DNA of 64,000 nt from a phage. Numbering within the stretch: position 1 is the first letter of the stretch; each line of letters opens with the position of its first letter. Shown here piece by piece: positions 1 to 64,000 of the stretch. The DNA lies in the NCBI GenBank assembly GCA_018175075.1, contig GCA_018175075.1_4100.1; one strand, given 5' to 3'. A program made the translations under genes and the position numbers. The notes under the pieces were generated by a model. The model was not told the DNA's origin and searched no databases. It saw only the letters and a program-made list of their open reading frames with translations.

Positions 1-39
1 ATCAAACGAAATCCACTTTAACAAATGATAGGAAATATT

Positions 40-318
40 ATGTCTTTTTCTAAAGAAGAACGTGACCTTATTAAAAAAGCAATTTGGTTTTATGCTAATG
101 AAGGGAAGTGCGATGAAGAAAAAGCACGTGAACTGTGTAATATTCTTGAGAAGAAACAAGAACTGAAAGTGTATCGTATCCGTGATTTGGATGAAGGGGA
201 TCGTATTGTCCTAGCTGAAACAAAAGAAGAAGCAGAACAAATCTTCACTGATAAAAACGAAAATCCACATTGGATGGAAGAAGTCTGTGATGTTAAAAAA
301 GGTACTTATATCGATTGA
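40..318 (+). CDS. hypothetical protein
   Basis: ORF; ATG 40 has AGGA 6 nt upstream (in-frame ATG 25 also possible). Confidence 0.5.
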   Translation: MSFSKEERDLIKKAIWFYANEGKCDEEKARELCNILEKKQELKVYRIRDLDEGDRIVLAETKEEAEQIFTDKNENPHWMEEVCDVKKGTYID

Positions 319-415
319 CAGTACTGAATAATAGCAGTATTATGTTTTATATAAAAGGGAATGCAGTGAAAGGAAAGACAGCATAATCGTACTCGTCACT
401 GCGTTCCCGCCCTTT
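315..415 (+). promoter_or_regulatory. sigma70-like promoter TTGACA(315-320)/17/TATTAT(338-343) plus leader hairpin 357-408
   Basis: hexamers and spacing read directly; 13-bp inverted repeat GGGAATGCAGTGA/TCACTGCGTTCCC then T-run. Confidence 0.45.
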
Positions 416-437
416 TAAATTAAATGAGGAATTAACT

Positions 438-746
438 ATGTTTCAAACTAACACTCAAGGTTTTGTAATCATCGATTTGAATCAAAACAGCGGTTATTGG
501 ATGAAACCTACTGACGCATGTATGCAGTTTGATTTTTTAGGTTACAGGATTAGTGTAAGTACTGGTGCTTCTGTACTGAGAGGTGGTTGTATCGTTGAAC
601 ATCTGGTAACTGATCCAGAAGGTCGTGAGTATGAAATCGCAGGTTCAGTACAAGATGCCATTATGTTTGTATGTCAGCGTGAAATGAATGGTTCGAATTC
701 AAATGCACTGACTCATGCTCTTTCTCAAGAAGTGGAGGTTCGTTAA
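438..746 (+). CDS. hypothetical protein
   Basis: 102-aa ORF, GAGG RBS. Confidence 0.6.
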   Translation: MFQTNTQGFVIIDLNQNSGYWMKPTDACMQFDFLGYRISVSTGASVLRGGCIVEHLVTDPEGREYEIAGSVQDAIMFVCQREMNGSNSNALTHALSQEVEVR

Positions 747-991
747 TGAAATACATTGTAGCAGTACTCGTCGCATTTCTACTCACTGCATGTGATGCTT
801 CTACCAAAGAACGTACAAGTGATTTTGTTCTACCTGCTGAATTAAAAGAAGCAGGGTGTAAGATTTATCGTATGCAACAAGATGGTGCTGGTGCGACTTT
901 ATACACTGTGTACTGTCCTAATGCAAATACAAGTACTGGATACACTAGCGGTAAAACACGAATCAACACTTCCGTAATTCATGGAGAATAA
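746..991 (+). CDS. putative lipoprotein
   Basis: signal peptide with lipobox LTAC (MKYIVAVLVAFLLTAC); start overlaps upstream stop. Confidence 0.6.
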   Translation: MKYIVAVLVAFLLTACDASTKERTSDFVLPAELKEAGCKIYRMQQDGAGATLYTVYCPNANTSTGYTSGKTRINTSVIHGE

Positions 992-993
992 CA

Positions 994-1362
994 ATGAGCC
1001 TTGATACAACACGTGCAGCAGATTTATTAACTCGTCTGAATGATGAAGAATATCTTGCTGAGATAAAGTACAAGCTTGACAAACTTGTTCGAAGTGCTGA
1101 AGTAATTGAAGTTGAAGGTCACTTACCGATGGATCAATACCATAGGTTCAAGGAAGATATGGTTTATTATCCTAATGAAATTTGGATTGAGTGGCAACAT
1201 TGGACTAACAAAACTCTTCGCATTGAAGGGTATTGTGTGAAGTATGAAAGTTCACCTGGTGATGTTACAAAAACTCTATCAATTTGGTGTACAAAAACAC
1301 ATGAACTCGTTGAGGTGAATTTGAATTATATGAATGGCTTCCGTTGGGGTGATGTTCAATGA
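994..1362 (+). CDS. hypothetical protein
   Basis: 122-aa ORF, GGAG RBS. Confidence 0.6.
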   Translation: MSLDTTRAADLLTRLNDEEYLAEIKYKLDKLVRSAEVIEVEGHLPMDQYHRFKEDMVYYPNEIWIEWQHWTNKTLRIEGYCVKYESSPGDVTKTLSIWCTKTHELVEVNLNYMNGFRWGDVQ

Positions 1363-1634
1363 TTAAAAAACTATTGACAGTTGTCTTTGTATTCTGTACA
1401 ATGTTTCTTACAGCATGTAATGATGACGGCAGGTTTAGTGCAAAAGACTTAGTTCGTCAGGATTGTACATTCACAGGTAAGTCTTTTATTAACGAGTATG
1501 AGGTATGTACACAATCAGGTCGTATCTGTGGTGGTTGGGAAAAACGACAGGAGCGATTGTATGTATATGAATGCCCTGGACATCACAACAAAGTACTAAG
1601 CACACACAAACTTGTTTATGATAAGGTTGAATAA
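1359..1634 (+). CDS. putative lipoprotein
   Basis: signal peptide with lipobox LTAC (..CTMFLTAC); ATGA stop/start overlap. Confidence 0.6.
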   Translation: MIKKLLTVVFVFCTMFLTACNDDGRFSAKDLVRQDCTFTGKSFINEYEVCTQSGRICGGWEKRQERLYVYECPGHHNKVLSTHKLVYDKVE

Positions 1635-1849
1635 TGACTACCAATGAAATGATGCAGGTTATTTGGGATAAAGGTTGTGATATTAAAATCACTAGTACTG
1701 ATGTTCGTGTATTCAAAACTGAATATATGGAGTACTTGGACCTTGATACTTATAATAATATTGTATCAATTGAACACAAAGGTGCAGTACTGGAAACGAT
1801 TGATGTAGTACTCAAGAAAGCTACCGACCTATTAGGAGTGGCAGTGTGA
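1634..1849 (+). CDS. hypothetical protein
   Basis: 71-aa ORF contiguous with neighbours. Confidence 0.5.
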   Translation: MTTNEMMQVIWDKGCDIKITSTDVRVFKTEYMEYLDLDTYNNIVSIEHKGAVLETIDVVLKKATDLLGVAV

Positions 1850-1992
1850 ATAACAAAGAGTGGGAAGATTACCGCAAGAAGTGCCGAGAGTTTGATAAAG
1901 AACTCACAGGTGCAGTGAACGGGGTAATGTGGGTATCTGCAATTATTGCAGTACTTGGTTTGGGTGCTATTATTATTAATAAATTATTGTAA
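1846..1992 (+). CDS. small membrane protein (GTG start)
   Basis: 48-aa ORF below track cutoff; GGAG 7 nt upstream of GTG; hydrophobic C-terminus. Confidence 0.3.
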   Translation: MNNKEWEDYRKKCREFDKELTGAVNGVMWVSAIIAVLGLGAIIINKLL

Positions 1993-2000
1993 GGACTAAT

Positions 2001-2201
2001 ATGTTTACTTTATATCTTGCAGTAGTACTAACTAATGGTGAAATCACTCGCACCGTTGGTGAAGGTGTATATAAAACACCTGATCAGTGTTACTCTGTAA
2101 CTCATTGGCCTCGTGATGCTGGTGATGAATCTCGCACTGAATACAAATGTATGAAGGTTAAAGGTGACTTTGTAAATCTAAAGGTTATTGAGACTAAGTA
2201 A
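2001..2201 (+). CDS. hypothetical protein
   Basis: 66-aa ORF, AGGA RBS. Confidence 0.55.
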   Translation: MFTLYLAVVLTNGEITRTVGEGVYKTPDQCYSVTHWPRDAGDESRTEYKCMKVKGDFVNLKVIETK

Positions 2202-2719
2202 TGGATATTAATGAGTTGTTGAAATTAGTGTTTAATCGTGAACGCCGCGATACAAGACCAATTGAATATCAAGATGTGATACGCATTGAAACTGATTTCT
2301 GTTATGGTAAAACAACTCATGACCTTTTGAATCTCTCTGGAAAACGCTATGCTGATGTTTGTTTTTCAGAGAGAAGTGATGGTTCGGAAATAACGAGTAC
2401 TGATATTGTTTGTTACGCACGCAGTGCTGATAAATCTTATGAAATAGAACTTATATATTCCCCTAGTTCTAAAACAAATCATCACCGCCATATTTTATAT
2501 GATGTTTACACACCACCTGGTATTGCTGAATATTTTGTTATTGATTATAGTACTGAAGAAAATGTGTTTCAACAAAGTTTGATTCATAACTTTGAGGTGA
2601 ATGATCCATTAGTACCAAAGTTGTTCAAACTACTTGACACCATAGATGTTGATTTTGAATTTGTTATGTGCATTAGAACTTCTTTATTCAATGAATTCAT
2701 GGAACTTTTTAATATATGA
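2201..2719 (+). CDS. hypothetical protein
   Basis: 172-aa ORF. Confidence 0.6.
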   Translation: MDINELLKLVFNRERRDTRPIEYQDVIRIETDFCYGKTTHDLLNLSGKRYADVCFSERSDGSEITSTDIVCYARSADKSYEIELIYSPSSKTNHHRHILYDVYTPPGIAEYFVIDYSTEENVFQQSLIHNFEVNDPLVPKLFKLLDTIDVDFEFVMCIRTSLFNEFMELFNI

Positions 2720-2937
2720 ATAGATACTATGTTGTGTATGAACACGTCTCTGAATTTAATAACATACGCGGGTTTTCCAGAGTAGTCACCAAGATGGATG
2801 TATTCATTCGTGCTCTTAGTGAAGTAGATGCACTGTTTAAATTGTTTGATGAAATTACAAAGTATAACACACCTAAAACACACCGCTATGTGGAAACTGT
2901 ACATAGCATTATGCTAACTGAAAGTGATGAGGAATGA
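2716..2937 (+). CDS. hypothetical protein
   Basis: 73-aa ORF overlapping upstream stop. Confidence 0.5.
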   Translation: MNRYYVVYEHVSEFNNIRGFSRVVTKMDVFIRALSEVDALFKLFDEITKYNTPKTHRYVETVHSIMLTESDEE

Positions 2938-2940
2938 TAA

Positions 2941-3159
2941 ATGAATTTATATCTAGTTGAAGGTTTAGTACAAGTCTATAAACCAGAAGGTGAAGGTCAA
3001 CGTTTTTCACACGTAGAAGAATTTAAGTACGTTGTACAGGCTGATGGTCAGTACGATGCGGAAATTCAAGTAGATGAATCATTCCGTAAGAAAAATGAAA
3101 TTGGTAAATTTCAATACCAGAACTTACAATATAAAGTATGGCCTAGTATAAATGACTAA
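2941..3159 (+). CDS. hypothetical protein
   Basis: 72-aa ORF. Confidence 0.5.
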   Translation: MNLYLVEGLVQVYKPEGEGQRFSHVEEFKYVVQADGQYDAEIQVDESFRKKNEIGKFQYQNLQYKVWPSIND

Positions 3160-3367
3160 GATGTGGTGGTGTCATGGTGTATATAACGTGTATGTAAATG
3201 GTAGATATAAAATGTCTAGTACCTATGCAAGACGTGTTAATGCGAACAACCAAGTTGATGCTGCTTGTGAGATCATTGAGTGGTATGCTGAGTTCAATGC
3301 ACCTGACTATATGTACGAAATAGTTACAATAAATGTTGTACAAATCGATACATCTTTGATACAATAA
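3152..3367 (+). CDS. hypothetical protein
   Basis: 71-aa ORF. Confidence 0.45.
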   Translation: MTKMWWCHGVYNVYVNGRYKMSSTYARRVNANNQVDAACEIIEWYAEFNAPDYMYEIVTINVVQIDTSLIQ

Positions 3368-3399
3368 CCACATCAAAAAAATTGCATCTGAGGATACTT

Positions 3400-4062
3400 A
3401 TGTTAGTTAATCTTAATTTCATCACTTCACCTGACTGGGCATTACGTGGAGTTTCTTTAAACTTCAAGGAAACTATGTTTGACTACATTGGTGAGTGTAC
3501 ATTGGTAAATGCAACTTTTGATCCAAATCATCCGTTTTGGGCTGAAATTCATGATCCAAATGTAAACAACAATACATCTGTTATGACTATTGTCCAGACT
3601 AAACATGCAGGTATCCTTGCAGGTTATCGACCTGCACATGCAATTGAACACTTCACTGATTACGATGTCGTGGATGAATACCCAATGATCCATGAAGATG
3701 GAAGTCTATACACATCTGAAGACTTCCGTGCTATCTTTAATAGTACTGATGATATTCTACCAAGTGGACGTCCACGTCCTGAGTCTTATCTTATGCATCC
3801 ATCTTATGGTGTAGCAGATACGCTTGAACAGATTATGAATAAGTACAAGAACCTAATTGAAGGTCCAGAAGAAATTGTCCTGTGCTATCACCCAGTACTG
3901 AAGTCTGAACAACCAAAGGATGGTGGATGGCGTTGGCATAAGAATGGTGATTATATTGGTACTAAACGAAGTAAAGAACGTTTTGAGTACTTGTATGATG
4001 AACCAGATGTTGATGTGGTTTTGTGTTATAATTTTATTAAGGTGAAAAAGAAATGTATCTAG
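3400..4062 (+). CDS. hypothetical protein
   Basis: track ORF begins at TTG 3382; ATG 3400 has GAGGA RBS. Confidence 0.6.
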   Translation: MLVNLNFITSPDWALRGVSLNFKETMFDYIGECTLVNATFDPNHPFWAEIHDPNVNNNTSVMTIVQTKHAGILAGYRPAHAIEHFTDYDVVDEYPMIHEDGSLYTSEDFRAIFNSTDDILPSGRPRPESYLMHPSYGVADTLEQIMNKYKNLIEGPEEIVLCYHPVLKSEQPKDGGWRWHKNGDYIGTKRSKERFEYLYDEPDVDVVLCYNFIKVKKKCI

Positions 4063-4292
4063 TACTAAGTTTTGTTGTTGCACTATTGTTTATGTTTTAT
4101 CCTACACTAGTAGCATTAGCCACTAAACGACCGATTGTAGATATCACTACTGTATTCTTGCTAAACGTGGCATTAGTACTGGTTTCTATTATCATTCCCG
4201 TGAGCTTTACTGTTATTGATATTATTTCGGTATTACTCTTCGTAATCAGTTATCTTATGCTTATTGAAGAAAAACCAGTTGACAACCATTAG
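4053..4292 (+). CDS. small membrane protein
   Basis: 79 aa, two hydrophobic segments. Confidence 0.5.
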   Translation: MYLVLSFVVALLFMFYPTLVALATKRPIVDITTVFLLNVALVLVSIIIPVSFTVIDIISVLLFVISYLMLIEEKPVDNH

Positions 4293-4306
4293 TAGTACTG
4301 TATAAT
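4279..4306 (+). promoter_or_regulatory. sigma70-like promoter TTGACA/16/TATAAT
   Basis: TTGACA 4279-4284, TATAAT 4301-4306. Confidence 0.5.
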
Positions 4307-4352
4307 GGTTCCTGTAGTCTGAAACTTAACACTTAAACTTGAGGTAAAAAAT

Positions 4353-4679
4353 ATGCTATCAGTACTAATTTCAATTCCGTCTTTAATTCTGATTTGGCTT
4401 CTGGTTTACGAATGCTTTATTACTGATGATAATGATAAAAAAGAGTTCTCTGAGTTGTTTATGCTTGATTCACCGATTGTGCGTATTTTCTATACAGTCG
4501 TTGTGGTTTCAGTAATTGTATGGGTTTTGAGTTTTATCTTCCCACTCGGTGCAGTAGTTAAAACTTTGGATTTAGTTGAGAACTTTGTTGCAATTATGTG
4601 GCTAATCAAAGCACTATTTGCAGGAAATGTTAAAATTTGGATTGATATTATCAAATTCAAGTTCACGAATAAGATGTAA
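4353..4679 (+). CDS. membrane protein
   Basis: 108 aa, GAGG RBS, hydrophobic. Confidence 0.6.
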   Translation: MLSVLISIPSLILIWLLVYECFITDDNDKKEFSELFMLDSPIVRIFYTVVVVSVIVWVLSFIFPLGAVVKTLDLVENFVAIMWLIKALFAGNVKIWIDIIKFKFTNKM

Positions 4680-4757
4680 CAGTCAAAATACCTCTATAGT
4701 ATTAAATACTTCTGTACATATATATAGTACAGAAGTATTTCTCGTTAGAGGTTTGTT

Positions 4758-5117
4758 ATGAAAAGTTATATAAAATTAATAGCACTTGTGTGTGCATTAT
4801 TTTCATGTTTTAGTTATGGTGCAGCAGCAGAAACATATTGTCGTAGTACTAAGGGAACGTGGCATGTATTGACTAACGACCCTAGAAATGGTAAAAATAT
4901 AGTTGTTGATGGCGTGATTTATCGTTTTAAAGTAGAAAGTATTATTGGTAATAAAAAAATCTCGACTTATAGAGATGATTCTGGTACATTAGCAAACGTA
5001 ATATTAATTGTAGACCCAAGAACTGGTAATGGTGATATCTATATAGTAATTTACTTGGACTCATCGGTACGCCGTGACCTAGATATAGATAAATTGAACT
5101 TACACTGTGAAATATAG
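4758..5117 (+). CDS. secreted protein (signal peptide)
   Basis: N-terminal signal MKSYIKLIALVCALFSCFSYGAAAE. Confidence 0.6.
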   Translation: MKSYIKLIALVCALFSCFSYGAAAETYCRSTKGTWHVLTNDPRNGKNIVVDGVIYRFKVESIIGNKKISTYRDDSGTLANVILIVDPRTGNGDIYIVIYLDSSVRRDLDIDKLNLHCEI

Positions 5118-5128
5118 GACTTAAAAAA

Positions 5129-5506
5129 ATGGTAAACACTATTTTACTTTTGTTGTTGAATATTCCAATTATTCTGTCTTTTTTAATTTCTATTTTTATG
5201 GCAGGATATTGTTTAGTTGCAGTAATTCATTTTATTTTAACAAACAAATATGTCCTAATTTCTAAGCTTGATTCTATTTTTGCTTGCGATTCAATGGCTT
5301 ATAACTTATGGTTAATTTGTTCTTGCATTATGGGAGTAACTTTCCTTCTGCATGTATTTGATGTCCTTGACCAAAAGTTCGTATACATCAGTACTGGATT
5401 GGCTCTTTATCCTGCTACGTGGTACTTGATTTACGTTGGTGATATATGGTATAGTACTTATAAAGAATATCAGTACAAGAAATCACTTAACGTTGGAGGA
5501 AAATAA
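5129..5506 (+). CDS. membrane protein
   Basis: 125 aa, multiple TM segments. Confidence 0.55.
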   Translation: MVNTILLLLLNIPIILSFLISIFMAGYCLVAVIHFILTNKYVLISKLDSIFACDSMAYNLWLICSCIMGVTFLLHVFDVLDQKFVYISTGLALYPATWYLIYVGDIWYSTYKEYQYKKSLNVGGK

Positions 5507-5508
5507 TC

Positions 5509-5859
5509 ATGAAAATTATTTTATTTTTTGTATGTATGTTAATGTGTGGATTGTCATATGCTGAACCATTGGAAGGTTTAGTTTGTACAGATGGTAATAT
5601 TAAACATATCTATCAAGGTGATAGTGACGATCGAGATATTGTATATATTGATGGACAATCATATACGTTTGTTAAAGAGCATACAGTAGGCGACATTAGC
5701 TTCACTGAGTTTTCTAACGACACAGACCCTAACTTCTTAGCGTTTATTGAAGTAGATGTATATGAAGATAGTAATGGCACACAATATGCTAAATTAGTTA
5801 TGATGCGTCGTGGTGCTAAAGAAACTAGTTTTGGTGGCTTGTGTAAATATAAGGATTGA
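5509..5859 (+). CDS. secreted protein (signal peptide)
   Basis: signal MKIILFFVCMLMCGLSYAEP. Confidence 0.6.
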   Translation: MKIILFFVCMLMCGLSYAEPLEGLVCTDGNIKHIYQGDSDDRDIVYIDGQSYTFVKEHTVGDISFTEFSNDTDPNFLAFIEVDVYEDSNGTQYAKLVMMRRGAKETSFGGLCKYKD

Positions 5860-5863
5860 TATT

Positions 5864-6055
5864 ATGTTGATTTATCAAAGTGATAATATTCGTGTTATGC
5901 AGCATCCCTACTTACAAATCTTTGATGTGCAGCAGTATATGGAAGGTGATGACCCAAGAACCTATGGTCGTAAGTATGATTACTTCACTGTAAAGCAGTG
6001 TAATAATATTAACGAAGTACGACAATTAGTTCAAGAACTTCAAAACAAAGGTTGA
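5864..6055 (+). CDS. hypothetical protein
   Basis: track ORF starts at GTG 5810 inside upstream gene; ATG 5864 has AAGGA RBS. Confidence 0.5.
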   Translation: MLIYQSDNIRVMQHPYLQIFDVQQYMEGDDPRTYGRKYDYFTVKQCNNINEVRQLVQELQNKG

Positions 6056-6076
6056 CTTCGGTCAGCCTTTTTTGTT
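6047..6076 (+). terminator. intrinsic terminator, UUCG tetraloop, with embedded TTGACT
   Basis: GGTTGAC-TTCG-GTCAGCC followed by T6. Confidence 0.7.
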
Positions 6077-6109
6077 ATAATTCTCTTAATAAATTAGAGG
6101 ATTTTAATT

Positions 6110-6550
6110 ATGTATGTATATCGTTTTGAACTTAAATTTAGTTACATTGAACCTAACTTAGATCCTGCACGAACTGTAGGTCCGTTTGCACGGTATTCAA
6201 CCAGATACAGTACTAAAAATGGATTTGACCGTTTGCTCATGACTACACCTTCTCAATTCCAACCTGAACCAACTGAGGATGGGATCTATTCAATCAAAAG
6301 TGGATGGGTATTTGGCTGTCAAAGTTTGAAAGATTTGTTCAGATTCTTCACTATGGACTTAGGTAAATTGCATCGTGCTGGGTTTGCTATATCTGTATAT
6401 GAAGTTCCAGACCACCATGTAGACATTGGTCGTAATCAGGTTCAGTACTATTGCGGTAGTGCTAAATTAGTTCGTATCATGTCAGTTAAGGAAGCAAAGG
6501 ATGAGTTCCGACAAAGTAAAAGAGAAACACATGAGGTAATATATGGATAA
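6110..6550 (+). CDS. hypothetical protein
   Basis: 146-aa ORF, GAGG RBS. Confidence 0.6.
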   Translation: MYVYRFELKFSYIEPNLDPARTVGPFARYSTRYSTKNGFDRLLMTTPSQFQPEPTEDGIYSIKSGWVFGCQSLKDLFRFFTMDLGKLHRAGFAISVYEVPDHHVDIGRNQVQYYCGSAKLVRIMSVKEAKDEFRQSKRETHEVIYG

Positions 6551-6887
6551 AACTCAAATAGAATTAAAGAAATTTGTTTCATTCTATCTTCCTGATGACC
6601 CACGTAATTCACAAAAAGATATTGAATATTATAATATCCTATCTAAACAGTTAATGAGAAAGTTTCAACAGTGTTTAACTATATTCAATACAGATGGAAG
6701 ACGTAGATACCGAATCGTTTCAATGAATGATGAAAACGCAAATTTCTTTGATTACGATGTGGTTTTTAGAGCATATAATGATGATCGTATAAAATTAAAT
6801 TATGATCAAATTATACTTGACCTGAATGTTATATGTGTTATAATCACTCACGTAGCCGAACTTAATGGTTTTAAAGAATGGTATTGA
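6543..6887 (+). CDS. hypothetical protein
   Basis: 114-aa ORF. Confidence 0.55.
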   Translation: MDKTQIELKKFVSFYLPDDPRNSQKDIEYYNILSKQLMRKFQQCLTIFNTDGRRRYRIVSMNDENANFFDYDVVFRAYNDDRIKLNYDQIILDLNVICVIITHVAELNGFKEWY

Positions 6888-6901
6888 ATAGAGGATAACA
6901 T

Positions 6902-7168
6902 ATGAAGCTTAAATTACAATATAATGGATTTACTTTACGTAATGATACTGAATTTATTAATCGTTCTCCTGGTGCTGAACTGTTTTTACGAGAGATGAAC
7001 ATTCCTTTCATCATTACTACAGTGGGCGACCGTGAAGTTCTACAATACGCAGAGCATCCGATCATTGATGTTCCTTGGTACTCTGAGCATATGTACATGG
7101 ATATGGCACGTCGCTACAACTGTAAGTTCGTAGTTGAAGGTGATAAAATTACAGTCGAATTTAAATAA
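6902..7168 (+). CDS. hypothetical protein
   Basis: 88 aa, GAGGA RBS. Confidence 0.6.
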   Translation: MKLKLQYNGFTLRNDTEFINRSPGAELFLREMNIPFIITTVGDREVLQYAEHPIIDVPWYSEHMYMDMARRYNCKFVVEGDKITVEFK

Positions 7169-7179
7169 GGTAAATTAAA

Positions 7180-7473
7180 ATGATCAGTACTTCAGTTAAT
7201 GAAAGCATCGTCGCTGACGTAGAAATGGTTAAAGAATGTGCAGATGAAACTCTTCGTGATATGTACATTAATGATTTAATTACTGAATACGGTAGTCGTG
7301 GTGTACACGAATTTATTCGTTTAAGTGGAGAGTTGATGAAAAATCGAATTCGTATGAAGCTTAACGTACATCCAAAAGCATGGGCATTTACATTAAAATA
7401 CGCAGAAGATATTGTTAATTTGCGTCGAACTGAAGTATATGAACGTTTGCACAATGGTATGTTAGATAAATGA
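7180..7473 (+). CDS. hypothetical protein
   Basis: 97-aa ORF. Confidence 0.55.
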   Translation: MISTSVNESIVADVEMVKECADETLRDMYINDLITEYGSRGVHEFIRLSGELMKNRIRMKLNVHPKAWAFTLKYAEDIVNLRRTEVYERLHNGMLDK

Positions 7474-7483
7474 TTGTAAAATA

Positions 7484-7513
7484 GGAATTCTTAAATGAAT
7501 TCCTTTTTGTTTA
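7484..7513 (+). terminator. intrinsic terminator
   Basis: hairpin AGGAATTC..GAATTCCT followed by TTTTTGTTT. Confidence 0.65.
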
Positions 7514-7525
7514 TAAGGTATAGTA

Positions 7526-7747
7526 ATGAAATATATAGTACTTGTACTGATATTATTCAGTACTGTTGTAAGTGCTAAACAAAAAGAATATGTTAAATGT
7601 ATAAATTATGAAGAGAAATATGTTGAAACATATAAAAAAAGTATAATTAAAAACGTTTCGATTACTAACAGAGCAACAATCATTGTACTTAAAAATGGGT
7701 TAATTATGCTATATAAACCACACGTTAAATGTGAAATTATTAATTGA
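7526..7747 (+). CDS. secreted small protein
   Basis: signal MKYIVLVLILFSTVVSA. Confidence 0.55.
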   Translation: MKYIVLVLILFSTVVSAKQKEYVKCINYEEKYVETYKKSIIKNVSITNRATIIVLKNGLIMLYKPHVKCEIIN

Positions 7748-7754
7748 GGAAATT

Positions 7755-8327
7755 ATGAATCGTAAAGGTCGTTTTAAAGTATCAAAAAAGAACAAAAGTT
7801 CTAGGTTTAAACCTATTGTTTTAACAGTTAAATCTAACAAAGATTTAACTGCACTTAGTAAAAAGATAATTTCATCTAAGATTGAAGTATCATACGTAAA
7901 TTCATTAAAATATATGAATGTCAAACCACTGGACCAACTCATTTCACTTATATTTGAACGTAATGATTTTGAGATATCAGTAGATGATTATAGAGCCTAT
8001 AATGCTGGTTTCATTAATGTTACTTGTAATAAAAAACTAACTGAGTTGGAAAATTTGTCATGTATAATAAATCTAGATAAAGGTGTTGTGAAGTACCATT
8101 TTGTACATTTCACTAATATCAATAATGGAATGGGTGTACAATCCAGACCTATAGTGCCTACGTGTGATGTTACTAAATTAGCAAAGCTCAATGATGAAGA
8201 ATATTTTCAAGAAAGCATTGTAACTGAGCATTTAGATGATATAATAGCTACTTACAAAGAATGCATATGGGTGTTGAATGCTATAAAACCTAAATTGTGT
8301 TTAATGAATATTGTTCGTGATTTATGA
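7755..8327 (+). CDS. hypothetical protein
   Basis: ATG 7755 with GAGGA RBS (in frame with track ORF 7731). Confidence 0.6.
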   Translation: MNRKGRFKVSKKNKSSRFKPIVLTVKSNKDLTALSKKIISSKIEVSYVNSLKYMNVKPLDQLISLIFERNDFEISVDDYRAYNAGFINVTCNKKLTELENLSCIINLDKGVVKYHFVHFTNINNGMGVQSRPIVPTCDVTKLAKLNDEEYFQESIVTEHLDDIIATYKECIWVLNAIKPKLCLMNIVRDL

Positions 8328-8340
8328 ATGGGGAATCGTA

Positions 8341-8784
8341 ATGAGTTGGGTAAATGTTAATAGTATTGAACTTAACGAACAAGATATTTTTGCATTTGTA
8401 AATTTAACTAATAACACAGTACTAAAAGGGCGTTTGTTCAGTGCTAGTGATGGGTACAAATGGATCTCTTTGATGGATGATAGTGGTGTGATTTATAATG
8501 TAATGCAATTACCCCAATGGGTATATAGTAACACTGCTGACGATGTTCTTACCGCAGTTATGCGTGAGTTTGAAAAACTCCCAGGTGGTGATATCAAAAA
8601 CAAAGTTTTTAATGCAGAACGTAAAAATTATACAGCACAGCAATTGGAATCCCTTGCCATTGCTGCTTATCAAGCTGCTATTAAGAAGCCAGAGTGCGTT
8701 ATTCTTAAGTATGTACCAGACTTAAAACTTACGTTGGAAAACATGGATGCATTCATTTTTACATCTGAACTTGATCAGTACTAA
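8341..8784 (+). CDS. hypothetical protein
   Basis: ATG 8341 follows upstream stop; in frame with track ORF 8311. Confidence 0.55.
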   Translation: MSWVNVNSIELNEQDIFAFVNLTNNTVLKGRLFSASDGYKWISLMDDSGVIYNVMQLPQWVYSNTADDVLTAVMREFEKLPGGDIKNKVFNAERKNYTAQQLESLAIAAYQAAIKKPECVILKYVPDLKLTLENMDAFIFTSELDQY

Positions 8785-8899
8785 TTTAACTTTGGGACAA
8801 CCATTCTTATTATGATATAATGTTTTATGTCATTCGATATAAATGACAACGGAACTATAAATATTATAGTAAAATTTATCTCTTATAGGAGTTATAAAA

Positions 8900-9283
8900 A
8901 TGGTTGATAAATGGAATAAGAAAGATCCATCACATGATGTTGATATTTCTGGTCTAGACAATGCACATAAGCACAAGTATCTAGATTCACTAGGTCTTCT
9001 AAAACCAGACCAAAGTCTTGCACATGATCGTCCATCCCGTGAAAAAGCATTTAGCCTAGAATCACTAGGTCATGAGCTTAATCGTGTGTTTGAGGATCAC
9101 CCAATCTATGTACGTGATATTATCGAGAAACTTAAAGTAACTCCTAAAGAGCACTTTAAAGCAACTGTACACTCTGCATTCCGTGCATTACATGAATCTC
9201 TAAAGAAAACTCACAATCTTCGTAAAATTCATGATGAAATCGTGAATGCAATCGAAAGTGAAAAACATAAGTTCAAGAAGTAA
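8900..9283 (+). CDS. hypothetical protein (shares Y.DSLGLL motif with 10627 gene)
   Basis: 127 aa, AGGAG RBS. Confidence 0.6.
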   Translation: MVDKWNKKDPSHDVDISGLDNAHKHKYLDSLGLLKPDQSLAHDRPSREKAFSLESLGHELNRVFEDHPIYVRDIIEKLKVTPKEHFKATVHSAFRALHESLKKTHNLRKIHDEIVNAIESEKHKFKK

Positions 9284-9286
9284 TAA

Positions 9287-9319
9287 AAGGGTTGACTAAG
9301 GTCAGCCCTTTGTTGTATC
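9287..9319 (+). terminator. intrinsic terminator
   Basis: GGGTTGACTAAGGTCAGCCC followed by T-run. Confidence 0.65.
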
Positions 9320-9350
9320 ATAACTTCTCAATATAACTGAGGTATCATAT

Positions 9351-9464
9351 ATGCAAGGTTTGAAATTTGTAGTTGCTGCACTCATCGCTGCTGTTGTAGT
9401 GGGTACAGTATGTTATTCAATTGACACCTATATCAATACACCTAGTGTTGAACAAACCAAATAA
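9351..9464 (+). CDS. small membrane peptide
   Basis: 37-aa ORF below track cutoff; GAGG RBS; one TM segment. Confidence 0.3.
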   Translation: MQGLKFVVAALIAAVVVGTVCYSIDTYINTPSVEQTK

Positions 9465-9472
9465 GGGATATC

Positions 9473-9736
9473 ATGGCTGAAACATTATCACTATATGCGT
9501 TAGTACTGTTATTTGTCGGATTTCTTCCCGCACTCATTACAGCCATTCGTGTTGTTAAACATGAAGCTGCATTGATTGTATGTAGTATTGGGTCGAACAT
9601 TCTATTGTATTTCTTTTTGACAAATACTATTGTACTGTTTGCTTTCTTTATCATGATTCTGTGGGTACTTGTAATTCTCGGATTCTTCATTTGGTCATTG
9701 GTTGATCCTAAGAAAAAATCAGGAGAAGTGAAATGA
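9473..9736 (+). CDS. membrane protein
   Basis: 87 aa, AAGGGA RBS, two or three TM segments. Confidence 0.55.
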   Translation: MAETLSLYALVLLFVGFLPALITAIRVVKHEAALIVCSIGSNILLYFFLTNTIVLFAFFIMILWVLVILGFFIWSLVDPKKKSGEVK

Positions 9737-10029
9737 AATTAATTATAGCAATGATAATGTGTTTGGCTTTCCCTGTACTGGCTACTCCTAATCTGGACTG
9801 CACACTGTTGCGTTCAGATGGTGACACACTTGAAATCAACACATATGAACTCTTTGGTCCAAGTGTAGTGGAGAATGAAACCACCTACAATTTCAAAGCT
9901 ATTGACTTTGAAGGTAATGTTCCAGTACTAACTACAATGACTATTGACAAAACTACTTTACTCGGACGAATCACCACACAACGCGGAGAAAGTAAAACAT
10001 TCACAGCGAAAGCTGACTGTAACTACTAA
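9733..10029 (+). CDS. secreted protein (signal peptide)
   Basis: signal MKLIIAMIMCLAFPVLATP. Confidence 0.55.
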   Translation: MKLIIAMIMCLAFPVLATPNLDCTLLRSDGDTLEINTYELFGPSVVENETTYNFKAIDFEGNVPVLTTMTIDKTTLLGRITTQRGESKTFTAKADCNY

Positions 10030-10049
10030 TGGTATAGTACAGTGAAAAT

Positions 10050-10073
10050 AGGGTTGACTTCGGTCAACCTTTA
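10050..10073 (+). terminator. intrinsic terminator (UUCG loop)
   Basis: GGGTTGAC-TTCG-GTCAACCTTT. Confidence 0.55.
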
Positions 10074-10079
10074 TATATA

Positions 10080-10622
10080 ATGGAAGAAATAAACATGGAA
10101 CGTTGGAAATTAATTCCTGATTATGACTATTCAATTTCTGATCATGGAAGAGTAAGAAACGAACAAACTGGATATATAAGTTGTGGATTTAAAAATAAAG
10201 ATGGGTATGTGAAGGTCGATTTGTATCGCAATTCTGTGAAAAATAGAAAGGCGATTCATCGACTAGTAGCTGAAGCATTTTTACCACCACCCACACAGAA
10301 ACAGTTACAGTGGGCGAGTAGAACAAAGAAAAAAGTTGTTCACATAAACCATAAAGATTGTAATAGAAGTAACAATCACTATTTGAATTTGGAATGGAAC
10401 ACAGCATCTGAAAACGTACTATATTCTTATTCACATGGTAACGCAACAACTAATCGTGGTGCTGCTGTGTTGACATGGGAAATTGTAAGAGAAATAAGAA
10501 AAGATTATAATGATAATTATAATGATGTGATAGAATATGCACGAGAAAATTGTAATAAATACCGTGTATGTAAAAAAACAATACGTCGTATTTTATACAA
10601 TCAAACATGGATAGAGGATTAA
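10080..10622 (+). CDS. HNH homing endonuclease (NUMOD4 + HNH_3 type)
   Basis: N-terminal WKLIPDYDYSISDHGRVRN, AIHRLVAEAF, and HINHKDCNRSNNHYLNLEW HNH motif. Confidence 0.85.
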   Translation: MEEINMERWKLIPDYDYSISDHGRVRNEQTGYISCGFKNKDGYVKVDLYRNSVKNRKAIHRLVAEAFLPPPTQKQLQWASRTKKKVVHINHKDCNRSNNHYLNLEWNTASENVLYSYSHGNATTNRGAAVLTWEIVREIRKDYNDNYNDVIEYARENCNKYRVCKKTIRRILYNQTWIED

Positions 10623-10626
10623 AAAT

Positions 10627-11886
10627 ATGCCACAAGATAATGGGGATATGAAACATCGTAATGGTGGACTAGTACAACACTCGGATAAATGGGCCGACCG
10701 AAATCGTCGCAAAAATAGTTATCAAGCAGGACAAGGTTCACGTGGTTCCAGAAACCAAGGAACGGGACTTGCTGGTAAGGCAAACGCAGAAGCAGGTGAA
10801 GTTAAGAGTACTGAGAACATGACTGAGCTAGAAAAGCTACGTTATGTTAATTCATTGGGACTTCTTAATGCTACACAAAAACAACGTCTAGCTGATATGG
10901 AACGTGAAGAAAAAGAAAAGTCTGCTCCTGCGAAAGAAGAACCAAAACAAGAAGCACCAAAGGCGGTTAACCCTGTCAAAGAACTGTCTGATAAGTTAGG
11001 TAAGATTTTTGCTAATAAACCACAACTTATCCAAGGTATTGTGAAAGAATTGCAATCTGTACCTAAAGAAGAATTAAAAGTCAAAGCACAAGCTGTACTT
11101 GATGCAATGAGTGGAAATACCAGTACTGAACCAACTGAAGTATTCAGTACTATAATGCGTGCACTTGAAGGTACGCAACAAGGTGATGTGCCTGCACAAG
11201 AGGAAGTAAGTCTTGAAAGCGTACTTAAAACATTTGATAGTATTGGTAAAGAAGACCGTGCTAATGCTCAACAAGTTAAGAATGTACTAGCTAAGTTAGA
11301 AAACCGTCTGGAAGGTAAAGACGATAAGATTAAATTAGTATCTGATGCAGTTAACGATGCACTTAAATCTTATGTACAAGGTGAAAAGAGTCGTTTTGTA
11401 ACTGCAATGGATGCTGCATTCAATACTATGAAAAAGTATGAAGCTGATCATGGTGAGAAGGTTACACGAGATGGTTATCTGATGCGTGATGATGAAGAAG
11501 GTGCAGTAGAACAGAATGATGTTCATTCAGACGAAGAAATTGATGACATGGAAGCTGAACTGTCACAAGACCGCCAAATGACTGAAAAATCCCATAACGA
11601 ACTACAGAAATTAATGCAATGGGTTGCAGATGTTGGTGAAAAAGCTGGTGCTGATAAGAAGAGTATAAACCGAAATCTTAGTTGGATTAAAGATAAAGTT
11701 GGTAACAACGCTCGTAAACTACAAAAAGCGTGGACTGATGTAGTGAATGGTGCTGTTGACATTGATGTTGAATCCGGTGAGGCATATGATTATGCATTGA
11801 CTACACTTGATGACTCTTTCCGTGATTACGAAAATGGAAATGTAACTCCTTGGGAAAAGGATATCATGAGCAAATACGGTAAATGA
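10627..11886 (+). CDS. hypothetical acidic, Lys/Glu-rich protein
   Basis: 419-aa ORF; likely helical/coiled; shares SLGLL motif with 8900 gene. Confidence 0.75.
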   Translation: MPQDNGDMKHRNGGLVQHSDKWADRNRRKNSYQAGQGSRGSRNQGTGLAGKANAEAGEVKSTENMTELEKLRYVNSLGLLNATQKQRLADMEREEKEKSAPAKEEPKQEAPKAVNPVKELSDKLGKIFANKPQLIQGIVKELQSVPKEELKVKAQAVLDAMSGNTSTEPTEVFSTIMRALEGTQQGDVPAQEEVSLESVLKTFDSIGKEDRANAQQVKNVLAKLENRLEGKDDKIKLVSDAVNDALKSYVQGEKSRFVTAMDAAFNTMKKYEADHGEKVTRDGYLMRDDEEGAVEQNDVHSDEEIDDMEAELSQDRQMTEKSHNELQKLMQWVADVGEKAGADKKSINRNLSWIKDKVGNNARKLQKAWTDVVNGAVDIDVESGEAYDYALTTLDDSFRDYENGNVTPWEKDIMSKYGK

Positions 11887-11895
11887 TAAAACAAA

Positions 11896-11924
11896 AGGTT
11901 GACTTCGGTCAGCCTTTTTTTTGT
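11896..11924 (+). terminator. intrinsic terminator (UUCG loop)
   Basis: GGTTGAC-TTCG-GTCAGCC followed by T8. Confidence 0.7.
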
Positions 11925-11958
11925 AAATACAAAAGAGGAATTAAGAAGAGGGATTACA

Positions 11959-12210
11959 ATGAAAAAATATATTATATTTGGAATTGTATTATTTTCCAGT
12001 ACTGCTTATGGTGCAGATTATCATTGCTCCGTAGCAAGGCAGGATTTCAGAAATGGGGAGTTCTATACTACCTCATACACAAAAGGAATAATACACGACA
12101 CCGACAGAACTATTGGATTTAATGTGTTTGACAACAAAGATTCATATACTTCAGGTATACTATCTGAGCATAAGACTGATGTAATGGGAATAGAAAAAGA
12201 GTTCCGGTGA
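11959..12210 (+). CDS. secreted protein (signal peptide)
   Basis: ATG 11959 gives MKKYIIFGIVLFSSTAYGADY; track start 11899 lies in the terminator. Confidence 0.55.
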   Translation: MKKYIIFGIVLFSSTAYGADYHCSVARQDFRNGEFYTTSYTKGIIHDTDRTIGFNVFDNKDSYTSGILSEHKTDVMGIEKEFR

Positions 12211-12220
12211 TTCAGTAGTA

Positions 12221-12544
12221 ATGTGCAATGACATTGAAAGTACTAAAACAATTTATTATAATAATGAACGTAACTATCGTTTTCATAATTTAACCACAAA
12301 TAAAAGTTTACTATTTTACAATTGTAAAGAAGTAATACTCCCATCAGACAATAGCTGTACTCCAACTAATCAACCCCCAGCACAATGTAATACTCCCTCT
12401 GAACCTGATAAAAATAAAAAAGACAAAGATAAAGATAAAAAAGAAGACAAAAAACCTTTAAAAGATAAAAAGAAAGATAAAAAACCTAATCCGTTTAAAA
12501 ATAATAAACCAGCACAACCCGATATGACATGTAAAATAAAATAA
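12221..12544 (+). CDS. hypothetical protein with Lys/Asp-rich low-complexity tail
   Basis: 107 aa; KDKDKDKKEDKK repeat. Confidence 0.45.
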   Translation: MCNDIESTKTIYYNNERNYRFHNLTTNKSLLFYNCKEVILPSDNSCTPTNQPPAQCNTPSEPDKNKKDKDKDKKEDKKPLKDKKKDKKPNPFKNNKPAQPDMTCKIK

Positions 12545-12553
12545 GGATATATA

Positions 12554-12973
12554 ATGAAAAAGATTTTTTTAAGTATTATTTTAGTACTTTTTAGTTTTAA
12601 TGTATATGCAGCAGATGCTAAACAGGTTGCAAATACAGTAAAAGATGTTATAGTAGATAATGCTCCTACATTAGAGGAAATTGGGGTAAAAACTTGTGAT
12701 ATAGTAATATATAATTTAGTTAATGATGAACGAGTTATGTTGAATACGTATGAACAAGTAGTCCCATTGGTTGAATCTGGTGATGCTTTTAGCTTTACAT
12801 ATAAAGTTAAATTAACAGGAGGGGTTGAAGTTAATCTTGACATTGATACCGCTTCAGTACTAAAAGATAAACTAGGATATGTGTTCAATCGTATTCGTGA
12901 AGAAGGTCATCTTAAGTATGTTTATGAAAGTAAAATACTAAAACGTGCAATAGTTATAGAAAACTGTAAATGA
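12554..12973 (+). CDS. secreted protein (signal peptide)
   Basis: signal MKKIFLSIILVLFSFNVYAADA; AAGGA RBS. Confidence 0.6.
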   Translation: MKKIFLSIILVLFSFNVYAADAKQVANTVKDVIVDNAPTLEEIGVKTCDIVIYNLVNDERVMLNTYEQVVPLVESGDAFSFTYKVKLTGGVEVNLDIDTASVLKDKLGYVFNRIREEGHLKYVYESKILKRAIVIENCK

Positions 12974-12979
12974 TAATAA

Positions 12980-13007
12980 AAGGGTTGACTTCGGTCAGCC
13001 TTTTTTG
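12980..13007 (+). terminator. intrinsic terminator (UUCG loop)
   Basis: GGGTTGAC-TTCG-GTCAGCC followed by T6. Confidence 0.7.
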
Positions 13008-13042
13008 TTATGATGTTGGTATTAACTACAGAGGATAAAGTA

Positions 13043-13684
13043 ATGACTAAGCAAGACATATTCAAAACTTTAATTGACATTTTGCGTCCATCAAAAACTC
13101 GTTGTGCGATGGAGTTTGATATTCCTTATGCTGAACGCGTAATCTTTCCACAAGTTAAAGCTGCTGGACTTACTTTGCTTGGAATGGGGATGTACTCTGT
13201 AGTAGTTGAACATAAAAACTATCATGGACGTGCATTTAAAGTAACCACTTCACGCTGGGATGGTTTTCGTGCTTATGCAAAGTACTGCATTGAAAACGCA
13301 GGAACCAAGTTTCTTCCAGTGATCTACAGTGCCAACGAACAAGGAAACTTTGGATGGTATGAGATGGACAAGTACTATCCTATAATTAAACAAAAAAATA
13401 ATTATGATGACTTTGTTAGTACTAAAATTGGAGATTTATATTCTTATGCACATGCTGGTCAGTACGCTACTTCAGTGAATGATATGCGTGGAAATTCTGA
13501 AGAGATTGCTATTGCAACGGTCGCTGCTAACATCATGAAAGAGTTTCACGGGCGTTTTGTACCAGACATTCATTCAAGTAATGTGATGATGGATAAAGAT
13601 GGCAATGTATTCATTACTGATCCTCTTTCGTGTGATGTACGTAGAGAAATACCAGTTACTGAAGAAGATCCAGTTTTTTATTGA
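13043..13684 (+). CDS. putative atypical protein-kinase-like protein
   Basis: GMGMYSVV Gly loop, AFK lysine, DIHSSNVMM catalytic-loop-like, ITDP; GAGGA RBS at ATG 13043. Confidence 0.4.
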   Translation: MTKQDIFKTLIDILRPSKTRCAMEFDIPYAERVIFPQVKAAGLTLLGMGMYSVVVEHKNYHGRAFKVTTSRWDGFRAYAKYCIENAGTKFLPVIYSANEQGNFGWYEMDKYYPIIKQKNNYDDFVSTKIGDLYSYAHAGQYATSVNDMRGNSEEIAIATVAANIMKEFHGRFVPDIHSSNVMMDKDGNVFITDPLSCDVRREIPVTEEDPVFY

Positions 13685-13745
13685 CAGAACTGATGTTCTG
13701 GTGTATTCTTAATAAACCATAAAAATTGCGGTAAAGGATAAAATC

Positions 13746-14027
13746 ATGCGTTCATTTGAAAACTTAATAGGTAAGCATCTTTTATCTGAAATTGATGCAG
13801 ACGTTAAAGAATTATCCAAATCAAAAAGTTACATTCATTTGGATGAACTGTTTATTAAGTACGGTGAGATTGGTTTTAAGTCATTATTTGTTTTTACTAT
13901 GAAAGTACATAGTTTAAAGTACTTCGATTTGAGTTCTAAAGATGGTGAACCGAATCTATATTACATGTATTACCTTAAGAACAAAGATGAAGCTAATACA
14001 TTACTCTCTGAATATATATTGGGGTAA
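13746..14027 (+). CDS. hypothetical protein
   Basis: 93-aa ORF. Confidence 0.55.
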   Translation: MRSFENLIGKHLLSEIDADVKELSKSKSYIHLDELFIKYGEIGFKSLFVFTMKVHSLKYFDLSSKDGEPNLYYMYYLKNKDEANTLLSEYILG

Positions 14028-14029
14028 AA

Positions 14030-14368
14030 ATGGAACAATATTTTGAATTAATAAACAAAGTATCATTTTATGTAGTATCTTTGGTTTGGGTGTATTATAT
14101 GTTTTGCTATATTATTGCATTCTTCCGATATACTACTTTATATGAACGTATCTACTATGATGCCCCAATTTCATTCTTGATGTTTTGTGCATGTACGTGG
14201 GGAATATTAGAAGTACTGATATGTGGGTATAGTACTGATGAATTAAATCTGGTATCGGTGTTGACTGGGTTTTCATTTGTTGTTATGATAGCTGCCGTTC
14301 CAGTATGGTTGTTCTTTGGACTAGTTCATCGCATTGATATATGGCGTTCTAATATCCCTGAAAAGTAA
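14030..14368 (+). CDS. small multi-TM membrane protein (paralog family M)
   Basis: hydrophobic; C-terminal RSNIPEK tail. Confidence 0.55.
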   Translation: MEQYFELINKVSFYVVSLVWVYYMFCYIIAFFRYTTLYERIYYDAPISFLMFCACTWGILEVLICGYSTDELNLVSVLTGFSFVVMIAAVPVWLFFGLVHRIDIWRSNIPEK

Positions 14369-14377
14369 GGATTGGAA

Positions 14378-14719
14378 ATGATTTATTACACTAACATGTT
14401 TGCCTATGCTGTTGCTTGCATTTACATTGTTTACTTCTTATTCGGTGGAGTACTGTGCTTCTTTAAGTACAAAACGTTGTTCAACCGAATGTACCCAAAT
14501 CATCCAATTGTAGTTGTACTTTTGATTCTTTCAGTTTCTCAAATAATCGTTGAAACTACAATGGGTATCAGTAGTGTACATTATAGTTTTGGCACTATAG
14601 TAATTATTACTATGCTTATTGCATACATTTTAGTACTTGGATATGGTATCTTTGGTAATATTGGTATGAAAATGTATCATCGAATTAAAACATTACGTGA
14701 TAATCTACCGGAGCGTTGA
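14378..14719 (+). CDS. small multi-TM membrane protein (family M)
   Basis: ATG 14378 with AAGGA RBS (track used TTG 14372); tail RDNLPER. Confidence 0.55.
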   Translation: MIYYTNMFAYAVACIYIVYFLFGGVLCFFKYKTLFNRMYPNHPIVVVLLILSVSQIIVETTMGISSVHYSFGTIVIITMLIAYILVLGYGIFGNIGMKMYHRIKTLRDNLPER

Positions 14720-14720
14720 T

Positions 14721-15065
14721 ATGTATAATTTGAACCTAATCTCATATATTATAACAACACTGTTTACATTCTATGCCTTTGTTGGTATAATCCTACTGTA
14801 CTTTAAATTTTATAAAGTGTTTAACCGTTTCTATCCTTCAATGGAGAATGAGTTTTTCTTTGTGTTGTACGTAGGTTACACATTAATGGCTACATGTTTC
14901 ACTGTAGCCGATGGTGTCATCGGCATTAAAACTGATTCCCCAAATGGTAGTACGCTGGTTGCATTTATTCTTACTGGATTCCTTGCAACTTATATTGCCT
15001 TCATTACAACATGGTCAGTGGTTGAATTTCTCTTGCGACTACGAAAGAATATGCCGAATCGATAG
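14721..15065 (+). CDS. small multi-TM membrane protein (family M)
   Basis: ATG 14721 after upstream stop; tail RKNMPNR. Confidence 0.55.
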   Translation: MYNLNLISYIITTLFTFYAFVGIILLYFKFYKVFNRFYPSMENEFFFVLYVGYTLMATCFTVADGVIGIKTDSPNGSTLVAFILTGFLATYIAFITTWSVVEFLLRLRKNMPNR

Positions 15066-15074
15066 GAGACATAT

Positions 15075-15329
15075 ATGTTTGCGTTGCGTAATAAAAACAC
15101 TAAAGAATTATTATGTATTGATACCGTATGGGATTGTGCGGGATCAACTACAGTTCTTGAAGAAGGAACTGGATATTGCGTGTTTGTTGTTCATGATAGG
15201 AATGAACTCGAATTATTACTTGCTGAGTTCAATGCTGGTGGTAATCCTAACAGTACTGAATACCCTGAGATTATCAATCCAGCACCACCAGGCTCTTATG
15301 AAATTCTACAACTGTGGGAGTTGAAGTAA
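15075..15329 (+). CDS. hypothetical protein
   Basis: 84 aa, AGGAG RBS. Confidence 0.55.
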   Translation: MFALRNKNTKELLCIDTVWDCAGSTTVLEEGTGYCVFVVHDRNELELLLAEFNAGGNPNSTEYPEIINPAPPGSYEILQLWELK

Positions 15330-15709
15330 TGCGTCAAATGCACAAAGTAACCGAGCTAAACAAGCGTCTGGTTAAACAATCAATGTTCGAGGATAAAGAG
15401 TCTTATTATAACTTTAAACGTGCTGTAGAGGCTGCTATCCACATTCAGAAGCTTAAAGAACGTGGTTGTATTATTCTGGAAAATGGGTCGGAAGTTGTAA
15501 CGGATGACTTTAGTGTAGCGTTTGATGTTTCACCTGACGGGACGCTATCAATGCCCCGCTTAGGAACTGGAAACATGACTGTTTGGGTTGGCTTCACTAT
15601 GGGGAATGTACCTGGTACTGTGTACGTAGATGATGCGGAATTGAAAGACAGTTTCAAAAACTTATCTTATCTTGAACCACAATACGCACATGAAATGAAT
15701 TTATTTTGA
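15329..15709 (+). CDS. hypothetical protein
   Basis: ATG 15329 overlapping upstream TAA; GGGAG RBS. Confidence 0.55.
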   Translation: MRQMHKVTELNKRLVKQSMFEDKESYYNFKRAVEAAIHIQKLKERGCIILENGSEVVTDDFSVAFDVSPDGTLSMPRLGTGNMTVWVGFTMGNVPGTVYVDDAELKDSFKNLSYLEPQYAHEMNLF

Positions 15710-15710
15710 G

Positions 15711-15767
15711 TTGACAAACACATTCAGTACTGTATAATGCTTATCAAGGGGATGAACTTCTCATCCC
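15711..15767 (+). promoter_or_regulatory. promoter TTGACA/16/TATAAT plus GGGATGA..TCATCCC stem-loop
   Basis: TTGACA 15711-15716, TATAAT 15733-15738, hairpin 15749-15767. Confidence 0.5.
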
Positions 15768-15785
15768 TACAATCGAGGAACTACC

Positions 15786-16340
15786 ATGATTACTTTTAAG
15801 AAAACTGCTAACCACATCCATGAAATCTACATTAACGGTCACAAAGCTGGCCTTCTTCGTTTACTCGCCCATCATCCTGATGTTACCGTATCTGATAATG
15901 AACCTAAAGATTGGCGTGTATTTTTCTTTGGAAAGTACAGTGATTTTCAAGTATCAAACCTGAAGAACATTCGTTCAGTATGCACGTTAACTGAAATTAA
16001 AGAAAAGTTAGAAAAAGCATTGAAAACTAATCCAGATGGTGTTCTTCCACCTGATAACTTTGTAGAGAAAGGTTATGCATTAGCTCATTTCAAAGATGGT
16101 ACTATTCAATCTATCAGTACTGAATATGAATATCAATGGACTGAGTACTTCACTTATGGATCGCGTAATACATTGATGGCTTCACGTAGTAAATTGGAAG
16201 AAGTACTGACTCGTATGAATGAACGCGAACGTCAATTTTATGACAAACCAGAAATGTGGAGTTCAACTTACATTGACCGTATTGACTATGTTATTATGAC
16301 TCCAATCTTTGACACTGCTTACTATGATTCTTTGAAATAA
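15786..16340 (+). CDS. hypothetical protein
   Basis: 184 aa, GAGGA RBS. Confidence 0.65.
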   Translation: MITFKKTANHIHEIYINGHKAGLLRLLAHHPDVTVSDNEPKDWRVFFFGKYSDFQVSNLKNIRSVCTLTEIKEKLEKALKTNPDGVLPPDNFVEKGYALAHFKDGTIQSISTEYEYQWTEYFTYGSRNTLMASRSKLEEVLTRMNERERQFYDKPEMWSSTYIDRIDYVIMTPIFDTAYYDSLK

Positions 16341-16351
16341 GGATAACTTAT

Positions 16352-16528
16352 ATGAAACTACGTACTCGTAATCGACTGATGGATGCACTGTACCATGAAC
16401 AGCTTTCACTGAATGAAGTGAAGCGACAGTTAATGTACACATATCTGTTACCCGCTCGCATTGCAAAACAACGTGCTAAAGAATTGCTGAAAGAAGCAAT
16501 CGAGTACTGGGAATCTGATTCGTACTAA
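16352..16528 (+). CDS. small hypothetical protein
   Basis: 58-aa ORF below track cutoff; AAGGA RBS. Confidence 0.4.
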   Translation: MKLRTRNRLMDALYHEQLSLNEVKRQLMYTYLLPARIAKQRAKELLKEAIEYWESDSY

Positions 16529-16556
16529 TTGTCACGTTAATTAAGTGAGGCGATAA

Positions 16557-16808
16557 ATGAAAATTTTATTAGTTCTAATACTACTAATTGTTTTACCATT
16601 TACGTTAGTATCCCCTGAACTTGCATGGAATGTGTTTGTGTACTTACTATGTACTATTGTAGTAAATGGTATCTTGTTCTTAGTTCTATTCATAAATGGA
16701 ATAGGACACGGTGGAGGATGGACCAGTACTGCTGATATTGTACATAAAACCACTATGTCTTTATTTGTAGTGTGGAATTTATTCTGGACTTGGTTTGTGT
16801 TCTTCTAA
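16557..16808 (+). CDS. small membrane protein
   Basis: 83 aa, hydrophobic, GAGG RBS. Confidence 0.55.
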   Translation: MKILLVLILLIVLPFTLVSPELAWNVFVYLLCTIVVNGILFLVLFINGIGHGGGWTSTADIVHKTTMSLFVVWNLFWTWFVFF

Positions 16809-16819
16809 TTAAAAAAAAT

Positions 16820-17191
16820 ATGAATATAGATTTGAAAGGTGCAACACGAACTGTCATACTCATTGGGGAATATGCTATCAAGATTCCAACCTTTAAAAGT
16901 TGGAAGCTATTCTTAACAGGGATGATAGCTAACCTCAATGAATGTTCGTGGATGCAGTACTCCAAGCGTAGTAATAGTGGTATCTGCCCTACGTTGTGGT
17001 CATCATGTACTGGACTAGTAACTGTACAGAAACGTTGTAAGCCAGTACAACATAGGGGTTTATTTTGGGTGGAGTTGTGTGCTTTAGCATTGGATTCAGA
17101 GTTAAGTACTGACTTCTTCTATTCAGATGCGAAGCCAGAAAACTTTGGGTATCTGTGTGGTAAGTTGGTTAAACTTGATTATGGAGATTAA
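16820..17191 (+). CDS. minimal protein-kinase-like protein
   Basis: GEYAIK lysine motif, DAKPENFG catalytic loop, KLDYGD DFG-like; ORF ends right after DYG. Confidence 0.5.
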   Translation: MNIDLKGATRTVILIGEYAIKIPTFKSWKLFLTGMIANLNECSWMQYSKRSNSGICPTLWSSCTGLVTVQKRCKPVQHRGLFWVELCALALDSELSTDFFYSDAKPENFGYLCGKLVKLDYGD

Positions 17192-17192
17192 T

Positions 17193-17462
17193 ATGTACGC
17201 ACTGTATAATAAAGAAAAGAAACGATTTGCTAAGGTTGAAATTTCGATTGATACATTTGACATGTTGGAGTACTGTATTGTAACGGACTTATATGCTAAC
17301 TTGTATTACGTTCTTGATGACGTATCAGTACTGCAACGATTGCTTGAGAATTCCAAAAGTCAATGCCAGGACATCCATGATGGTTCATCTTATGAAACAC
17401 CTGAGTGTCCCCACGGGCAACTCGATGGGTATGAGATTGTTAAGTTGGGAATTGTTGAGTAA
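17193..17462 (+). CDS. hypothetical protein
   Basis: ATG 17193 with GGAG RBS, directly after kinase-like gene. Confidence 0.5.
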   Translation: MYALYNKEKKRFAKVEISIDTFDMLEYCIVTDLYANLYYVLDDVSVLQRLLENSKSQCQDIHDGSSYETPECPHGQLDGYEIVKLGIVE

Positions 17463-17468
17463 AAGGTA

Positions 17469-17497
17469 TTGACACCGTACTCATTTAACTGTATTAT
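17469..17497 (+). promoter_or_regulatory. sigma70-like promoter TTGACA/17/TATTAT
   Basis: hexamers read directly. Confidence 0.45.
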
Positions 17498-17527
17498 GTA
17501 TGTACACCAACTAATGAGGAATCGGAA

Positions 17528-17887
17528 ATGGCATCTTTATCTGAAATCACTGAACTGAATCCACTGGTAATTAGTACTGTTCAACGCACCAAGACGTTTT
17601 ACTTCCGTCCTGCTGATGGATGGAAACGTGGAATGAATGGTGACTATCGAGTACTGGAAGATTCGCTCATCGAGCGTATCAACTCTGAACTACAGAAGTA
17701 TGAAGGTGTTAAAGTTGTCCGTTCAACTTCTCGTTATTTTGAGTACTACATTGAGTCTTCAACTGTAAATGAAAACTCATCATTCTCGGTGGATAACACT
17801 GATATTCTTCGCAATGCAGTTGGTTTGCTATGCAACATTGCAGAAGAAATGGGATTAACTATCACCACAATGAGTGAGTTAGAATAG
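17528..17887 (+). CDS. hypothetical protein
   Basis: 119 aa, GAGGA RBS. Confidence 0.6.
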   Translation: MASLSEITELNPLVISTVQRTKTFYFRPADGWKRGMNGDYRVLEDSLIERINSELQKYEGVKVVRSTSRYFEYYIESSTVNENSSFSVDNTDILRNAVGLLCNIAEEMGLTITTMSELE

Positions 17888-17895
17888 AATAAAAA

Positions 17896-17922
17896 AAGGG
17901 TTGACTTAGGTCGGCCCTTTTG
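17896..17922 (+). terminator. intrinsic terminator
   Basis: GGGTTGACTTAGGTCGGCCC followed by T-run. Confidence 0.65.
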
Positions 17923-17957
17923 CTATTATATCTATATCGAAACGAAGGAGACAAACC

Positions 17958-18731
17958 ATGACCCGTCAAGAGAAAGCAATCCAAATCGAAAAAAACTTCA
18001 ATAGCATGATGGCTGCACTGGAATGCCTTCTTGATACACAAGCTAACTCTATCAACTCTCTGATCGTATCAGGTAAAGGTGGTGTTGGTAAAACTTATAA
18101 CGTTGACCAACGGTTGCAGAAAGCTGATGATAACTTTGAAATCGACTACAAGAAAATCAGTGGTAAAGTAACTACTTTGGGTCTGTACGAAGCACTGTAT
18201 CGTTCACGTCATGCCGCATCAGTACTGTTACTTGATGACGTTGATATCTTCTCTGACGAGACTAACATTGATTTGCTTAAAGCTGTGTTGGATACGTCAG
18301 AGAAGCGTGTAGTTTCTTACGCGACTTCTGCTAAGTACCTGGAACAGCAGGGTATCCCTAAGCAGTTTGAATTCCGTGGTAAAGTAATCTTTCTGACTAA
18401 CAAAAACCTGTCACAGATTGCTAAAGGTAAAAGCAGCTTAGCACCACACATCGATGCACTGATCACTCGTAGTATCTTTGTTGACCTGCAACTGTTCACC
18501 AACGAAGAAGTGATGATTCACATTGAGAACATCATGAACAAAACTAACATCCTTGAAAACAATGGTGTTAACAAAAATGGTTGTAAAGCAATCCTGAATT
18601 GGATGCTGAACAACGAAGAACGTTTGCGTAGTCCATCACTGCGTATGCCAGTACTGATCGCTGGTTTGTATAATAAATTCCCATACGATTGGGAATCAAT
18701 GGCAGAGAATATGTTCCTTGAGAAAATTTAA
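17958..18731 (+). CDS. AAA+/P-loop ATPase
   Basis: Walker A GKGGVGKT, Walker B VLLLDDVD, sensor-1-like IFLTNKN; AAGGAG RBS. Confidence 0.65.
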   Translation: MTRQEKAIQIEKNFNSMMAALECLLDTQANSINSLIVSGKGGVGKTYNVDQRLQKADDNFEIDYKKISGKVTTLGLYEALYRSRHAASVLLLDDVDIFSDETNIDLLKAVLDTSEKRVVSYATSAKYLEQQGIPKQFEFRGKVIFLTNKNLSQIAKGKSSLAPHIDALITRSIFVDLQLFTNEEVMIHIENIMNKTNILENNGVNKNGCKAILNWMLNNEERLRSPSLRMPVLIAGLYNKFPYDWESMAENMFLEKI

Positions 18732-18742
18732 TTACATGTATT

Positions 18743-18770
18743 GACAGTACTACACTATGGTAGTACTATA
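18743..18770 (+). promoter_or_regulatory. sigma70-like promoter TTGACA/16/TACTAT
   Basis: hexamers read directly. Confidence 0.4.
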
Positions 18771-18798
18771 ACTTAATATTCACCACCGGAGATACGAT

Positions 18799-19137
18799 AT
18801 GCTTGAGTTTTTTAATTCAGATACAATGATTAGTATTACTTTGATTTATCTGTTTGGTTTTTTCTTTTATCATGCACTGGTTGTAGTACTGTGGTATTTT
18901 AAAAAGAAAATTGTTTTTAAACTGTATCCAGTAAGGAATTCATCACTAGTTCTTTACACACTAGTTCAAGGTTTGTTTGCAATTGTTGGTCTTATGGCAC
19001 ACTTAATTTATTGTGCCAATCCTCACTTGAACTCAATCTCACAATATATTGTATTCTTTGGGTTGTTCATTTGGTTAGTTGTATACTTAATCCATCTCAT
19101 TATTCATGGTAGAGATAAAATTCGCGGAGACTTCTAA
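18799..19137 (+). CDS. small multi-TM membrane protein (family M)
   Basis: 112 aa, hydrophobic, basic tail. Confidence 0.55.
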   Translation: MLEFFNSDTMISITLIYLFGFFFYHALVVVLWYFKKKIVFKLYPVRNSSLVLYTLVQGLFAIVGLMAHLIYCANPHLNSISQYIVFFGLFIWLVVYLIHLIIHGRDKIRGDF

Positions 19138-19484
19138 TGTTTGAAGCTTATCTTGAGTTTTTAAGGAGTAGTTCAGTTGCACATTCACTTGCAGGGATTA
19201 TTCTAACAACTTATGTATCATTTTGGGTAGTTATGTTTCTAGGATGGTATTTTAAACGACAATTCTATAAACGTAATGGTGAAGATTTTATGAATTCTGC
19301 CATTAATCAATCGTTGTTTGCATCAACATTGATTGCATGTATTGTAGCAACACTCACAGGAAAGGTACTACCAGCTTTTTCCGCAGTTTACGGCACACTT
19401 GGGATGATATGTTTAACTTTTATATTGACCATTAAAATTTGTTGTGTTATGATTGAACTTCGAAATAAGATACCGGAGGAATGA
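19137..19484 (+). CDS. small multi-TM membrane protein (family M)
   Basis: tail LRNKIPEE; start overlaps upstream stop. Confidence 0.55.
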   Translation: MFEAYLEFLRSSSVAHSLAGIILTTYVSFWVVMFLGWYFKRQFYKRNGEDFMNSAINQSLFASTLIACIVATLTGKVLPAFSAVYGTLGMICLTFILTIKICCVMIELRNKIPEE

Positions 19485-30037: not shown

Positions 30038-31228
30038 TTACAATTGTCTAGGTGTATCCAGTACATATCTATTTGTACGAGGACCACCATCATCATGCGT
30101 TCCGGTTGAATATATATTTTTCATATCAGCAGTTAGGAAAGTACGATACGAACCGCGATATATTTTAATTTTATCATACATAGAATATGTTATTCCTGAC
30201 GGCAATGGACATGCAGTAAATTTACCAATGGTAACATTAGAACCAACACCTAATGTACCAGCATAACCACTCGCATTTAAACCAGTTGCATATACACCTG
30301 TACTCGTAACTAGTATACTAGATTGTGATGCATATCCAGTATGGATTGAATAATAAGTTCCTGATGGTAATGTAGTACTATTATTCCCTAATACTGCTAG
30401 TGCTGTACTATTCGTAGTGTTATTACCCCATGCCCCATTATTAGCTAATCCACCAACTAGAAACTGACGTGCTCCTGTATTTGGATTCTCCACTAAAGCA
30501 CTGACAGCACCAAATGAACAAACAGTATATTGTAATGTTTTTGTATATGTGGTACTTGGCTTATACAAAGTATATTCATTAAATGGTGTCCATGTGGTAC
30601 TAGTACTTATGCCAGATGTACTACCACCAATATATAAATTATTTTGTGTATCAAAAAACATTGCACAGTAATTTGTTGACTGTATTTGTGCAATATCTAC
30701 ATCTGGTGTTACCGCTTTAACAAATGAACCATCTGATATTTGATAAGTAGTTCCTGTACCATCTGCGAATTGTCTAGCACTATTCCACCCTGTACTCCAT
30801 ATTGTATTATTATCCATTAAGAAAGTAAACCACGTAGTACCTGCATACATCTGTTTAATTGAAGTACTTGAACTTTGTGTGTACAAATTTTCAATATATT
30901 GGTTATAACTTAAAAATGATGTAGTACTAGTTTCTAAACCAATATGACTACCATATCCACAATAAAAATAATTTAAGTCATTATCTTGTACTAACAAAGT
31001 TCCTTGTGTCATCCAGCAATCTTTGACATTTTCTCTAATTAATGTCCACGACCTTACTGCATTATTATTTCCTCTACCAAACTTCCCATAACTATTACTG
31101 CCTCGTGCGTATAGTTGACCGTCGGTATAAAGTACAACAACCTCAGTATCAGTTGGTATTATTTTCTTAATTTGTAGTGGTACAGGCACAATATTCCCAT
31201 AATTCATCATTCTTGCAAAAGGTAACAT
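30038..31228 (-). CDS. RCC1-like beta-propeller repeat protein G8
   Basis: 396 aa, MLPFARMMNYGNIVP. Confidence 0.75.
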   Translation of the reverse strand: MLPFARMMNYGNIVPVPLQIKKIIPTDTEVVVLYTDGQLYARGSNSYGKFGRGNNNAVRSWTLIRENVKDCWMTQGTLLVQDNDLNYFYCGYGSHIGLETSTTSFLSYNQYIENLYTQSSSTSIKQMYAGTTWFTFLMDNNTIWSTGWNSARQFADGTGTTYQISDGSFVKAVTPDVDIAQIQSTNYCAMFFDTQNNLYIGGSTSGISTSTTWTPFNEYTLYKPSTTYTKTLQYTVCSFGAVSALVENPNTGARQFLVGGLANNGAWGNNTTNSTALAVLGNNSTTLPSGTYYSIHTGYASQSSILVTSTGVYATGLNASGYAGTLGVGSNVTIGKFTACPLPSGITYSMYDKIKIYRGSYRTFLTADMKNIYSTGTHDDGGPRTNRYVLDTPRQL

Positions 31229-31299
31229 AATTCCCCTCCTTATTCATTATACTATATTTAATACAAATAAGAAAGCCAGTATCAAGTACTGGCCTATAT
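31229..31299 (-). promoter_or_regulatory. array cassette: terminator hairpin, -10, SD
   Basis: hairpin 31275-31293. Confidence 0.5.
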
Positions 31300-32469
31300 T
31301 TAAACTGGCGAATCTAATATAAATTCTAAACTACTAATGCCACCATATGTGACATCTGTTCCCGTGCTATATACAAAATTACCATCAGTTATATAAGTTC
31401 GGTTATAACTACCTGCCATCTGTGACTTACTATAATCAAACCCATCAGGTACGATTGCTTTGGTATATACTAATGCATTAGTAGATGTACCAATACCTAA
31501 CATACCAGCTTGTGTAGATTGATTGTAGCCGCAACAATATATACCATCTGTTGTAGCAATAACTTGGTTATAATATGAAGTATTGTTAGCAATGCTTACT
31601 ACATCACCAGGTGGCATTAGTGATGCTGTTTGTACCTCAAATGCTCTATAATCTTTGAGAGAACCATCTTTCCCATCTGCTTGTGCACCAAATATTCTTG
31701 AACCACCATTTGCGATGATAGTTTTACCAGTGGGATCAGTGCCTATTGCCATTGCCATTGAAGTACCATTATTCACATAGTACTTTATATTAATTGTATT
31801 ACTTAAGCTGGTAGGAGCACCATAATATATATTATATAACTTACTTCCTGAACTTGTAACTGCATTGACTCTTCCTGTATAAAATAACCATCCTTGGTTT
31901 GTAACATAACCGTGCATTAAATTACTTGCAAACAATTTAACAGGTAATTGATTTGCTGCGGTAGGAACAGTACTTTTGACGAATCTACCAGAAACATGGT
32001 TAATTGTTGTCCCATCACCCAACTGACCATCCGACCCTACTCCAGTACTCCATATTGTTTGGTCTGATAGTAACACACTTGTAGTCTGATAACTAACGGC
32101 TATATCTAATATTGGTAATGTTAATGTATTGAATATAGGCATAGCAGATGTCCATATTGATACTCCTGACCCTTTCATACCAACAGTTGTTGAACTTCCA
32201 CTGTACCATATTTCATTATTGCTTTTCTTAACAACTATCGACGTGGCACCCATCCAAAAATCTTCAACACCAGAAGTACTAAAAGTCCATGTAGTAACAG
32301 TATTTTTGTGACCTAAACCCAAAATACCATATGCATTATCACCACGCACATATAAATCACCACTGTTTGTTAAAACAGCAACATTATAGTTGTTAGCAAG
32401 TATTTTTTTAATATTTGGTTTATCAGGTGCAATATTCCCGTACTTAAACATCCTCGCAAAAGGTAACAT
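31300..32469 (-). CDS. RCC1-like beta-propeller repeat protein G9
   Basis: 389 aa, MLPFARMFKYGNIAPD; motifs GQLGDG, GMLGIG. Confidence 0.75.
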   Translation of the reverse strand: MLPFARMFKYGNIAPDKPNIKKILANNYNVAVLTNSGDLYVRGDNAYGILGLGHKNTVTTWTFSTSGVEDFWMGATSIVVKKSNNEIWYSGSSTTVGMKGSGVSIWTSAMPIFNTLTLPILDIAVSYQTTSVLLSDQTIWSTGVGSDGQLGDGTTINHVSGRFVKSTVPTAANQLPVKLFASNLMHGYVTNQGWLFYTGRVNAVTSSGSKLYNIYYGAPTSLSNTINIKYYVNNGTSMAMAIGTDPTGKTIIANGGSRIFGAQADGKDGSLKDYRAFEVQTASLMPPGDVVSIANNTSYYNQVIATTDGIYCCGYNQSTQAGMLGIGTSTNALVYTKAIVPDGFDYSKSQMAGSYNRTYITDGNFVYSTGTDVTYGGISSLEFILDSPV

Positions 32470-32538
32470 ATTTCCTCCTTATTCATTATACTATATTTAA
32501 TACAAATAAGAATGCCAGTATCAAGTACTGGCATTATG
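32470..32538 (-). promoter_or_regulatory. array cassette: terminator hairpin, -10, SD
   Basis: hairpin 32514-32532. Confidence 0.5.
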
Positions 32539-33648
32539 TTATTTTGGTAAATCAATTTTAGTAAAGACTGCAACATCTGCACTTGCACCTGGAATGGCGT
32601 AATACGATCCAGTACTATATACATTCCCGTCTTTGGTTAATAATGATGTTAATCCGTCACTAAAAGCAACATCACTAATCTCACTAACTTCTACAGGTAA
32701 TTGTAAATTAGCAGCACTATAGATAGCACCCGTTTGAGAATTGTTTAATCCCAAACCACGGTTTCCCCCAATACCTTTCTGATATGCACTAGTTAATATA
32801 ATTTGCGTAGCCGTGCTTGTTGCCTCTGAATTTGTCATAAACAAAGGTGAATTATTAGGTAAAGTACTTACAGGAACTGCTTTGAATGTAGTTGAATCTG
32901 AACTAAGAAAGTTTGGAGTTGTACCACATGTGAAATATGATGTACCATTATAGTAATTGAGTGTATGTCCACCAATAGCTGCATCTATTACACCAGAACT
33001 ACGCAGTCCCCAAATGTTAACTTGTGTTCTGTTCCCTGTGCCATGTAATCCACGGTCATTCCACCCTGAACTATATAACTTATTATCTATGCTAATATAC
33101 ATACTATCATTAGGAGTAGACATAACTTTACGCACATTAGAAGCACATAGTGTTAATGTATATATTGATGAAGAACCAATCCCCAATACACCACGGTATC
33201 CATTAGCCCCAGCACCATAGAGTACTGAACTTGAACTTAGTACAAATATTACACCACTATTGCATACAATATTAGCAATTTGATTCACTGGTATTGTATT
33301 TGTAAACCACTCGGTTCTATCAACTAATGTAGTACTGTAAGAAGTAGTTGTAGAAGATGTGAACCAGTACGTTTGACCTGATGTCCATATCGTATTATCA
33401 TTTTTAATAATAACAAGTGTTCGTCCTCCAGTGAAAAAATTAGAAACATCTGCACTTACTAATATCCATGAAGATACCGTGTTGGTATTACCATTTCCAG
33501 ATTCACCACCTTGATTTCTGCCTATGTAATACAATTCATGTGAATCAGTCAATACGAATTGACCTTGAGTAGAAGCACCAACTTTAATTATATTTTTAGG
33601 ACCAGAGGTAATATTCCCATAATCAAATAGTCTTACAAAAGGTAACAT
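32539..33648 (-). CDS. RCC1-like beta-propeller repeat protein G10
   Basis: MLPFVRLFDYGNI; RBS only, no cassette (co-transcribed with G11). Confidence 0.7.
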   Translation of the reverse strand: MLPFVRLFDYGNITSGPKNIIKVGASTQGQFVLTDSHELYYIGRNQGGESGNGNTNTVSSWILVSADVSNFFTGGRTLVIIKNDNTIWTSGQTYWFTSSTTTSYSTTLVDRTEWFTNTIPVNQIANIVCNSGVIFVLSSSSVLYGAGANGYRGVLGIGSSSIYTLTLCASNVRKVMSTPNDSMYISIDNKLYSSGWNDRGLHGTGNRTQVNIWGLRSSGVIDAAIGGHTLNYYNGTSYFTCGTTPNFLSSDSTTFKAVPVSTLPNNSPLFMTNSEATSTATQIILTSAYQKGIGGNRGLGLNNSQTGAIYSAANLQLPVEVSEISDVAFSDGLTSLLTKDGNVYSTGSYYAIPGASADVAVFTKIDLPK

Positions 33649-33656
33649 ATTCCCTC

Positions 33657-34859
33657 CTATTGTTGCCATAACTGCGTTGGCATTAATGTTAGTGTAGTAA
33701 TACTATAAGTGCCATCAGGCAATCTACCACCATTACCATTCCAGCCACCACATGCATATAATTTATAATCTTTAGTAATTATTATGGTTCTGCTCCAATC
33801 TTTAGATGCCATAAGAACATTGTCATAACCACCACTTATTGCACTAAGATTAAAAATAGCCCAAGTCTTAACTAATGTATTAGTTCCATTACCTTCTTGA
33901 CCATATGAGTTAGGACCACTACTTCTAACATATGGTGCGTATTGTGCCATAGGTGAACCAATTGATGCATTTCCCATATTACTTGGACAAATAAAATTAC
34001 TGTACTTACTTACATCAACCGTGACCGATGTATTCCTAATTGGTGTTAGCTGATTTACTGATGTAGTCGTACCATTACCAGCTTGTCCAGTATTGTTAGA
34101 CCCACTATAATATACAGGCCCACCAGTAGTAAACCACCAAGTAACATTGTATGTAGTACTAATATGTTCTACATTACTAATCACGAATTTGTTCAAATAT
34201 ACAACAGAACTACCACCACATCCACTTTCACCAAAGTTATCCTTACCACAAAACCATGCATCTTTATTTGATTTAATATAGTGCGTTCCTTGTAATGAAC
34301 ATGCCATATCTATAACTTCACCCATATTAGTCATAACTGTTAGTGTAGGGATTGAATTTTGATTACCCGACCCACATTCACCATTAGTATTTTTTCCACA
34401 CGCAATTACTCTACCATCTGTTAATAATATTCTAGTACTTTCACCTATATATACACTCTTGATCATATTAGCCATTACGCCAATTTTATTAAATGAAGCA
34501 GTAACATCAGTCCATGTTCTCAAATAACCACTAACAGGTGTTGCATCTCCATAATCAGAAAATGCACCCACCGACCCAGTGTAGTATATTTTATTATCCA
34601 AATCAACCATCAATGAACCATGAACACCCAGCCAATAGGCTGCACAGTTACGTGCAAGTACAGTAAATGACGGAACTGCTGCTGAATTCCCAAGACCAAA
34701 TTGAGACATGTTATTACTACCATAACCATATAAAGTATTAGTTGGGCTATGTAGATACATACAGTTTGTATAATGTTGTTGTAAAACATCTGAGAACTCT
34801 ATAGGTTCTGGCCCTGGTGCAATATTACCGTACTTAACCATTCTAGCAAAAGGTAACAT
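33657..34859 (-). CDS. RCC1-like beta-propeller repeat protein G11
   Basis: 400 aa, MLPFARMVKYGNIAPGPEP. Confidence 0.75.
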   Translation of the reverse strand: MLPFARMVKYGNIAPGPEPIEFSDVLQQHYTNCMYLHSPTNTLYGYGSNNMSQFGLGNSAAVPSFTVLARNCAAYWLGVHGSLMVDLDNKIYYTGSVGAFSDYGDATPVSGYLRTWTDVTASFNKIGVMANMIKSVYIGESTRILLTDGRVIACGKNTNGECGSGNQNSIPTLTVMTNMGEVIDMACSLQGTHYIKSNKDAWFCGKDNFGESGCGGSSVVYLNKFVISNVEHISTTYNVTWWFTTGGPVYYSGSNNTGQAGNGTTTSVNQLTPIRNTSVTVDVSKYSNFICPSNMGNASIGSPMAQYAPYVRSSGPNSYGQEGNGTNTLVKTWAIFNLSAISGGYDNVLMASKDWSRTIIITKDYKLYACGGWNGNGGRLPDGTYSITTLTLMPTQLWQQ

Positions 34860-34931
34860 ATTTCCCTCCTTTATTCATTATATTATATTTAATCAAAAAT
34901 AAAAGCCAGTACTTGAGTACTGGCATATCAA
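34860..34931 (-). promoter_or_regulatory. array cassette: terminator hairpin, -10, SD
   Basis: hairpin 34905-34924. Confidence 0.5.
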
Positions 34932-36098
34932 TTACGAAAAACGTGGATCATCAAGAACAAACACGGTACTACTTGGACCACCTTGTGTGGTGACAGCACT
35001 AGTACTGTAAAGAAAGTTACCATCTGTCATATAAGTTCTACGATTCGTACAAATAACTCTTACTTTATTCATATCGATATCAGGATTAGGTAATGGACAT
35101 GAAGTATACACTGATACATCAGTACTTGTTCCTATTCCCAGCGTACCTTCATTTGTGGTTGAACCGCTATTCAACCCACTAGCATATATACCACTGCTTG
35201 TAATAACAAAAGTGGCGTAGAATGGAGAACCTTCACCTATATTTAATTTAGTTCCAGGTGGTTGTCTTGCCGCAGCAACCGCACCATATGCTTTCCCACC
35301 AGATGTGGCAAGATTACCAAGAGCACCATACTGTTGTTGTCCACCATTATACACTGTGTTAGTGCCATCACTGTTAGTGTGGATACCAATAGAATTATAG
35401 TTACTGTTGCTATATACTAAAGCGGCATTAGAAGTAACTGTATTTCGTGTATATACTTTATATTGTTGGGTAAAATTACCACTAGTGGACGTACCCTGTA
35501 CAGTTCCAGTGTAGTATATATATCCGTCTGTACCAATGAATGAGTGCATAACACTACCTGCAAAAATTTTTTCTGGAGTAACACCTGACGGTATTGTTGA
35601 TTGTACAAATCTACCCACTACATTTGTTGTTGTATTATTTCCCAATTGACCGGAGTCACCATAACCACTTGACCATATGGTATTGTTCTCAAGAAGAACA
35701 CTAATTGATAATCTTGATAAAGCTATTTCTTTAACATCACTTTCTAATGTATCAAAAAATGAAGTACAATTTGTCCAAGTGTTCACTACGCTAGAACTAA
35801 CACCAATTTGTTTATTATCACCAGAACTATAATAATTCCCATCATATGTTTGTATAAGTATAACAGAACCACCAACCCATACTTTATCAACTGAACCAAA
35901 CGTTCTTGTCCATGTGGTAACTATATCCCCGCTATTATTACCCAATCCAAAGCAACCACTACTATCTACGCCTCGTACATATAAATCTCCTGAAGTCATC
36001 AGAACTGCACAGAATGATTGTGCACCTTTAACATCTTTAATTGGCTCTGGTTCAGGTGCAACATTTCCATAATCAAACATTCTAACAAAAGGTAACAT
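34932..36098 (-). CDS. RCC1-like beta-propeller repeat protein G12 (first gene of array)
   Basis: MLPFVRMFDYGNVAPEPEP; motif GQLGNN. Confidence 0.75.
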   Translation of the reverse strand: MLPFVRMFDYGNVAPEPEPIKDVKGAQSFCAVLMTSGDLYVRGVDSSGCFGLGNNSGDIVTTWTRTFGSVDKVWVGGSVILIQTYDGNYYSSGDNKQIGVSSSVVNTWTNCTSFFDTLESDVKEIALSRLSISVLLENNTIWSSGYGDSGQLGNNTTTNVVGRFVQSTIPSGVTPEKIFAGSVMHSFIGTDGYIYYTGTVQGTSTSGNFTQQYKVYTRNTVTSNAALVYSNSNYNSIGIHTNSDGTNTVYNGGQQQYGALGNLATSGGKAYGAVAAARQPPGTKLNIGEGSPFYATFVITSSGIYASGLNSGSTTNEGTLGIGTSTDVSVYTSCPLPNPDIDMNKVRVICTNRRTYMTDGNFLYSTSAVTTQGGPSSTVFVLDDPRFS

Positions 36099-36200
36099 AT
36101 TTCCTCCTTTATTCATTATATCATATTTACCCCATAAACAAAACCCTTGACAACCTTCCAGTACTGGTGTACTATAGAAGGAATATAAGGAGAACTACAC
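36099..36200. promoter_or_regulatory. divergent promoter region
   Basis: minus side TATAAT + AAAGGAGG for G12; plus side TTGACA 36147-36152 /17/ TACTAT 36170-36175 ahead of family S. Confidence 0.45.
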
Positions 36201-36428
36201 ATGACAAATACTCTTAAGTACTACATTAATACTCTAAATGAACTAGAGTACGCGAAGTTTCTCGCGGATAGTTCGTGGCTAATTGAGCTAAAAAATTATA
36301 ATAGTCCAGGATGCACCCTTATGATGAACAATGCAATTGATACCCTCATTGTGAGTATTTTACACAGCAACATCTGCGGGGATAGAAACAAACAATTATC
36401 AAAAATCTTAGTACTGCTATCTATATGA
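36201..36428 (+). CDS. small protein, tandem family S (S1)
   Basis: 75 aa, AAGGAG RBS. Confidence 0.5.
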   Translation: MTNTLKYYINTLNELEYAKFLADSSWLIELKNYNSPGCTLMMNNAIDTLIVSILHSNICGDRNKQLSKILVLLSI

Positions 36429-36628
36429 ATATCGAACAGTACTACATCGATGCACTACCAACAAAAGGTCTACGTGAAAGCCTACTGCATACACAAACTA
36501 ATTTCAAACACCTCAAACGTAGCCCTAAACTCCTGAACTCGTACAGGAATAATAACATAAGAAATGCTTTACAAGGGGTAGAATGTATGCAATACTATTA
36601 CATCCTTACCCTATTAATCGAGTACTAA
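36425..36628 (+). CDS. small protein, family S (S2)
   Basis: 67 aa; ATGA overlap. Confidence 0.5.
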   Translation: MNIEQYYIDALPTKGLRESLLHTQTNFKHLKRSPKLLNSYRNNNIRNALQGVECMQYYYILTLLIEY

Positions 36629-36629
36629 T

Positions 36630-36839
36630 ATGAATACTGAACATAAAGAATTCTACACCAAATACCTTAGCAACGAAGAACAATTGTTTCTAAGGAGTGT
36701 ATCACCTGTAAGTACCAATACTCAATTCGGTAGAGATTGCTTTAATAATTGTATACGTAGTACTCTAGAAGCAATCGAATGCAATAACAAAAATATTATG
36801 TACTCAGGTTTAATAGGACTAATATATTTCTATGAATAA
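36630..36839 (+). CDS. small protein, family S (S3)
   Basis: 69 aa; clear paralog of S18. Confidence 0.55.
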   Translation: MNTEHKEFYTKYLSNEEQLFLRSVSPVSTNTQFGRDCFNNCIRSTLEAIECNNKNIMYSGLIGLIYFYE

Positions 36840-37026
36840 TCATAAAGATTTCTATTGTAGTAAACTACCCAAACAAGAACAGCTATCATTCTCTTTAGCA
36901 CCACCTATGAGAAAGGATAATCTGTATTATAATTACGATTTCAGGATGGTGACACGTTATGCAATAGAACATCAGTTCCCTGAAACTAAGTACCGCTCTA
37001 TCCTGAACCTCATCTTTAAGTTCTAA
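36832..37026 (+). CDS. small protein, family S (S4)
   Basis: 64 aa; MNNHKDFY. Confidence 0.5.
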   Translation: MNNHKDFYCSKLPKQEQLSFSLAPPMRKDNLYYNYDFRMVTRYAIEHQFPETKYRSILNLIFKF

Positions 37027-37078
37027 AAGGTACACCAGGGACCGAGTACTTTAATATAGTAAGGCTAATTACATTATA

Positions 37079-37264
37079 ATGAATCATATAAGCTACTACT
37101 ACCAACAACTATCCGACAGAGACAAGTACAGTCACAACTCCCATGTGTGGTACTACAAACGCGGCAGTATAAGAGACAAACAACATTACTTCTGTATTTC
37201 TATTAAAGAAGCACTGACAACTAAGTACACGTACCGAGCAGTACTTAAACTTATTGAAATGTAA
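37079..37264 (+). CDS. small protein, family S (S5)
   Basis: 61 aa; C-terminal VLKLIEM. Confidence 0.5.
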   Translation: MNHISYYYQQLSDRDKYSHNSHVWYYKRGSIRDKQHYFCISIKEALTTKYTYRAVLKLIEM

Positions 37265-37274
37265 AGAGAATACT

Positions 37275-37457
37275 ATGAACATTGAATTGTACTTAAGTAA
37301 ATTACAGCCTGGCGATAGATTCATCTACAATAAGTTCGAATTCAACTACAAGAACGGGAGCAACAAATATCGTCGAGGATACCTATATACAAGCACAAGA
37401 GATGCACAAAACGAAAAGTACACATACAGAGAAGTACTTAAACTAATCTCTATTTGA
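37275..37457 (+). CDS. small protein, family S (S6)
   Basis: ATG 37275; C-terminal VLKLISI. Confidence 0.5.
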   Translation: MNIELYLSKLQPGDRFIYNKFEFNYKNGSNKYRRGYLYTSTRDAQNEKYTYREVLKLISI

Positions 37458-37465
37458 GGTAATAT

Positions 37466-37651
37466 ATGAATACATTTGAGTACTATACCAATAAACTATC
37501 TATGCCTGAAAGATCTCATCTCTATGTGTGGAGAAATGCGTATAAAAGCGGCAATAAACTTATACAAAGAAATTCCCTTACAGTGTGTACAAATTTAATT
37601 AAAGCAGAGTACCGCACATATATTGAAGTACTGAAACTAATCTCTATCTAA
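37466..37651 (+). CDS. small protein, family S (S7)
   Basis: 61 aa; VLKLISI. Confidence 0.5.
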   Translation: MNTFEYYTNKLSMPERSHLYVWRNAYKSGNKLIQRNSLTVCTNLIKAEYRTYIEVLKLISI

Positions 37652-37659
37652 GGTACTCT

Positions 37660-37839
37660 ATGCAAGAATTCTATATCTATAAACTTCAGCACAAAGATAG
37701 ATACAACTATAATAAATTCCAAAGGTACTACACAGTCGGGAACAAAAGAGATAAAAAACGATACTTTCTATCATGTACAGTAGAAGCACAAAACGAAAAG
37801 TACACGTACAGAGAAGTACTGAAACTCATCTCTATGTAA
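37660..37839 (+). CDS. small protein, family S (S8)
   Basis: 59-aa ORF below track cutoff; MQEFYIYKL..VLKLISM. Confidence 0.45.
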   Translation: MQEFYIYKLQHKDRYNYNKFQRYYTVGNKRDKKRYFLSCTVEAQNEKYTYREVLKLISM

Positions 37840-37847
37840 GGAATAAT

Positions 37848-38027
37848 ATGCAAGAATACTATATAGAACACATAAGCATTAAAGACCGTTTCATGTACGA
37901 CACCTTCGTGAAGTACTACAACCTGGCAACTAACAGTACTAAAAATATTAATCTCAATAGCTGCATTCATCACGCACTAACAAAAGATAATCCCTTCAGG
38001 GAAATCCTCGCACTAGCATCTGTATAA
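37848..38027 (+). CDS. small protein, family S (S9)
   Basis: ATG 37848 (MQEYYIEHIS); track start upstream overlaps S8. Confidence 0.5.
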   Translation: MQEYYIEHISIKDRFMYDTFVKYYNLATNSTKNINLNSCIHHALTKDNPFREILALASV

Positions 38028-38037
38028 AGGAAACCAA

Positions 38038-38697
38038 ATGAAACTTAATGCACACAGCAAACAATACCTTAAGCACTTTAAGTACCTCAACAGTATTCAA
38101 GCAGAATCTTTTACACCAGCATATACGTATCACCCAAATGTACTAAAGAAACGAAATAAAAAGAAAAAATCCAGAAATGTTCTCGTATCTAAGAACCTCA
38201 AATCGTACTTGAAGAAAAATAATATAGCTCTTGCTTTTATTAATATCTATAATACTGATTTAAAAGTATTGAGTACTAATACCAGCACAAAAGCACTAAA
38301 GAATGCATCTATCTATATACACATGGATAATATCCCGTGCACTATAATTCTATCTTTCGGGAATGTATACTTCTTCGGGAATTGTAATAGCACCCATGAT
38401 ATCAGTACTGCACAATTCCAAATCGGCGATATGTACTGCATGGGTTCAGAAAAAATACACGATAACATGCACTTCTTCCAAAAGCAACGTACTAACGAAA
38501 CTGATACAGTACTGCAATTCCTCAAAGAACTAGAACACAAAGAATTATCCGAGGAAGAAGAATTCATGTACAGTACTGTAATCGATAATCCAGAACTCTA
38601 TAAAAACGCGTACAAACTAACAAAACATGTACAGGAACTTATCAGTACTGATAAGAAATTTCATCACCTCATTACGTATATTTCAAACTATGTATAA
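38038..38697 (+). CDS. hypothetical protein inside family S array
   Basis: 219 aa, AAGGA RBS; Lys-rich N-terminal part. Confidence 0.55.
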   Translation: MKLNAHSKQYLKHFKYLNSIQAESFTPAYTYHPNVLKKRNKKKKSRNVLVSKNLKSYLKKNNIALAFINIYNTDLKVLSTNTSTKALKNASIYIHMDNIPCTIILSFGNVYFFGNCNSTHDISTAQFQIGDMYCMGSEKIHDNMHFFQKQRTNETDTVLQFLKELEHKELSEEEEFMYSTVIDNPELYKNAYKLTKHVQELISTDKKFHHLITYISNYV

Positions 38698-38872
38698 AGA
38701 ATACTACAAAGATAAAATCCCAATGCATCTACAACACCATATACCAAACGTTGCATTGGGTATCAAAGATCACGCAAAGATAATGTTCCAACAATGTACT
38801 AAGTACACGCTCATATACGATGATAATCCATATATGCTGTACTACGTAGTAATGCTAACATTCAGGTACTAA
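38690..38872 (+). CDS. small protein, family S (S11)
   Basis: MYKEYYKDKIPMHLQ; C-terminal LTFRY. Confidence 0.5.
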   Translation: MYKEYYKDKIPMHLQHHIPNVALGIKDHAKIMFQQCTKYTLIYDDNPYMLYYVVMLTFRY

Positions 38873-38873
38873 T

Positions 38874-39053
38874 ATGAATACTTATAAAGAATTCTACCTC
38901 TCGTACCTTAATTCCGATATAGTAACATCCAATACATTCAGTACTAAAATTATCTATAATGAATTAATGAAAGAATGTATTAAAGGTGCTATTAACCCTA
39001 AAGATACGTATGACTTGTACTATGCAGTACTAACCCTTGTTTTCACGAAATAA
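38874..39053 (+). CDS. small protein, family S (S12)
   Basis: 59-aa ORF below track cutoff; MNTYKEFYLSYL. Confidence 0.45.
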   Translation: MNTYKEFYLSYLNSDIVTSNTFSTKIIYNELMKECIKGAINPKDTYDLYYAVLTLVFTK

Positions 39054-39061
39054 CACATAAT

Positions 39062-39253
39062 ATGAATAACCACAAAGAATACTACATAGAGAAACTCCCA
39101 ATGTATCTCCAACACCTTGTACCAACAGAACCATTGGGTATAGAAAAAAACTACGAAAAAGACTACTTCATTCAGTGCACTAAATCCTCGATATATATTG
39201 AAGACTATAATCGAGTACTGTATCACATCCTTTTACTAATATATAGGTACTAA
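39062..39253 (+). CDS. small protein, family S (S13)
   Basis: MNNHKEYYIEKLPMYLQ..LLIYRY. Confidence 0.5.
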   Translation: MNNHKEYYIEKLPMYLQHLVPTEPLGIEKNYEKDYFIQCTKSSIYIEDYNRVLYHILLLIYRY

Positions 39254-39254
39254 T

Positions 39255-39437
39255 ATGCACAAAGAATACTACACACAATTTCTCCCCAGCATTTTTGAAC
39301 ACTACGCCAGATACAAAGTCCCTATGGATAACGATTTGGCAGTACTGGGATTCAATAACTGCATAGAACGAAGTATAGAAAATAGTAGTAGTTATGACCA
39401 GCTATATAACACTATCCTACTTATATTCAGGTACTAA
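39255..39437 (+). CDS. small protein, family S (S14)
   Basis: MHKEYYTQFLP..LLIFRY. Confidence 0.5.
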   Translation: MHKEYYTQFLPSIFEHYARYKVPMDNDLAVLGFNNCIERSIENSSSYDQLYNTILLIFRY

Positions 39438-39438
39438 T

Positions 39439-39627
39439 ATGCATAAAGAATACTACACAAAATATTTCCCAATGTACCTCAGTACTAATCTATTAGATAA
39501 ACCTCGCGGTATCAATGCACAAAACGATAAAGTGTATTTTACTATGTGTACTAAAGCATGTATACTAGATTTTGACAGCTACCATCGAGTACTGTATCAT
39601 ACCCTGTACCTAGCTTTCGTATTCTAA
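39439..39627 (+). CDS. small protein, family S (S15)
   Basis: ATG 39439 (MHKEYYTKYFPMYL) right after S14 stop. Confidence 0.5.
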   Translation: MHKEYYTKYFPMYLSTNLLDKPRGINAQNDKVYFTMCTKACILDFDSYHRVLYHTLYLAFVF

Positions 39628-39636
39628 AAGAACAAT

Positions 39637-39822
39637 ATGCATAAAGAATTCTACTTAAGCCATCTCGATCTAAACTCCCAAATGCTTATACCACTAATCC
39701 CAATAGATATCAAGGATAAGAAAAATACCGAACAATTCATTTACCATACACAGTGTGCGATCACCCCAAATTACATTCCATATGAATTGTACTACATTAT
39801 CGCCCTAATATATAGGTACTAA
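39637..39822 (+). CDS. small protein, family S (S16)
   Basis: MHKEFYLSHL..LIYRY. Confidence 0.5.
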   Translation: MHKEFYLSHLDLNSQMLIPLIPIDIKDKKNTEQFIYHTQCAITPNYIPYELYYIIALIYRY

Positions 39823-39823
39823 T

Positions 39824-40009
39824 ATGCATAGAGAATACTACACACAATTTGTTAAAGGGAACTACAAACATGCCGTACCCAGAACCCCTTTAAATTCTCA
39901 TGACCCAAGTACTATATTCTTGTTTAATGACGCAATACGTACAGTACTCAATACTAAAGATGAAGATGTGCAGTACGTATTCTTACTATTACTTATATAC
40001 AGACACTAA
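39824..40009 (+). CDS. small protein, family S (S17)
   Basis: MHREYYTQFV..LLIYRH. Confidence 0.5.
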   Translation: MHREYYTQFVKGNYKHAVPRTPLNSHDPSTIFLFNDAIRTVLNTKDEDVQYVFLLLLIYRH

Positions 40010-40014
40010 CTAAT

Positions 40015-40224
40015 ATGAATAAAGAACATAAAGAATTCTACTCCAAATACATAAGCCCCTCAGAACAAATGTTTCTAAGAACTACTCCACCTTTAAGTAC
40101 TAATACATTTTTCGGCAGAGTATGCTACAATAATTGTATTCAAATGACTTTAAACGCAAACGAAGATGGTAACAGTACTAACCTGTACTCAGGTATCATA
40201 GGTATACTATTCCTGTATGAATAA
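40015..40224 (+). CDS. small protein, family S (S18)
   Basis: MNKEHKEFYSKY..; paralog of S3. Confidence 0.55.
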   Translation: MNKEHKEFYSKYISPSEQMFLRTTPPLSTNTFFGRVCYNNCIQMTLNANEDGNSTNLYSGIIGILFLYE

Positions 40225-40408
40225 TTACAAAGACTTCTATTTGAATACACTACCTACTGTACTTTCTCTAAGTGCTCAATGTAAAATCCCGCTGGATAAT
40301 GCTTACGCCAGATATAGCTATTCCATAACTGTTAATCGATGTATAGAGAATCATTGCAGTACTAACACTAGTACTATCATATTAATTAATAGAGAATACT
40401 ATGTATAA
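40217..40408 (+). CDS. small protein, family S (S19)
   Basis: MNNYKDFYLNTLP. Confidence 0.5.
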   Translation: MNNYKDFYLNTLPTVLSLSAQCKIPLDNAYARYSYSITVNRCIENHCSTNTSTIILINREYYV

Positions 40409-40592
40409 AAACTTCTATATAAGTAAACTAAAAGAAAATGAACAAGTATGGATTAGATCTATAATTCCACTGGCATTTAATAGATATGCATTTAACAGAT
40501 GTACCGAGATTGCTATAGACCCTTATAATATTAAAGAGAATGTACAGTATAATCAGTACTACTATATCTTAATGCTTATATATAGAAAGTAA
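40401..40592 (+). CDS. small protein, family S (S20)
   Basis: MYKNFYISKL..LMLIYRK. Confidence 0.5.
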   Translation: MYKNFYISKLKENEQVWIRSIIPLAFNRYAFNRCTEIAIDPYNIKENVQYNQYYYILMLIYRK

Positions 40593-41003
40593 TTAAACAC
40601 ATAGAGACAGGGGAAGCTCCTAGTGAACAACCTTTATGTACAGGCGAATTGTTAAAATTCAGCCTGGACAAATGCGATCACTAGGATTCTCCCCAGGCTA
40701 AACCCCGTAATCATAGGTAGTCATAAGTAATCATATATAAACATTTATATGAGCACCGTAGAATCACAGAATGATTATATATGATTCAGTACTGATTAGT
40801 ATAGACAAGATTGCTCAAGAATGCACGGAAATGTGTGTGAATGATTCAGTACTGATATCCCACTAAGTAGGCAGAGGAAGTCTGCCGTACTTTGTAGTTT
40901 CCAAGCTCCTTTTCCATTTTGCAAATTACATCAAATGTAATCAAAAGTAATCACACAATGATTAGTACTGAATTATTACTTTCACCTTAATTACAATTAC
41001 CCT

Positions 41004-41023
41004 TTTACCCTTCGGGGTAAAAT
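41004..41023 (+). other. perfect 8-bp hairpin with UUCG tetraloop in noncoding island
   Basis: TTTTACCC-TTCG-GGGTAAAA. Confidence 0.4.
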
Positions 41024-41230
41024 TCCATTACCCCTTGAGGCTCCAGCAAAAAGTTGGTTAGTACTCCATCCTAAATCTCGATCCTAAAAATTTTGGAGTA
41101 CCTATGAAATAAAAGTTGGATCTTCGAAAGTTGAAATTTACGTTGGGACGTTTATGATTTGTGGGATATAATGATGTTTGTAGTCGGGTAGTTCTCAAGA
41201 ATATCAGTACTGAATGATGAAAGAAAGCTA

Positions 41231-41385
41231 TTGACTTTATGATTCAGTACTGTATAATGTTTTACATAGAGAGATGAGTTGCCGCAAACAATTCATTCAC
41301 TCTACTTCCTGTCGTGAGACAGTACAGAAAGATAGTTCCTCCTATGGGTGGTACATCTTTTAGAACCTCTTTTTTCGTAATATGA
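41231..41385 (+). ncRNA. candidate small transcript: promoter TTGACT/16/TATAAT, no ORF of 60 aa or more, T-run at 41371-41376
   Basis: TTGACT 41231-41236, TATAAT 41253-41258; only a 29-codon ORF downstream. Confidence 0.25.
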
Positions 41386-41441
41386 ACAGTACTGATATTA
41401 ACAGAATGGTGTCAGTACTGATTTTAATTTAATGCATTATG

Positions 41442-41461
41442 CCACCAGCACAAGCTGGTGG
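41442..41461. repeat. inverted Chi-octamer hairpin
   Basis: CCACCAGC-ACAA-GCTGGTGG. Confidence 0.5.
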
Positions 41462-41587
41462 ATTCCCTCTAACAGTATTCAGTACTACATGATGGTCTTC
41501 ATCCTCCTAGGGTAACATAGTGAGGGCTATGATGGCAGTACTGAATACTCCCTTTCAAAAGATAGATCTATGGTATAGTACTGACGG

Positions 41588-41775
41588 ATTTTGGGCGTAG
41601 TTACCCTGGATGGATTTTGGGCGTAGATATGTCTAGCCCTCCAGAAGTCTGGAAGTAAAGATGGCTATCCATCTAGACGGCTAAACGGCTAGATTTCTGG
41701 ATGGCTGGATGGCTAGACGTTTGGACGGCTAAACGGCTAGATGGTTACACGTCTGGAAGTATAGACGGCTAAATC
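41588..41775. repeat. iteron-like direct repeats
   Basis: ATTTTGGGCGTAG x2; GACGGCTAAACGGCTAGAT x2 (41676-41694, 41724-41742); GTCTGGAAGTA x2; reiterated GGCTA/GATGG units. Confidence 0.5.
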
Positions 41776-41994
41776 AAAATTTTATTTTGTTTTTTCCAAT
41801 AGTTCCCCTACCGCGTGGGGATAGTTTCCCCGCAGTATCTGGTGTTAGATTTTTCTGAATCTGGAATCATTATCTTATAAACTGGGGGCAATGTCAACGG
41901 CCTGGACGGATATTTTTAAAAATTTTTTCAGTACTGAATTTTGGGCGTAACTATGCACCCGGTGGGCTGGAGTCTTTCTCGACTTGATGGAACT

Positions 41995-42022
41995 ATTATA
42001 CAGTACTGGAAAAATAAAGCAA
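41995..42022 (-). promoter_or_regulatory. minus-strand promoter TTGCTT/16/TATAAT
   Basis: read as reverse complement. Confidence 0.35.
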
Positions 42023-42209
42023 TACCCTGGATGAAAAAAGTTTTAATTAATTTGCTTGCCATCCTGGGCCGGACTATGGTACTATAATTCAGTACTGAGA
42101 AAGTGCGTTAACCTGCTAGGGTGCGGGAGTGTATCCTTTTTTTATATCTTGAATTTTGGGCGTAATTCCGCACCCTCTGGGGTTTCCGCTTTCTCGCGTC
42201 TATGTAGTA

Positions 42210-42237
42210 ATTATACGCTTTTTCAGGATCAAGTCAA
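42210..42237 (-). promoter_or_regulatory. minus-strand promoter TTGACT/16/TATAAT
   Basis: read as reverse complement. Confidence 0.35.
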
Positions 42238-42390
42238 TACCTAAAAACAAATAATTGAAAATAATTTAACGCGTTTAAACGGCCCGTAACGCCCTGGAAT
42301 GATTAGAATGGTGCAAATGTATAGCTTAGGTGTATTAATGCGTTAGAATGCGTCTGAGGCCGTTTTATGGGGTGTAGTAGTGATTTGGTT

Positions 42391-42480
42391 GATTCAGTAC
42401 TGAATAATAGTACTCCTATATAGAAAGATAGTTCCCCTGGATTGATTCAGTACTGAATAATAGTACTCCTATATAGAAAG
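42391..42480. repeat. tandem direct repeat, 37-bp unit at 53-bp period
   Basis: GATTCAGTACTGAATAATAGTACTCCTATATAGAAAG at 42391-42427 and 42444-42480. Confidence 0.6.
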
Positions 42481-42512
42481 AAAACTATTTTAAAAGTACA
42501 TGTAGAAAGTAC

Positions 42513-42571
42513 TTGCACCGTACTGATAAAAGCGTATAATGTTTTACATCGAGAGCGGGAACACTTCCCGC
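42513..42571 (+). promoter_or_regulatory. A-type promoter/stem-loop cassette
   Basis: TTGCAC/16/TATAAT + GCGGGAA-CAC-TTCCCGC. Confidence 0.55.
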
Positions 42572-42586
42572 TACACTTTAAAAGAG

Positions 42587-42958
42587 ATGAAAACGATGGC
42601 GACTCAAATCAATAAAATCATGCTTAACCTGGTAAACTTCCGCGATGAGATGAAAGGTCTTCCGGCTGAAACTGTAAAAATTCACATTGCAGCTTATCGG
42701 GAACTTATTGCAATGTTGCCGCTTAAGCGTGAACAATACGCCGCTACTTTGATGCTGGATTCAATGATCCATGTAATGATCTCAAATGATTTAACGATGG
42801 TTTATCAGTACATGGGAGAAAATTTCGCGGTGTGTAGTAAGCCAGTACCAGGGATGGCAACTACTGAGGAATTGCACGGTTTAAATTTAAAGCAAGATGC
42901 ATGGGATAATATGCCTCGTTTCCTGGTATGGGCTGACAGTGGCAAAATTTACAAATAA
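42587..42958 (+). CDS. hypothetical protein
   Basis: ATG 42587 after the stem-loop; track start 42539 is the ATG inside the -10 box. Confidence 0.55.
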   Translation: MKTMATQINKIMLNLVNFRDEMKGLPAETVKIHIAAYRELIAMLPLKREQYAATLMLDSMIHVMISNDLTMVYQYMGENFAVCSKPVPGMATTEELHGLNLKQDAWDNMPRFLVWADSGKIYK

Positions 42959-42972
42959 GTTTAATAAAGTAC

Positions 42973-43031
42973 TTGCAAACTATGTTTAATGGCGTATAAT
43001 GTTTTACATCAGGTGGGGAATAGTTCCCCAC
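42973..43031 (+). promoter_or_regulatory. A-type promoter/stem-loop cassette
   Basis: TTGCAA/16/TATAAT + GGGGAA-TAG-TTCCCC. Confidence 0.55.
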
Positions 43032-43051
43032 TATATAAGAGGATTAAAAAA

Positions 43052-43291
43052 ATGGCTAAATCAAAAATGTTCTTAGGTCACAAAAACAAAACTCATTGGA
43101 ATGTAAGCCTGTGGATTAATAACGATGAGGGATTGTATCGGTTGGCCCTGGATTTTATTAACGACAACACTAATCGCAATGATGCGGCCCGTCATATGAT
43201 GTTATTTTTAGAACAGACTGGACAAGATAAAACACCGGACGGATTCAAATATAGCACTACTGCGATCCGTGCGGCGATGGTTGGAATGTAA
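43052..43291 (+). CDS. hypothetical protein (paralog of 45092 gene)
   Basis: AAGAGGA RBS; shared ..GHKNKTHWNVSLWINN..TPDGFKYSTTAIRAAMVGM. Confidence 0.6.
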   Translation: MAKSKMFLGHKNKTHWNVSLWINNDEGLYRLALDFINDNTNRNDAARHMMLFLEQTGQDKTPDGFKYSTTAIRAAMVGM

Positions 43292-43381
43292 TAGAATAGA
43301 ATTTATTTAAAGTACTATCGCAAAAAATGATAGTACTTTATAATAGTGTTTTATTCATACACCAACGATAAGGGCAACAGC

Positions 43382-43645
43382 ATGAATATTAAGTATTTTG
43401 CGACGCGTGAACAAGCTCGGATCGCTGCACGCCAGGACGGGGCAACGTTTAAAGATATGGGCGTACAATCGGAACGTGGTAAACGTTGGGCCATTGTAAA
43501 GCGTAGTACCGCCAGATCATTACAGTACTGGTTAGCGGCCTTAAAAAGTCCCGATAGTGTATCGCGTCGAGTGGTAGAAATAAAGCTCGACCGAAAGGGC
43601 AACCGCGTGACCGTGTACCGTACTAAAAAGATTGCAGTACTATAA
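43382..43645 (+). CDS. hypothetical protein (paralog of 56658 gene)
   Basis: AAGGG RBS; shared KYFATREQARIAAR..DRKGNRVTVY. Confidence 0.55.
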   Translation: MNIKYFATREQARIAARQDGATFKDMGVQSERGKRWAIVKRSTARSLQYWLAALKSPDSVSRRVVEIKLDRKGNRVTVYRTKKIAVL

Positions 43646-43653
43646 AAAAGTAC

Positions 43654-43711
43654 TTGCAAACTCTGTTTAATGGCGTATAATGTTTTACATCGAGAGCGGG
43701 AACACTTCCCG
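43654..43711 (+). promoter_or_regulatory. A-type promoter/stem-loop cassette
   Basis: TTGCAA/16/TATAAT + GCGGGAACACTTCCCGC. Confidence 0.55.
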
Positions 43712-43733
43712 CCTATAACCTGGAGTAATAAAA

Positions 43734-43964
43734 ATGACTAATATGTATATGACTGAAGTTAAAACCGTAAAAGATACTACCACAAATAAAGTTACTTACT
43801 TACAGCGGATCTGTGGTGTATGGCAACGTATCAGCAAATCAAAGTACTATAAATTAACATCATATGCAAACCGTTCTGATTCATTCAGTACTGAAATAAA
43901 AGGTAATAAAGTACACCAATACGGCACTTATTATTATTACAGCCTGGACGCGATTGCAGTATAA
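43734..43964 (+). CDS. hypothetical protein
   Basis: 76 aa, GGAG RBS. Confidence 0.55.
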   Translation: MTNMYMTEVKTVKDTTTNKVTYLQRICGVWQRISKSKYYKLTSYANRSDSFSTEIKGNKVHQYGTYYYYSLDAIAV

Positions 43965-43994
43965 GCAGTTTACAAATCTTTACAATTGCCGGTA

Positions 43995-44023
43995 TTGACT
44001 TATTTTGTCAGTACTGGCATAAT
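43995..44023 (+). promoter_or_regulatory. sigma70-like promoter TTGACT/17/CATAAT with no ORF downstream
   Basis: faces minus promoter 44139-44167 across an inverted-repeat element. Confidence 0.4.
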
Positions 44024-44039
44024 GTATTCATTGGCAGAT

Positions 44040-44135
44040 AAGCCGTAGCCCATAGGGTGCGGGAGTGTATCTATAGAAAAATTAGTTTAGTATAGTTACA
44101 ATTGTGCACCCGGTGGGTTAGCTGTTGTCATGGGG
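44040..44135. repeat. GGGTGC inverted-repeat element
   Basis: CCCATAGGGTGC .. GCACCCGGTGGG arms about 50 nt apart; related copies at ~41950, 42110-42180, 46520, 51365, 53020, 55365, 58625, 60890. Confidence 0.5.
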
Positions 44136-44138
44136 TAT

Positions 44139-44167
44139 ATTATGCCAGTACTGGATAGTGCTGTCAA
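44139..44167 (-). promoter_or_regulatory. minus-strand promoter TTGACA/17/CATAAT
   Basis: read as reverse complement; convergent with 43995 promoter. Confidence 0.4.
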
Positions 44168-44211
44168 TACTTTTTTAATATTCAGTACTGAAAACTATTT
44201 TTAAAAAGTAC

Positions 44212-44357
44212 TTGCAAACTATGTTTAAAGGCGTATAATGTTTTACATCAGGACGGGGAACGAAATAAGTAACTTCCCGTTAAGTAGCCCAGGAGTAAGG
44301 CACACGAAAAACTCCCCTGATAAAATAGTTTGACAATTGTTTTTAAAAGCGTATAAT
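44212..44357 (+). promoter_or_regulatory. tandem promoters flanking a conserved leader (copy 1)
   Basis: TTGCAA 44212/TATAAT 44234; leader hairpin; second TTGACA 44330/TATAAT 44352; homologous block at 55428-55571. Confidence 0.5.
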
Positions 44358-44389
44358 ACTTACATCAACTACTGAATGAGGGTTACAAA

Positions 44390-45001
44390 ATGAAAACTAT
44401 CACTACTACTACTTTCGTTATGGATTTTTCTGAATTGAACGCAGAACAAAAAACGTCAGCTATCGAACTGGTTCGGGAACGTGAAAAAAACTCAAACGAC
44501 AATTATTTTTCTGAAAGTGAAATTGAATACTATAAAGAAACAGTACTACCGGAATATGGCATTAATGACGCTGAAATACAATTCAGTGGCTTTTGGTCCC
44601 AGGGTGACGGTGCATCAATCAGTACTGACCACGTTGACGCAGTGAAGTTTTTACGCAAGGTAAGAGCATTAACTAAGTATCGCTCAATCCGTCACCTGCT
44701 GAATGAAGATGATTTGGCGATGAGTGTAAAGCGTTCGCACTCCCACTACTCGCATGAGAATACTGTAAGCGGGTACATTGAATCGGCTTACACTGATTTA
44801 ACCGCAAAACAAGAAACGTTAGTTAATGAGCTTGAGGAACTACTCACTGAAACTATTCGTGAATTGTCCCGCAAGTTGTACCGTGATTTAGAGAATGCAT
44901 ATGAGGATCAATTCACCACTGAAAACATTACGGCACTGATTGAGGGTAACGAATATCAATTCAATGTTATTGATGGCGTAGTAGAATCAATCGAATATTA
45001 A
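44390..45001 (+). CDS. hypothetical acidic protein
   Basis: 203 aa, GAGGG RBS. Confidence 0.65.
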   Translation: MKTITTTTFVMDFSELNAEQKTSAIELVREREKNSNDNYFSESEIEYYKETVLPEYGINDAEIQFSGFWSQGDGASISTDHVDAVKFLRKVRALTKYRSIRHLLNEDDLAMSVKRSHSHYSHENTVSGYIESAYTDLTAKQETLVNELEELLTETIRELSRKLYRDLENAYEDQFTTENITALIEGNEYQFNVIDGVVESIEY

Positions 45002-45013
45002 TTTAAAAAGTAC

Positions 45014-45073
45014 TTGCAAACTAAGTTTAAAAGCGTATAATACTTTATATCGAGGCGGGGAATGGTTCCCCGC
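45014..45073 (+). promoter_or_regulatory. A-type promoter/stem-loop cassette
   Basis: TTGCAA/16/TATAAT + GCGGGGAA-TGG-TTCCCCGC. Confidence 0.55.
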
Positions 45074-45091
45074 TCAAACGAGGATTTAAAA

Positions 45092-45331
45092 ATGGCTAGT
45101 ACTAAAACTTACAACGGTCACAAAAACAAAACTCATTGGAATGTAAGCCTTTGGATTAATAACGGTGAGTCATTGTATCGGCTTGCTCAAAGTTGCATCG
45201 CACAAAGTAGAACTAAAGATATTGCTGCGGAATGTATGTACCGCAGATTAAAAGCCAACGGTACTACTACAACGCCGGACGGCTTTAAGTATAGCACTAC
45301 TGCGATCCGTGCTGCAATGGTTGGAATGTAA
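45092..45331 (+). CDS. hypothetical protein (paralog of 43052 gene)
   Basis: 79 aa, GAGGA RBS. Confidence 0.6.
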   Translation: MASTKTYNGHKNKTHWNVSLWINNGESLYRLAQSCIAQSRTKDIAAECMYRRLKANGTTTTPDGFKYSTTAIRAAMVGM

Positions 45332-45350
45332 TATTCAGTACTGAGATAAT

Positions 45351-45370
45351 GGCGGGGAATGGTTCCCGCC
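45351..45370 (+). promoter_or_regulatory. isolated cassette-type stem-loop
   Basis: GGCGGGGAA-TGG-TTCCCGCC with no clear -35. Confidence 0.35.
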
Positions 45371-45388
45371 TTTACTGAGGGTTATCTA

Positions 45389-45676
45389 ATGAGTAAAGTA
45401 ATAAAGTACAATGTGTTAAGTAAATCATTGTCTATCAGTGAATGCACCGATGGTTTTTGGATGTACGATGAAACGCGTGGCATGAATTTAGCTATGCGTG
45501 CAAAAACTGCTGAGGCGGCGTATATTCAAGCACTGGAATACTACCAGGAACGTTTAAAGGAAGTAGAAGAAGATTATAAAAGCCTCAAAGCGAAAGTAGA
45601 TCATTTCGTCGGTCAATTCGTGGAAGACAACGACGAGGACGGGCACTACTGCGACCGTTGCGGATCTTACAGTTAA
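45389..45676 (+). CDS. hypothetical protein
   Basis: ATG 45389 with GAGGG RBS; C-terminal CDRC. Confidence 0.5.
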   Translation: MSKVIKYNVLSKSLSISECTDGFWMYDETRGMNLAMRAKTAEAAYIQALEYYQERLKEVEEDYKSLKAKVDHFVGQFVEDNDEDGHYCDRCGSYS

Positions 45677-45693
45677 GTACTAAGGATTATATA

Positions 45694-45906
45694 ATGAGTG
45701 ATTTAATTGAACGTATCAAAGAGCTTGAAGAAAAAGAATTGCAGTTGATCGGGTTACGGAATAAAGTATTCCATGATTTAGGTGGCTTTATTAATGCCTG
45801 GGATAGTGGCGATCCTGATGCGTTACCTGCTAACCGCCAGGCGATGATCAATGATGTGCGTGGTGTCTTTGAGTATGTTTTAAAAGTACTAGACACTAAG
45901 CAATAA
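45694..45906 (+). CDS. hypothetical protein
   Basis: ATG 45694 with AAGGA RBS. Confidence 0.5.
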   Translation: MSDLIERIKELEEKELQLIGLRNKVFHDLGGFINAWDSGDPDALPANRQAMINDVRGVFEYVLKVLDTKQ

Positions 45907-45967
45907 AGGCGTATAATACTTTATATTGGTACTGACAAACATTATAAGCGATTCAGGAGCTTTAATC

Positions 45968-46153
45968 ATGACAACATTATCTGAGGTTATCCGCGTTCAA
46001 GCTGCAAAGGCTGGAATGACTGTTATCAATGTAGGGATCAAGATTGAGATCTCCCCTAACGAGTTGCAAGGGATTCCCGATCCTACTAGCTGGGATCGTG
46101 CTGGGCGAATGATGCGTAATGCTTCATTACTGGACGGTACAAAATTTAATTAA
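45968..46153 (+). CDS. hypothetical protein
   Basis: 61 aa; CAGGAG RBS. Confidence 0.45.
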   Translation: MTTLSEVIRVQAAKAGMTVINVGIKIEISPNELQGIPDPTSWDRAGRMMRNASLLDGTKFN

Positions 46154-46160
46154 AAAGTAC

Positions 46161-46219
46161 TTGCAATTAGTTTTTAGTACTGTATAATGGTTTACATCAA
46201 AGGGAGAAATGGTTCTCCC
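46161..46219 (+). promoter_or_regulatory. A-type promoter/stem-loop cassette
   Basis: TTGCAA/16/TATAAT + GGGAGAAATGGTTCTCCC. Confidence 0.55.
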
Positions 46220-46238
46220 TGGTAATGAGGAAAATAAA

Positions 46239-46460
46239 ATGGCTAATATCACTACTCTTTCCCAACTGGAAGCACTGGTTAAATCTATGCGGGAACATGC
46301 CGACAAAATCGGCGTACAAGATCCAGCCGTTTGCTTCTGCGACGAAATGAATGATGATACACTGGTAATAGCAGAAGTCCAGGACGTTTCTAACTATTCC
46401 TCGCGTTACACTGGCGGCGTAGCAAATAAAGGTGACTTCTGTTTATACCTTACAAAATAA
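46239..46460 (+). CDS. hypothetical protein
   Basis: 73 aa, GAGGA RBS. Confidence 0.55.
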   Translation: MANITTLSQLEALVKSMREHADKIGVQDPAVCFCDEMNDDTLVIAEVQDVSNYSSRYTGGVANKGDFCLYLTK

Positions 46461-46465
46461 CAACG

Positions 46466-46496
46466 CGGGGAGATAATAACTCCCCGTTACTTTTTC
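46466..46496. terminator. intrinsic terminator hairpin, T-rich on both sides
   Basis: CGGGGAGATAATAACTCCCCG then TTACTTTTTC. Confidence 0.55.
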
Positions 46497-46566
46497 AGTA
46501 CTGAATCATTTAATAGACGGATCTCGGCACCCGGTGGGTTAGTGACTGTTTCGTCTTGATGTAGTA

Positions 46567-46595
46567 ATTATGCCAGTACTGGATGCACTTGTCAA
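46567..46595 (-). promoter_or_regulatory. minus-strand promoter TTGACA/17/CATAAT
   Basis: read as reverse complement; would give a ~90-nt antisense RNA ending at hairpin 46466-46486. Confidence 0.35.
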
Positions 46596-46628
46596 CAACT
46601 ATTTTTCAAATACTTTTTATTAAAATAC

Positions 46629-46682
46629 TTGCAATTAGTTTTTAAACGCGTATAATGTTTTGCATAGGGGGAGCGGTTCCCC
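46629..46682 (+). promoter_or_regulatory. A-type promoter/stem-loop cassette
   Basis: TTGCAA/16/TATAAT + GGGGGAGCGGTTCCCC. Confidence 0.5.
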
Positions 46683-46703
46683 TGGTAACTAAGGAATAAT
46701 AAA

Positions 46704-46940
46704 ATGCTTGAACAAATCAAATCAACGTCTGCGAATGTAACGGGAACGGTAGCACACTTTACTAGTGATGAATCGCGGGGCGTTCCCTATTGTGCTGTAC
46801 ATGTAAACACTGAGGGTAACTACTGGTTTACGGTTTACGGATCATATTCATTTGGACGGCCTGGACATCAAAAAATTCTGGATAAAGTACAGCCAACGGG
46901 TAAAAATATCACTGCTGAAATGTTTTATAAAAAATCATAA
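46704..46940 (+). CDS. hypothetical protein
   Basis: 78 aa, AAGGA RBS. Confidence 0.55.
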   Translation: MLEQIKSTSANVTGTVAHFTSDESRGVPYCAVHVNTEGNYWFTVYGSYSFGRPGHQKILDKVQPTGKNITAEMFYKKS

Positions 46941-46945
46941 AGTAC

Positions 46946-47005
46946 TTGATAATAGTTTTTAGTACTGTATAATATTTTACATCGCAAGGGGGGAGCGGTT
47001 CCCCC
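46946..47005 (+). promoter_or_regulatory. A-type promoter/stem-loop cassette
   Basis: TTGATA/16/TATAAT + GGGGGGAGCGGTTCCCCC. Confidence 0.5.
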
Positions 47006-47025
47006 TGGTAACTAAGGATAATCAA

Positions 47026-47325
47026 ATGAAAATTGCAATCATCGCCCTGGCTTTATCTGTTTCCTCTTTCGCTGTTAATGCGTCGTTAGATGTAAGTAGT
47101 GAAAAATTCATTCAGTGCACTGTAGCGATGACCAATGAAAGTACTGGCGAGATTGTTTTAAAGGATTTAGAGATCCAGCCAGAAGCATTTAAAAACGGGC
47201 CGTTCCATGAAGAAGACGAAAAAGGTAGCACGACAATTTATTACGATGCAAGTACTAAACGCGGTTCGGTCACTGTTATGGATACTGAGAAAGTAACGCA
47301 TTCCGGCGTTATTAATTGCCGTTGA
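47026..47325 (+). CDS. secreted protein (signal peptide)
   Basis: MKIAIIALALSVSSFAVNASLD; AAGGA RBS. Confidence 0.6.
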   Translation: MKIAIIALALSVSSFAVNASLDVSSEKFIQCTVAMTNESTGEIVLKDLEIQPEAFKNGPFHEEDEKGSTTIYYDASTKRGSVTVMDTEKVTHSGVINCR

Positions 47326-47346
47326 TAGATACTACGGGGTAACATC

Positions 47347-47577
47347 ATGACTAAGCGAATTGTTTTACTTAACGAAAGCAGTACTACACAACTACTTAAC
47401 GCCGTGCATTATGATATTGAAACGAGCGTTAATCTTATCAGTACTGTAGTACTGTTGGACACTGGAAAGGTCGCCAATGATAAAGCGATTGCAGGTATAT
47501 TAACGGATCTTGAGCCTGGTAGCAGTGCACCAATAACGTTAAATGGTAAAGTGTTTAATATTTTACTCACTGATTAA
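47347..47577 (+). CDS. hypothetical protein
   Basis: 76 aa, GGGG RBS. Confidence 0.5.
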   Translation: MTKRIVLLNESSTTQLLNAVHYDIETSVNLISTVVLLDTGKVANDKAIAGILTDLEPGSSAPITLNGKVFNILLTD

Positions 47578-47583
47578 GTACAT

Positions 47584-47607
47584 AGCCCACCTGGTGGGCT
47601 TTTTTGT
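47584..47607 (+). terminator. intrinsic terminator
   Basis: AGCCCACC-T-GGTGGGCT + T6. Confidence 0.7.
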
Positions 47608-47659
47608 TTTTGTAGTATCGTAGTACTGAGATACTTTGAAAATAGTTTTAAAAAAATAG

Positions 47660-47687
47660 TTGACATTACCGCAAAAAGGCGTAGAAT
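47660..47687 (+). promoter_or_regulatory. sigma70-like promoter TTGACA/16/TAGAAT with ~120-nt leader
   Basis: hexamers read directly. Confidence 0.45.
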
Positions 47688-47810
47688 ATATTACATCAAG
47701 ACGGGGAGCACTAAGTAGACCGCCAGTAAGTCGAACGAAAAACTGGACACGTCGAGAAAACTTTGATACACTAATAAACGTAAACTAAACTTTAATTGAG
47801 GATTTATAAA

Positions 47811-48293
47811 ATGGCTAATGTAAAATCATTCATCAAAGCACTGGTAGCAAATGAAACTAACGTCGCGGCTGAGATCCTGGCTGAACTGGATAACGATACC
47901 ATGAAAGCGGTACGCAATAATTTTAACATCGCTTACAGTACTGCGAAAGAACTACAAGCAAATAAAGCGGCAGAAATTGAAGCGGCAAAGGCGGCCCGTG
48001 AAGCAGAACTACAAGCAACAATTGAAAGTATTCAGGCGGCAGTAGTTGGATTGGATCTGGAAGTAGTTACAGAGATGGCACAAAAAGCCCTGGCGAAAAA
48101 GTACGGTGAAGATAAGCCAGAAGTAAAAGCTAAAAAATGGATTCAAGAACGTGTAGCGGTAGTACTTGATAACGGGGAAGAATATCTGATTCCGGTGCGT
48201 GGTAACTGCATTGCGGTAGTACTGGATGCGATTAACTCCAGTGGTATGACTCGCGAGGAATGGATCGAAGCTCATCGCAAAGTTGAAGCATAA
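47811..48293 (+). CDS. hypothetical Ala/Glu-rich helical protein
   Basis: ATG 47811 with GAGGA RBS; 160 aa. Confidence 0.6.
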   Translation: MANVKSFIKALVANETNVAAEILAELDNDTMKAVRNNFNIAYSTAKELQANKAAEIEAAKAAREAELQATIESIQAAVVGLDLEVVTEMAQKALAKKYGEDKPEVKAKKWIQERVAVVLDNGEEYLIPVRGNCIAVVLDAINSSGMTREEWIEAHRKVEA

Positions 48294-48314
48294 CAATTAA
48301 AGTACTGAATCATT

Positions 48315-48341
48315 AGCCCACTTATACAGTGGGCTTTTTTG
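48315..48341 (+). terminator. intrinsic terminator
   Basis: AGCCCAC-TTATACA-GTGGGCT + T6. Confidence 0.7.
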
Positions 48342-48494
48342 TGTTTATCGTTTACCAGGCCACCAGCACCGCCTAGAAACGATTCTAACGTATTAAACTG
48401 TTTATCTGATGCATTGCCCTAGCTGGTGGCGTTAAAGTCGTTAGAATGCGATTGAGTGCGTTTAAAGTATTTTGCAAAAAGTAATAAAAAGTAC

Positions 48495-48555
48495 TTGCAC
48501 GATTAAGAGATTAGCGTATAATGTTTTACATCGAGAGGGGGAAACGGTTCTCCTT
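48495..48555 (+). promoter_or_regulatory. A-type promoter/stem-loop cassette
   Basis: TTGCAC/16/TATAAT + degenerate GGGGGAAAC..stem. Confidence 0.5.
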
Positions 48556-48577
48556 CCAAATCAAAGGAATCAAAACA

Positions 48578-48805
48578 ATGGCTATTATCATTACTCGCGT
48601 ATCTGGTACTACTGGCAACGAACAAGTAGTTGCAGTCATTACCAACAAGGAAGGTGCGGAATTGCAAAATGCAATGAATACCTGGGCCGTTAATGAGTTC
48701 GGTCAGTGGGCAAGTGTAGCATACATTGAAACCTATCAAGTGCCGTCGATTAGTTTAACTGATTTGGGCGTTGAGCGTATCCTTTGCCTTGATGAATTAA
48801 ATTAA
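48578..48805 (+). CDS. hypothetical protein
   Basis: ATG 48578 after cassette; 75 aa. Confidence 0.55.
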   Translation: MAIIITRVSGTTGNEQVVAVITNKEGAELQNAMNTWAVNEFGQWASVAYIETYQVPSISLTDLGVERILCLDELN

Positions 48806-48813
48806 AAAAGTAC

Positions 48814-48874
48814 TTGCAAAGTAAATCGAATAAAGTATAATACATTACATCAAGGGGAGAAAATGGTTCTCCCC
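48814..48874 (+). promoter_or_regulatory. A-type promoter/stem-loop cassette
   Basis: TTGCAA/16/TATAAT + GGGGAGA..TCTCCCC. Confidence 0.55.
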
Positions 48875-48891
48875 ACTACAAGGAAACTAAA

Positions 48892-49035
48892 ATGAAAACT
48901 TGTCAATGTGGTCAGAAATCTATTACTGGTTTAAAGCGGGGCGTTGCTCTTTGCCAGTACCATTATAATTTACAAGTATGGGGTAAAGAATGGGCCGACC
49001 AGGTGGAAGCAGCAAAGAAAGCAAAAAGTAAGTAA
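48892..49035 (+). CDS. small Cys-containing protein
   Basis: 47-aa ORF below track cutoff; AAGGAAA RBS; CQCG..CQYH. Confidence 0.4.
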   Translation: MKTCQCGQKSITGLKRGVALCQYHYNLQVWGKEWADQVEAAKKAKSK

Positions 49036-49054
49036 AAATATTATCACAGTACTA

Positions 49055-49083
49055 TTGACATAGTTTGATAGTACTGGCATAAT
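49055..49083 (+). promoter_or_regulatory. B-type promoter cassette
   Basis: TTGACA/17/CATAAT inside a ~60-bp block near-identical at 49347, 52182, 60212. Confidence 0.55.
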
Positions 49084-49114
49084 AGATTTTATCAAAACAA
49101 CTGAGGAAAATAAA

Positions 49115-49327
49115 ATGGCTATCATCACTAAAATCAAAGTTAACAAGACTATCGTTAAACTGGCAGAAGTGAAAGAAGGTTATAAAGTATCTTGGTGCGG
49201 TATGTATCGGACGTTCGCAGATATAGATGATGCAATCAATTACTACACTGACACGGTTAAAAACTTTGTTCGTGCTGATGTGGTTATGGCAGTGGCAACA
49301 TATAAAGCAGCGAAAGAAAGTAAGTAA
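49115..49327 (+). CDS. hypothetical protein (paralog of 52246 gene)
   Basis: 70 aa, GAGGA RBS. Confidence 0.55.
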   Translation: MAIITKIKVNKTIVKLAEVKEGYKVSWCGMYRTFADIDDAINYYTDTVKNFVRADVVMAVATYKAAKESK

Positions 49328-49346
49328 AAATATTATCACAGTACTA

Positions 49347-49375
49347 TTGACATAGTTTGATAGTACTGGCATAAT
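49347..49375 (+). promoter_or_regulatory. B-type promoter cassette
   Basis: TTGACA/17/CATAAT. Confidence 0.55.
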
Positions 49376-49416
49376 AGATTTTATCAAGACAACATATTAA
49401 TTTAAGGAATACAAAA

Positions 49417-49740
49417 ATGGCTAAAACTATCATTAACACCGTTTCCCTGGCTGCAATCCGTGCAATCAATGTTGACGGTAAACGTTGGACTGATTCATAT
49501 GGCAATACTTATCATTCTTGTCATGTAAGCGTTGAACTGGATAACGGTTTGAATGATCTGGCGGTTGAATCATTTACTTATGGCTATGAAGATGCATATC
49601 AACAAACGGCGTTATCTCTCTTAAAGGAATCAGTAGACGGGCTTAATACTGATGAAACCTCCCTTACTCGTTTGTGTAATGATTTGTCTATCCCGTTGCA
49701 TTGTACTGTACAGAATGTTAAACGCAAAAAAGATCTTTAA
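49417..49740 (+). CDS. hypothetical protein (paralog of 56239 gene)
   Basis: AAGGAA RBS; shared ..RWTDSxGNTYHSCxVS..VKRKKD. Confidence 0.6.
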   Translation: MAKTIINTVSLAAIRAINVDGKRWTDSYGNTYHSCHVSVELDNGLNDLAVESFTYGYEDAYQQTALSLLKESVDGLNTDETSLTRLCNDLSIPLHCTVQNVKRKKDL

Positions 49741-49820
49741 TTAGCTTTACTTTATGCAGATACTTTGATATAGTGTCTGCATAGGGGAAAGAAATTAAAT
49801 TAACTTAAGAGGATCGTATA

Positions 49821-50090
49821 ATGAAAAATATCAGTACTTTAATCGACGCAGGTACACATGTTCGGCGGTCTATGGTTGCAACCAGTACTACAAAACAAGT
49901 AGCGAGCGGTTATCTTGTATTTGTGCACGATGGTAAACTCCTGGAACGTTCAATCAATTTTGATGTTAAAAACAATTGCCGTTTTATTATCTTTAAGCGT
50001 GAACAATATAAAATCGATTTGCCAGCAAAGCCCATTAGCGGGGCGTACAACGTGCAATCATTGTTTGAGCGTCAACCTTACACCTATTAA
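49821..50090 (+). CDS. hypothetical protein
   Basis: 89 aa, AAGAGGA RBS. Confidence 0.55.
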   Translation: MKNISTLIDAGTHVRRSMVATSTTKQVASGYLVFVHDGKLLERSINFDVKNNCRFIIFKREQYKIDLPAKPISGAYNVQSLFERQPYTY

Positions 50091-50141
50091 TCAAAACATC
50101 GTTAGCGGTCGTTTTAGGCCGCTTATATTGGGGATTATACC

Positions 50142-50414
50142 ATGAACGTTAATCAAGTACTGAATGAGATCGAAAGCATCATTAAACCGATGAAGCGTAC
50201 TGATGCTATGTTAACACCGGAAGAATGCCGCCTTTATGAGCGTTACAGCGTCGAACAAGTCCAGGCAATGGCTATGGCTACCCCAGCCGTTAAACCGCCT
50301 GAGAATGCGTTACAGGACGTTACAGGGGATTATATCATCAATCCAGTACTAGGGAAGATGGCTGCAATCACCGAAGATCAACAAGACTACTTAAGCCAGT
50401 ACTTAAAAGGTTAA
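50142..50414 (+). CDS. hypothetical protein
   Basis: 90 aa. Confidence 0.5.
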   Translation: MNVNQVLNEIESIIKPMKRTDAMLTPEECRLYERYSVEQVQAMAMATPAVKPPENALQDVTGDYIINPVLGKMAAITEDQQDYLSQYLKG

Positions 50415-50419
50415 TTAAT

Positions 50420-50629
50420 ATGCTTACTGTACAGGATAAGATCGACATCTTAAAGGTTAATATGTATGTGATTGATGCAGTACCTGGTAAAGTATTTGCA
50501 TACGATGACACCACTGTAAGCGATTTCTACTATAGCCAGGCCGTGGGGGATCTTTCTGTACAGTCGGTTATTGAAAACGTAGTTAATGCAGCGTATGAGC
50601 ATTTACTTTCAAATAGTACTTGCAATTAG
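50420..50629 (+). CDS. hypothetical protein
   Basis: 69 aa; last codons lie inside the next cassette -35 region. Confidence 0.5.
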   Translation: MLTVQDKIDILKVNMYVIDAVPGKVFAYDDTTVSDFYYSQAVGDLSVQSVIENVVNAAYEHLLSNSTCN

Positions 50630-50679
50630 TTTTTAAACGCGTATAATGTTTTACATGAAGGGGAGAAATGATTCTCCCC
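50620..50679 (+). promoter_or_regulatory. A-type promoter/stem-loop cassette
   Basis: TTGCAA/16/TATAAT + GGGGAGAAATGATTCTCCCC. Confidence 0.55.
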
Positions 50680-50698
50680 ACTAATTAAGGAATATGAA

Positions 50699-50845
50699 AT
50701 GAAAGCATCAAAAAAGAGTACTAACAAGAAAGCACGTTCAACCTTAGATGGGGTATTCCCTTTACGTTTCGTTGATGAAGTGGTTTCCTACCCGCCTGGC
50801 CTTACTCCTGAGATGGTAGAAAGTTTGCGTAAATCTAAAAAATAG
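50699..50845 (+). CDS. small basic protein
   Basis: 48-aa ORF below track cutoff; AAGGAA RBS. Confidence 0.4.
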   Translation: MKASKKSTNKKARSTLDGVFPLRFVDEVVSYPPGLTPEMVESLRKSKK

Positions 50846-50848
50846 TAC

Positions 50849-50908
50849 TTGCAATTAGTTTTTAGTACTGTATAATGTTTTACATGAAGGGGAGAAATGA
50901 TTCTCCCC
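50849..50908 (+). promoter_or_regulatory. A-type promoter/stem-loop cassette
   Basis: TTGCAA/16/TATAAT + GGGGAGAAATGATTCTCCCC. Confidence 0.55.
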
Positions 50909-50926
50909 AATAACAGGAGAAACAAA

Positions 50927-51079
50927 ATGAAACAATACAACGCTCGGTTTGATGTTACTATCGGTAACGGCAAAGGTCAATTCTCTTTCAGTACTCGCCG
51001 CAGTTATACAGAAAACTTCCTGCGTAATTGTGCACTGACCGCCGCACAAATTAAACATTACTTTCAGGCTAAAAAATGA
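50927..51079 (+). CDS. small hypothetical protein
   Basis: 50 aa from ATG 50927 with CAGGAG RBS. Confidence 0.45.
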   Translation: MKQYNARFDVTIGNGKGQFSFSTRRSYTENFLRNCALTAAQIKHYFQAKK

Positions 51080-51165
51080 AATCATTAGCTTATTACAGTT
51101 CGGCCCTGGTCGGTGCATTGATCGCGGCATTGTTAGTAACCTATCTATTCTTTATGGTGATTTAA
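51076..51165 (+). CDS. possible 29-aa membrane peptide
   Basis: ATGA overlap with upstream stop; one TM segment. Confidence 0.25.
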   Translation: MKSLAYYSSALVGALIAALLVTYLFFMVI

Positions 51166-51300
51166 ATGAATCCTAACGGTATAATTTACAGTACTCCTAA
51201 AACGAAAGCAGACAAGGTAAACGCTAAAAAAGCGAAAGTAAAGGAGTACATCAAGCAAGGCATGACGCGAAAGGCCGCAGTACTTAAAGCTAAAAAATAA
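51166..51300 (+). CDS. possible 44-aa Lys-rich peptide
   Basis: starts right after previous stop; ends before the terminator. Confidence 0.25.
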   Translation: MNPNGIIYSTPKTKADKVNAKKAKVKEYIKQGMTRKAAVLKAKK

Positions 51301-51310
51301 ATGAAAAAAG

Positions 51311-51336
51311 TGGTTGACTTCGGTCAGCCATTTTGC
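51311..51336 (+). terminator. intrinsic terminator (UUCG loop)
   Basis: GGTTGAC-TTCG-GTCAGCC + TTTT. Confidence 0.65.
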
Positions 51337-51435
51337 TATTATATATTCATTGAGAGATAGCTCACTAGCCCACAGGGTGCGGAAGTGTATCTATTATATA
51401 AGTATTGAGTACTGAAAACTATTTTTAAAAAGTAC

Positions 51436-51495
51436 TTGCAAACTATCTCAATAGGCGTATAATGTTTTACATCGAAAGGGGAAACGGTTTCCCCT
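51436..51495 (+). promoter_or_regulatory. A-type promoter/stem-loop cassette
   Basis: TTGCAA/16/TATAAT + AGGGGAAAC-G-GTTTCCCCT. Confidence 0.55.
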
Positions 51496-51514
51496 GGTAA
51501 TAAGGAAACAAATC

Positions 51515-51856
51515 ATGACTATTGCAATTGCTCAATCTAACTTTGAAAATGAAATCATCGCTCAGACACTGCGTTTAAGTGATGGTCGGGCCGAAATTAA
51601 TTACGGTTTCAATTCAGGCGGTTGTGAAAAATATCAGTACTTTGTAACGGCTGATGGCGGTGTCCTGGGTATCAATACAGTTATTGTAAACATACAGAAA
51701 ATTAATTTCAATGATCCAGACGATAGCCAGTTTTACATCACAGGCGTAGACGTGAACTATGAGGATGACTCACTAACTGATGATCACACTGGCGAGCGGT
51801 TAGAAAGTGCATACGGTGAAGATGATTATCAGTCCGGTCCAGAAGATTTCGAATAA
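51515..51856 (+). CDS. hypothetical acidic protein
   Basis: 113 aa, AAGGAAA RBS. Confidence 0.6.
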   Translation: MTIAIAQSNFENEIIAQTLRLSDGRAEINYGFNSGGCEKYQYFVTADGGVLGINTVIVNIQKINFNDPDDSQFYITGVDVNYEDDSLTDDHTGERLESAYGEDDYQSGPEDFE

Positions 51857-51869
51857 TATAAAAAATAGT

Positions 51870-51929
51870 TTGACAATAGATTATAGTACTGTATAATAGT
51901 TTACATCAAGGGGAGAAATGATTCTCCCC
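51870..51929 (+). promoter_or_regulatory. C-type promoter/stem-loop cassette
   Basis: TTGACA/16/TATAAT + GGGGAGAAATGATTCTCCCC. Confidence 0.55.
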
Positions 51930-51949
51930 ACTAACAGAGAGAAAACAAA

Positions 51950-52162
51950 ATGGCTAATATCTGCACTGTACTGAAAAATGCAAAACAAGTTTTATTTTCT
52001 GATCACGATCATTTAAACAAGGATATTACTGGCGTTCGGAATATCAAAGATGTAAAAAGTGTTATGGGTATCTATTGCAATATGAAACGTGTTGGAACGT
52101 TCGGCGACAAAGTACTATACCAGGCAGGGGATTACAATTTTACACTGACTATCATTAACTAA
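51950..52162 (+). CDS. hypothetical protein
   Basis: 70 aa. Confidence 0.55.
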   Translation: MANICTVLKNAKQVLFSDHDHLNKDITGVRNIKDVKSVMGIYCNMKRVGTFGDKVLYQAGDYNFTLTIIN

Positions 52163-52181
52163 AAATATTATCACAGTACTA

Positions 52182-52210
52182 TTGACATAGTTTGATAGTA
52201 CTGACATAAT
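52182..52210 (+). promoter_or_regulatory. B-type promoter cassette
   Basis: TTGACA/17/CATAAT. Confidence 0.55.
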
Positions 52211-52245
52211 AACTTTTATCAACTACACTACTAAGGAATTAAAAA

Positions 52246-52425
52246 ATGGCTATCATCGCAAAAACTGAAATCGTTGGTCTGGATTCTATCATCATGACGT
52301 TTGAAGATCAAAAAGGTATGTATGTAGTTTCATATGGTGATTATGTTCGGGAGTATGAAACGGTAGACGAAGCCTTTGAAAGTTATATTCGCCAGGTGAA
52401 TAAAGCATACGACGACTACCGCTAA
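52246..52425 (+). CDS. small protein (paralog of 49115 gene)
   Basis: 59-aa ORF below track cutoff; AAGGAA RBS. Confidence 0.45.
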   Translation: MAIIAKTEIVGLDSIIMTFEDQKGMYVVSYGDYVREYETVDEAFESYIRQVNKAYDDYR

Positions 52426-52443
52426 AATATATTACCAGTACTA

Positions 52444-52471
52444 TTGACAACGTTTGATAGTACTGTATAAT
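52444..52471 (+). promoter_or_regulatory. B-type promoter cassette variant
   Basis: TTGACA/16/TATAAT. Confidence 0.5.
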
Positions 52472-52515
52472 AAGTTTTATAAACAGTAGTTAACTTAACC
52501 TAAGAGAGAAATAAA

Positions 52516-52659
52516 ATGATCGCACTGGATTCATTCATCGACGCAGTACTGGCAAAAACTGGCGAGGATCTGACCGCAGAACAATACGCAATGATCGAGC
52601 AATGCCAGCAAGACGGTAAATCGGTGAAAGATACTGTTAAGATTATCCGCAAGATGTAA
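52516..52659 (+). CDS. small hypothetical protein
   Basis: 47-aa ORF below track cutoff; AAGAGAG RBS. Confidence 0.4.
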   Translation: MIALDSFIDAVLAKTGEDLTAEQYAMIEQCQQDGKSVKDTVKIIRKM

Positions 52660-52666
52660 TATTATA

Positions 52667-52695
52667 GCCCACTGGTTAACGCTGGTGGGCTTTAA
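52667..52695 (+). terminator. terminator-like hairpin containing Chi octamer
   Basis: AGCCCACTGG..CTGGTGGGCT then TTTAATT. Confidence 0.5.
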
Positions 52696-52764
52696 TTCAT
52701 TACCCTATACAATGCCAGTACTAAACCGTTTATCTCGTTAGAATGCATTACAGGACGTTTGACA

Positions 52765-52962
52765 ATGATTAGCATGAAATCAGTACAAAAACAAATAGAA
52801 ACATTATCAAAAATTAAACGTAAACAGTACTCGTTAGAATATACAATCAATGGTAACTATCATCTAATGAAAGAAAATAATTTTATAGTCATTGATGAAT
52901 CATTGCAAATCATTAGTATAGTACTGAAAGCATTAATTAATGATAGAAAAAAATTAAAATAA
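52765..52962 (+). CDS. hypothetical AT-rich small protein
   Basis: ATG 52765 (track used TTG 52759); weak RBS. Confidence 0.35.
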   Translation: MISMKSVQKQIETLSKIKRKQYSLEYTINGNYHLMKENNFIVIDESLQIISIVLKALINDRKKLK

Positions 52963-52966
52963 TCTA

Positions 52967-52995
52967 TTGACAATATCCTCCAGTACTGGCATAAT
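52967..52995 (+). promoter_or_regulatory. sigma70-like promoter TTGACA/17/CATAAT
   Basis: hexamers read directly. Confidence 0.45.
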
Positions 52996-53057
52996 ACTTA
53001 CATCAAGACGAGAACGTCACTAACCCATAGGGTGCACAAATGTAACTATATAACATC

Positions 53058-53130
53058 GATCAATAAATGATCAAAAAAGTACTGGATCAATTTAGCATAA
53101 GGCGTATAATTCTGATCAATTCTTGATCAA
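53058..53130. promoter_or_regulatory. cluster of five co-oriented GATCAA sites around a -10 box
   Basis: GATC at 53058, 53069, 53085, 53114, 53125; TATAAT 53104-53109. Confidence 0.4.
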
Positions 53131-53291
53131 AGGCAATATACGCAGTTGAATTTATATAGACAGTACAAAGGCGTTACTATCCGTGGTAATGCTGGTGGAT
53201 ATGTAGTATCATGTGGTTTGAATAAGATTAGCACTAGTAGTATTATTGTAGCATTACAGTACTATAGTATTTTTATAATGAGGTTAAAATA

Positions 53292-53549
53292 ATGGCAGTA
53301 GGATACGCGAAAGACGGGGCCGAACAAGACGAGATTAACGCAGTGATTCAGGCCGCCGTTAACCACGCTAGAAAGCAAATTAACGCACAAAGAGAATCAC
53401 TAGTACATTGCCTCGACTGCGGCGATAAAATCCCTGAGAATCGACGCCAGGCCGTTATAGGGTGCATGTATTGTATTACTTGCCAGGCGGATCATGATAG
53501 TACTTTTAAAAGAGATCCGCGTAATTGTTGGCATAGATCTATGAGATAA
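53292..53549 (+). CDS. DksA/TraR-family C4 zinc-finger protein
   Basis: CLDCGDKIPENRRQAVIGCMYC matches the TraR-type CxxC-IPE-RR-CxxC finger. Confidence 0.7.
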   Translation: MAVGYAKDGAEQDEINAVIQAAVNHARKQINAQRESLVHCLDCGDKIPENRRQAVIGCMYCITCQADHDSTFKRDPRNCWHRSMR

Positions 53550-53556
53550 AAAGTAA

Positions 53557-53584
53557 TTGACAGTACTGAAAGATAGTGTATAAT
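53557..53584 (+). promoter_or_regulatory. sigma70-like promoter TTGACA/16/TATAAT
   Basis: hexamers read directly. Confidence 0.5.
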
Positions 53585-53613
53585 GTTTTATATCTTAAAT
53601 GAGGATAGAAATC

Positions 53614-53970
53614 ATGGGAATACAACATATCACGCGTACTACTGACAATGGCGAGATCACTGGTTATCAGGTACAGGGCAAAGTAGCACAATTGCAGTAC
53701 TGGTTTGTTAAACGTGGAATCATTGCACCGGATCTTGATTATGACCGTGTTGCTTTCATTGATTCTCTTTATGTTGATCCTGATAGTCGGGGCAATGGTG
53801 AAGGTAACGAATTAATGAATGCCTTTATCGATGCCGCCGATGATTCAGATTGTATCATCTTAGAATGCGATACGGGAGAAGATAACGCCTTTAATCTTAA
53901 AGAATGGTACGAAGGTTTCGGATTCGAGGTATTGATAGATAGTGAATATCCTATCATGATTTTATCATAG
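53614..53970 (+). CDS. putative GNAT-family acetyltransferase
   Basis: IDSLYVDPDSRGNGEGNELMNAF matches the acetyl-CoA-binding R..G.G motif; ATG 53614 with GAGGA RBS. Confidence 0.5.
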   Translation: MGIQHITRTTDNGEITGYQVQGKVAQLQYWFVKRGIIAPDLDYDRVAFIDSLYVDPDSRGNGEGNELMNAFIDAADDSDCIILECDTGEDNAFNLKEWYEGFGFEVLIDSEYPIMILS

Positions 53971-53973
53971 TAC

Positions 53974-54030
53974 TTGCATTTAGTTTTCAGTACTGTTATA
54001 GTACTTACATCAAGGGGAAACATCTTCCCC
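53974..54030 (+). promoter_or_regulatory. A-type promoter/stem-loop cassette
   Basis: TTGCAT/17/TATAGT + GGGGAA-ACATC-TTCCCC. Confidence 0.5.
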
Positions 54031-54048
54031 TACTAAGAGGAAATGAAA

Positions 54049-54237
54049 ATGGAAAACTTATCAAGTATTTTAGTACAAGATGATTTCGGTAATCCTGGAA
54101 GTGCTATCATAGTTCGGGGCAATAAAGCAACGTTTGTTATTGCTGGTGGACCCGTACAGCGTAGCATTAAAAATAATGCTGTTACCATTAATAATGTACG
54201 CTATCGCTTAGATAAAGAATTAATTCATAAACTGTAA
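54049..54237 (+). CDS. hypothetical protein
   Basis: ATG 54049 is 9 nt after GAGG (54043 also possible). Confidence 0.5.
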   Translation: MENLSSILVQDDFGNPGSAIIVRGNKATFVIAGGPVQRSIKNNAVTINNVRYRLDKELIHKL

Positions 54238-54264
54238 TATTAATTTAATAGAGGATAACAATAA

Positions 54265-54588
54265 ATGTACATTCATACTACTATCACAAAGGAAGTCCGT
54301 TGCCAGTTCGAAAGTATTCCGGGCGTATGTTTCATCACTGGTACGTTTTCCCCTGGTGATCGTGATAATCCAGTACTGTTACAATTACGCCATCCATCAT
54401 GGGATAAAGCATTTGATCTACCGTTGAATGAATTCGCAACTACTGCTGAAAAGTACATTAAAAATATTCGCGAGAATGATCGACTATTCATTAATGCTTT
54501 TAGTGATTCCGCGTTAAGCGAGATCCACGGTGTATTGGTTGCAATCATGGAATCAATGGAGAAAACTAAATTCAAACAAGGTGAATAA
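54265..54588 (+). CDS. hypothetical protein
   Basis: 107 aa, GAGGA RBS. Confidence 0.6.
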   Translation: MYIHTTITKEVRCQFESIPGVCFITGTFSPGDRDNPVLLQLRHPSWDKAFDLPLNEFATTAEKYIKNIRENDRLFINAFSDSALSEIHGVLVAIMESMEKTKFKQGE

Positions 54589-54594
54589 AAACTA

Positions 54595-54654
54595 TTGACA
54601 AGATAATCTAGTACTGTATAATAAGTTACATGAAGGGGAGAAATGATTCTCCCC
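54595..54654 (+). promoter_or_regulatory. C-type promoter/stem-loop cassette
   Basis: TTGACA/16/TATAAT + GGGGAGAAATGATTCTCCCC. Confidence 0.55.
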
Positions 54655-54671
54655 ACTGAGAGGAAAGAAAA

Positions 54672-54884
54672 ATGCAAGGTCAACTAATCGTTCGTAAATG
54701 GTCTGATACTAACGCTAAACCGTGGGATGTACAATACATCGGCCCCAATGGTGAATCCAGATATCAACCAGGTGTAACGCATAGTACTGAGCAATTCGCC
54801 GCCGCTCATCGTGAACGTCTGTTACAATCAATGCAGCAAGGTTCCGGTGAAAAATTCATTCAGGATCATTGGCTGAAAGATTAA
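54672..54884 (+). CDS. hypothetical protein
   Basis: 70 aa, GAGAGG RBS. Confidence 0.55.
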   Translation: MQGQLIVRKWSDTNAKPWDVQYIGPNGESRYQPGVTHSTEQFAAAHRERLLQSMQQGSGEKFIQDHWLKD

Positions 54885-54891
54885 AAAGTAC

Positions 54892-54949
54892 TTGCACAGT
54901 ACTGAATAAAGTGTATAATGTTTTATATCGGAAGGGGAATAGTTCCCCT
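54892..54949 (+). promoter_or_regulatory. A-type promoter/stem-loop cassette
   Basis: TTGCAC/16/TATAAT + AGGGGAATAGTTCCCCT. Confidence 0.55.
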
Positions 54950-54970
54950 CCCAACAAAGAGGAAAGTATA

Positions 54971-55144
54971 ATGATCCAAGTAGAATTATCAGTACTGAAA
55001 GATCTGTTTTATCGGTTAGGTACTAATGGCGAGTATCCTAAAAGTGATACCGCAAAACTTTTTGTATCACTCGACTTATGGCAACGCGAACAATTAGTAA
55101 TGTCCTGGCGTAAAGGTAAAGCAGATCGCGAGGTGAAAGCATGA
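54971..55144 (+). CDS. small hypothetical protein
   Basis: 57 aa from ATG 54971 with AAGAGGA RBS. Confidence 0.45.
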   Translation: MIQVELSVLKDLFYRLGTNGEYPKSDTAKLFVSLDLWQREQLVMSWRKGKADREVKA

Positions 55145-55290
55145 AAGAATTCTTATTCGAAGTAGTGTTTCAAGGTGTCGGTAGTAACCAACTGATTCGA
55201 TCAAGTGGTTACAATGTCAACCAGGCATGGAATAACATTAAACAAATGTACCCGAACGCTATCACCTATCGCAACCCGAAAGAAGTTTAA
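55141..55290 (+). CDS. small hypothetical protein
   Basis: 49-aa ORF, ATGA-coupled to upstream gene. Confidence 0.4.
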   Translation: MKEFLFEVVFQGVGSNQLIRSSGYNVNQAWNNIKQMYPNAITYRNPKEV

Positions 55291-55301
55291 AAATAATTGA
55301 A

Positions 55302-55338
55302 AAAGGGATTGACTCCGGTCAGTCCCTTTGCTATTATA
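55302..55338 (+). terminator. intrinsic terminator with embedded promoter hexamers
   Basis: GGGATTGAC-TCCG-GTCAGTCCC + TTTG; TTGACT 55309 / TATTAT 55333. Confidence 0.6.
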
Positions 55339-55427
55339 TACGCATAGAAACAAATCAGCCCACCGGGTGCATAAATGTATCTATTGTTTGCTGGTGGCTA
55401 GTACTGAAAACTATTTTAAAAAAGTAC

Positions 55428-55571
55428 TTGCATTGTACTTAGAATAAAGTATAATGTTTTACATCAGGACGGGGAACGAAACAAGTAACCCCGTTAAGTA
55501 GTCCAGGAGTAAGACATACGAAAAACTCCCCTGATAAAATAGTTTGACAATAGAAAGTAAACGAGTATAAT
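55428..55571 (+). promoter_or_regulatory. tandem promoters flanking a conserved leader (copy 2)
   Basis: TTGCAT 55428/TATAAT 55450; hairpin ACGGGG..CCCCGT; second TTGACA 55544/TATAAT 55566. Confidence 0.5.
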
Positions 55572-55604
55572 ACTCACATCAACCACTGATAAGGAAACAT
55601 AAAA

Positions 55605-55880
55605 ATGCGGATTCTACTGACAGCTAACGAAATCGAACAAGTACTGACTACTAACCTGGAAGACTGGAAACGTGAAGCAGATATCCAGGCGGTTCAACAG
55701 CTTAACGATGAGTTAACGCCGGATGACTTAAGCAAGATTGTAGATCCTCAATTCTACGAAGATATCCACGACACCGCGTTAAGCGTCGAGGATGTACTAG
55801 ATAAGCACTACATTGATATTGATTTGCAGGTTTACGGTCGTAAAAACTTTATCACTATTCACGACATTTACAATAATTAA
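55605..55880 (+). CDS. hypothetical acidic protein
   Basis: 91 aa, AAGGAAA RBS. Confidence 0.6.
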   Translation: MRILLTANEIEQVLTTNLEDWKREADIQAVQQLNDELTPDDLSKIVDPQFYEDIHDTALSVEDVLDKHYIDIDLQVYGRKNFITIHDIYNN

Positions 55881-55883
55881 GTA

Positions 55884-55945
55884 TTGACAAAGTATCTTAG
55901 TACTGTATAATAGTTTACATCGAGTGAGGGGAAACGGTTCCCCTC
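55884..55945 (+). promoter_or_regulatory. C-type promoter/stem-loop cassette
   Basis: TTGACA/16/TATAAT + GAGGGGAAACGGTTCCCCTC. Confidence 0.55.
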
Positions 55946-55968
55946 CTAACAAAGAGAGAGAAATAAAA

Positions 55969-56151
55969 ATGGCTAAGTGCACTATCTGCAAGAAAGAAAT
56001 AGTATTAGTTCCAAGTGCCCGTGAACGTGCCGCTCGGTTCGGTGGCAAAGCGTCAGACTATACAAAAATGTTTACTACCCATGCAGCTTGCCAGGTAGCA
56101 AAACGTTCACAAGAAAGCGTAGAATTAATGCGTAAACTTTCCAAAAAATAA
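55969..56151 (+). CDS. small Cys-containing protein
   Basis: 60 aa from ATG 55969; CTIC..HAAC. Confidence 0.5.
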   Translation: MAKCTICKKEIVLVPSARERAARFGGKASDYTKMFTTHAACQVAKRSQESVELMRKLSKK

Positions 56152-56154
56152 GTA

Positions 56155-56215
56155 TTGACAAAGTATCTTAGTACTGTATAATAGTTTACATCAAGTGAGG
56201 GGAATGGTTCCCCTC
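56155..56215 (+). promoter_or_regulatory. C-type promoter/stem-loop cassette
   Basis: near-identical to 55884 cassette. Confidence 0.55.
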
Positions 56216-56238
56216 CTAACTAAAAGAGAGAAATAAAA

Positions 56239-56562
56239 ATGGCTATGATCCTTGCCCAGAAAGTAGAATTGAAAATTGTAACCTCATTTGACATTAACGT
56301 TAATCGGTGGACTGATTCACACGGCAATACTTACCACTCTTGCTACGTGTCTGCGTTAATTGGCGACCGCTGGGAAGACCTGGGACATGAAACCTTTACA
56401 TACGGTTACGGCACACAAGGCGAATACACGGGCTTGGAGATCATTAAAGAAACCGTTATAGGTTTCAACCCGAAAGAAAAAGTTATTCACCAAATCGAAA
56501 AAGAGATTAACAAAGAAATAACAGTTCGATACAACGATGTAAAACGTAAGAAAGACATGTAA
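56239..56562 (+). CDS. hypothetical protein (paralog of 49417 gene)
   Basis: 107 aa. Confidence 0.6.
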   Translation: MAMILAQKVELKIVTSFDINVNRWTDSHGNTYHSCYVSALIGDRWEDLGHETFTYGYGTQGEYTGLEIIKETVIGFNPKEKVIHQIEKEINKEITVRYNDVKRKKDM

Positions 56563-56584
56563 TAGAATCCATTTAAAGTACTAT

Positions 56585-56613
56585 TTGACATTGCCCAGAT
56601 AGTACTTTATAAT
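56585..56613 (+). promoter_or_regulatory. sigma70-like promoter TTGACA/17/TATAAT
   Basis: hexamers read directly. Confidence 0.5.
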
Positions 56614-56657
56614 AGACTCTAACTTGTAGTACTAACTTAACTAATAGGATGTATACC

Positions 56658-57053
56658 ATGATTACTAAATTCTACGCTACCCGTGAAGCTGCCCGTATTG
56701 TTGCACGCGAGGAAGGAGCAGCATTTAAAGACATGGGCAAAGATGCACCGAAAGGCCAACGCTGGGCCGTACAGTTCAAAGAGATCTCTGATATTGTGAA
56801 TTCACCTGAGCCAGTACTAACAGCAGCAGAACTAAAACGAGCGGATATGCTGGCGGCAATACTTGACGCACAAGATGAGTTTATCGCTGGTTCTGATATC
56901 AAAGTACAGGTAAACCACACCGCATGGACTCACGCGGATCACCTGGCAAACCTTAAGCGTCCAAGTGAACTGATTCGCAACCAGAAAGAGATCCGACATG
57001 ATCGTAAGGGTAATCGTGTAACAGTATACAGTAAACGCCGCCAGGTTATCTAA
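56658..57053 (+). CDS. hypothetical protein (paralog of 43382 gene)
   Basis: ATG 56658 with AGGA RBS (56649 also possible). Confidence 0.55.
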   Translation: MITKFYATREAARIVAREEGAAFKDMGKDAPKGQRWAVQFKEISDIVNSPEPVLTAAELKRADMLAAILDAQDEFIAGSDIKVQVNHTAWTHADHLANLKRPSELIRNQKEIRHDRKGNRVTVYSKRRQVI

Positions 57054-57076
57054 TAACTTGCAGTACTAACAACACG

Positions 57077-57100
57077 GCGGGATCAGTTCCCGCCTTTTTT
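57077..57100 (+). terminator. intrinsic terminator
   Basis: GGCGGGA-TCAG-TTCCCGCC + T6. Confidence 0.7.
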
Positions 57101-57114
57101 ATAGGACAAACAAA

Positions 57115-57369
57115 ATGATTAAGGTTCAACTATATAAAGATAACATCTTACGGGTACACTATAAAGCACCTCAGAGAATCATCACAAAGGCCGTACAGCT
57201 TGCTAATGAGTTTATTAATGGTAACCTATTACCTAGGAAGTTAAGCAACGGGAAACTGCGTGTAATCGACGTGGACACTAACAACAGGATAGTAATCGAG
57301 AACACAGGAAAGATAAACCTTTATGAGCATCAACAATACAATAAGAAAATAAAACTAATATCACGTTGA
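57115..57369 (+). CDS. hypothetical protein
   Basis: 84 aa, AGGA RBS. Confidence 0.55.
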   Translation: MIKVQLYKDNILRVHYKAPQRIITKAVQLANEFINGNLLPRKLSNGKLRVIDVDTNNRIVIENTGKINLYEHQQYNKKIKLISR

Positions 57370-57394
57370 CAGTACTCAAATGTTTTAGTACTAT
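57366..57394 (+). promoter_or_regulatory. sigma70-like promoter TTGACA/17/TACTAT (duplicated at 57643)
   Basis: ~55-bp block repeated before two adjacent genes. Confidence 0.45.
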
Positions 57395-57422
57395 GTACAC
57401 ATACCAACACGGGAGAAACAAA

Positions 57423-57641
57423 ATGAAATTATCTAAAATCGAAAAGAAAACTATTGATGAAGCAGTTAAGCACGGTTATACCTTTCGTAATGATTCACAT
57501 TTTACCAATTTTCAACAAGGGTATCGTACTATTAAAAAACTAATTGACAAAGGTTTATTAGTTGAAGTCAATAACGGTAACGGTATCGAGTATCAACCAA
57601 CACAAGACGCATTTTATTTTAAGAAATATAATATTATCTAA
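57423..57641 (+). CDS. hypothetical protein
   Basis: 72 aa from ATG 57423 with GGGAGA RBS. Confidence 0.55.
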   Translation: MKLSKIEKKTIDEAVKHGYTFRNDSHFTNFQQGYRTIKKLIDKGLLVEVNNGNGIEYQPTQDAFYFKKYNII

Positions 57642-57642
57642 T

Positions 57643-57670
57643 TGACAGTACTCAAATGTTTTAGTACTAT
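57643..57670 (+). promoter_or_regulatory. sigma70-like promoter TTGACA/16/TACTAT
   Basis: duplicate of 57366 block. Confidence 0.45.
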
Positions 57671-57699
57671 ATGTACATACCAACACGGGGAGAAACAAA

Positions 57700-57942
57700 A
57701 TGATTACTTTAGAAAAACGTATCAAAGAAACTACATCGCTGGTGGAACTGTTAACAGTACTGAAATGTAAAACAACACCATTCAGCACGCCGGACTTTAT
57801 TAATATGGTTGATGTTAATGGTCGCTATCGTATCACGGTCGTGAATGGTGCGGCGAAAGTATTCAGTACTAAAAACACTAAGGAAGTGATCCACGCCGTT
57901 AATGTTAAAAAAGTAGTTGCCATTGATAGTAAAGTACTGTAA
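57700..57942 (+). CDS. hypothetical protein
   Basis: 80 aa, GGGGAGA RBS. Confidence 0.55.
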   Translation: MITLEKRIKETTSLVELLTVLKCKTTPFSTPDFINMVDVNGRYRITVVNGAAKVFSTKNTKEVIHAVNVKKVVAIDSKVL

Positions 57943-57973
57943 GATAGTTTCATTAACTCAAGGAGTAAATGCA

Positions 57974-58558
57974 ATGCGTAATTATACTAAATTCATCCGT
58001 ACACTGTCAGAAATGGAAACCAACAAAGAGATCCTTTCAGCTTGTCGGTTAGCTGGCCTGGAGATCATCGGGGCGGGATCTTCCCGTATAGTTTTCGCTT
58101 TAAATGATCGGTTAGTGATTAAGGTCGCGAATTGTGATGCGGGTGTAGAACAAAATGAAACTGAATGTAAGGTATGGAATTTTTTAGACTATGACCGCCC
58201 TCAGTTGAAACAGTACTTTGCAAAGGTGCATATGCATTTATGCGATCCTGATAATATGTTTATCGTTATGGATCGGTTGAGTACTGCAAGCAAAGGCAGT
58301 GTGAAGCACGTTAACGCGTGCAATGAATTAAAGTACAATATTAAACGTAATGCAATCGAACGCCAGCACCGCTTTGCTGATGCACTACAACACGTTGATG
58401 ATACATTATCAACACTAACGATAAGAGATATCAGAAAACAGAATATCGGCCAGGATCGTAATGGACTTATTAAAGTACTTGATTACGGTTTAACCCGCAA
58501 TATCTGGAATCAGTACTATAAAAAGCGTGATGTAGCAGCAAGTAAGGTAACACGATAA
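57974..58558 (+). CDS. Ser/Thr protein-kinase-like protein
   Basis: IGAGSSRIV Gly loop, VIKVA lysine, IRDIRKQNIG catalytic loop, KVLDYG DFG-like; AAGGAG RBS. Confidence 0.6.
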   Translation: MRNYTKFIRTLSEMETNKEILSACRLAGLEIIGAGSSRIVFALNDRLVIKVANCDAGVEQNETECKVWNFLDYDRPQLKQYFAKVHMHLCDPDNMFIVMDRLSTASKGSVKHVNACNELKYNIKRNAIERQHRFADALQHVDDTLSTLTIRDIRKQNIGQDRNGLIKVLDYGLTRNIWNQYYKKRDVAASKVTR

Positions 58559-58570
58559 AAAAGATTAAAA

Positions 58571-58606
58571 AAGGGATTGACTCCGGTCAGTCCCTTTGCT
58601 ATTATA
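58571..58606 (+). terminator. intrinsic terminator with embedded promoter hexamers
   Basis: GGGATTGAC-TCCG-GTCAGTCCC + TTTG, then TATTAT. Confidence 0.6.
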
Positions 58607-58698
58607 TATTCATTGAGAGATAACTCACTGACCCATAGGGTGCATAAGTGTATCTATTATATAAGTATTCAGTACTGGAAACTATTTTTAAAAAGTAC

Positions 58699-58760
58699 TT
58701 GCATTGTACTTAGAATCAAGTATAATGTTTTATATCGAGAGGGGGAAATGGTTCTCCCTG
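58699..58760 (+). promoter_or_regulatory. A-type promoter/stem-loop cassette
   Basis: TTGCAT/16/TATAAT + GGGGGAAATGGTTCTCCC. Confidence 0.55.
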
Positions 58761-58780
58761 GTACATTAAGGAATAAAATC

Positions 58781-59002
58781 ATGACTACAATGACTTGCAT
58801 TCACGCTTCAAACCTGCTTAATGATGCGGCCTTTAATGTTGATTCAGAATATCAATGTTATCGGGATGAAAATAAAAAAGTTTTTGTAGTTGATAATAAT
58901 GGTTTCCATATTGAATTACAATCCGGCTTCACTGGTGTTGATGGTAAATCAGTATGGGGCGTACAGGATGATAAAGGTACATATCATTTTAAACGTAATT
59001 AA
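58781..59002 (+). CDS. hypothetical protein
   Basis: 73 aa from ATG 58781 with AAGGAA RBS; long track ORF upstream is cassette read-through. Confidence 0.55.
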   Translation: MTTMTCIHASNLLNDAAFNVDSEYQCYRDENKKVFVVDNNGFHIELQSGFTGVDGKSVWGVQDDKGTYHFKRN

Positions 59003-59005
59003 GTA

Positions 59006-59064
59006 TTGACAAAGTATATCAGTACTGTATAATAGTTTACATCAAGGGGAGAATAGTTCTCCCC
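59006..59064 (+). promoter_or_regulatory. C-type promoter/stem-loop cassette
   Basis: TTGACA/16/TATAAT + GGGGAGAATAGTTCTCCCC. Confidence 0.55.
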
Positions 59065-59088
59065 ACACCAATAAAAGGAAACAAAATT

Positions 59089-59361
59089 ATGTCCAGCTAC
59101 TCCGCTACTATGATCATTAAAGATATGAACGGTAATCCTACTTCTGCTGGTGGATCATTTGGAAACATTAATTTAGATGGTCGGTTATCCATGCAATCAG
59201 CCATTGATGCAGCTAAAGAAGTTTTTAAGAATGAATGTACTGTAAGCAAGCTGGATTATATGGGATTCGCTATCGAGAAAACTAATCGTTTTGTGAACTA
59301 CAAAAAGCCTATGATGATTGATACTAACCTGAAAGCTAACGAAGTGGAATACTTATTATGA
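59089..59361 (+). CDS. hypothetical protein
   Basis: 90 aa, AAAGGAA RBS. Confidence 0.6.
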   Translation: MSSYSATMIIKDMNGNPTSAGGSFGNINLDGRLSMQSAIDAAKEVFKNECTVSKLDYMGFAIEKTNRFVNYKKPMMIDTNLKANEVEYLL

Positions 59362-59549
59362 CAGTAGAAGAAGTTAAAAAAGTACTGGCAGTACTACGCT
59401 ATCATAATCATTGTAAGGTGAAGAATGATCCTGATTATCTTGATTCATCCCTGGAGGAAGACACCTTAAACGCGATAAGCTATATGCAAACATTAGCAAA
59501 GCGTATGACCGAAAAGAATAGGCCGGACTATATAGGAAATAAAATTTAA
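59358..59549 (+). CDS. hypothetical protein
   Basis: 63 aa, ATGA-coupled. Confidence 0.5.
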   Translation: MTVEEVKKVLAVLRYHNHCKVKNDPDYLDSSLEEDTLNAISYMQTLAKRMTEKNRPDYIGNKI

Positions 59550-59556
59550 AAAGTAC

Positions 59557-59618
59557 TTGCATTGTAGTTAGATTAACGTATAATGTTTTATATCGAGAGG
59601 GGGAAATGGTTTCCCCTC
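59557..59618 (+). promoter_or_regulatory. A-type promoter/stem-loop cassette
   Basis: TTGCAT/16/TATAAT + GAGGGGGAAA-TGG-TTTCCCCTC. Confidence 0.55.
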
Positions 59619-59636
59619 AAGTCCAGGAGATACACC

Positions 59637-59900
59637 ATGAACACTATCGAAATCACTATCAATGCACACGTATACGACAACGTAGTACTGCAAACTACTA
59701 TGACCGCTAATGATACCAGTACTTTGCGGAATACTGTTATTAGTGCCGTATGTGCTGCAATCGGTGATGTCGCCCTGGAAAATGCAAAACACGTAAACGA
59801 TGGTTTCACTATGTGCAAACGTGATAACGCAAAACATATCATCGTGGAAGGTTACGGCGGTGTAGAATTTAATGTTTATATGAAAAAAGTACTTGCATAA
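59637..59900 (+). CDS. hypothetical protein
   Basis: 87 aa from ATG 59637 with CAGGAG RBS. Confidence 0.55.
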   Translation: MNTIEITINAHVYDNVVLQTTMTANDTSTLRNTVISAVCAAIGDVALENAKHVNDGFTMCKRDNAKHIIVEGYGGVEFNVYMKKVLA

Positions 59901-59949
59901 TAACTAAAACAAAGTATAATGTTTTGCATAGGGGGAGATATCCTCCCCC
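59893..59949 (+). promoter_or_regulatory. A-type promoter/stem-loop cassette
   Basis: TTGCAT/16/TATAAT + GGGGGAGATATCCTCCCCC; -35 overlaps upstream stop. Confidence 0.55.
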
Positions 59950-59967
59950 ACTAAAAGGAGTAATAAA

Positions 59968-60192
59968 ATGGCTAACTTTGATGAACTGATGCGGGAAGTA
60001 GCTACCCTGGCAGAAGAGAAGAAATCATTCGATTCTATCTATAACACCGCTCACCGTGATTCAGTACTGGCATGTACTCAGGATCAAAAAGATGAACTAA
60101 TCGCCACCTATCATGAAGCATGGAAGTACTACCGCCAATGGGAGAAAGAAGAAAGCGAGTCTACCATCAACGGCATCAATAATCTAATCTAA
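59968..60192 (+). CDS. hypothetical protein
   Basis: 74 aa, AAGGAG RBS. Confidence 0.6.
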   Translation: MANFDELMREVATLAEEKKSFDSIYNTAHRDSVLACTQDQKDELIATYHEAWKYYRQWEKEESESTINGINNLI

Positions 60193-60211
60193 AAGTTTTA
60201 TTTCAGTACTA

Positions 60212-60240
60212 TTGACATAGCTTGATAGTACTGATGTAAT
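60212..60240 (+). promoter_or_regulatory. B-type promoter cassette
   Basis: TTGACA/17/TGTAAT. Confidence 0.5.
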
Positions 60241-60268
60241 AACTTTACTAACTACAAGGGGAAACATC

Positions 60269-60526
60269 ATGGAACAATTCACACAATATCGGGTAAATCC
60301 TCAAGCTATGGCCTACGTAGAAGACCATAAAACGTTACCAGTACTGCAACCAGTTAAAGGCCATATCTATCGTGGCCTTGCCTGGGATACGGCCCAGGAT
60401 GGATATAAAACCGTCGCAGTGGGGATGTATTGCGGGAATGGTGAATGGTTTGATCCTAACAATCCGATTGCACTTGACAGTACTGAAAAAATGAAATGGG
60501 CCGACTACATCGAAGATATTTCATAA
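60269..60526 (+). CDS. hypothetical protein
   Basis: 85 aa, AAGGGGAA RBS. Confidence 0.6.
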   Translation: MEQFTQYRVNPQAMAYVEDHKTLPVLQPVKGHIYRGLAWDTAQDGYKTVAVGMYCGNGEWFDPNNPIALDSTEKMKWADYIEDIS

Positions 60527-60533
60527 AAACTAT

Positions 60534-60594
60534 TTGACAGTACTAACCAGTAATGTATAATGTTTTACATAGAGCGGGGGAATAGTTCTCCCGC
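60534..60594 (+). promoter_or_regulatory. C-type promoter/stem-loop cassette
   Basis: TTGACA/16/TATAAT + GCGGGGGAATAGTTCTCCCGC. Confidence 0.55.
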
Positions 60595-60616
60595 CAATAG
60601 TTTGGAGTAAAACATT

Positions 60617-60817
60617 ATGTCTATCGCTATCGCCCTGGTTGAAGTACTGAAAGAAGCTAAAGCCAACCTTATCGATGTACAGATTAAGGAATTGCAAAAC
60701 GGCTTAATCGGCTGTACTTGTACCGCTGGCGGTGCGGCAGACTATCGAGAACACGAATCACTCGAATCACTGGTTCGGTATCTTACCATGATCGTTGATG
60801 ATTGGAGAATCATCTAA
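60617..60817 (+). CDS. hypothetical protein
   Basis: 66 aa, GGAG RBS. Confidence 0.55.
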   Translation: MSIAIALVEVLKEAKANLIDVQIKELQNGLIGCTCTAGGAADYREHESLESLVRYLTMIVDDWRII

Positions 60818-60835
60818 CAAAAAAAGAATAAAAAA

Positions 60836-60870
60836 AGGGATTGACTCCGGTCAGTCCCTTTGCTATTATA
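60836..60870 (+). terminator. intrinsic terminator with embedded promoter hexamers
   Basis: GGGATTGAC-TCCG-GTCAGTCCC + TTTG, then TATTAT. Confidence 0.6.
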
Positions 60871-60983
60871 TACGCATAGACAAAAACTAGCCCACAGGGT
60901 GCATAAGTGTATCCAAAATATATAGTTAATAACGGTGAGTAACTATCTGCTGGTGGAGTGAAAACTATTAATAAAAAAAAGTA

Positions 60984-61045
60984 TTGACAAAGTATATCAG
61001 TACTGCAATAATGTATCTCGTAGGGCGGCAATGGTGCGACGGCCC
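60984..61045 (+). promoter_or_regulatory. C-type promoter variant
   Basis: TTGACA/16/CAATAAT + imperfect GGGCGGC..GACGGCCC hairpin. Confidence 0.4.
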
Positions 61046-61065
61046 ACAAAGTTAGGAGATTCAAA

Positions 61066-61398
61066 ATGACTACTTCAATCGCTATCGTTAAAGCTTTCAT
61101 CCGTACTAATGTTTCCTCTGTATTCATCGACGGCCTCGACCGTAACGTAGAATACTCAATCATTATCGCACAAACGGCAAACGGTTCTCGGTACATCCTG
61201 AATGATAGTGAAGCAAATCACTACTACTTCACTAAAGCCACTGGCTTTAAACGCATCGATGCTGATGTAGTATACGCTAAGATGAATAAGCTGGTAGACA
61301 AGATTAACGCGAAAGGTACTATCGATTTACAGTACTGGACCGAAACCGATCCAGAATATGGATCTCACCGCTACCTGAATCCAGGTATTAAAATGTAA
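61066..61398 (+). CDS. hypothetical protein
   Basis: 110 aa, AGGAG RBS. Confidence 0.6.
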   Translation: MTTSIAIVKAFIRTNVSSVFIDGLDRNVEYSIIIAQTANGSRYILNDSEANHYYFTKATGFKRIDADVVYAKMNKLVDKINAKGTIDLQYWTETDPEYGSHRYLNPGIKM

Positions 61399-61405
61399 AA
61401 AGTAC

Positions 61406-61468
61406 TTGCATAGTACTTAGAATCAAGTATAATGTTTTACATAGAGAGGGGGAAATGGTTCTCCCTCC
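61406..61468 (+). promoter_or_regulatory. A-type promoter/stem-loop cassette
   Basis: TTGCAT/16/TATAAT + GGGGGAAATGGTTCTCCC. Confidence 0.55.
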
Positions 61469-61487
61469 TACTTTAAGGAGTATTATC

Positions 61488-61889
61488 ATGACCTTCACTA
61501 TCACTTCTTACGCTGACGTTTTAGTACTGGCCCGGACTTTTGGTAAAGCTGGCCTTGAACACGCTGTAAGTAATGGTCATATGCACCCTGAATATTGCCG
61601 CATCATTGGAAGCTGTAAACGTTGGGCCGTGTCCCGTAACATTGAGATTGAAAACTTCAATGACGGTAACAACGAATATACAGTTGATGCAGTATTCGAA
61701 TCCGTTGATCTCGGCGGTATCTATAACACTAACCTGAATGATGTGCGTATCGTTCGCACGGGGTTCGGTGCTTATGATGTATCTATCCGTGAAGCTATGG
61801 ACAAGGGATACATTAGCAAGGACCAGTTAGCTTACATCATGCAGCAAACTAAGGAACGTAACGAAGCACGTACTATCTTAGGGCTGTAA
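61488..61889 (+). CDS. hypothetical protein
   Basis: 133 aa from ATG 61488 with AAGGAG RBS. Confidence 0.6.
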   Translation: MTFTITSYADVLVLARTFGKAGLEHAVSNGHMHPEYCRIIGSCKRWAVSRNIEIENFNDGNNEYTVDAVFESVDLGGIYNTNLNDVRIVRTGFGAYDVSIREAMDKGYISKDQLAYIMQQTKERNEARTILGL

Positions 61890-61957
61890 GCAATACACAT
61901 CACCAAACATCATAGGCCGCTCTCTAGCGGCCTTAACTATATCAGGAGGGCATACAT

Positions 61958-62167
61958 ATGTTCTATACAGTATACAGCGTTCTAGGCACTATTGCAGGCG
62001 TACATGATAACGTCAATGATGCTATGCGTACAGTACTGCAACAGGTTCCACTAAAGCCTAAGACCATTAAGCAGATGACAGCACGACTAACCAGGGCGAC
62101 CGATGGCGTGGAAGTATGGCAGGACTACGGGGATACACAGATAATCGTTAGCGTAACGAAGGATTAA
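61958..62167 (+). CDS. hypothetical protein
   Basis: 69 aa, CAGGAGGG RBS; preceded by hairpin AGGCCGCTCTCTAGCGGCCT. Confidence 0.55.
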   Translation: MFYTVYSVLGTIAGVHDNVNDAMRTVLQQVPLKPKTIKQMTARLTRATDGVEVWQDYGDTQIIVSVTKD

Positions 62168-62195
62168 TGCGTAAAGGGATCTAGTACTGATTCAG

Positions 62196-62261
62196 AAAAA
62201 AGTCAAGGCGTTTTTAAAATTATGCGTTAAAAAAATGCATAGGTAATCCCTTGACTTTTTT
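62196..62261. repeat. perfect 13-bp inverted repeat with 40-nt spacer (bidirectional terminator-like)
   Basis: AAAAAAGTCAAGG .. CCTTGACTTTTTT. Confidence 0.5.
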
Positions 62262-62416
62262 GAAATAAAAGGGATTGGACTATGGCAAAATGCGTAGGGG
62301 GCTAAAGGGCGGGTAACCTTAGCGACTTCGATAAAGGGGTATTACGAATAAAATGTTATTGACTTTTTATATGAATCGTATAAAATATGATTGATATTAA
62401 TTTTAAGGGAGTCCCT

Positions 62417-62614
62417 ATGCGTATTTTAACTAAAGAACAGCACCACGAAAGACTTATCAATAACATGGCTATGATAATGTATAAGTCCCATGACCGTGGT
62501 ATTGCCTATAAGCGTGAATTAATTATGGCACTATTCATTGGAACTAACTTTCAGGAAAGGTATGTCAACGATTGGATTTGGTATTTAATTGAAGATATAA
62601 CGAGTAAACTATGA
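62417..62614 (+). CDS. small protein, tandem family Q (Q1)
   Basis: ATG 62417 with AAGGGAG RBS; motif IGTNFQERYV. Confidence 0.5.
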   Translation: MRILTKEQHHERLINNMAMIMYKSHDRGIAYKRELIMALFIGTNFQERYVNDWIWYLIEDITSKL

Positions 62615-62811
62615 AAATGCGTATTTTAAATAAAGAAGAATATCAATCACTGTTACGTAAAAACTACGTAAAGATTTACAACACAGACACACATGTAGAA
62701 CGAATGGAGTTATACCTTTTGATTACATTGGGAACAAACTATCAGGGTAGATGGGTGTGGCAATATATGGATACATTGAAAAATAAAATATTGTCCACGA
62801 GGAAACAATGA
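62611..62811 (+). CDS. small protein, family Q (Q2)
   Basis: 66 aa, ATGA-coupled; LGTNYQGRWV. Confidence 0.5.
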   Translation: MKMRILNKEEYQSLLRKNYVKIYNTDTHVERMELYLLITLGTNYQGRWVWQYMDTLKNKILSTRKQ

Positions 62812-63017
62812 AAACTATAACACGAACCCAATCATACGGTCTTATCTTGAAATACATGGACTTAATGGTGGATATCAGCAAAGACCTGCCTAAAACTGAA
62901 ATTGAAGTTGCAAGAGCAGAGATCCGCATGTTGGCTGTACTGAACACAAACCATCAGGAAGAGTATGTTCAAGATTGGATTCGATTTTTAATAGAAGATA
63001 TTAAGAGTAAACTATGA
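62808..63017 (+). CDS. small protein, family Q (Q3)
   Basis: 69 aa, coupled; LNTNHQEEYV. Confidence 0.5.
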   Translation: MKTITRTQSYGLILKYMDLMVDISKDLPKTEIEVARAEIRMLAVLNTNHQEEYVQDWIRFLIEDIKSKL

Positions 63018-63226
63018 TTATATTAACACCTGAAGAATATAAGAAACGTTTTAAATCTGTCCAGGCTGAAATATTACTTATATACCTTTCAAATGCAGAT
63101 CTTAACTTATCAAGGGTAATGGAGAAGGATTTACTTATGGGTGCATTTTTGGATACAGACTTTCAGGAGTATTATGTAGGAGAATACTTTATTGCACTTC
63201 AGAACCACATTAAGAGTAAACTATGA
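63014..63226 (+). CDS. small protein, family Q (Q4)
   Basis: 70 aa, coupled; LDTDFQEYYV. Confidence 0.5.
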   Translation: MIILTPEEYKKRFKSVQAEILLIYLSNADLNLSRVMEKDLLMGAFLDTDFQEYYVGEYFIALQNHIKSKL

Positions 63227-63438
63227 TTATTCTAGAAAAATCATATCAATATACTGAACGCATCGCTGCCAGACAACTTGAAATCCTCATAATATACGAA
63301 GAGACTTCTGATTTAAACTTAGCCGAGGTATTGGAAAATGAAATACTTTTGGGTGCATTCTTGGGAACAGACTATCAGGAGTATTATGAGGAAAAGTATT
63401 TGTCATCTCTTGAGAAATACGTCAGGAGCAAACTATGA
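63223..63438 (+). CDS. small protein, family Q (Q5)
   Basis: 71 aa, coupled; near-paralog of Q4. Confidence 0.5.
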   Translation: MIILEKSYQYTERIAARQLEILIIYEETSDLNLAEVLENEILLGAFLGTDYQEYYEEKYLSSLEKYVRSKL

Positions 63439-63662
63439 AACATTTAAGTAATATAGAGAAGAATAAAATTATCATTGCTGTAATAAACAAATATTTTACA
63501 CTTCCACAAAAAGAATGTTTATCTATAAGGGAACACAGGATAAACACCACCGAGATTCGCATGTTGGCTGTACTGGGGACTAACTTCCAAGAAGGCTATG
63601 TTCATGAGCACATCGTTGCACTCACTAATTACATAATGGACAAATGTAATGAACATCATTAA
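63435..63662 (+). CDS. small protein, family Q (Q6)
   Basis: 75 aa, coupled; LGTNFQEGYV. Confidence 0.5.
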   Translation: MKHLSNIEKNKIIIAVINKYFTLPQKECLSIREHRINTTEIRMLAVLGTNFQEGYVHEHIVALTNYIMDKCNEHH

Positions 63663-63873
63663 TAACTTTGAATACGAGGCCCGTGCTAAGAGTGCCAGAA
63701 AAAAAGAGAACACCATTTACTTCACTATGATGTACTTACAATGGACTGAAATTGAAGAAAAGGTTGCTGAAGTATGGATGTTGGAATTCATGGGGACGCA
63801 GTATCAGAATAGGTTTGCGGGTGAGTATATCAATGTTCTTATGAAACAAATAGAAAGAAAGGAAAAGAACTAA
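63649..63873 (+). CDS. small protein, family Q (Q7)
   Basis: 74 aa; MGTQYQNRF. Confidence 0.5.
   Translation: MNIINNFEYEARAKSARKKENTIYFTMMYLQWTEIEEKVAEVWMLEFMGTQYQNRFAGEYINVLMKQIERKEKN

Positions 63874-64000: not shown

Follow-up and report, generated by a model that had tools for sequence, protein, structure and literature searches.

Hairpin modules between small genes of an Asteriusvirus-type phage as probable PeSL-type composite terminator-promoter cassettes

The window, the whole stretch of 64,000 nucleotides analyzed here, belongs to an Asteriusvirus-type E. coli jumbo phage (RaK2-like) and shares 94–96% identity with Asteriusvirus genomes. It contains exactly ten copies of a short hairpin module, all on the + strand, which is the coding strand (Table 1), and each lies 0–22 nt downstream of a stop codon. 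The ORFs around all copies are hypothetical, 50–250 aa long, and constitute early-gene regions of small ORFans. The consensus layout is an A-tract followed by GGG, TTGAC, a UNCG-type loop, GTCrGCCC, and a T-run. Related phages have about 10–16 module sites per 350-kb genome, and the right-half copies fall inside the terminal repeat of relatives' genomes.

Several copies are closely interwoven with the adjacent genes. At module 1 the TGA within TTGAC (6053–6055) serves as stop codon for the upstream gene, the next ORF starts at 6110, and 121Q gene 191 terminates at the orthologous TGA. The -10 of module 3 overlaps the first ATG of the following ORF (10080–10622), which encodes an HNH/NUMOD4 homing endonuclease (Pfam HNH_3, NUMOD4) and is absent from 121Q. 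Module 5 lies upstream of ORF 13010–13684, whose 121Q counterpart is annotated as a protein kinase. In the left half generally, the SD and ATG of the next gene are 25–35 nt beyond the -10.

Table 1. Coordinates of the modules and associated elements (window positions unless a 121Q coordinate is given; alternative module positions used in the text are in brackets).
Feature	Position	Strand	Stem, loop and other sequence	T-run and -10	Spacer (bp)	kcal/mol	d	Bits
Module 1	6047..6081	+	AAAGGTTGAC/GTCAGCCTTT, loop TTCG; -35 TTGACT 6052-6057	T6; TGn + TATAAT 6076-6081	18	-9.4 (core)	+24	61.1
Module 2 (variant)	9287..9321	+	GGGTTGAC-TAAG-GTCAGCCC	TTTGTTG, TATCAT; no TGn	18	-12.8	+9	52.6
Module 3 (atypical)	10050..10081	+	perfect palindrome GGTTGAC-TTCG-GTCAACC	tail TTTATATATAAT; poor T-tract	16		-8	44.5
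Module 4	11893..11922 (11896)	+	GGTTGAC-TTCG-GTCAGCC	T8, then TAAATA; no usable -10			+32	54.6
Module 5	12980..13014	+	GGGTTGAC-TTCG-GTCAGCC	T6; TGn + TATGAT	18		+23	58.3
Module 6 (variant)	17894..17929 (17896)	+	GGGTTGAC-TTAG-GTCGGCCC; two U.G wobbles in stem	TTTTGC + TATTAT	17			70.6
Module 7	51307..51342 (51311)	+	TGGTTGAC-TTCG-GTCAGCCA	TTTTGC + TATTAT	17		+2	73.3
Module 8	55302..55337	+	GGGATTGAC-TCCG-GTCAGTCCC	TTTGC + TATTAT	17	-15.0	+4	71.6
Module 9	58570..58605 (58571)	+	sequence identical to module 8					71.1
Module 10	60834..60869 (60836)	+	sequence identical to module 8					73.0
Related eleventh element	43988..44023	+	GCCGGTATTGAC-TTATTTT-GTCAGTACTGGC; -35 TTGACT in 5' arm	TGG + CATAAT		-20
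TTGACTYCGGTCA matches	6052, 10054, 11899, 12985, 51314, 55309, 58577, 60841	+
Leader element	51369..51391	+	CCCACAGGGTGC plus downstream partner GTATCT
Leader element, other starts	44049, 53024, 55359, 58632, 60891	+
Leader element, other starts	46538, 44117, 41966	-
P2, plain promoter	51436..51463	+	TTGCAA-N16-TATAAT; 3' of it a 5' hairpin GGGGAAA/TTTCCCC, SD, ATG at 51515		16
P2 equivalents	55428-55455 (plus 55544-55571), 58699-58726, 60984-61012	+
Module-bracketed cassettes in 121Q	L014:12134-13416 and 13416-15584

The motif TTGACTYCGGTCA, with at most one mismatch, matches eight + strand positions in the window where shuffles give 0.14, and its one match on the - strand, with one mismatch, is within a coding region and unrelated. 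With filters off, a covariance model of 30 copies recovers exactly the ten modules across the whole window (44.5–73.3 bits, E 3e-8 to 1.5e-15); the remaining matches are weak and antisense to the ten module sites only. This agrees with the ten hairpins counted in a preliminary description of the sequence, including the variants listed at 9287 (loop TAAG) and 17896 (loop TTAG, 3' arm GTCGG), both of which are real. That list overlooked a related eleventh element at 43988, which is followed by a copy of the leader element described below.

The same description proposed that TTGACT in the module is followed by a TATAAT-like box, and this is so in nine of the ten copies with a spacer of 16–18 bp, the exception being module 4 (11896), which looks like a terminator alone. 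A -10 with at least 5/6 matches to TATAAT (A2 and T6) occurs 16–18 bp after TTGACT in these nine modules against a 3.2% background, and TG at -15/-14 in seven, all among the nine, against 0.29%, although such within-window statistics, and binomial P values, are inflated because the copies are paralogues. Sites of the form TTGAC-N16-19-TAnnnT number 41 on the + strand vs five on the - strand, and no -35/-10 boxes are present at other terminators in the window (AGCCCAC..GTGGGCT and GGCGGGA..TCCCGCC). The promoter signals are also conserved in an alignment of 55 model-found copies from more than nine phage genera (Straboviridae, RaK2-like phages, Vequintavirinae, Herelleviridae), with a -35 of T54 T55 G55 A53 C53 T43 and a -10 of T55 A54 T53 x x T54. 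G is present at -14 in 40/55 copies and A at +1 in 47/55, preceded by C in 36, and upstream of the -35 an A-tract (alignment columns 5–10) has A in 39–52 of the 55. PA5oct, a distant relative, depends on host RNA polymerase and has TTGAC/TATAATA promoters.

The hairpin is conserved as well. Pairing is kept in 95.3% of cells among 30 hand-picked copies from nine phages, as compared with 26–63% in slid controls, and in 94.9% among the 55 model-found copies. The four outer stem pairs include two-sided compensatory changes (25 cells vs 6.3 in shuffles, 0/500), such as GGGA/TCCC vs GTAC/GTAC in GAP32/CBB, and the inner five pairs vary on the 3' arm only, UA to UG and GC to GU, as expected for a 5' arm held constant by sigma-70 in a structure that works as sense RNA. 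A U.G wobble, in which the first T of TTGAC faces a G, is found in 42/53 distinct copies, with further wobbles in 12, and the cores fold with -9.4 to -15.0 kcal/mol in the sense orientation vs -4.2 to -9.2 kcal/mol in antisense. The hairpin and the -35/-10/+1 signals are conserved independently, providing comparative support for a dual terminator-promoter reading.

The copies differ in the tract that follows the stem. Long T-runs of 6–8 T (7–8 T of 8) are present only at 6047, 11896, and 12980, and a short, interrupted TTT(T)G (5–6 T of 8) at 9287, 17896, 51311, 55302, 58571, and 60836. With the terminator score d calculated from the d'Aubenton-Carafa 1990 formula, these six copies, with 3–4 U before G, are marginal (+2 to +9) and module 3 (10050) is negative. 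In the right-half copies there are 5 nt between the stem end and the -10, which would place the predicted 3' end about 9–11 bp before the predicted start. A search of literature and data found no transcript 5' or 3' end maps for any RaK2-like phage, and for this reason we infer both activities.

The modules correspond closely to the promoter-early stem-loops (PeSLs) of T4-like phages, described in RB49/phi1 (Arbiol et al. 2010, PMC2839356) and in PST/T4 and nt-1/KVP40 (Comeau et al. 2014, PMC4122927). Both groups combine an intergenic AT-rich tract, a sigma-70-type promoter, and a stable stem-loop, and are found in plastic early regions of small ORFans with flanking indels. The nt-1 PeSL (A3-4G3-loop-C3T3-4, TTGYVH-N17-TAWWAT) is laid out identically, its -35 falling in the 5' arm/loop and its T-tract serving as spacer, and the copy-derived model matches nt-1 intergenic regions ORF128/129 and ORF129/130 (34.1 and 38.6 bits, E 6e-5 and 4e-6), both within the 51–56 kb PeSL series (PMC4122927). 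The very same hairpin is found in KVP40-like phi-Grn1 and Aeromonas phage 65. For RB49/phi1, promoter and terminator activities were both measured with reporters, mini-circle formation was examined by inverse PCR, and the subclasses include one in which the stem-loop overlaps the -35 (PMC2839356). By its sequence the module is the PeSL promoter-terminator cassette known from large lytic phages, and the concept is not new; it occurs here in a RaK2-like jumbo phage outside the Straboviridae, from a group in which no one has yet described it. There are differences, as the window copies have a single stereotyped form (TTGAC, UNCG loop, U.G wobble, and TGn) rather than the five positional subclasses of RB49/phi1, and those in the right half are fused, unlike PeSLs, to a clade-specific leader element and second promoter.

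We conclude that the hairpins are probably PeSL-type composite terminator-promoter cassettes in early regions of Asteriusvirus, which would use the host sigma-70 RNA polymerase early. In the upstream gene's RNA the G+C-clamped hairpin, UNCG-type tetraloop, and U-tract would act as an intrinsic terminator or attenuator and leave that RNA with a stable 3' end. In the DNA, the A-tract would occupy the UP-element position, the -35, TTGAC(T), would come from the 5' arm together with the loop's first base, the 3' arm and T-tract would form the 17–18-bp spacer, and TGn with TATTAT/TATAAT would be an extended -10, with a predicted start at the conserved CA about 7 nt further. Since only about 10 bp would separate the upstream 3' end from the new start, a promoter-bound RNA polymerase may help to halt the incoming one, and such assistance would offset the shortness of the U-tract in the copies with the best promoters. 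The U.G wobble would keep the hairpin in sense RNA while the other strand loses the -35 and most of the hairpin stability, presumably making the device one-directional. The proposal that one ~40-bp module serves as both terminator and promoter is supported in its core, by comparative evidence, PeSL precedent, and the like layout of bacterial promoter-coupled terminators, but not for module 4, which has no -10, and only poorly for module 3, which is weak on both counts; a further six copies have marginal U-tracts.

Canonical intrinsic terminators resemble the modules in having a G+C-rich stem of 7–9 pairs (10–12 with the A-U extension), a 4-nt loop, and a T-run, and ARNOLD and TransTerm-type scans detect the modules, although in most of them the U-tract is broken after 3–4 U by the TGn/-10. 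C(UUCG)G hairpins in intercistronic regions of phage T4, reportedly described by Tuerk et al. in 1988 as RNA stability and termination elements, are likewise extra-stable UUCG tetraloops closed by C-G between phage genes, but were described without an embedded -35. A bacterial parallel is provided by promoter-coupled terminators, of which 540 pairs are mapped in E. coli and in which an RNA 3' end precedes a start site on the same strand by at most 35 bp, most often by about 10 bp. In these bacterial elements (Fletcher, Grainger et al., bioRxiv 10.64898/2026.08.19.745784) the stem-loop coincides with the -35, and termination is enhanced by the coupled promoter. As in the phage modules, the stem-loop is the -35, the T-tract abuts the -10, and the location is between tandem genes; E. 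coli RNA polymerase reads the bacterial elements and would read the phage ones, and the predicted distance from 3' end to start in the phage module is also about 10 bp. The bacterial examples are of diverse sequence with mapped RNA ends, whereas the phage modules are near-identical repeats, defined by their sequence, that would also act in recombination.

An unlikely but not negligible alternative is that the modules are primarily promoters, the hairpin being a 3'-end stabilizer, a weak attenuator, or tolerated baggage that most polymerases read through. It applies above all to the right-half copies and to RaK2/GAP32 copies with CCCTTTG or CCCCTTCTG tails, and is favored by the short U-tracts, with d marginal or negative in 7/10 copies, by GAP32 copies such as GGGGTTGACTTCGGTTAGCCCCTTCTGTATACT in which the U-tract is almost absent, by the GAP32 annotators having labelled some modules merely 'stem_loop', and by the near invariance of the promoter parts. 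However, compensatory and wobble changes maintain the stem in every genus, the hairpin is always just 3' of a stop codon and between A- and T-tracts, copies with T6–T8 score as strong terminators, and module 4 has kept its hairpin and T8 without any -10, in 121Q as well as in the window; in bacteria, moreover, promoter-coupled terminators with weak U-tracts do terminate. The converse, that the modules are terminators only and that TTGACT/TATTAT arose by chance within a repeated hairpin family of AT-rich DNA, with no initiation there, seems very improbable. Public records for G17, Munch, and UE-S1 do annotate the modules as terminators (module 8 is labelled in G17 only as an ARNOLD terminator), and at 35% G+C -10-like hexamers are common (12% background at 4/6), but TTGAC stays constant even though the bases it pairs with drift, the spacing of T-A-T-x-x-T, TG at -14, and CA at +1 is fixed across the 55 copies, other terminators in the window are without such boxes, and in the left half the next SD and ATG lie shortly beyond the -10.

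We similarly give little credence to a DNA-level element for which the transcription signals would be secondary, whether the TTGAC....GTCAA palindrome is taken as the operator of a dimeric protein, the module as a cruciform, or the copies as sites dedicated to site-specific recombination. The core is an inverted repeat and copies do lie at cassette indel junctions, and Arbiol et al. left homologous and site-specific recombination undecided (PMC2839356). But the arms are asymmetric in DNA, and the T.G positions would be mismatches in a cruciform and break the symmetry of an operator; the loop and outer stem are free to vary provided that pairing stays, and the identical element is found in unrelated phages with no common candidate binding protein.

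Cassette indels are located at modules. In 121Q, a denV cassette and an endonuclease cassette are framed by three copies that share an identical stretch of about 55 nt, whereas the window has at the same junction a single chimeric module (module 6) with the left flank of one 121Q copy and the right flank of another. Near-identical modules flanking unrelated small genes would, in the composite terminator-promoter reading, also serve as recombination sites for cassette gain and loss. Indels between relatives in the right half are flanked instead by plain promoter repeats.

In the right half the module heads a ~230-bp regulatory cassette that is repeated four times, each before an unrelated ORF, and that consists in order of the hairpin with its promoter (P1), a conserved leader with CCCAYNGGGTGC, a plain promoter (P2), a 5' hairpin, SD, and ATG; module 7, for example, opens the cassette at 51290–51514. 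A ~170–260-nt leader including the second promoter precedes the next gene. In the predicted P1 transcript CCCAYNGGGTGC spans about +15 to +35, and P2 lies about 120 bp downstream, such that P1 would not be needed for expression of that gene. The earlier suggestion that the re-initiated transcript runs through an AGCCCAC/GGGTGC element into the next cassette is thus incomplete, the more so as the leader element also lies 3' of promoters without a hairpin and on both strands. Two side observations look more novel than the modules. One is the 5' leader CCCAYNGGGUGC, which is conserved and structured, and the other is that AGTACT occurs in 13-fold excess.

The ten modules, plus-strand hairpins of ~40 bp with a T-tract and a −35 sequence (TTGACT) in the 5′ arm, are named here by their start coordinates. 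The motif TTGACTYCGGTCA, with at most one mismatch, is present eight times on the plus strand of the window where 0.14 matches are expected. A covariance model trained on 30 copies from nine phages, and run over the whole window on both strands with filters off, recovers all ten sites with scores of 44.5–73.3 bits and finds no further one. The preliminary description of ten near-identical hairpins, including the variants at 9287 and 17896, is borne out by this census, which together with shuffles rules out a chance origin. The −10 that it placed after every hairpin is present in nine of the ten (spacers of 16–18 bp) and missing from 11896, which has a T8 run instead. These nine match at least five of the six positions of TATAAT 16–18 bp after TTGACT (background 3.2%), and seven of the ten have TG at −15/−14 (background 0.29%); P values for the promoter boxes are inflated because the module copies are paralogues. 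Module 10050 has a 16-bp spacer, a poor T-tract, and arms that form a perfect palindrome. All modules start 0–22 nt past the stop codon of the upstream ORF, and at 6047 this codon is a TGA (6053–6055) inside the −35 TTGACT, as it is in the annotated 121Q gene 191, such that a terminating ribosome would cover the 5′ arm of the terminator hairpin.

A 131-nt query comprising module 55302 and the leader element downstream of it matches non-coding DNA across the RaK2-like jumbo clade, including Klebsiella RaK2 and K64-1, Cronobacter GAP32, Pectobacterium CBB, Salmonella 7t3 and Munch, Serratia BF, Erwinia pEa_SNUABM, and Hallingskeid. The layout that recurs in eight fetched loci is an A-tract, GGG, TTGAC, a 4-nt loop, GTCrGCCC, T3–6, G(C/T), and TATTAT. 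In a 30-sequence alignment, 95.3% of the cells in the 12-pair helix are standard pairs, compared with 26–63% when the partner is slid by 1–3 columns. The four outer pairs have two-sided compensatory changes (25 cells vs 6.3 in shuffles, 0/500), and the five inner pairs (TTGAC) vary on the 3′ side only; a model search of 13 loci yielded 54 sense copies, 94.9% paired, and left this picture unchanged. The promoter boxes are conserved in the same elements, with counts among 55 sequences of T54 T55 G55 A53 C53 T43 for the −35 and T55 A54 T53 (T/A) (A/C) T54 for the −10, and a G at −14 in 40; the predicted +1 is A in 47, and the base before it is C in 36. The column profile is that of a putative sigma-70 promoter superimposed on a base-paired stem.

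In the 3′ arm the only changes are A to G opposite U and C to U opposite G, and wobble-only changes of this type indicate that the structure is selected as sense-strand RNA and not as a DNA palindrome; a protein-binding palindrome or a cruciform is rejected on this ground. Folding energies of the cores are −9.4 to −15.0 kcal/mol for the sense strand and −4.2 to −9.2 kcal/mol for the reverse complements. A U·G pair at the first T of TTGAC is present in 42 of the 53 distinct copies, and would also abolish the mirror-image −35 on the opposite strand.

The reading as terminator plus promoter is partly supported; it is essentially the published idea of the promoter-early stem-loop (PeSL) and not a new kind of element. 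PeSLs were defined in the T4-like phages RB49 and phi1 as recurring units between genes that combine an AT-rich stretch with a consensus sigma-70 promoter and a stem-loop, the last lying between the boxes or overlapping the −35 or the −10; lacZ fusions showed both promoter and terminator activity, and recombination between copies generated indels and mini-circles (Arbiol et al. 2010, PMC2839356). The concept was extended to PST/T4 and nt-1/KVP40, with an nt-1 consensus of A3-4G3-loop-C3T3-4 and TTGYVH-N17-TAWWAT (Comeau et al. 2014, PMC4122927). The nt-1 intergenic spacers at 50–57 kb hold AAAAGGGTTGC-TTCG-GCAGCCCTTTTTTGTTATTCT, AAAAGGGTTGCACTATGCAGCCCTTTTTAGTATTAT, and AAAAAGTGCTTGCACTACGTAAGCACTTTCTGTATTAT, the same layout as the window modules, and our covariance model matches two of the three (38.6 and 34.1 bits). 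What is new here is the presence of the PeSL design in RaK2-like jumbo phages, extending it beyond the T4-like phages, together with a very clean comparative case. A 41-nt consensus matched 212 phage records, and the exact hairpin GGGTTGAC-TTCG-GTCAGCCC followed by a −10 is found behind rIIB in KVP40-like phi-Grn1, in Aeromonas phage 65, in Cronobacter phage CR3 (Vequintavirinae), and in Brochothrix phage A9 (Herelleviridae, Gram-positive host), where it follows the DNA polymerase gene. The spread of a near-identical 40-bp solution to the latter two groups reflects either convergence on an optimal nesting of a −35 in a UUCG hairpin, or inter-phage traffic of regulatory cassettes.

By the d'Aubenton-Carafa score (values indicative only), modules 6047, 11896, and 12980 reach +23 to +32, comparable to plain terminators at 47584 and 57076, while 9287, 17896, and the four right-half modules (51311 to 60836) score +2 to +9, and 10050 scores −8. 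Promoter geometry is best (17-bp spacer, TGCTATTAT) where the U-tract is shortest, and in the T6–T8 modules the spacer is 18 bp or the −10 is missing, a visible trade-off between promoter geometry and U-tract length. Intrinsic termination usually occurs 7–9 nt past the stem and initiation ~7 nt past the −10; in the right-half modules the −10 begins 5 nt past the stem, so that the predicted start lies ~10 bp beyond the predicted 3′ end. According to a 2026 preprint, many terminators in A. baumannii, E. coli, and B. subtilis overlap a promoter, with the stem-loop forming the −35, the T-tract abutting the −10, a modal distance of 10 bp between 3′ end and start, and increased termination when the coupled promoter is close (bioRxiv 10.64898/2026.08.19.745784). 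By analogy with these precedents, a module would terminate the upstream transcript and the host sigma-70 holoenzyme would re-initiate there, promoter-bound polymerase would assist termination where the U-tract is short, and the wobble pair would give directionality. The distantly related phage PA5oct depends on host RNA polymerase and has TTGAC/TATAATA promoters.

Most module copies are probably bifunctional in vivo. The main competing explanation is that the right-half type, with its low terminator scores, is mostly a promoter accompanied by an attenuator or a 3′-end stabilizer; we consider this unlikely. If bifunctional, the modules would be compact one-directional insulator parts, predicted to be readable by E. 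coli polymerase, and would offer a natural means of testing whether, as recently claimed, termination at a weak site is improved by a promoter coupled to it.

Public records describe only parts of these elements. The hairpins are labeled as terminators in the G17, Munch, and UE-S1 records and as 'stem_loop' or terminator in that of GAP32, where promoters are annotated elsewhere; in fHe-Yen9-03 one copy is marked with −35 and −10 only, the −35 box being placed on TTCGGT, 5 nt downstream of TTGAC. The CBB paper gives 18 RpoD-like promoters and 74 terminators in separate lists, and the RaK2 and fEgEco12 papers mention neither promoters nor terminators. With modules labeled as terminators only or promoter only, the operon maps of these phages are probably wrong at these positions. 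Literature searches found no paper tying Asteriusvirus, RaK2, GAP32, or CBB to composite promoter-terminators, no transcriptome for these genera, and no phage-related paper that contains the sequence of the hairpin or of the leader. Rfam searches of the whole window at gathering thresholds and of 41.8–61.2 kb at E≤1 gave no match to the hairpins or the leader, and only three weak chance matches overall.

The modules also lie at cassette junctions, and three left-half differences from 121Q involve them. In 121Q, three copies identical over ~55 nt (12134, 13416, and 15584 of the 121Q locus) flank a denV cassette and an endonuclease cassette of 2.2 kb, whereas the window has the single module 17896, with the upstream flank of the 13416 copy and the downstream gene that follows 15584. 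Three additional ORFs surround module 10050, one of them a homing endonuclease ORF, and at the corresponding position 121Q has a normal module before structural gene 201. Where the right half differs from G17, fEgEco12, and 121Q by single-gene indels, plain-promoter repeats flank these indels (59001–59101, 55884/56155, and 55586). Modules account for sites of gene-cassette gain and loss in the early regions of jumbo phages.

Coordinates of modules, associated ORFs, plain promoters, and leader copies
Feature	Coordinates	Strand	Remark
Modules (start)	6047, 9287, 10050, 11896, 12980, 17896, 51311, 55302, 58571, 60836	+	
Looser eleventh relative of the module	43988–44023		
Three extra ORFs around module 10050	9394–10678		Absent from 121Q
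HNH_3 + NUMOD4 homing endonuclease ORF	10080–10622		Directly after module 10050
Plain sigma-70 promoters, examples	4279, 15711, 44330, 51870, 52444, 53557		
Plain sigma-70 promoters, further examples	54595, 55544, 55884, 56155, 59006, 60534		
Leader copies	44049, 51369, 53024, 55359, 58632, 60891	+	
Leader copies	46538, 44117, 41966	−	
Leader copies outside the window			In loci L002–L007 of RaK2-like relatives

Each of the four right-half modules starts a ~230-bp cassette, and these repeats are 83–88% identical. The preliminary description correctly ran the re-initiated transcript through the AGCCCAC/GGGTGC element but was incomplete, as a second promoter and a 5′ hairpin are also present; the full order is hairpin with its internal promoter (P1), leader with CCCAYNGGGTGC, second promoter (TTGCAA/TTGCAT-N16-TATAAT or TTGACA-N17-AATAAT), 5′ hairpin, SD, and ATG. 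The first ORFs behind the four cassettes show no relationship to one another (local alignment scores 23–34) and the repeat is confined to the regulatory part, which rules out that entire gene cassettes were duplicated in tandem. RNA initiated at the second promoter (51470–51500 and 58733–58765) would carry at its 5′ end a further hairpin, GGGGAAA...TTTCCCC, immediately ahead of the SD.

The CCCAYNGGGTGC leader element occurs in 51 distinct copies in seven loci, on both strands, and a sigma-70-like −10 ends 21–29 nt upstream in 44 of them; 22 copies are behind hairpin-type promoters. Its core, CCCA-Y-N-GGGTG-C, is invariant behind both hairpin-type and plain early promoters, and it is absent from the BF and pEa12 loci and from T4-like controls. 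Examined copy by copy, 33 of 49 leaders have a hairpin 2–3 nt away from the predicted +1, and its stem takes many different sequences. GGGUGC can pair with a downstream GUAUCU in 90% of the cells, with wobble-type changes only; RNAalifold on a MAFFT alignment returns only a 4-bp CCC/GGG hairpin, and P1 leaders folded singly do not exceed shuffles in stability (z −0.03 to −1.4). A mini-ORF, with GGGUG as an SD-like sequence, an NUG start, and a stop in UAU CUA, is disfavored, since 17 of 49 copies lack the start-codon G while the pairing potential is kept. The element looks like an undescribed structured 5′ leader of the RaK2-like clade. That it is a new cis-acting RNA deciding the fate of the transcript or polymerase, in one regulatory system with the modules, is a speculative and rather improbable proposal; it may be a put-like processive antiterminator, letting leader-bearing transcripts ignore the hairpin terminators spaced ~3 kb apart, or it may be a handle for phage-directed early-gene shut-off. 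Strong ordinary terminators at 47584–47600 and 48315–48335 (AGCCCAC-loop-GTGGGCT and T5) share the 5′ arm AGCCCAC with the leader (AGCCCAC-N-GGGTGC), which is unable to form that stem.

The region at 50–62 kb is 94–96% identical to Asteriusvirus Escherichia jumbo phages (Ecwhy_1, CRJP21, G17, fEgEco12, slurp01, and PBECO4/121Q), with the same result for 5–19 kb, and the right-half region lies within the direct terminal repeat of relatives whose records mark the genome ends (vB_Ec-M-J, fENko-Kae01, and CBB). The window has a G+C content of 31–41% and ~150 small ORFs, and a tRNA/tmRNA scan of it found no gene. Genes are on the plus strand at 1–22 kb and 36–64 kb and on the minus strand at 22–36 kb. 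This minus-strand segment (21924–36116) is a run of ~10 ORFs, mostly of ~370–410 aa with two of 245–300 aa, with no hairpin modules among them; genes at similar positions in relatives are annotated as RCC1-like 'regulator of chromosome condensation'. The interval 40600–42500 has few ORFs and is crowded with CAGTACTG and promoters; the records of CRJP21 and fEgEco12 have their coordinate 1 at roughly this place, which makes it probable that the junction at the genome's physical end or terminal repeat lies within the window. Six G+C-rich palindromic hexamers (CCCGGG, CCATGG, CAGCTG, AGGCCT, AGCGCT, and ACCGGT) are each absent from the window, with 2–7 copies of each expected, which suggests restriction-site avoidance.

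The palindrome AGTACT, often within CAGTACTG, is present 292 times in the window (e.g. at 320, 15726, 41206, and 44010) with 21.6 expected (13.5-fold), and AGTACTG 270 times with 9.6 in shuffles. The excess is seen in both non-coding (9.6/kb) and coding (3.5/kb) DNA and is 11–21-fold in every RaK2-like genus sampled (L002–L009), with none in T4-like controls; a literature search found no paper on it. AGTACT also lies within the spacer of plain promoters (AGTACTGTATAAT). These promoters form a dense consensus sigma-70 family (TTGACA-N16-TATAAT), about one per 300–1000 bp, with 41 sites on the plus strand vs 5 on the minus strand and very short leaders running directly into a GGGGA-type SD. Behind a third promoter class, TTGACA-N17-TGGCATAAT, the leader element is present in every case. 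Convergent promoter-leader units lie ~170 bp apart at 43995(+)/44167(−) in the window, and also occur in loci L002 and L003 near 15539(+)/15607(−). Their transcripts would be fully complementary over ~70 nt, and the arrangement is kept between Asteriusvirus and Mimasvirus.

Follow-up and report, generated by a model that had tools for sequence, protein, structure and literature searches.

A free-standing HNH homing endonuclease gene, and signs of its recent transfer, between virion protein genes of ~350-kb jumbo coliphages

The endonuclease gene and its product

The DNA analysed here is a stretch of 64,000 nucleotides, called the window in what follows, from a jumbo E. coli phage of the 121Q/PBECO4/phAPEC6 (Asteriusvirus) group with a genome of ~350 kb. 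An open reading frame on the + strand of the window runs from an ATG at 10080 to a TAA at 10620-10622 (10080..10622, 180 aa) and contains both peptide strings, WKLIPDYDYSISDHGRVRN and HINHKDCNRSNNHYLNLEW, from which an earlier, sequence-only reading had proposed an HNH homing endonuclease of NUMOD4 plus HNH_3 architecture. Profile searches confirmed this architecture, with both Pfam matches above their gathering scores: NUMOD4 (PF07463) at residues 7-49 (10098..10226, + strand; E 4e-7, 30.6 bits, cutoff 23.4) and HNH_3 (PF13392) at residues 58-113 (10251..10418, + strand; E 3.6e-7, 30.1 bits, cutoff 24.8). The protein also matches PHROG 59, 'HNH endonuclease', with an E of 5e-37. A tblastn search of the 64-kb window with the HNH protein found no second copy.

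The reading frame stands as first proposed, with a correction to its start. Initiation at ATG 10080 gives five codons more than initiation at a second ATG, at 10095. The latter is the start in every database copy and homologue; the homologues at 57-85% identity begin at the equivalent Met, and the 85%-identical one has no in-frame ATG upstream of it. The conserved start is therefore most likely ATG 10095, giving a gene of 175 aa at 10095..10622 (+ strand); the ribosome-binding site ahead of it is weak. Residues are numbered here from ATG 10080, so that H91 is H86 of the 175-aa protein.

The only significant match among PDB sequences is I-HmuI of Bacillus phage SPO1 (PDB 1U3E; E 2e-5). An AlphaFold2 model, built on the homologue alignment and with a mean pLDDT of 92.4, consists of an N-terminal beta-sheet region, a beta-beta-alpha core and three C-terminal helices. 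When searched against the PDB with Foldseek, this model again returned I-HmuI (1u3e_M) as the sole significant match, over its full length (E 7e-8, probability 1.0, 182 aligned columns); the low TM-score of 0.54 is what an extended multi-domain protein would be expected to give. The NUMOD4 region, a predicted DNA-binding beta-sheet with model strands at residues 9-58, aligns to I-HmuI from residue 2 onward, and the HNH_3 region forms the beta-beta-alpha-metal catalytic core. The C-terminal helices (residues 133-146, 150-157 and 165-172, pLDDT above 90; 10476..10595, + strand) make up a predicted DNA-binding domain that resembles homeodomain-type helix-turn-helix domains in Foldseek. The window protein thus shares with I-HmuI a three-part layout of beta-sheet DNA binder, HNH core and helix-turn-helix. 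It differs in that identity is only about 23% and in an extra insert of ~17 residues (residues ~70-87) before the HNH strand; moreover, the I-HmuI gene belongs to a group I intron within a DNA polymerase gene, in contrast to the intergenic, free-standing window gene.

The catalytic His and Asn positions align as well. In the sequence alignment D74, H75, N87 and N96 of I-HmuI pair with N90, H91, N103 and N112 of the window protein (codons 10347-10352 for N90-H91, 10386-10388 for N103 and 10413-10415 for N112, + strand); D74 of I-HmuI is reported to be a metal ligand and the His the general base. H91, N99 and N103 are invariant in 67 of 67 homologues, the N112 position is N or Q in all 67, and N90 is present in 64, so that the catalytic His and Asn residues, on which the original assignment depended, are all there.

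It might be argued that the open reading frame is a decayed relic that encodes a catalytically dead protein. The metal ligand D74 of I-HmuI is replaced by Asn (N90), position 115 is Tyr where 57 of the 67 homologues have His, the ribosome-binding site ahead of ATG 10095 is weak, and other genomes carry frameshifted copies (see below). We find this highly improbable. The occurrence of N90 in 64 of 67 homologues indicates that an Asn ahead of the catalytic His is normal for the subfamily, while the general-base His and both motif Asn residues are intact. The whole protein models at a pLDDT of 92, and the window copy is of full length and does not differ from the commonest allele. Furthermore, comparison of the ORF with its 85%-identical homologue (L016) gives pS 0.57, pN 0.086 and dN/dS 0.084, indicating purifying selection on the protein. 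Taken from sequence and model, the product looks like a working I-HmuI-type enzyme with predicted nuclease activity, and we are strongly confident that the gene belongs to this family as an intact, free-standing HNH homing endonuclease. We considered and rejected a terminase-associated HNH enzyme (cos-site packaging): the vicinity, made up of small ORFs and the genes for virion proteins gp037c and gp035c, has no terminase gene, and the architecture is NUMOD4+HNH_3+HTH.

Neighbours, empty alleles and regulatory signals

On the left of the HNH gene, at 8900..9283, is a gene for a 127-aa protein of PHROG 16530, whose phAPEC6 homologue is gp037c; on its right, at 10627..11886 (+ strand), is a gene for a 419-aa protein of PHROG 20398 (E 9e-170), the homologue of phAPEC6 gp035c. 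PHROGs labels both proteins only 'virion structural protein', and mass spectrometry of phAPEC6 virions found gp035c and gp037c among their proteins (PMC7247149), which places the HNH gene between two virion-protein genes. The 419-aa gene is the probable target gene of the HNH enzyme. Between the 127-aa gene and the HNH gene are a 37-aa ORF (9351..9464), an 87-aa predicted membrane protein (9473..9736, + strand), a 98-aa protein with an N-terminal signal-like segment (9733..10029, + strand) and a hairpin. Pfam gave no match for the 87-, 98-, 127- and 419-aa proteins, and for the 87-aa protein PHROGs gave no family match either; an 'immunity to superinfection' label carried by its homologue in phage vB_Ec-M-J was set aside, as phrog_1039 matches only at E 4.9 and no Pfam Imm family matches.

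Related phages show four states of this locus. In phAPEC6 and 121Q the order is 127-aa gene, 37-aa ORF, hairpin and virion gene. In fEgEco12 and seven similar isolates the 87- and 98-aa genes are added between the 37-aa ORF and the hairpin. EC.P1, the window and many metagenomic or assembly contigs have, in addition to these, the HNH gene between the hairpin and the virion gene. In phage UB an unrelated 257-aa 'endonuclease' (PHROG 681) occupies the equivalent place. The gene is thus polymorphic for presence and absence at a single homologous site among close relatives, and comparison with the HNH-less phages bears out the earlier view of an insertion, at one fixed locus.

The gene is rare among isolates: 44 of 45 related phage records lack it, EC.P1 being the exception, and in 50,697 phage records it was again found only in EC.P1, with 100% amino-acid identity. 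The next best match in these records has 45% identity across 68% of the query, and matches along its full length have about 35%. The latter include free-standing HNH genes of T5-like phages (SelmaRatti, phA11 and others), which are annotated as homing endonucleases and lie in other genomic contexts. Besides EC.P1, the nearest jumbo-phage match in the collection is from Klebsiella phage KP13-7 (42%). At least 23 contigs encode the identical 175-aa protein (P0001), invariably at this locus and in two backgrounds: one phAPEC6-like, with a 419-aa virion protein, and one EC.P1-like, with a 497-aa one.

Comparison of EC.P1 (with the HNH gene) and fEgEco12 (without it) delimits the minimal element. 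The two are mostly 97-100% identical per 100-nt bin on either side, and their differences are confined to a stretch that starts just past the hairpin and ends at about nt 120 of the virion gene. The minimal element is accordingly the HNH gene plus a recoded version of the first ~30 virion codons, and it replaces about 155 bp holding the late-promoter motif TATAAATA, that is, the intergenic signals after the hairpin and the first ~95 nt of the virion gene. In the occupied allele an intergenic segment of ~70 bp is gone.

The recoded 5' end of the virion gene (10627..10725, + strand) spans the first ~30-33 codons, includes a 6-nt indel and is specific to HNH+ alleles. Between HNH+ and HNH- alleles, codons 1-35 have pS 0.6 and pN 0.24-0.27, compared with pS 0.05-0.08 and pN 0.003-0.005 in codons 36-200. 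In the EC.P1/fEgEco12 pair alone, the values are pN 0.24 and pS 0.61 in the ~120-nt 5' stretch, and pN 0.005 and pS 0.05 further in. HNH- alleles encode the N-terminus MP(G/S)(Q/N)FTDKNGGNMAGHSDKWSERNRR, and HNH+ alleles encode MPQDNGDMKHRNGGLVQHSDKWADRNRR. The recoded end is a candidate region for target-site immunity. It may instead be divergence of the donor lineage that was carried along and has no part in immunity. HNH homologues at 57-59% identity adjoin an 'HNH-minus-like' (unrecoded) virion N-terminus, so recoding does not go with the HNH gene in every case.

Immediately 5' of the insertion junction lies a UUCG-loop hairpin, GGGTTGACT-TCGG-GTCAACC(T) (10050..10071, + strand), with a 9-bp stem, a folding energy of -12.1 kcal/mol and z = -2.8. 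It is one copy of a repeated intergenic element, GGTTGACTTCGGTCARCC, which occurs seven times in the window, always on the + strand; another copy is at 9290-9307. The sequence-only reading had described a UUCG terminator here. Its hairpin is present, and its termination function is doubtful in the window allele, where the U-tract is cut to UUU; HNH-less alleles have UUUUCUUUAU. The insertion that shortened the tract would thus have left a weakened terminator. Consistent with this, a terminator scanner made no + strand call at the window hairpin (10052-10069), the T-tract being too short, and we keep the term 'hairpin'. A consensus scan found a sigma-70-like promoter match, TTGACT-16-TATAAT (11/12; 10054..10081, + strand), which is a pattern match only; its -35 element lies in the hairpin stem, and its -10 element, which overlaps ATG 10080, arose at the insertion junction.

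The empty allele (phAPEC6 28.6-28.95 kb, fEgEco12 319.5-319.8 kb) is organized differently: after the hairpin come TTTTCTTTATAC-TATAAATA, then a ribosome-binding site and the virion gene start. TATAAATA is scarce, with one copy in the 64-kb window against 13.6 +/- 3.7 expected, and that sole copy, at 8856, is 37 nt upstream of the 127-aa virion gene. A second copy precedes the homologue of the 419-aa gene in the empty alleles and in UB, and is absent from all HNH+ alleles examined. An ATAAATA motif, similar to T4 late promoters, has been predicted ahead of structural genes in Rak2-like phages (PMC5259590). In the window allele only 4 nt separate the HNH stop codon from the 419-aa gene, whose GAGGA ribosome-binding site (10614-10618) falls inside the last HNH codons. 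With TATAAATA missing from HNH+ alleles and the ribosome-binding site of the virion gene inside the HNH ORF, the two genes would have to be co-transcribed; the arrangement suggests regulatory side effects of the insertion on the virion gene.

The pairing of the two genes extends to distant relatives. HNH homologues at 85%, 59% and 57% identity each have a homologue of this virion gene immediately downstream (N-terminal identity 87%, 44% and 60%, respectively), and persistence of the pairing down to 57% identity indicates that it is old. The earlier description of the neighbours as unrelated, with no functional link, therefore does not hold for the 419-aa gene, given the 4-nt spacer, the ribosome-binding site inside the HNH gene and the presence of this partner beside every homologue examined.

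Such features could also mean that the enzyme has been co-opted and is kept mainly for the benefit of the phage, either as a weapon against competing related phages or as a supplier of transcription and translation signals for the virion gene. Strong purifying selection and the old association with one virion gene fit this reading, as do the loss of TATAAATA in all HNH+ alleles and the position of the virion ribosome-binding site. A jumbo-phage homing endonuclease is reported to act in interference competition. Nevertheless, we regard co-option as quite improbable. The 44 of 45 isolate records that lack the gene show that close relatives mostly thrive without it, and the cutting of rival genomes would follow from homing rather than form a mechanism of its own. 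Several copies are, in addition, damaged at the C-terminus, as expected of a dispensable selfish gene: an A7 run at 10572-10578, inside the C-terminal domain, has gained 1 or 2 nt in L025, L027, L029 and L033, with a frameshift in the last helix, and the copy in L030 has lost 12 nt in frame. These damaged copies could be the decay phase of the homing-endonuclease life cycle, or could reflect homopolymer sequencing error.

A donor-like patch around the endonuclease gene

We compared the window with its closest relatives on both sides of the gene. Up to 9394, and once more from about 10800 onward, the window sequence matches phAPEC6 at 99-100% identity, and the phAPEC6 counterpart of the interval between these points is only 201 bp. 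The patch at about 9395-10780 is, by contrast, 98-100% identical to EC.P1-type genomes, and most similar to L011, although the flanks of EC.P1/L011-type genomes are only about 70-85% identical to the window (79%, 84% and 70%). Identity comparisons thus point to a donor-like (EC.P1/L011-like) patch, a presumed gene-conversion tract, at 9395..10780 (+ strand) in a phAPEC6-like backbone. The HNH DNA itself is 99.8-100% identical between two backgrounds whose flanks differ by 15-30%. The transferred block is about 1.4 kb rather than 0.54 kb, and includes two extra ORFs.

These ORFs are the 87- and 98-aa genes, the passengers of the tract. Among isolates both are confined to the fEgEco12/EC.P1 lineage. 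phAPEC6 and 121Q lack the 87-aa gene, which HNH-less fEgEco12-type phages have; the 98-aa gene is found only in eight HNH-less fEgEco12-type phages and in EC.P1. Every phAPEC6-like context that has the 98-aa gene also has the HNH gene, and all ten HNH+ genomes of this type have gained both small ORFs. Their restriction to the donor lineage, together with this constant association, suggests that they entered the phAPEC6-like lineage along with the HNH gene.

To place the junctions we used tables of informative sites in ten distinct phAPEC6-like HNH+ genomes, which fall into three left-junction classes. In the window the left junction is at 9383..9389, inside the 37-aa ORF, and L015, L009, L025 and L027 share it; in L006, L012 and L033 it is at 9375-9380, and in L030 and L010 at 9308-9314, where it adjoins the hairpin copy at 9290-9307. 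The right junction falls in the interval 10780..10851 in all ten. Among EC.P1-like genomes there are two right-end classes, the HNH-linked block ending at about 10747 or beyond 10780. The co-converted flanks therefore vary between HNH+ genomes. One founding transfer, with later trimming on the left by ordinary recombination, would explain the three left classes, with their shared right junction, equally well as three independent homing events.

From these natural genomes we infer that the HNH gene moved recently between phage lineages and took two small neighbour genes along. The near-identity of the gene in two diverged backgrounds, its confinement to one locus and its variable junctions all support the earlier suggestion that this free-standing HNH gene is a selfish mobile element. 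The further point made there, that such genes can exclude related phages in mixed infection, would apply here by extension from other systems.

The patch is not the sole mosaic segment of the window. In the collinear first 21.5 kb it is the only foreign segment bar a marginal 500-nt bin at 16501 (99.0% vs 97.8%). Beyond 22 kb there is further mosaicism, at 32.5-33.5, 37-39, 41.5-44 and 46-47 kb, mostly in an array of RCC1-repeat paralogues; gaps relative to phAPEC6 at 22-24.5 kb and 35-36 kb contain RCC1-like paralogues and no further endonucleases. Mosaicism elsewhere in the window implies that exchange does not require an endonuclease.

It is conceivable, then, that the HNH gene was a passive passenger, and that the 1.4-kb patch was swapped by ordinary homologous recombination with no role for the endonuclease, possibly aided by the repeated hairpin and promoter elements ('PeSL'-like module shuffling). 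The other donor-like patches in the window agree with this, and so do the right-junction interval common to all recipients and the seven hairpin copies, one of which (9290-9307) lies beside the 9308-9314 junction class. However, two of the left-junction classes (of three) fall within coding homology rather than at hairpins, as does the right junction. An intact endonuclease gene with a dN/dS of 0.08 lies at the centre of the patch, which also carries a recoded version of precisely the adjoining gene end and is the only clear foreign one in 21.5 kb of 99-100% phAPEC6-like sequence; the HNH/virion gene pairing, moreover, persists to relatives at 57% identity. On balance we judge a purely passive transfer unlikely. 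Hairpin-mediated shuffling with no help from a nuclease remains a live alternative to homing, and a weaker one.

Probable homing and its parallels

Our preferred explanation, which we consider probable as a full scenario, is intronless homing initiated by a nick or break, of the T4 MobE type, with hitch-hiking neighbours. In a mixed infection the HNH enzyme would nick or cut the HNH-less allele at a putative target within the ~155 bp that are replaced, which reach from the hairpin U-tract through the late-promoter motif to about virion codon 30. The break would be resected and then repaired from the HNH+ genome as template, and repair would copy in both the HNH gene and the recoded, presumably uncleavable, 5' end of the virion gene. 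A recipient of the phAPEC6 type has no close homology to the donor from the 37-aa ORF to the hairpin, and repair would have to extend as far left as about 9310-9390; donor and recipient differ too much in the 3' part of the 37-aa ORF, which puts the first usable homology left of 9395. The missing homology would thus have extended repair to the left and dragged in the two donor ORFs (87 and 98 aa).

T4 MobE is the closest functional parallel. It is a free-standing, promoterless HNH enzyme encoded between nrdA and nrdB, which nicks the 5' end of its adjacent target gene and relies on upstream transcription; polymorphisms of its host allele are thought to block self-cutting, and it shows co-conversion of flanks and trans-homing of a neighbouring non-mobile element (PMC2790892). 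Each of these features has a counterpart in our window comparisons, a likeness that we do not claim as homology. The two differ in that MobE activity was mapped in vivo whereas that of the window enzyme is predicted, in that the passengers here are two small ORFs where that of MobE is an intron, and in the host, here a ~350-kb jumbo phage. As for the initiating lesion in the I-HmuI family, I-HmuI and its isoschizomer I-BasI nick one strand of a ~24-bp site (PMC3017599).

Free-standing HNH homing endonucleases have been noted in Rak2-like jumbo phages (for instance CBB_420, CBB_528, CBB_535, as well as Rak2 and GAP32), and one HNH gene of a Rak2-like phage was described as adjoining a virion structural protein gene (PMC5259590). 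These belong to the same broad phage group and enzyme family as the window gene; they are annotations only, whereas the window gene comes with comparative evidence of mobility. No description of this endonuclease or of homing in Asteriusvirus turned up in the literature searched. HNH homing endonucleases are well known, as are intronless homing, co-conversion and trans-homing; what is added here is an unusually well-documented example from phages of the Asteriusvirus group, which changes no concept of the field.

A broader reading would make the HNH element a vehicle that moves accessory genes, here those for the 87-aa membrane protein and a secreted-type protein of 98 aa, between jumbo-phage lineages 15-30% diverged, and that rewires expression of the virion protein through deletion of TATAAATA, truncation of the U-tract and forced co-transcription; strong purifying selection and the old, exclusive pairing with the virion gene would then speak for partial co-option and not pure selfishness. 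We put this forward only tentatively, and think it rather doubtful.

Free-standing homing endonucleases are credited with a major role in phage mosaicism and in the competition of phages that infect a cell together, on evidence that comes mostly from laboratory phages of the T4 and SPO1 types. The locus described here is a natural series in ~350-kb jumbo coliphages, with empty alleles, alleles with the passengers only, occupied alleles, differing conversion tracts and decaying copies. It narrows the candidate target to ~155 bp, and isolates with the HNH gene (EC.P1) and without it (fEgEco12, phAPEC6) exist. The series shows how small, unrelated genes can cross a divergence barrier in the company of an endonuclease, and how the regulatory setting of a structural gene can be changed by it, and it is relevant to the interpretation of gene-content differences among therapeutic jumbo phages.

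Altered HNH genes and neighbouring proteins

Several related loci carry altered copies of the HNH gene. In the position of the A7 run at window 10572-10578, two nucleotides are inserted in L025 and L029, and one in L027 and L033 (handles for other genomes or contigs with a related locus); in all four the resulting frameshift abolishes the final helix of the protein's C-terminal domain. The copy in a further such locus, L030, has an in-frame deletion of 12 nt near window 10506-10530, with the residues NDNY missing. These frameshifts and the deletion may reflect real decay of the gene, or sequencing error in homopolymers.

The virion proteins on either side of the insertion, of 127 aa (8900-9283) and 419 aa (10627-11886), both match PHROG 16530 and share 22-29% identity across ~110-130 residues; they are distant paralogues. 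A homologue of the 87-aa membrane protein (9473-9736) was deposited for phage vB_Ec-M-J (L024, 938-1201) as ‘immunity to superinfection’. This label finds no support for the 87-aa protein in Pfam or PHROGs (best match phrog_1039, E 4.9) and is best regarded as unverified.

Promoter-like motifs and a repeated hairpin

The motif TATAAATA, the T4 late-promoter consensus, occurs once in the 64 kb (expectation 13.6 ± 3.7), at 8856-8863, a short distance 5′ of a virion-protein gene. Such strong depletion across the window suggests that in this phage the motif functions as a late promoter.

The hairpin GGTTGACTTCGGTCARCC recurs as an intergenic element in seven copies (6050-6067, 9290-9307, 10052-10069, 11897-11914, 12983-13000, 17899-17916 and 51312-51329, all on the plus strand), where none is expected by chance in a 64-kb window. 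Its stem contains the -35-like hexamer TTGACT, and a -10-like hexamer often follows the copies. The element is reminiscent of the promoter/stem-loop cassettes of T4-type phages, which have been proposed to mediate module shuffling.

Other mosaic stretches

Window 17500-18500 is ~64-87% identical to phAPEC6 and EC.P1 alike, within surroundings that are 99% phAPEC6-like, and is another replaced segment. From ~21900 to 36100 and onward, the minus strand encodes an array of RCC1-repeat-like paralogues of ~300-410 aa each. Its identity to the same two phages is patchy, with some bins nearer EC.P1 and some missing in both, which suggests that these paralogues undergo frequent exchange or turnover.

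The same locus in phage UB

In phage UB (L004, MH383160), the place of the 37-aa ORF (window 9351-9464) is occupied by an unrelated 257-aa protein (2062-2835) that matches PHROG 681 ‘endonuclease’ (E 1e-42) and, below threshold, a DUF4379 zinc-finger and MUG113 of the GIY-YIG superfamily. Divergence is again seen in the adjacent virion gene at its 5′ end, as at the HNH-containing locus. Selfish endonucleases of different types may share this locus as a hot spot.

Follow-up and report, generated by a model that had tools for sequence, protein, structure and literature searches.

Most small ORFs of a tandem gene array in an Asteriusvirus jumbo phage of E. coli (PBECO4/121Q/SP27 group) are related far beyond chance and are maintained under purifying selection. 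They may constitute a dispensable, lineage-specific family of soluble modules that are expressed early and bind host or competitor targets. This reading is tentative and is given somewhat less than an even chance. It rests on the relatedness of the copies, the predicted fold, the promoter motif, changes in copy number, purifying selection and the lack of the array in one relative; that the proteins are translated, are made early and bind targets of this class is inferred.

Composition of the array and relatedness of its genes

In the window (the whole stretch of 64,000 nucleotides analysed), the array filled positions 36201–40592 with 20 head-to-tail ORFs, 19 small and one of 219 aa (Table 1). 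The tight packing described in an earlier note was confirmed. Neighbouring genes overlapped by 4–8 nt or were separated by 1–10 nt, with the exception of a 52-nt spacer before S5, and TAATATG was present at five junctions. Four starts were corrected (S6, S9, S11 and S15), the new S6 start being the one annotated in SHEFM2K and SP27; the small ORFs then measured 59–75 aa.

Table 1. Features of the array and its surroundings, with leave-one-out HMM scores of the family members
Feature	Coordinates	Strand	Length (aa)	Score (bits)	Remarks
Promoter P1	36147..36175	+			sigma-70-type, TTGACA-17-TACTAT, CCAGTACTGG box in spacer; 26 nt upstream of S1
Shine-Dalgarno of S1	36187..36192	+			AAGGAG, read from sequence; the array's only strong one
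S1	36201..36428	+	75	7.0	marginal or divergent member
S2	36425..36628	+	67	10.7	probable divergent member; overlaps S1 at ATGA
S3	36630..36839	+	69	63.7	subfamily B; ..GLIYFYE tail; phrog_11711 E 1.7e-12
S4	36832..37026	+	64	35.0	subfamily B
S5	37079..37264	+	61	29.0	subfamily A; basic, pI 9.4; ..YTYRAVLKLIEM tail
S6	37275..37457	+	60	33.1	subfamily A; start moved from TTG at 37254
S7	37466..37651	+	61	27.1	subfamily A
S8	37660..37839	+	59	40.0	subfamily A
Recombination joint 1	37813..37841	+			29 nt at conserved S8 3' end; aligns on both sides of a one-gene unit
S9	37848..38027	+	59	27.4	subfamily A; start moved from 37773
S10	38038..38697	+	219		embedded non-family gene; phrog_29152 E 7e-115
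S11	38690..38872	+	60	33.0	subfamily B; start moved from 38627
S12	38874..39053	+	59	28.9	subfamily B
S13	39062..39253	+	63	61.7	subfamily B; modelled member; phrog_11711 E 6e-28
S14	39255..39437	+	60	41.3	subfamily B
S15	39439..39627	+	62	31.0	subfamily B; start moved from 39394
Candidate internal promoter	39572..39600	+			TTGACA-17-TATCAT, GAGTACTG box; consensus match 11/12
S16	39637..39822	+	61	30.9	subfamily B
S17	39824..40009	+	61	21.1	subfamily B
S18	40015..40224	+	69	48.9	subfamily B; S3 paralog
S19	40217..40408	+	63	20.4	subfamily B; aberrant C-terminus ..LINREYYV
Recombination joint 2	40342..40377	+			36-nt overlap flanking one-gene unit x1
S20	40401..40592	+	63	43.5	subfamily B; final array gene

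Conservation beyond chance on alignment, a check proposed in the earlier note, was found. Seventeen of the 19 small ORFs scored 20–64 bits in the leave-one-out HMM comparison, which none of 1000 shuffles reached. For S1 and S2, 7 and 4 of 1000 shuffles, respectively, scored as high, and hhalign against subfamily B gave E-values of 0.035 and 0.0036. The 219-aa S10 was rejected as a paralog (hhalign against the family, E 0.19) and belonged to a PHROG of its own. With these scores, the marginal S1 and S2 and the unrelated S10, the "twenty paralogs" first proposed are better counted as 17 solid paralogs, two probable ones and one unrelated gene.

The family was divided into subfamilies A (S5–S9) and B (S3, S4 and S11–S20), the link between them being collinear across 52 columns yet weak (hhalign E 0.0031). 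S3 and S18 were close paralogs, as had been noticed, with 59% protein identity and 74% over 246 nt. The N-terminal start previously given as M(N/H)KE(Y/F)Y proved to be a real motif, [KE][ED][YF]Y..L, with one Tyr invariant across 44 orthogroups. The hydrophobic subfamily tails were also real, as was a central motif, F..C[TI].

Among 1.84 billion proteins, 32 cluster representatives were found, and all traced to Asteriusvirus arrays; by these matches the family is restricted to one phage genus. Profile and structure searches of Pfam, NCBIfam, PADLOC, PDB and BFVD returned no named homolog, which agrees with the earlier failure to recognise the family. The PHROG 11711 profile, from a group built on PBECO4-type proteins, matched all 12 subfamily B ORFs end to end (best E 6e-28, profile positions 1–62 of 62), but it takes in just a part of the family and offers no account of function, structure or evolution. 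The other seven of the 19 small ORFs (S1, S2 and S5–S9) were unmatched by any PHROG.

Structure prediction, also proposed earlier as a check, gave a confident small helical bundle for S13 (AlphaFold2, pLDDT 90.2, pTM 0.74), with helices at residues 3–9, 14–17, 30–45 and 49–62. No informative structural neighbour of the predicted bundle was found in PDB or BFVD. The conserved columns were periodic and hydrophobic (E6, Y/F7, Y8, L12, F36, C39, T40, A43, L44, Y53, Y54, I56, L57, L59 and I60). Positions outside these columns were highly variable, and the paralogs had diverged strongly at non-core positions with the helical core kept. No membrane segment was found in the array proteins (maximum 19-residue Kyte-Doolittle mean, 1.18), and their polar N-termini had no signal peptide or lipobox. 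The hydrophobic tail of about 12–14 residues packed as a bundle helix in the model. The array proteins are predicted to be soluble, with no membrane-spanning segment.

Copy number, recombination and selection

The comparison of copy number in related phages, called for in the earlier note, was informative. The family HMM, whose detection extended to arrays less than 60% identical to the training set, found 14–22 copies per phage in 12 relatives, with cassette-like presence and absence. Near-identical phages differed in array copy number. EJP2, an Asteriusvirus member, had zero family copies at the syntenic site; the array, absent from this phage, would be accessory and not essential. S10 was found in every array and is a conserved occupant of the locus. 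Its homolog in EJP2 (28.6% identical) was the sole gene at the syntenic site, where it is preceded by a promoter similar to P1. The AlphaFold2 model of S10 was of low confidence (pLDDT 36.6).

Unit-length indels fell at conserved gene ends and were flanked by overlaps of 29–36 nt. A 196-bp one-gene unit at joint 1 was present in SHEFM2K, SP27 and BF17 and missing from the window. Unit x1 at joint 2, which most relatives have, was missing from the window too. Chimeric copies were found: P0001 combined the S13 body with the S15 tail, and P0003 the S11 head with the S13 body. At gene ends, paralogs shared the same codon above expectation. The locus was hypervariable, with array copies 24–59% identical to JNE01 versus 82–100% for the genes just downstream. 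Reading frames were intact in 10 of 12 arrays; broken copies occurred in TH47 and CMSTMSU, and both records are flagged UNVERIFIED.

The dN/dS was taken among close orthologs, deep comparisons being saturated. It was 0.34 overall, 0.25 in the N-terminal, 0.38 in the central and 0.34 in the C-terminal region. Orthologs of S1 gave 0.38, neighbouring genes gave similar values (0.24–0.48), and dS was uniform along the array genes. Positive selection was not detected among close orthologs, with dN/dS of 0.25–0.38 in all gene regions. These ratios, clearly below 1 in all three gene regions, do not support a diversifying family in the sense of positive selection.

Expression signals and possible roles

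P1 was one of the composite "CAGTACTG-box" promoters, which are abundant in this phage: the window had 19 such sites, versus 0.09 expected from shuffles. A pattern search recovered P1-type promoters at 9 of 11 related loci. The candidate internal promoter was of the same composite class, lay inside S15, in the codons of FDSYHRVLYH and 37 nt ahead of S16, and was conserved in 121Q, SP27, BF17 and PBECO4. In the related jumbo phage CBB, short early genes lie in clusters marked by RpoD-like promoters (PMC5259590), and transcription of the related jumbo phage PA5oct depends on host RNA polymerase (PMC7318152). By promoter consensus, the short ORFs of the array follow a promoter of the host sigma-70 type, and their proteins are probably made early in infection. 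None of them was found among the 62 proteins of the phAPEC6 virion proteome, whose table jumps from gp347 to gp549; the set does include a 4.66-kDa protein, and small proteins can be missed (PMC7247149).

In the favoured reading, each copy would be a soluble protein of about 60 aa in which a short helix at the N-terminus is followed by a loop that varies and by a helical hairpin at the C-terminus. All copies would be co-transcribed by host RNA polymerase from the sigma-70-type early-class promoter ahead of S1, the internal promoter within S15 possibly adding transcription, and their translation would rely largely on coupling. With the hydrophobic core and both gene ends conserved, and the loop and helix surfaces varying from copy to copy, the phage would make a set of like scaffolds that differ on the surface. 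Through homologous recombination between these ends, gene units would be gained, lost and shuffled as wholes. The most likely role would be to bind or neutralise variable targets of the host or of competing phages at an early stage of infection, in host takeover or counter-defence. The "small binding modules" of the earlier note are the most plausible reading because the family is confined to one genus, the core is kept with divergence at non-core positions, copy number varies and the locus is hypervariable; positive selection and an immunity or exclusion role were not supported.

Other roles were considered. A lineage-specific expansion of nucleic-acid-binding or regulatory proteins (transcription factors or DNA/RNA-coating proteins) is rather unlikely. 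It would suit the strongly basic subfamily A (pI 9.4–9.6, net charge +4.5 to +6.6, K/R-rich loops) and a region rich in a palindromic promoter box that recurs and would need readers, and such expansions have a jumbo-phage precedent in Bacillus phage G, for whose zinc ribbons roles of this kind have been proposed (PMC7824862). The array also adjoins a divergently transcribed 13-gene RCC1-like array, and members of the small array might act, each on its own RCC1-like partners, as chaperones, adaptors or regulators. The two adjoining paralog arrays are both hypervariable, and the phAPEC6 virion contains RCC1-like proteins (PMC7247149). However, the arrays lie on opposite strands, the early-type sigma-70 promoter motif of the small array is missing from the RCC1-like genes, the copy numbers (13 versus 19) do not match, and EJP2 keeps about 15 RCC1-like genes without the small array. 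Such a partnership is quite unlikely.

The array could be an evolutionary by-product, with near-neutral inflation and deflation at recombination-prone ends leaving copies of little or no specific function. Copy number changes freely, the array is dispensable in EJP2, and the UNVERIFIED TH47 and CMSTMSU records hold broken copies. Constraint is also relatively relaxed at a dN/dS of 0.34, core genes typically being far below this value. This explanation is nevertheless improbable, given the packaging-size pressure on phage genomes, the dN/dS clearly below 1 in three gene regions, the intact frames in 10 of 12 arrays, and a well-defined predicted fold preserved among copies just 20–30% identical. 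Packaged internal proteins of the T4 type, injected with the DNA and sharing an N-terminal capsid-targeting motif, are highly improbable. The T4 internal-protein loci are hyperplastic, and the conserved N-terminal decapeptide of the array proteins (MNTYKEFYLS in S12, for example) appears to resemble the T4 capsid-targeting sequence, MKTYQEFIAE. The phAPEC6 capsid has an inner body of unassigned composition, but no array protein was detected among its virion proteins (PMC7247149). Moreover, the promoter is early-type and not late, the N-terminal helix is integral to the confidently modelled fold, and the N-terminal motif is conserved but is followed by no conserved L/I-x-E protease site. Membrane-acting superinfection exclusion or immunity, raised in the earlier note, is scarcely credible. 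The hydrophobic C-terminal tails (..LLLIYRY, ..VLKLISI) would fit it, but such proteins are typically membrane-bound, and the low hydropathy, the tail packed in the bundle and the N-termini of the array proteins are against it.

Comparison with known systems

SPO1 gp37-60, the T5 pre-early genes and the Kayvirus terminal-repeat genes are dense clusters of short ORFs behind strong sigma-70-type promoters. These host-takeover clusters are absent from virions and variable between relatives. The CBB_390-546 region of CBB shares the dense, very short ORFs, strong sigma-70-type promoters, absence from virions and variability (PMC5259590). All of these clusters resemble the array in these respects but consist mostly of unrelated genes, whereas the array is one family amplified about 19-fold. 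In UE-S1, whose paper gives terminal repeats of 8.3 kb, the array is found 114 kb into the 358-kb record, the start of which need not be a physical end; on this position the array would probably lie outside the terminal repeat. Anti-CRISPR loci combine small variable genes with an adjacent HTH regulator (Aca). No helix-turn-helix gene adjoined the array, and S10, its only non-family operon gene, had no Pfam domain match; the locus does not show this arrangement.

The loci of T4-type internal proteins are likewise small and hyperplastic, and the proteins join a common N-terminal decapeptide to bodies that vary; the array differs in its early-type promoter, its lack of virion detection and its lack of a conserved cleavage motif. 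In Bacillus phage G, a small zinc ribbon of conjectured function was expanded to about 35 copies (PMC7824862), likewise a small-protein family massively expanded within one jumbo-phage lineage. The fold is different, the array proteins being predicted to be all-helical, and they are encoded in one contiguous operon-like array.

The ASFV MGF110/360/505 genes and poxvirus K3L are tandem paralogs whose copy number varies between close strains through recombination at repeats. These families diverge after duplication, are dispensable in some strains and have demonstrated roles in host range or interferon evasion. The array resembles them in the copy-number difference between close genomes (14–22, and 0 in EJP2) and in the gain and loss of units via repeated sequence (the 29-nt and 36-nt overlaps and the chimeras). 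It differs in its units of about 190 bp and in belonging to a bacterial virus, not a eukaryotic one, and the positive selection of an adaptive accordion was not seen, with dN/dS of 0.25–0.38 among close orthologs. It is possible, though unlikely, that the array works as a "gene accordion" of the phage. Its conserved 5' and 3' ends of genes would then serve as handles for recombination, by which whole units and head, body or tail pieces are duplicated, deleted and reshuffled, and each resulting binder would neutralise a different variant of a host defence or of another host protein. If true, phage populations would have a repertoire of small helical binders whose fold has not been described before, and the array would be to bacterial viruses what the multigene families are to ASFV and poxviruses.

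Family membership and predicted fold

The region at 36201-40592 was filled by 20 plus-strand ORFs (S1-S20), comprising 19 small ORFs, here called family S, and an embedded 219-aa gene, S10. By all-against-all BLASTP, the small ORFs formed two groups: subfamily A (S5-S9), ending in ..YTYREVLKLISI, and subfamily B (S3, S4, and S11-S20), ending in ..LIYRY or ..FLYE. A leave-one-out HMM test was performed against 1000 composition-matched shuffles. In this test, 17 of the 19 small ORFs scored 20-64 bits, and their real scores were reached by none of the shuffles. S1 (7.0 bits, equalled by 7 of 1000 shuffles) and S2 (10.7 bits, equalled by 4 of 1000) were marginal. In profile-profile comparison, subfamily A matched subfamily B with an E of 0.0031 over 52 collinear columns; the S2 group matched subfamily B with an E of 0.0036, and the S1 group with an E of 0.035. 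Judged by size, position, common end motifs, and these weak but collinear matches, subfamilies A and B and S2 probably form one family. Membership of S1 is plausible but unproven. The C-terminus of S10 was considered as the family ancestor and rejected (3.3 bits by HMM; profile-profile E 0.19), and S10 is outside family S. The earlier note had described 20 paralogs. Conservation beyond chance was confirmed for 17 of the small ORFs, but S1 and S2 were borderline and S10 was unrelated. By HMM, no further copies were present in the 64-kb window outside the array.

The structure of S13 was predicted by AlphaFold2 from a 28-sequence alignment. The model was a confident helical protein (pLDDT 90.2, pTM 0.74) with helices at residues 3-9, 14-17, 30-45, and 49-62. 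Conservation was computed over 44 orthogroups (70% identity). The conserved positions were E6, Y/F7, L12, and an invariant Y8 in helix 1; F36, C39, T/I40, A43, and L/I44 in helix 3; and Y53, Y54, I/V56, L57, L59, and I60 in helix 4. All other columns were highly variable, especially residues 13-35. This pattern, read from alignment columns rather than model coordinates, resembles that of a conserved core carrying variable surfaces.

Tyr made up 11.2% of family S residues (background 5.5%), and Gly, Ala, and Val were scarce. The GC skew at 36001-40000 was negative (-0.13 to -0.23) despite the plus-strand genes, opposite to every other plus-strand gene block in the window. This inversion was attributed to family composition, with few Gly/Ala/Val/Asp/Glu codons and many Tyr/Asn/His/Thr codons.

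Distribution and evolution of the array

Matches to the 4.4-kb array at 80-99% identity came from 34 phage records, each an Asteriusvirus jumbo phage of Escherichia or Salmonella, 310-386 kb in size. Identity was 98.9% for SP27, 98.4% for JP4, 97.7% for SHEFM2K, and about 92.5% for PBECO4 and 121Q. In every inspected record, the array genes were annotated as 'hypothetical protein' or left uncalled. A word-indexed search of 5.8 billion proteins gave 44 matches, all of 49-77 aa. When 1.84 billion cluster representatives were searched exhaustively with the profile, only 32 matches at E<=1e-3 were obtained. Of these, 31 were 41-69 aa long, nearly all of them full length, and were 39-100% identical to copies in the Asteriusvirus arrays compared. 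The weakest match (E 9.4e-4), a 523-aa protein, had no real similarity to array copies and was rejected. With S13 and S8 as queries, tblastn found 36 phage records only, all from Escherichia or Salmonella phages; among the taxonomy lines read, every classified record was Asteriusvirus. The IMG/VR scan returned 121Q itself and nothing else. Family S had no match in Pfam or NCBIfam; in PADLOC and the PDB sequence profile, matches were absent or at chance level. PHROG 11711 (function unknown) matched 12 of the 19 copies, all in subfamily B. The array was described in none of the papers found, among them those on phAPEC6, Sharanji, fEgEco12, UE-S1, and CBB and the jumbo-phage overview. It was concluded that family S is genuine and genus-restricted, and that its members are small, soluble, and helical.

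Across 12 related arrays, an HMM trained solely on the window detected 14-22 copies per array; among these were the arrays of Turkey5 and JNE01, although their copies were only 24-59% identical to any window copy. EJP2, also classified as Asteriusvirus, had none at the syntenic site (the best HMM match, E 0.028, lay at an unrelated position), and its whole genome gave no tblastn match with S13 or S8. The flanks of the site were 77-86% identical in DNA. The site held a single 230-aa gene (OQ411014.1 335687-336379), preceded by a promoter of the same kind as P1, the sigma-70-type motif upstream of S1. This gene was a distant homolog of S10 (38038-38697; E 3e-8). S10 is thus the conserved occupant of the locus, yet very divergent, with 36% identity to JNE01 and 28.6% to EJP2. 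As the EJP2 site holds an S10 homolog without the array, the array was concluded to be a dispensable expansion that arose around S10 in part of the genus. S10 had no detectable domain, and its AlphaFold2 model (20 homologs) was unusable (pLDDT 36.6) and gave no functional clue.

The pooled dN/dS of family S orthologs across phages was 0.34. It was 0.25 for the first 12 codons, 0.38 for the centre, and 0.34 for the last 14 codons, with uniform dS. Neighbouring genes had values of 0.24-0.48. These ratios mark the ORFs as truly coding and under moderate purifying selection. The earlier note had suggested a diversifying family; positive selection was found neither overall nor by gene region.

The presence and absence of copies among relatives was cassette-like. 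PBECO4, 121Q, SD-15_S21, and UE-S1 lacked S6-S8; the one-gene units x1 and x3 were present in relatives and absent from the window; and the presence of S18 and S19 varied. SHEFM2K differed from the window in two places, each exactly a one-gene indel at conserved gene ends. Such indels with overlapping flanks are the signature of unequal homologous recombination. Metagenomic copies included chimeras joining an S13 body to an S15 tail and an S11 head to an S13 body. At identical paralog residues, the same codon was used more often than expected at subfamily B N-termini (0.70 versus 0.55) and subfamily A C-termini (0.59 versus 0.40); in the gene centre, the fraction was 0.49 versus 0.45 expected. 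The excess of shared codons at gene ends is consistent with gene conversion. Compared with JNE01, the genes just downstream were 82-100% identical in protein, against 24-59% for array copies and 36% for S10. The array locus is thus a hypervariable island, though mosaic replacement could give the same picture. In TH47 and CMSTMSU, several array copies were split or truncated; both records are flagged UNVERIFIED, and the breaks may stem from sequencing errors and not mark true pseudogenes.

Gene layout, promoters, and surroundings

The head-to-tail packing described in the earlier note was found throughout the array. Overlaps of 4 nt or 8 nt occurred at S1/S2, S3/S4, S10/S11, S18/S19, and S19/S20, and the remaining junctions were spacers of 1-10 nt, except for one of 52 nt 5' of S5. 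The size of 59-75 aa for the 19 small products also held, once four starts were corrected by choosing the internal ATG that restored the family N-terminus (S6 37275, S9 37848, S11 38690, and S15 39439). The SHEFM2K and SP27 annotations agreed with these starts. A strong Shine-Dalgarno sequence (AAGGAG) was present at S1 only. For several other ORFs, the AGG used in its place doubles as the Arg codon in the ..R-Y-stop tail of the preceding gene (AGG TAC TAA T ATG), which suggests that the array may be translated by coupling.

The composite motif TTGAC(A/T)-N6-12-GTACT(G/A)-(0-2 nt)-NANNNT, ending in a -10-like hexamer, occurred 19 times in the window (17 on the plus strand) versus 0.09 in shuffles. 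The consensus of this phage-specific class was TTGACA-N9-10-(C/T)AGTACTG-TATAAT/CATAAT. Of 11 related loci, 9 had a P1 that fitted the search pattern. The 10-mer palindrome TCAGTACTGA occurred 16 times in the window (0.09 expected), concentrated at 40.8-46.5 kb, and may be an operator or recognition box within early promoters. In the related phage CBB, RpoD-like promoters are concentrated among short hypothetical genes that were read as early genes for host takeover (PMC5259590), and PA5oct, also a related phage, depends on host RNA polymerase (PMC7318152). The phAPEC6 virion contains eight RCC1-like proteins, and no array protein is listed in it (PMC7247149). Taken together with the P1-class promoters, these parallels make early, non-structural expression of the array the best inference. 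In a repeated element, TTGACTTCGGTCAGCC(C)TTT..TAT(A/T)AT, the -35-like hexamer belongs to a GAC-TTCG-GTC hairpin; the element may unite a terminator with a promoter, or it may represent another class of promoter.

Features of the array and the surrounding window
Feature	Position	Strand	Remark
P1, TTGACA-17-TACTAT	36147-36175	+	CCAGTACTGG palindrome in spacer; 26 nt upstream of S1
Candidate promoter, second full match	39572-39600		last codons of S15, 37 nt before S16; kept in four relatives
Promoter-class sites, examples	4279, 15711, 36147, 41231, 43995, 49055, 51870-60984	+	composite motif
Promoter-class sites, examples	44167, 46595	-	composite motif
TTGACTTCGGTCAGCC element sites	6052, 9292, 10054, 12985, 17901, 51314, 55309, 58577, 60841	+	
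Indel joint	37813-37841		versus SHEFM2K; flank overlap 29 nt; conserved gene end
Indel joint	40342-40377		versus SHEFM2K; flank overlap 36 nt; conserved gene end
Similar short ORFs	42861-43031, 46127-46306, 50788-50973, 54273-54683, 60530-60697	-	
Similar short ORFs	48472-48693, 54869-55144, 58577-59002	+	

An ORF-poor 2-kb gap (40593-42538) lies 3' of the array and is retained even in EJP2 (77% identity). It contains at least eight CAGTACTG boxes, convergent near-consensus promoters, four 'ATTTTGGGCGTA' boxes, about 15 tandem copies of the 8-mer (A/G)GA(C/T)GGCT (41643-41770), and a 53-bp direct repeat (42389/42442). No tRNA or Rfam family was found in it; across the array and gap, Rfam gave 0 matches at gathering score and one chance-level match (E 0.0046). 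The gap might serve as an origin or a regulatory hub, or it might encode a non-coding RNA. On the minus strand, 21924-36116 holds 13 tandem RCC1-like paralogs of about 245-410 aa. Phage records contained no ortholog more than 51% identical to the copy adjoining the array (34932-36116), although its surroundings were 93-99% identical to relatives, so the RCC1-like array is also hypervariable. A second tandem family at 62387-63873 (plus strand) has seven ORFs of 65-75 aa with a conserved ..GTN.QE.YV.. motif, in which each stop overlaps the next start by 4 nt, or by 11 nt at the final junction; kinship with family S was rejected (hhalign E 0.11). The mutually similar short ORF groups dispersed through 42-61 kb are probably repeated intergenic or promoter-bearing DNA, not real genes.

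Possible roles and comparison with other jumbo phages

It was concluded that the array is dispensable, belongs to an operon of the early type, and evolves through recombination of gene units. Jumbo phages are rich in unannotated small early genes, and many counter-defence and host-takeover factors come from such genes. As the most likely role, it is tentatively proposed that the copies are binding modules directed at targets in the host or in competitors. Nucleic-acid-binding regulators are an unlikely alternative. They would fit subfamily A, which is basic (pI 9.4-9.6, S9 excepted); subfamily B spans pI 5.3-9.4. It is rather improbable that the products are partners of the RCC1-like virion proteins encoded next to the array; the composite promoter motif is absent at these minus-strand genes. 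The RCC1-like paralogs are so divergent that tblastn place counts are unreliable for copy-number co-variation.

A near-neutral by-product of recombination is doubtful; the varying copy number among relatives would fit it, but the orthologs are under purifying selection. Packaged internal proteins are very improbable, given that no array protein is in the phAPEC6 virion listing. Least probable of all are membrane exclusion proteins, and family S proteins have no transmembrane-like stretch.

The array has several useful properties. A single confidently foldable scaffold of about 60 aa recurs in each genome as about 19 divergent copies, and the genus has at least 44 sequence types of it. Natural variants span 0 to 22 copies, and the recombination mechanism of gain and loss is readable from sequence. 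Should the copies bind host targets, the phage would offer a natural library of small inhibitors as well as a clean phage case of 'accordion' evolution in a multigene family. Otherwise, the array still illustrates jumbo-genome inflation through tandem duplication.

Jumbo phages were already known to carry paralogs in tandem arrays and small-protein families expanded in particular lineages (PMC7247149, PMC7824862), and part of family S was already known as an unannotated PHROG. The present array is distinctive by its copy number, clean recombination signatures, natural null allele, and confident fold without neighbours.

Follow-up and report, generated by a model that had tools for sequence, protein, structure and literature searches.

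The non-coding island at positions 40593-42586 is very probably (about 80%) the place where unique DNA meets the left end of a direct terminal repeat (DTR) of 21,454 bp, with a putative cis-acting terminal control leader. The source phage is an Asteriusvirus, a jumbo coliphage of the PBECO4/121Q/G17 type, and each of the 44 matching phage records (88-98% identity) belongs to the PBECO4/121Q group, the genomes of which are about 350 kb in size with genes mostly of unknown function. Because the left DNA end falls at 40865/40866, the island divides into 273 bp of unique DNA (40593-40865) and a 1.72-kb non-coding leader that extends from 40866 to the first DTR gene, a 120-aa gene annotated in 121Q that starts with an ATG at 42596. 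The DTR covers positions 40866-62319 of the window, which is the whole analysed stretch of 64,000 nucleotides. In virion DNA the leader forms the leftmost part of the chromosome, and its second copy lies at the inner boundary of the right-hand DTR copy, directly to the right of the unique sequence. DTRs of this group comprise about 21 kb and are packed with small early genes, about 50 of which are carried by the right copy, and a Pfam search with ten neighbouring proteins gave two domains of unknown function and was otherwise uninformative. The cumulative GC skew of the window has its minimum at about 41 kb, where it switches from negative to positive although the genes on either side are on the plus strand.

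The position of the end is given by five independently deposited records that start or end at the base equivalent to window position 40866: those of fEgEco12, vB_Ec-M-J, E9.1 and BAU ELP-22 begin there, and the G17 record ends there in reverse complement. Bases 1-400 of fEgEco12 are 98.75% identical to window 40866-41265 and occur again at fEgEco12 position 353,741, and there are thus linear records with identical sequence at both ends in which the repeat begins at the equivalent of 40866. The annotation of vB_Ec-M-J gives the DTR as 1-21525, the fEgEco12 DTR has been determined as 20,993 bp by PhageTerm and restriction digests (PMC13070987), and for G17 a terminal redundancy of about 20 kb has been derived from coverage (PMC6563267). 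At the right boundary, the DTR end of fEgEco12 and base 1 of G17 both map to 62319|62320. Across the left cut the sequence reads GATATCCCACTA|AGTAGGCAGAGG, and the context ..AGTACTGATATSCCACTA|AGT is common to Asteriusvirus and RaK2/Muenster, another genus, in which the end was called independently at the homologous AAGTACTGATATGCCACTA|AGT. At the right cut the sequence is CT|TAGC, preceded by a TTGGACTATG block that lies exactly 44 nt upstream, and this arrangement is found also in fENko-Kae01 and CBB, and hence in three genera. By transfer from relatives with 94-99% identity at this site, the left virion-DNA end of the source phage is placed at 40865|40866. The terminus itself was already known, and it is the anatomy of the leader that seems undescribed: the published DTR records and papers (fEgEco12, vB_Ec-M-J and G17; Muenster, fENko-Kae01 and CBB) were found to give coordinates only, the words 'promoter' and 'non-coding' are absent from the fEgEco12 paper (PMC13070987), and literature searches on CAGTACTG, on AGTACT together with jumbo phages, on concatemer-junction repeats and on RaK2 transcriptomics returned nothing that covers the region. 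A reading made earlier from the sequence alone had suggested a cis-acting site, and this was right, though on grounds not visible in the sequence by itself, since the island holds the physical left end and the first 1.72 kb of the DTR.

The island has no credible open reading frame. As already stated in the sequence-only reading, only one ORF of at least 60 aa exists within 40593-42586. It was located at 42056-42244 on the plus strand (62 aa, TTG start) and overlies a conserved non-coding palindrome. That reading had also seen no tRNA signature, and the tRNA scan and covariance-model search that it had proposed as checks agree with this: ARAGORN detected no tRNA or tmRNA in the whole 64-kb window, and Rfam gave no match at E<=1 in the 7 kb from 38000 to 45000. 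Some GenBank records have 7-12 tiny hypothetical proteins annotated across the island, the curated records of 121Q, SP27 and phAPEC6 have nothing annotated there, and no ORF is conserved within it. The leader has identities of 0.90-0.99 among relatives versus 0.82-0.93 in the flanking genes, and the identity changes abruptly at the cut. Judged from these alignments, leader conservation is equal to or above that of the flanking genes, and the leader is shown to be under purifying selection. Leader blocks recur in four other jumbo-phage genera, in the same order and at roughly equal distance from the end, namely in fENko-Kae01/7t3, Muenster/RaK2, Erwinia/Yersinia/Serratia phages and CBB, and these genera share almost no other nucleotide similarity. 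An apparent insertion in PBECO4, G17 and others, in which the 2-kb query was spread over 3.0-3.4 kb of the record, was rejected because the terminal cassette had matched a downstream copy, and the non-coding gap of these phages also amounts to about 2 kb.

Several elements surround the cut. In an alignment of nine genomes, the unique side consists of a conserved block (40641-40760), an indel-rich variable stretch (40761-40853), and a conserved stretch formed by the last 12 nt before the cut (GATATCCCACTA, 40854-40865), the context of which is the same at the RaK2/Muenster cut. On the other side, the very first genome bases are included in a terminal snap-back hairpin, AGTAGGCAGAggaagTCTGCCgTACT, at 40866-40891 (DNA fold -6.9 kcal/mol, z = -4.8), which is invariant in nine genomes; GGCAGAGGAAGTCTGCC at 40870-40886 is the hairpin that had been noticed earlier at 40871-40887, one base off. 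The fENko-Kae01 genome begins with a perfect hairpin of another sequence, TATCTTCTctgtataAGAAGATA. GTAATCA repeats occur on the plus strand at 40707 and 40727 on the unique side and, together with AATCACACAATGATTAGTACTG, in a repeat block at 40930-40980 that mirrors the block 40707-40793 across the cut, and four of the seven plus-strand copies of GTAATCA in the window flank the cut. Two further hairpins had been described in this area. The UUCG-tetraloop hairpin, given as 41004-41023, is real and lies at 41003-41022 (perfect 8-bp stem with TTCG loop, z = -2.9); it is a terminator according to the G17 annotation, yet there is no T-run downstream. The AGCCTGG/CCAGGCT stem, given as 40660-40700, exists at 40661-40699 but is weak (z = -2.0), with 9 of 200 shuffles folding equally well.

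About 0.5 kb inside the end, at exactly the coordinates reported before (41442-41461), an inverted Chi pair, CCACCAGC-ACAA-GCTGGTGG, folds with -9.9 kcal/mol (z = -5.1). What had been termed an inverted Chi hairpin is more convincingly interpreted as a pair of genuine Chi sites than as a simple hairpin. The arms are invariant in eight of nine Asteriusviruses while the loop is flipped (ACAA/TTGT), and the pair is present in fENko-Kae01 and 7t3 at 483 bp from the end; it is absent from the Erwinia/Yersinia and Muenster leaders, and in Muenster the first correctly oriented Chi lies 6.4 kb from the left end. With 45-64 kb sampled per genome for Chi and for the CCCAYMGGGTGC box treated below, Chi was found to be over-represented in the redundant DNA: the window has 15 sites, all in different contexts, versus 0.66 expected, and the DTR of the source phage has 11 versus 0.54. 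The DTR of fENko-Kae01 has 14 versus 0.63, followed by two in the next 25 kb, and that of Muenster has eight, followed by none in the next 25 kb. The orientation rule of Chi is established RecBCD biology, and the sites are oriented for a RecBCD coming from the nearest end. The minus-strand Chi, 576 bp from the left end, is in the right orientation for RecBCD entering there, and 28 of 33 sites are on the plus strand (p = 6.6e-5); counted from the right ends, plus-strand Chi sites are first encountered at 1363, 375 and 1089 bp. The bias runs with the genes and with the positive GC skew of the DTR, so that the polarity may in part be due to composition, and end-protecting proteins or RecBCD inhibitors could render the Chi sites irrelevant.

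The leader further contains sigma70-type promoters on both strands. The rightward promoter at 41231-41258 with the cassette -10 context (TTGACT-16-TATAAT, 11/12, ..CAGTACTGTATAATGTTTTACAT) had been recognized before; no credible gene follows it, and it resembles the cassette promoters at 50861, 60548 and 61427. The leftward promoter at 42237-42210 (TTGACT-16-TATAAT, 11/12) had likewise been found, and it forms a convergent pair with a rightward promoter at 42056-42085. The latter had been overlooked, as had a leftward promoter at 41897-41869 (TTGACA-17-GATAAT, 11/12) that points toward a hairpin block, an 8-mer array and the genome end, and whose -35 and -10 hexamers are conserved in four genera. 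Regarding the leftward promoter proposed at 42022-41995, the TATAAT is perfect and the element aligns with the promoter family, but its -35 (TTGCTT) is weak and the promoter scan did not list it; together with the box CCCACCGGGTGC (the reverse complement of 41955-41966) it makes up a unit at 41955-42022 that partially duplicates the neighbouring unit on its right. The first DTR gene has a cassette at 42513-42595 with a promoter (TTGCAC-16-TATAAT, 42513-42540), a hairpin (42555-42571) and a ribosome binding site ahead of the ATG at 42596, and cassettes of this type recur before many DTR genes. The raw number of promoter-like sequences in the island is not above chance (10 versus 9.6+/-3.1 in shuffles), and it is the conservation across genera that supports the reality of the promoters, as in five genera the ORF-less promoters have invariant -35 and -10 hexamers but differing spacers. 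Units of a promoter and a CCCAYMGGGTGC box form an 11-member paralogous family that occurs only in the DTR. The idea that these units specify one structured sRNA family was dropped because RNAalifold, applied to 16 promoter-plus-box units, gave only a 5-bp wobble-rich stem without compensatory change; the box is conserved as sequence and not as structure. When the island was compared with the window by BLAST, promoter cassettes alone were dispersed and the leader blocks were unique, and a scan for hairpins followed by a U-run found a single well-fitting intrinsic terminator (42118-42137 plus a run of seven T).

Between these promoters lie hairpins and repeats. A conserved block at 41792-41839 has the arrangement TTTTCCAATAGTTCCCCTACCGCG-[hairpin 41815-41833]-GCAGTATC, and its hairpin covaries, with 96% of the cells paired, five of nine pairs changed on both sides, and a covariation score that was reached by none of 500 shuffles. 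Within the convergent pair (42056-42237), an imperfect palindrome of about 95 nt at 42099-42193 with the arms AGGGTGCGG and CCGCACCCT has an RNA fold of -38.5 kcal/mol (z = -4.3). Its orthologues in five genera have z-values of -2.5 to -6.6 in eight of ten cases (<= -3.8 in seven), with a few compensatory changes in the arms, and both the palindrome and the hairpin 41815-41833 could act as DNA instead of RNA. A block AGTACTCCATCCTAAATC..GATCCTAAAAATTTTGGAGTACC at 41060-41102 is 0.97-0.99 identical among Asteriusviruses and is found also in the leaders of fENko-Kae01, 7t3 and Erwinia phage pEa_SNUABM_12. Two GATTTTGGGCGTA repeats at 41587-41625 are present in fENko-Kae01 as well, and further copies (AATTTTGGGCGTA) occur at 41937 and 42152. 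The tandem duplication of 53 bp that had been seen at 42391-42480 was recovered as two copies at 42386-42428 and 42438-42481, each with TTCAGTACTGAATAATAGTACT, and the copy number in relatives is 1-3, with one in G17 and UB and three in JNE01.

Two repeat types had escaped the sequence-only reading. CAGTACTG has 12 copies in the island and 66 in the window versus 1.2 expected. Its AGTACT core accounts for this excess of the 8-mer (66 observed versus 62 expected from its 7-mers); since the count matches the 7-mer expectation, the hexamer AGTACT is the unit under selection. The other one is an array at 41651-41775 (plus strand) with an 8-bp period and 14-16 in-register units of the consensus RRAYGGCT (GGCTAGAC/GGCTAAAC type). 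The same 8-mers are arrayed in Eneladusviruses at about 700-800 bp from the record start, and they are found at 40-114 of the T7-like PGT2 as well as in the T5-like Aeromonas phage AhSzw-1, there within 1.9 kb of non-coding DNA. As to known motifs, 12 DnaA boxes (TTWTNCACA) occur in the window, none of which is within 40593-42586, there is no rrn-type boxA in the island or the DTR, and the best Fur-box match in the island is 12/19 and was counted as absent. The leaders of Erwinia, Yersinia and Serratia phages have an exact boxA copy, and those of Muenster and fENko-Kae01 have Fur-box arrays (15-16/19).

It can be envisaged how a leader of this kind would work. During packaging of replicating concatemers, a nuclease would generate the left end at 40865|40866, and the assignment that can be made with the highest confidence is that the conserved 12 nt, the terminal snap-back hairpin and the flanking GTAATCA repeats are the end-processing site. 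With the next highest confidence, the inverted Chi pair would be the left-hand part of a polarised Chi set that is confined to the DTR, halts RecBCD degradation from either end and loads RecA, whereupon the two DTR copies may recombine to a circle or concatemer, as has been proposed for P1. Somewhat less confidently, host RNA polymerase is predicted to fire five sigma70-type promoters of the leader right after entry, which would result in short non-coding transcripts, and three of these promoters belong to the 11-member promoter-plus-box family. Least confident is the assignment of the 8-bp array and the dense CAGTACTG sites as putative protein-binding arrays, in which TTCAGTACTGAA and the RRAYGGCT array would be the candidate protein-bound sequences.

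Small RNAs from the island are plausible, and it is possible, although less probable than the terminal control leader, that the island mainly consists of small non-coding RNA genes for early regulatory or decoy RNAs, with the proximity to the terminus being secondary. The cluster of small structured RNAs that had been suggested from the sequence alone is in line with the conserved ORF-less promoters with their variable spacers, the 11 paralogous promoter-plus-box units, all of which are in the DTR, the covarying hairpin downstream of promoter 41897, and the roughly 100-nt hairpin between convergent promoters with its low z-values in eight of ten orthologues. In addition, two abundant ncRNAs have been detected by RNA-seq within the DTR of the distant relative PA5oct (PMC7318152). 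There is, however, no tRNA and no Rfam family, the units have neither a convincing consensus fold nor clear bounding intrinsic terminators, and RNA genes leave the terminal hairpin, the Chi pair, the 8-mer array and the GTAATCA repeats unexplained. An even lower probability is given to the idea that the island is or contains a replication origin, at which transcription from the convergent and divergent promoters opens the DNA or primes replication and the 8-bp array serves as iterons. Origins of T7 and T4 make use of promoters, there are AT tracts at about 41900-41930 between divergent promoters, the array is iteron-like, and the skew minimum near 41 kb is suggestive, but only that. The change of skew also coincides with a change of gene class, a period of 8 bp does not correspond to a helical repeat, these 8-mers are also found, next to ends or in non-coding DNA, in T7-like and T5-like phages whose replication proteins are unrelated, and the lack of DnaA boxes in the island weakens a DnaA-dependent origin.

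The lack of DnaA boxes also weakens membership among the T5-type stop signals. It is rather unlikely that, as in T5, the right DTR copy enters the cell first and transfer pauses at the repeat-rich leader on the inner side of the DTR until early proteins are made. The island straddles the DTR boundary by 273 bp and the T5 region does so by 270 bp (bioRxiv 10.1101/866236), the 8-mer array is found, together with a Fur-box-like palindrome, in the 1.9-kb non-coding region of a T5-family Aeromonas phage, and the DTR genes have host-type promoters, but the paired DnaA boxes described by Davison are absent, the gene layout of the T5 repeat differs, and no report of two-step transfer is known for these jumbo myoviruses. 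The possibility that the island is decayed coding sequence or a neutral spacer at a repeat boundary is very remote indeed. The tiny hypothetical proteins in some GenBank records, the repeat with variable copy number and two short variable stretches would fit, but neither decay nor neutrality agrees with a leader that is conserved at least as well as the flanking genes and of which blocks are kept in genera with hardly any other nucleotide similarity, nor with the absence of a conserved ORF and of any annotation in the curated 121Q, SP27 and phAPEC6 records.

A much more speculative extension of the terminal control leader, which is considered improbable as a whole, is that the DTR of Rak2-like jumbo phages is a self-contained 'first-contact' module that handles host RecBCD and RNA polymerase during the first minutes after infection, with the leader as its control region. 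Such a module would comprise three DTR-restricted features: the polarised Chi array with its conserved inverted pair at the left end, the 11 strong host-type promoters, each driving a short non-coding unit that ends in the invariant box CCCAYMGGGTGC, and the convergent-promoter palindromes. Chi could then turn RecBCD into a recombinase that circularises the genome, the units could be decoy or primer RNAs or roadblock sites, and the leader might in addition be a T5-like site at which DNA entry pauses between steps.

Most of the approximately 45 public genomes of the group start at arbitrary points, and some have spurious tiny ORFs across the island, so that recognising it as the true chromosome end corrects coordinates and annotation. 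The leader is also a rare place in a genome of about 350 kb where function can be read from DNA, as it offers a conserved cut site, Chi placed for RecBCD from either end, and host-type promoters that are predicted to be early. Should the Chi set function as proposed, it would mean that lytic jumbo phages whose ends are fixed exploit a host 'self' signal to survive and to recombine their ends; this would have a bearing on the host range in phage therapy, because recBCD-linked defences would matter, and it would provide handles for the engineering of these phages.

A close correspondence exists with the deposited DTRs of Asteriusvirus and related phages, which have the same left-end base, the same right end, and about 21 kb of small early genes. 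In T5, a 1.2-kb untranslated and highly conserved repeat region straddles the DTR boundary and is a candidate injection stop signal (Davison, bioRxiv 10.1101/866236). Here, too, there is a large untranslated region at the DTR boundary that is rich in direct and inverted repeats and palindromes and better conserved than nearby genes, and the 8-mer array with a Fur-box-like palindrome is shared with the non-coding region of the T5-family Aeromonas phage, but paired DnaA boxes are found throughout the T5-type region and not in the island, which moreover lies at the other repeat edge relative to the record orientation and belongs to a different phage family. For P1, RecBCD/RecA recombination of Chi-rich redundant ends has been proposed (PMC12315714, citing Subramaniam and Smith 2022). 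Chi is concentrated in terminally redundant DNA in both cases, but P1 is packaged headful from pac with permuted ends, whereas in the present phage the ends are fixed, the Chi set has a polarity toward the right end, and there is a conserved inverted Chi pair at the left. The left end of T7 has a terminal repeat, short-repeat arrays, the early promoters A1-A3 and the leftward A0, and is thus similar in that a fixed left end is followed by short direct-repeat arrays and then by strong promoters for the host RNA polymerase; 8-mers of the GGCTAGAC type are present in the T7-like PGT2. In T7, however, the repeat has only 160 bp and the leader about 0.5 kb, with no Chi set and no convergent-promoter palindromes. 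The analogy with the position of tRNA and small-RNA genes in T4-type phages, which had been drawn from the sequence alone, is not supported. T4-type phages also have mobile cassettes of an early promoter and a stem-loop (PeSL), and these are alike by layout in that a sigma70 promoter with a stem-loop is repeated before many small early genes of the DTR. Most of the island is not cassette DNA, but the orphan promoter at 41231 is one such promoter/stem-loop cassette, and the cassette sequence at 42528-42586 is about 85% identical to sequences of rV5-like phages.

The gene-free island at 40593-42586 is matched at 88-98% identity by 44 phage records in a sequence search, all of them jumbo myoviruses of 310-385 kb from the PBECO4/121Q/G17 group (genus Asteriusvirus), and the homologous 2 kb bears no annotation in several curated records and 7-12 tiny 'hypothetical proteins' in others. 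The sequence-only reading had seen just one, implausible ORF of at least 60 aa here, and an ORF scan of the island agrees, the sole one being 42056-42244 with a TTG start. There is no tRNA in the whole window and no Rfam match around the island. Directly upstream, at 38874-40592 on the plus strand, about nine paralogous ORFs (59-69 aa, MHKEYY...LIYRY type) stand in tandem, in AT-rich DNA whose GC skew is negative although the coding is on the plus strand.

The island is the concatemer-junction and terminal region of the phage, non-coding and conserved, and the order of its Chi sites, promoter-like sites and repeat arrays is fixed. For the relative fEgEco12, PhageTerm, with restriction digests as confirmation, gave direct terminal repeats (DTRs) of 20,993 bp (PMC13070987). 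Window position 40866 is the alignment partner of fEgEco12 base 1, and the same sequence occurs again where the right repeat of fEgEco12 starts. The records of vB_Ec-M-J (with an annotated DTR), E9.1 and BAU ELP-22 begin with the same base, and the reverse complement of the G17 record ends at it, the ~20-kb redundancy of G17 having been detected independently, by coverage (PMC6563267). The second boundary, mapped from G17 base 1 and fEgEco12 base 20,993, is 62319|62320, and together with the left end at 40866 it therefore defines a DTR of 40866-62319 (21,454 bp). These alignments place the genome end inside the island, which is composed of 273 bp of unique DNA and a 1.72-kb gene-free leader. 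The right boundary sits within a 220-bp intergenic gap (region 62170-62390).

In a nine-genome alignment, conservation rises exactly at the left cut, 40865|40866: the stretch 40761-40853 is indel-rich, and the final 12 nt before the cut (GATATCCCACTA) and the sequence from 40866 onward are nearly invariant. The left cut context (..AAGTACTGATATGCCACTA|AGT) is common to RaK2/Muenster, which belong to another genus and whose end was called separately, and a motif count finds GTAATCA repeats on both sides of the cut. At the right cut, CT|TAGC, a TTGGACTATG block lies exactly 44 nt upstream in the window phage, fENko-Kae01 and CBB.

Identity to eight relatives is 0.95-0.99 at 40881-41160 and 41561-41800, compared with 0.82-0.93 in the flanking genes. 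The leader is under selection and old; because it is conserved, junk or decayed genes are excluded as the identity of the island. A sensitive search finds pieces of the island close to record starts in other genera, with a block order common to fENko-Kae01/7t3, Muenster/RaK2 and the Erwinia, Yersinia and Serratia Eneladusviruses, and partial in CBB. The order begins with a hairpin at or adjoining base 1, followed by AGTACTCCATCCTAAATC..TTTTGGAGTACC, a rightward promoter, an inverted Chi pair ~0.5 kb from the end (in some genera only), GATTTTGGGYGTA repeats, a central array of 8-mers (RRAYGGCT type) or Fur-box-like repeats, the element TTTTCCAWTRG..CCTWCCGCG-hairpin-GCAGWATC, a leftward promoter, and a long palindrome between a convergent promoter pair.

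The central array of the window phage has an 8-bp period and 14-16 units (41651-41775). Its GGCTAGAC/GTTTAGAC 8-mers form 8-bp-period arrays in other phages too, namely 40 bp from the record start of the T7-like podovirus PGT2 (L017, 40-114), inside a 1.9-kb non-coding region of the T5-family Aeromonas phage AhSzw-1 (L022, 1488-1620), and in Eneladusvirus leaders (L016, 640-800; L015, 1-100); the units are CTAG-rich, and stop codons in all six frames result. Klebsiella jumbo-phage leaders have Fur-box-like arrays (15-16/19 against GATAATGATAATCATTATC); such sequences are located in Muenster (L014, 780-900 and 1070-1100), fENko-Kae01 (L021, 690-800 and 1034-1060), L016 (1042) and L022 (1455-1482), and in several genera also within the loop of the convergent-promoter palindrome; the leader of the window phage has none and carries the 8-mer array instead. 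An exact rrn-type boxA (GCTCTTTAACAA) stands 3' of a promoter in Erwinia, Yersinia and Serratia jumbo-phage leaders (L016 1407, L015 708, L032 1399), a possible sign that early transcription undergoes antitermination dependent on host Nus factors; in the DTR of the window phage this boxA was not found.

Most elements that the sequence-only reading had listed in the island stand. The promoters at 41231-41258 (plus) and 42237-42210 (minus) both score 11/12 against the consensus, and the minus promoter at 42022-41995 has a perfect -10 but a weak -35; a promoter scan adds two that had been overlooked, 41897-41869 (minus) and 42056-42085 (plus). Repeat search and self-comparison confirm the 53-bp duplication, and all four hairpins are present, two with coordinates shifted by one base, with three of the four folding better than all 200 shuffles. 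The cassette at 42528-42586, promoter and 5' hairpin of the first DTR gene, is ~85% identical in dozens of unrelated rV5-like coliphages (150 kb), which suggests a shared or mobile early-promoter cassette. Palindromes are abundant as well: CAGTACTG occurs 66 times in the window (1.2 expected), 12 of these within the island. No other palindromic hexamer comes near the enrichment of AGTACT, which occurs 292 times (21.6 expected, 13.5-fold), most densely at 40593-42586. It is in excess in fENko-Kae01 too (186 vs 15 expected), sits at many early promoters on the -35 edge (AAGTACTTGCA) or directly 5' of the -10 (CAGTACTGTATAAT), and lies 19 nt upstream of the left cut; it may resemble the core of GTGAGTACTCAC, the site bound by E. 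coli SlmA. Six other palindromic hexamers, CCCGGG, CCATGG, CAGCTG, AGGCCT, AGCGCT and ACCGGT, are absent from the whole window (2-7 copies expected for each), a pattern that fits avoidance of restriction sites.

Two elements have support from pairing among relatives; like the dispersed unit described below, they may act as RNA or as DNA. The stem sequence of the hairpin at 41815-41833 differs by lineage with pairing kept (96% of cells paired, both sides changed in five of nine pairs), and its covariation score is reached by none of 500 shuffles and collapses in slid controls. The palindrome at 42099-42193 folds at -38.5 kcal/mol (z = -4.3); z is -2.5 to -6.6 in 8 of 10 orthologues, at or below -3.8 in seven, and in two metagenomic relatives the arms match perfectly over 14-16 bp and include a compensatory change. 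A dispersed unit also has this arm sequence at its core and consists of an UP-like A-tract, a strong sigma70-type promoter (TTGACW-17-TATAAT-like), ~25 nt, and the invariant box CCCAYMGGGTGC. The window has 11 copies on both strands, all within the DTR (41955, 42119, 42170, 44055, 44106, 46527, 51375, 53030, 55365, 58638 and 60897), and the box, with 6 copies in fENko-Kae01 and 7 in Muenster, is DTR-restricted there as well. The units contain no ORF. Aligning 16 of them yields no convincing consensus fold, which suggests that the box is a signal at the level of sequence and not of structure.

The window has 15 copies of Chi, the RecBCD recognition site GCTGGTGG, against 0.66 expected, no two of them in the same context; 11 are in the DTR, for which a third-order model predicts 0.54. 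In three jumbo-phage genera, compared over window 41442-60949, fENko-Kae01 (L028) 1-19736 and Muenster (L035) 1-20030, it is in ~20-fold excess and lies almost entirely within the DTR: fENko-Kae01 has 14 in its 19.7-kb DTR vs 2 in the following 25 kb, and Muenster 8 vs 0. The plus strand carries 28 of the 33 pooled sites, which follow one another at intervals of about 1 kb towards the right end, and in the window seven plus-strand sites at 52681-60949 have the right orientation for RecBCD entry at that end. Of the inverted pair, the copy on the minus strand lies 576 bp from the left end, in the orientation read by RecBCD entering there, and fENko-Kae01 has the same pair 483 bp from its end. 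The arms are invariant in 8 of 9 Asteriusviruses, and the 4-nt loop (41450-41453 and homologues) is ACAA in four isolates and its reverse complement TTGT in four others, so that the palindrome centre looks as if it flips between orientations. Outside the DTR, three minus-strand Chi (29285, 29543, 29798), ~255 bp apart in the kilobase where both GC content and GC skew are highest in the window, are probably a repeated coding motif of a minus-strand gene.

In the most likely mechanism, the packaging nuclease would recognise the conserved context around 40865|40866, including the flanking GTAATCA repeats and a snap-back hairpin. After ejection, correctly oriented Chi would halt RecBCD entering from either end, with RecA loaded, and the two DTR copies may then pair, so that the genome circularises or forms concatemers. 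Host RNA polymerase would start at once from the leader promoters and DTR gene cassettes; for related DTRs, early transcription and abundant ncRNAs have been described (PMC7318152). Proteins would bind to the 8-mer array and to the densely spaced AGTACT sites.

A pure cluster of small RNAs, as had been proposed from the sequence, is possible and could coexist with a terminal region, and the same holds for a replication origin, for which a local GC-skew minimum at ~41 kb speaks. A T5-like injection-stop region is possible as well, but membership in the T5 type fails on the DnaA boxes.

The DTR coordinates are already public; the literature searched gave no description of the leader anatomy, of the DTR-restricted polarised Chi set with its conserved inverted pair, or of the promoter-plus-box family. 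The terminal region of this phage belongs among the known terminal regions of DTR phages, and for its DTR-restricted Chi there is a precedent in the Chi-rich terminal redundancy of P1, where Chi sites are clustered in or near the redundancy and are proposed to drive RecBCD-dependent recombination (PMC12315714).
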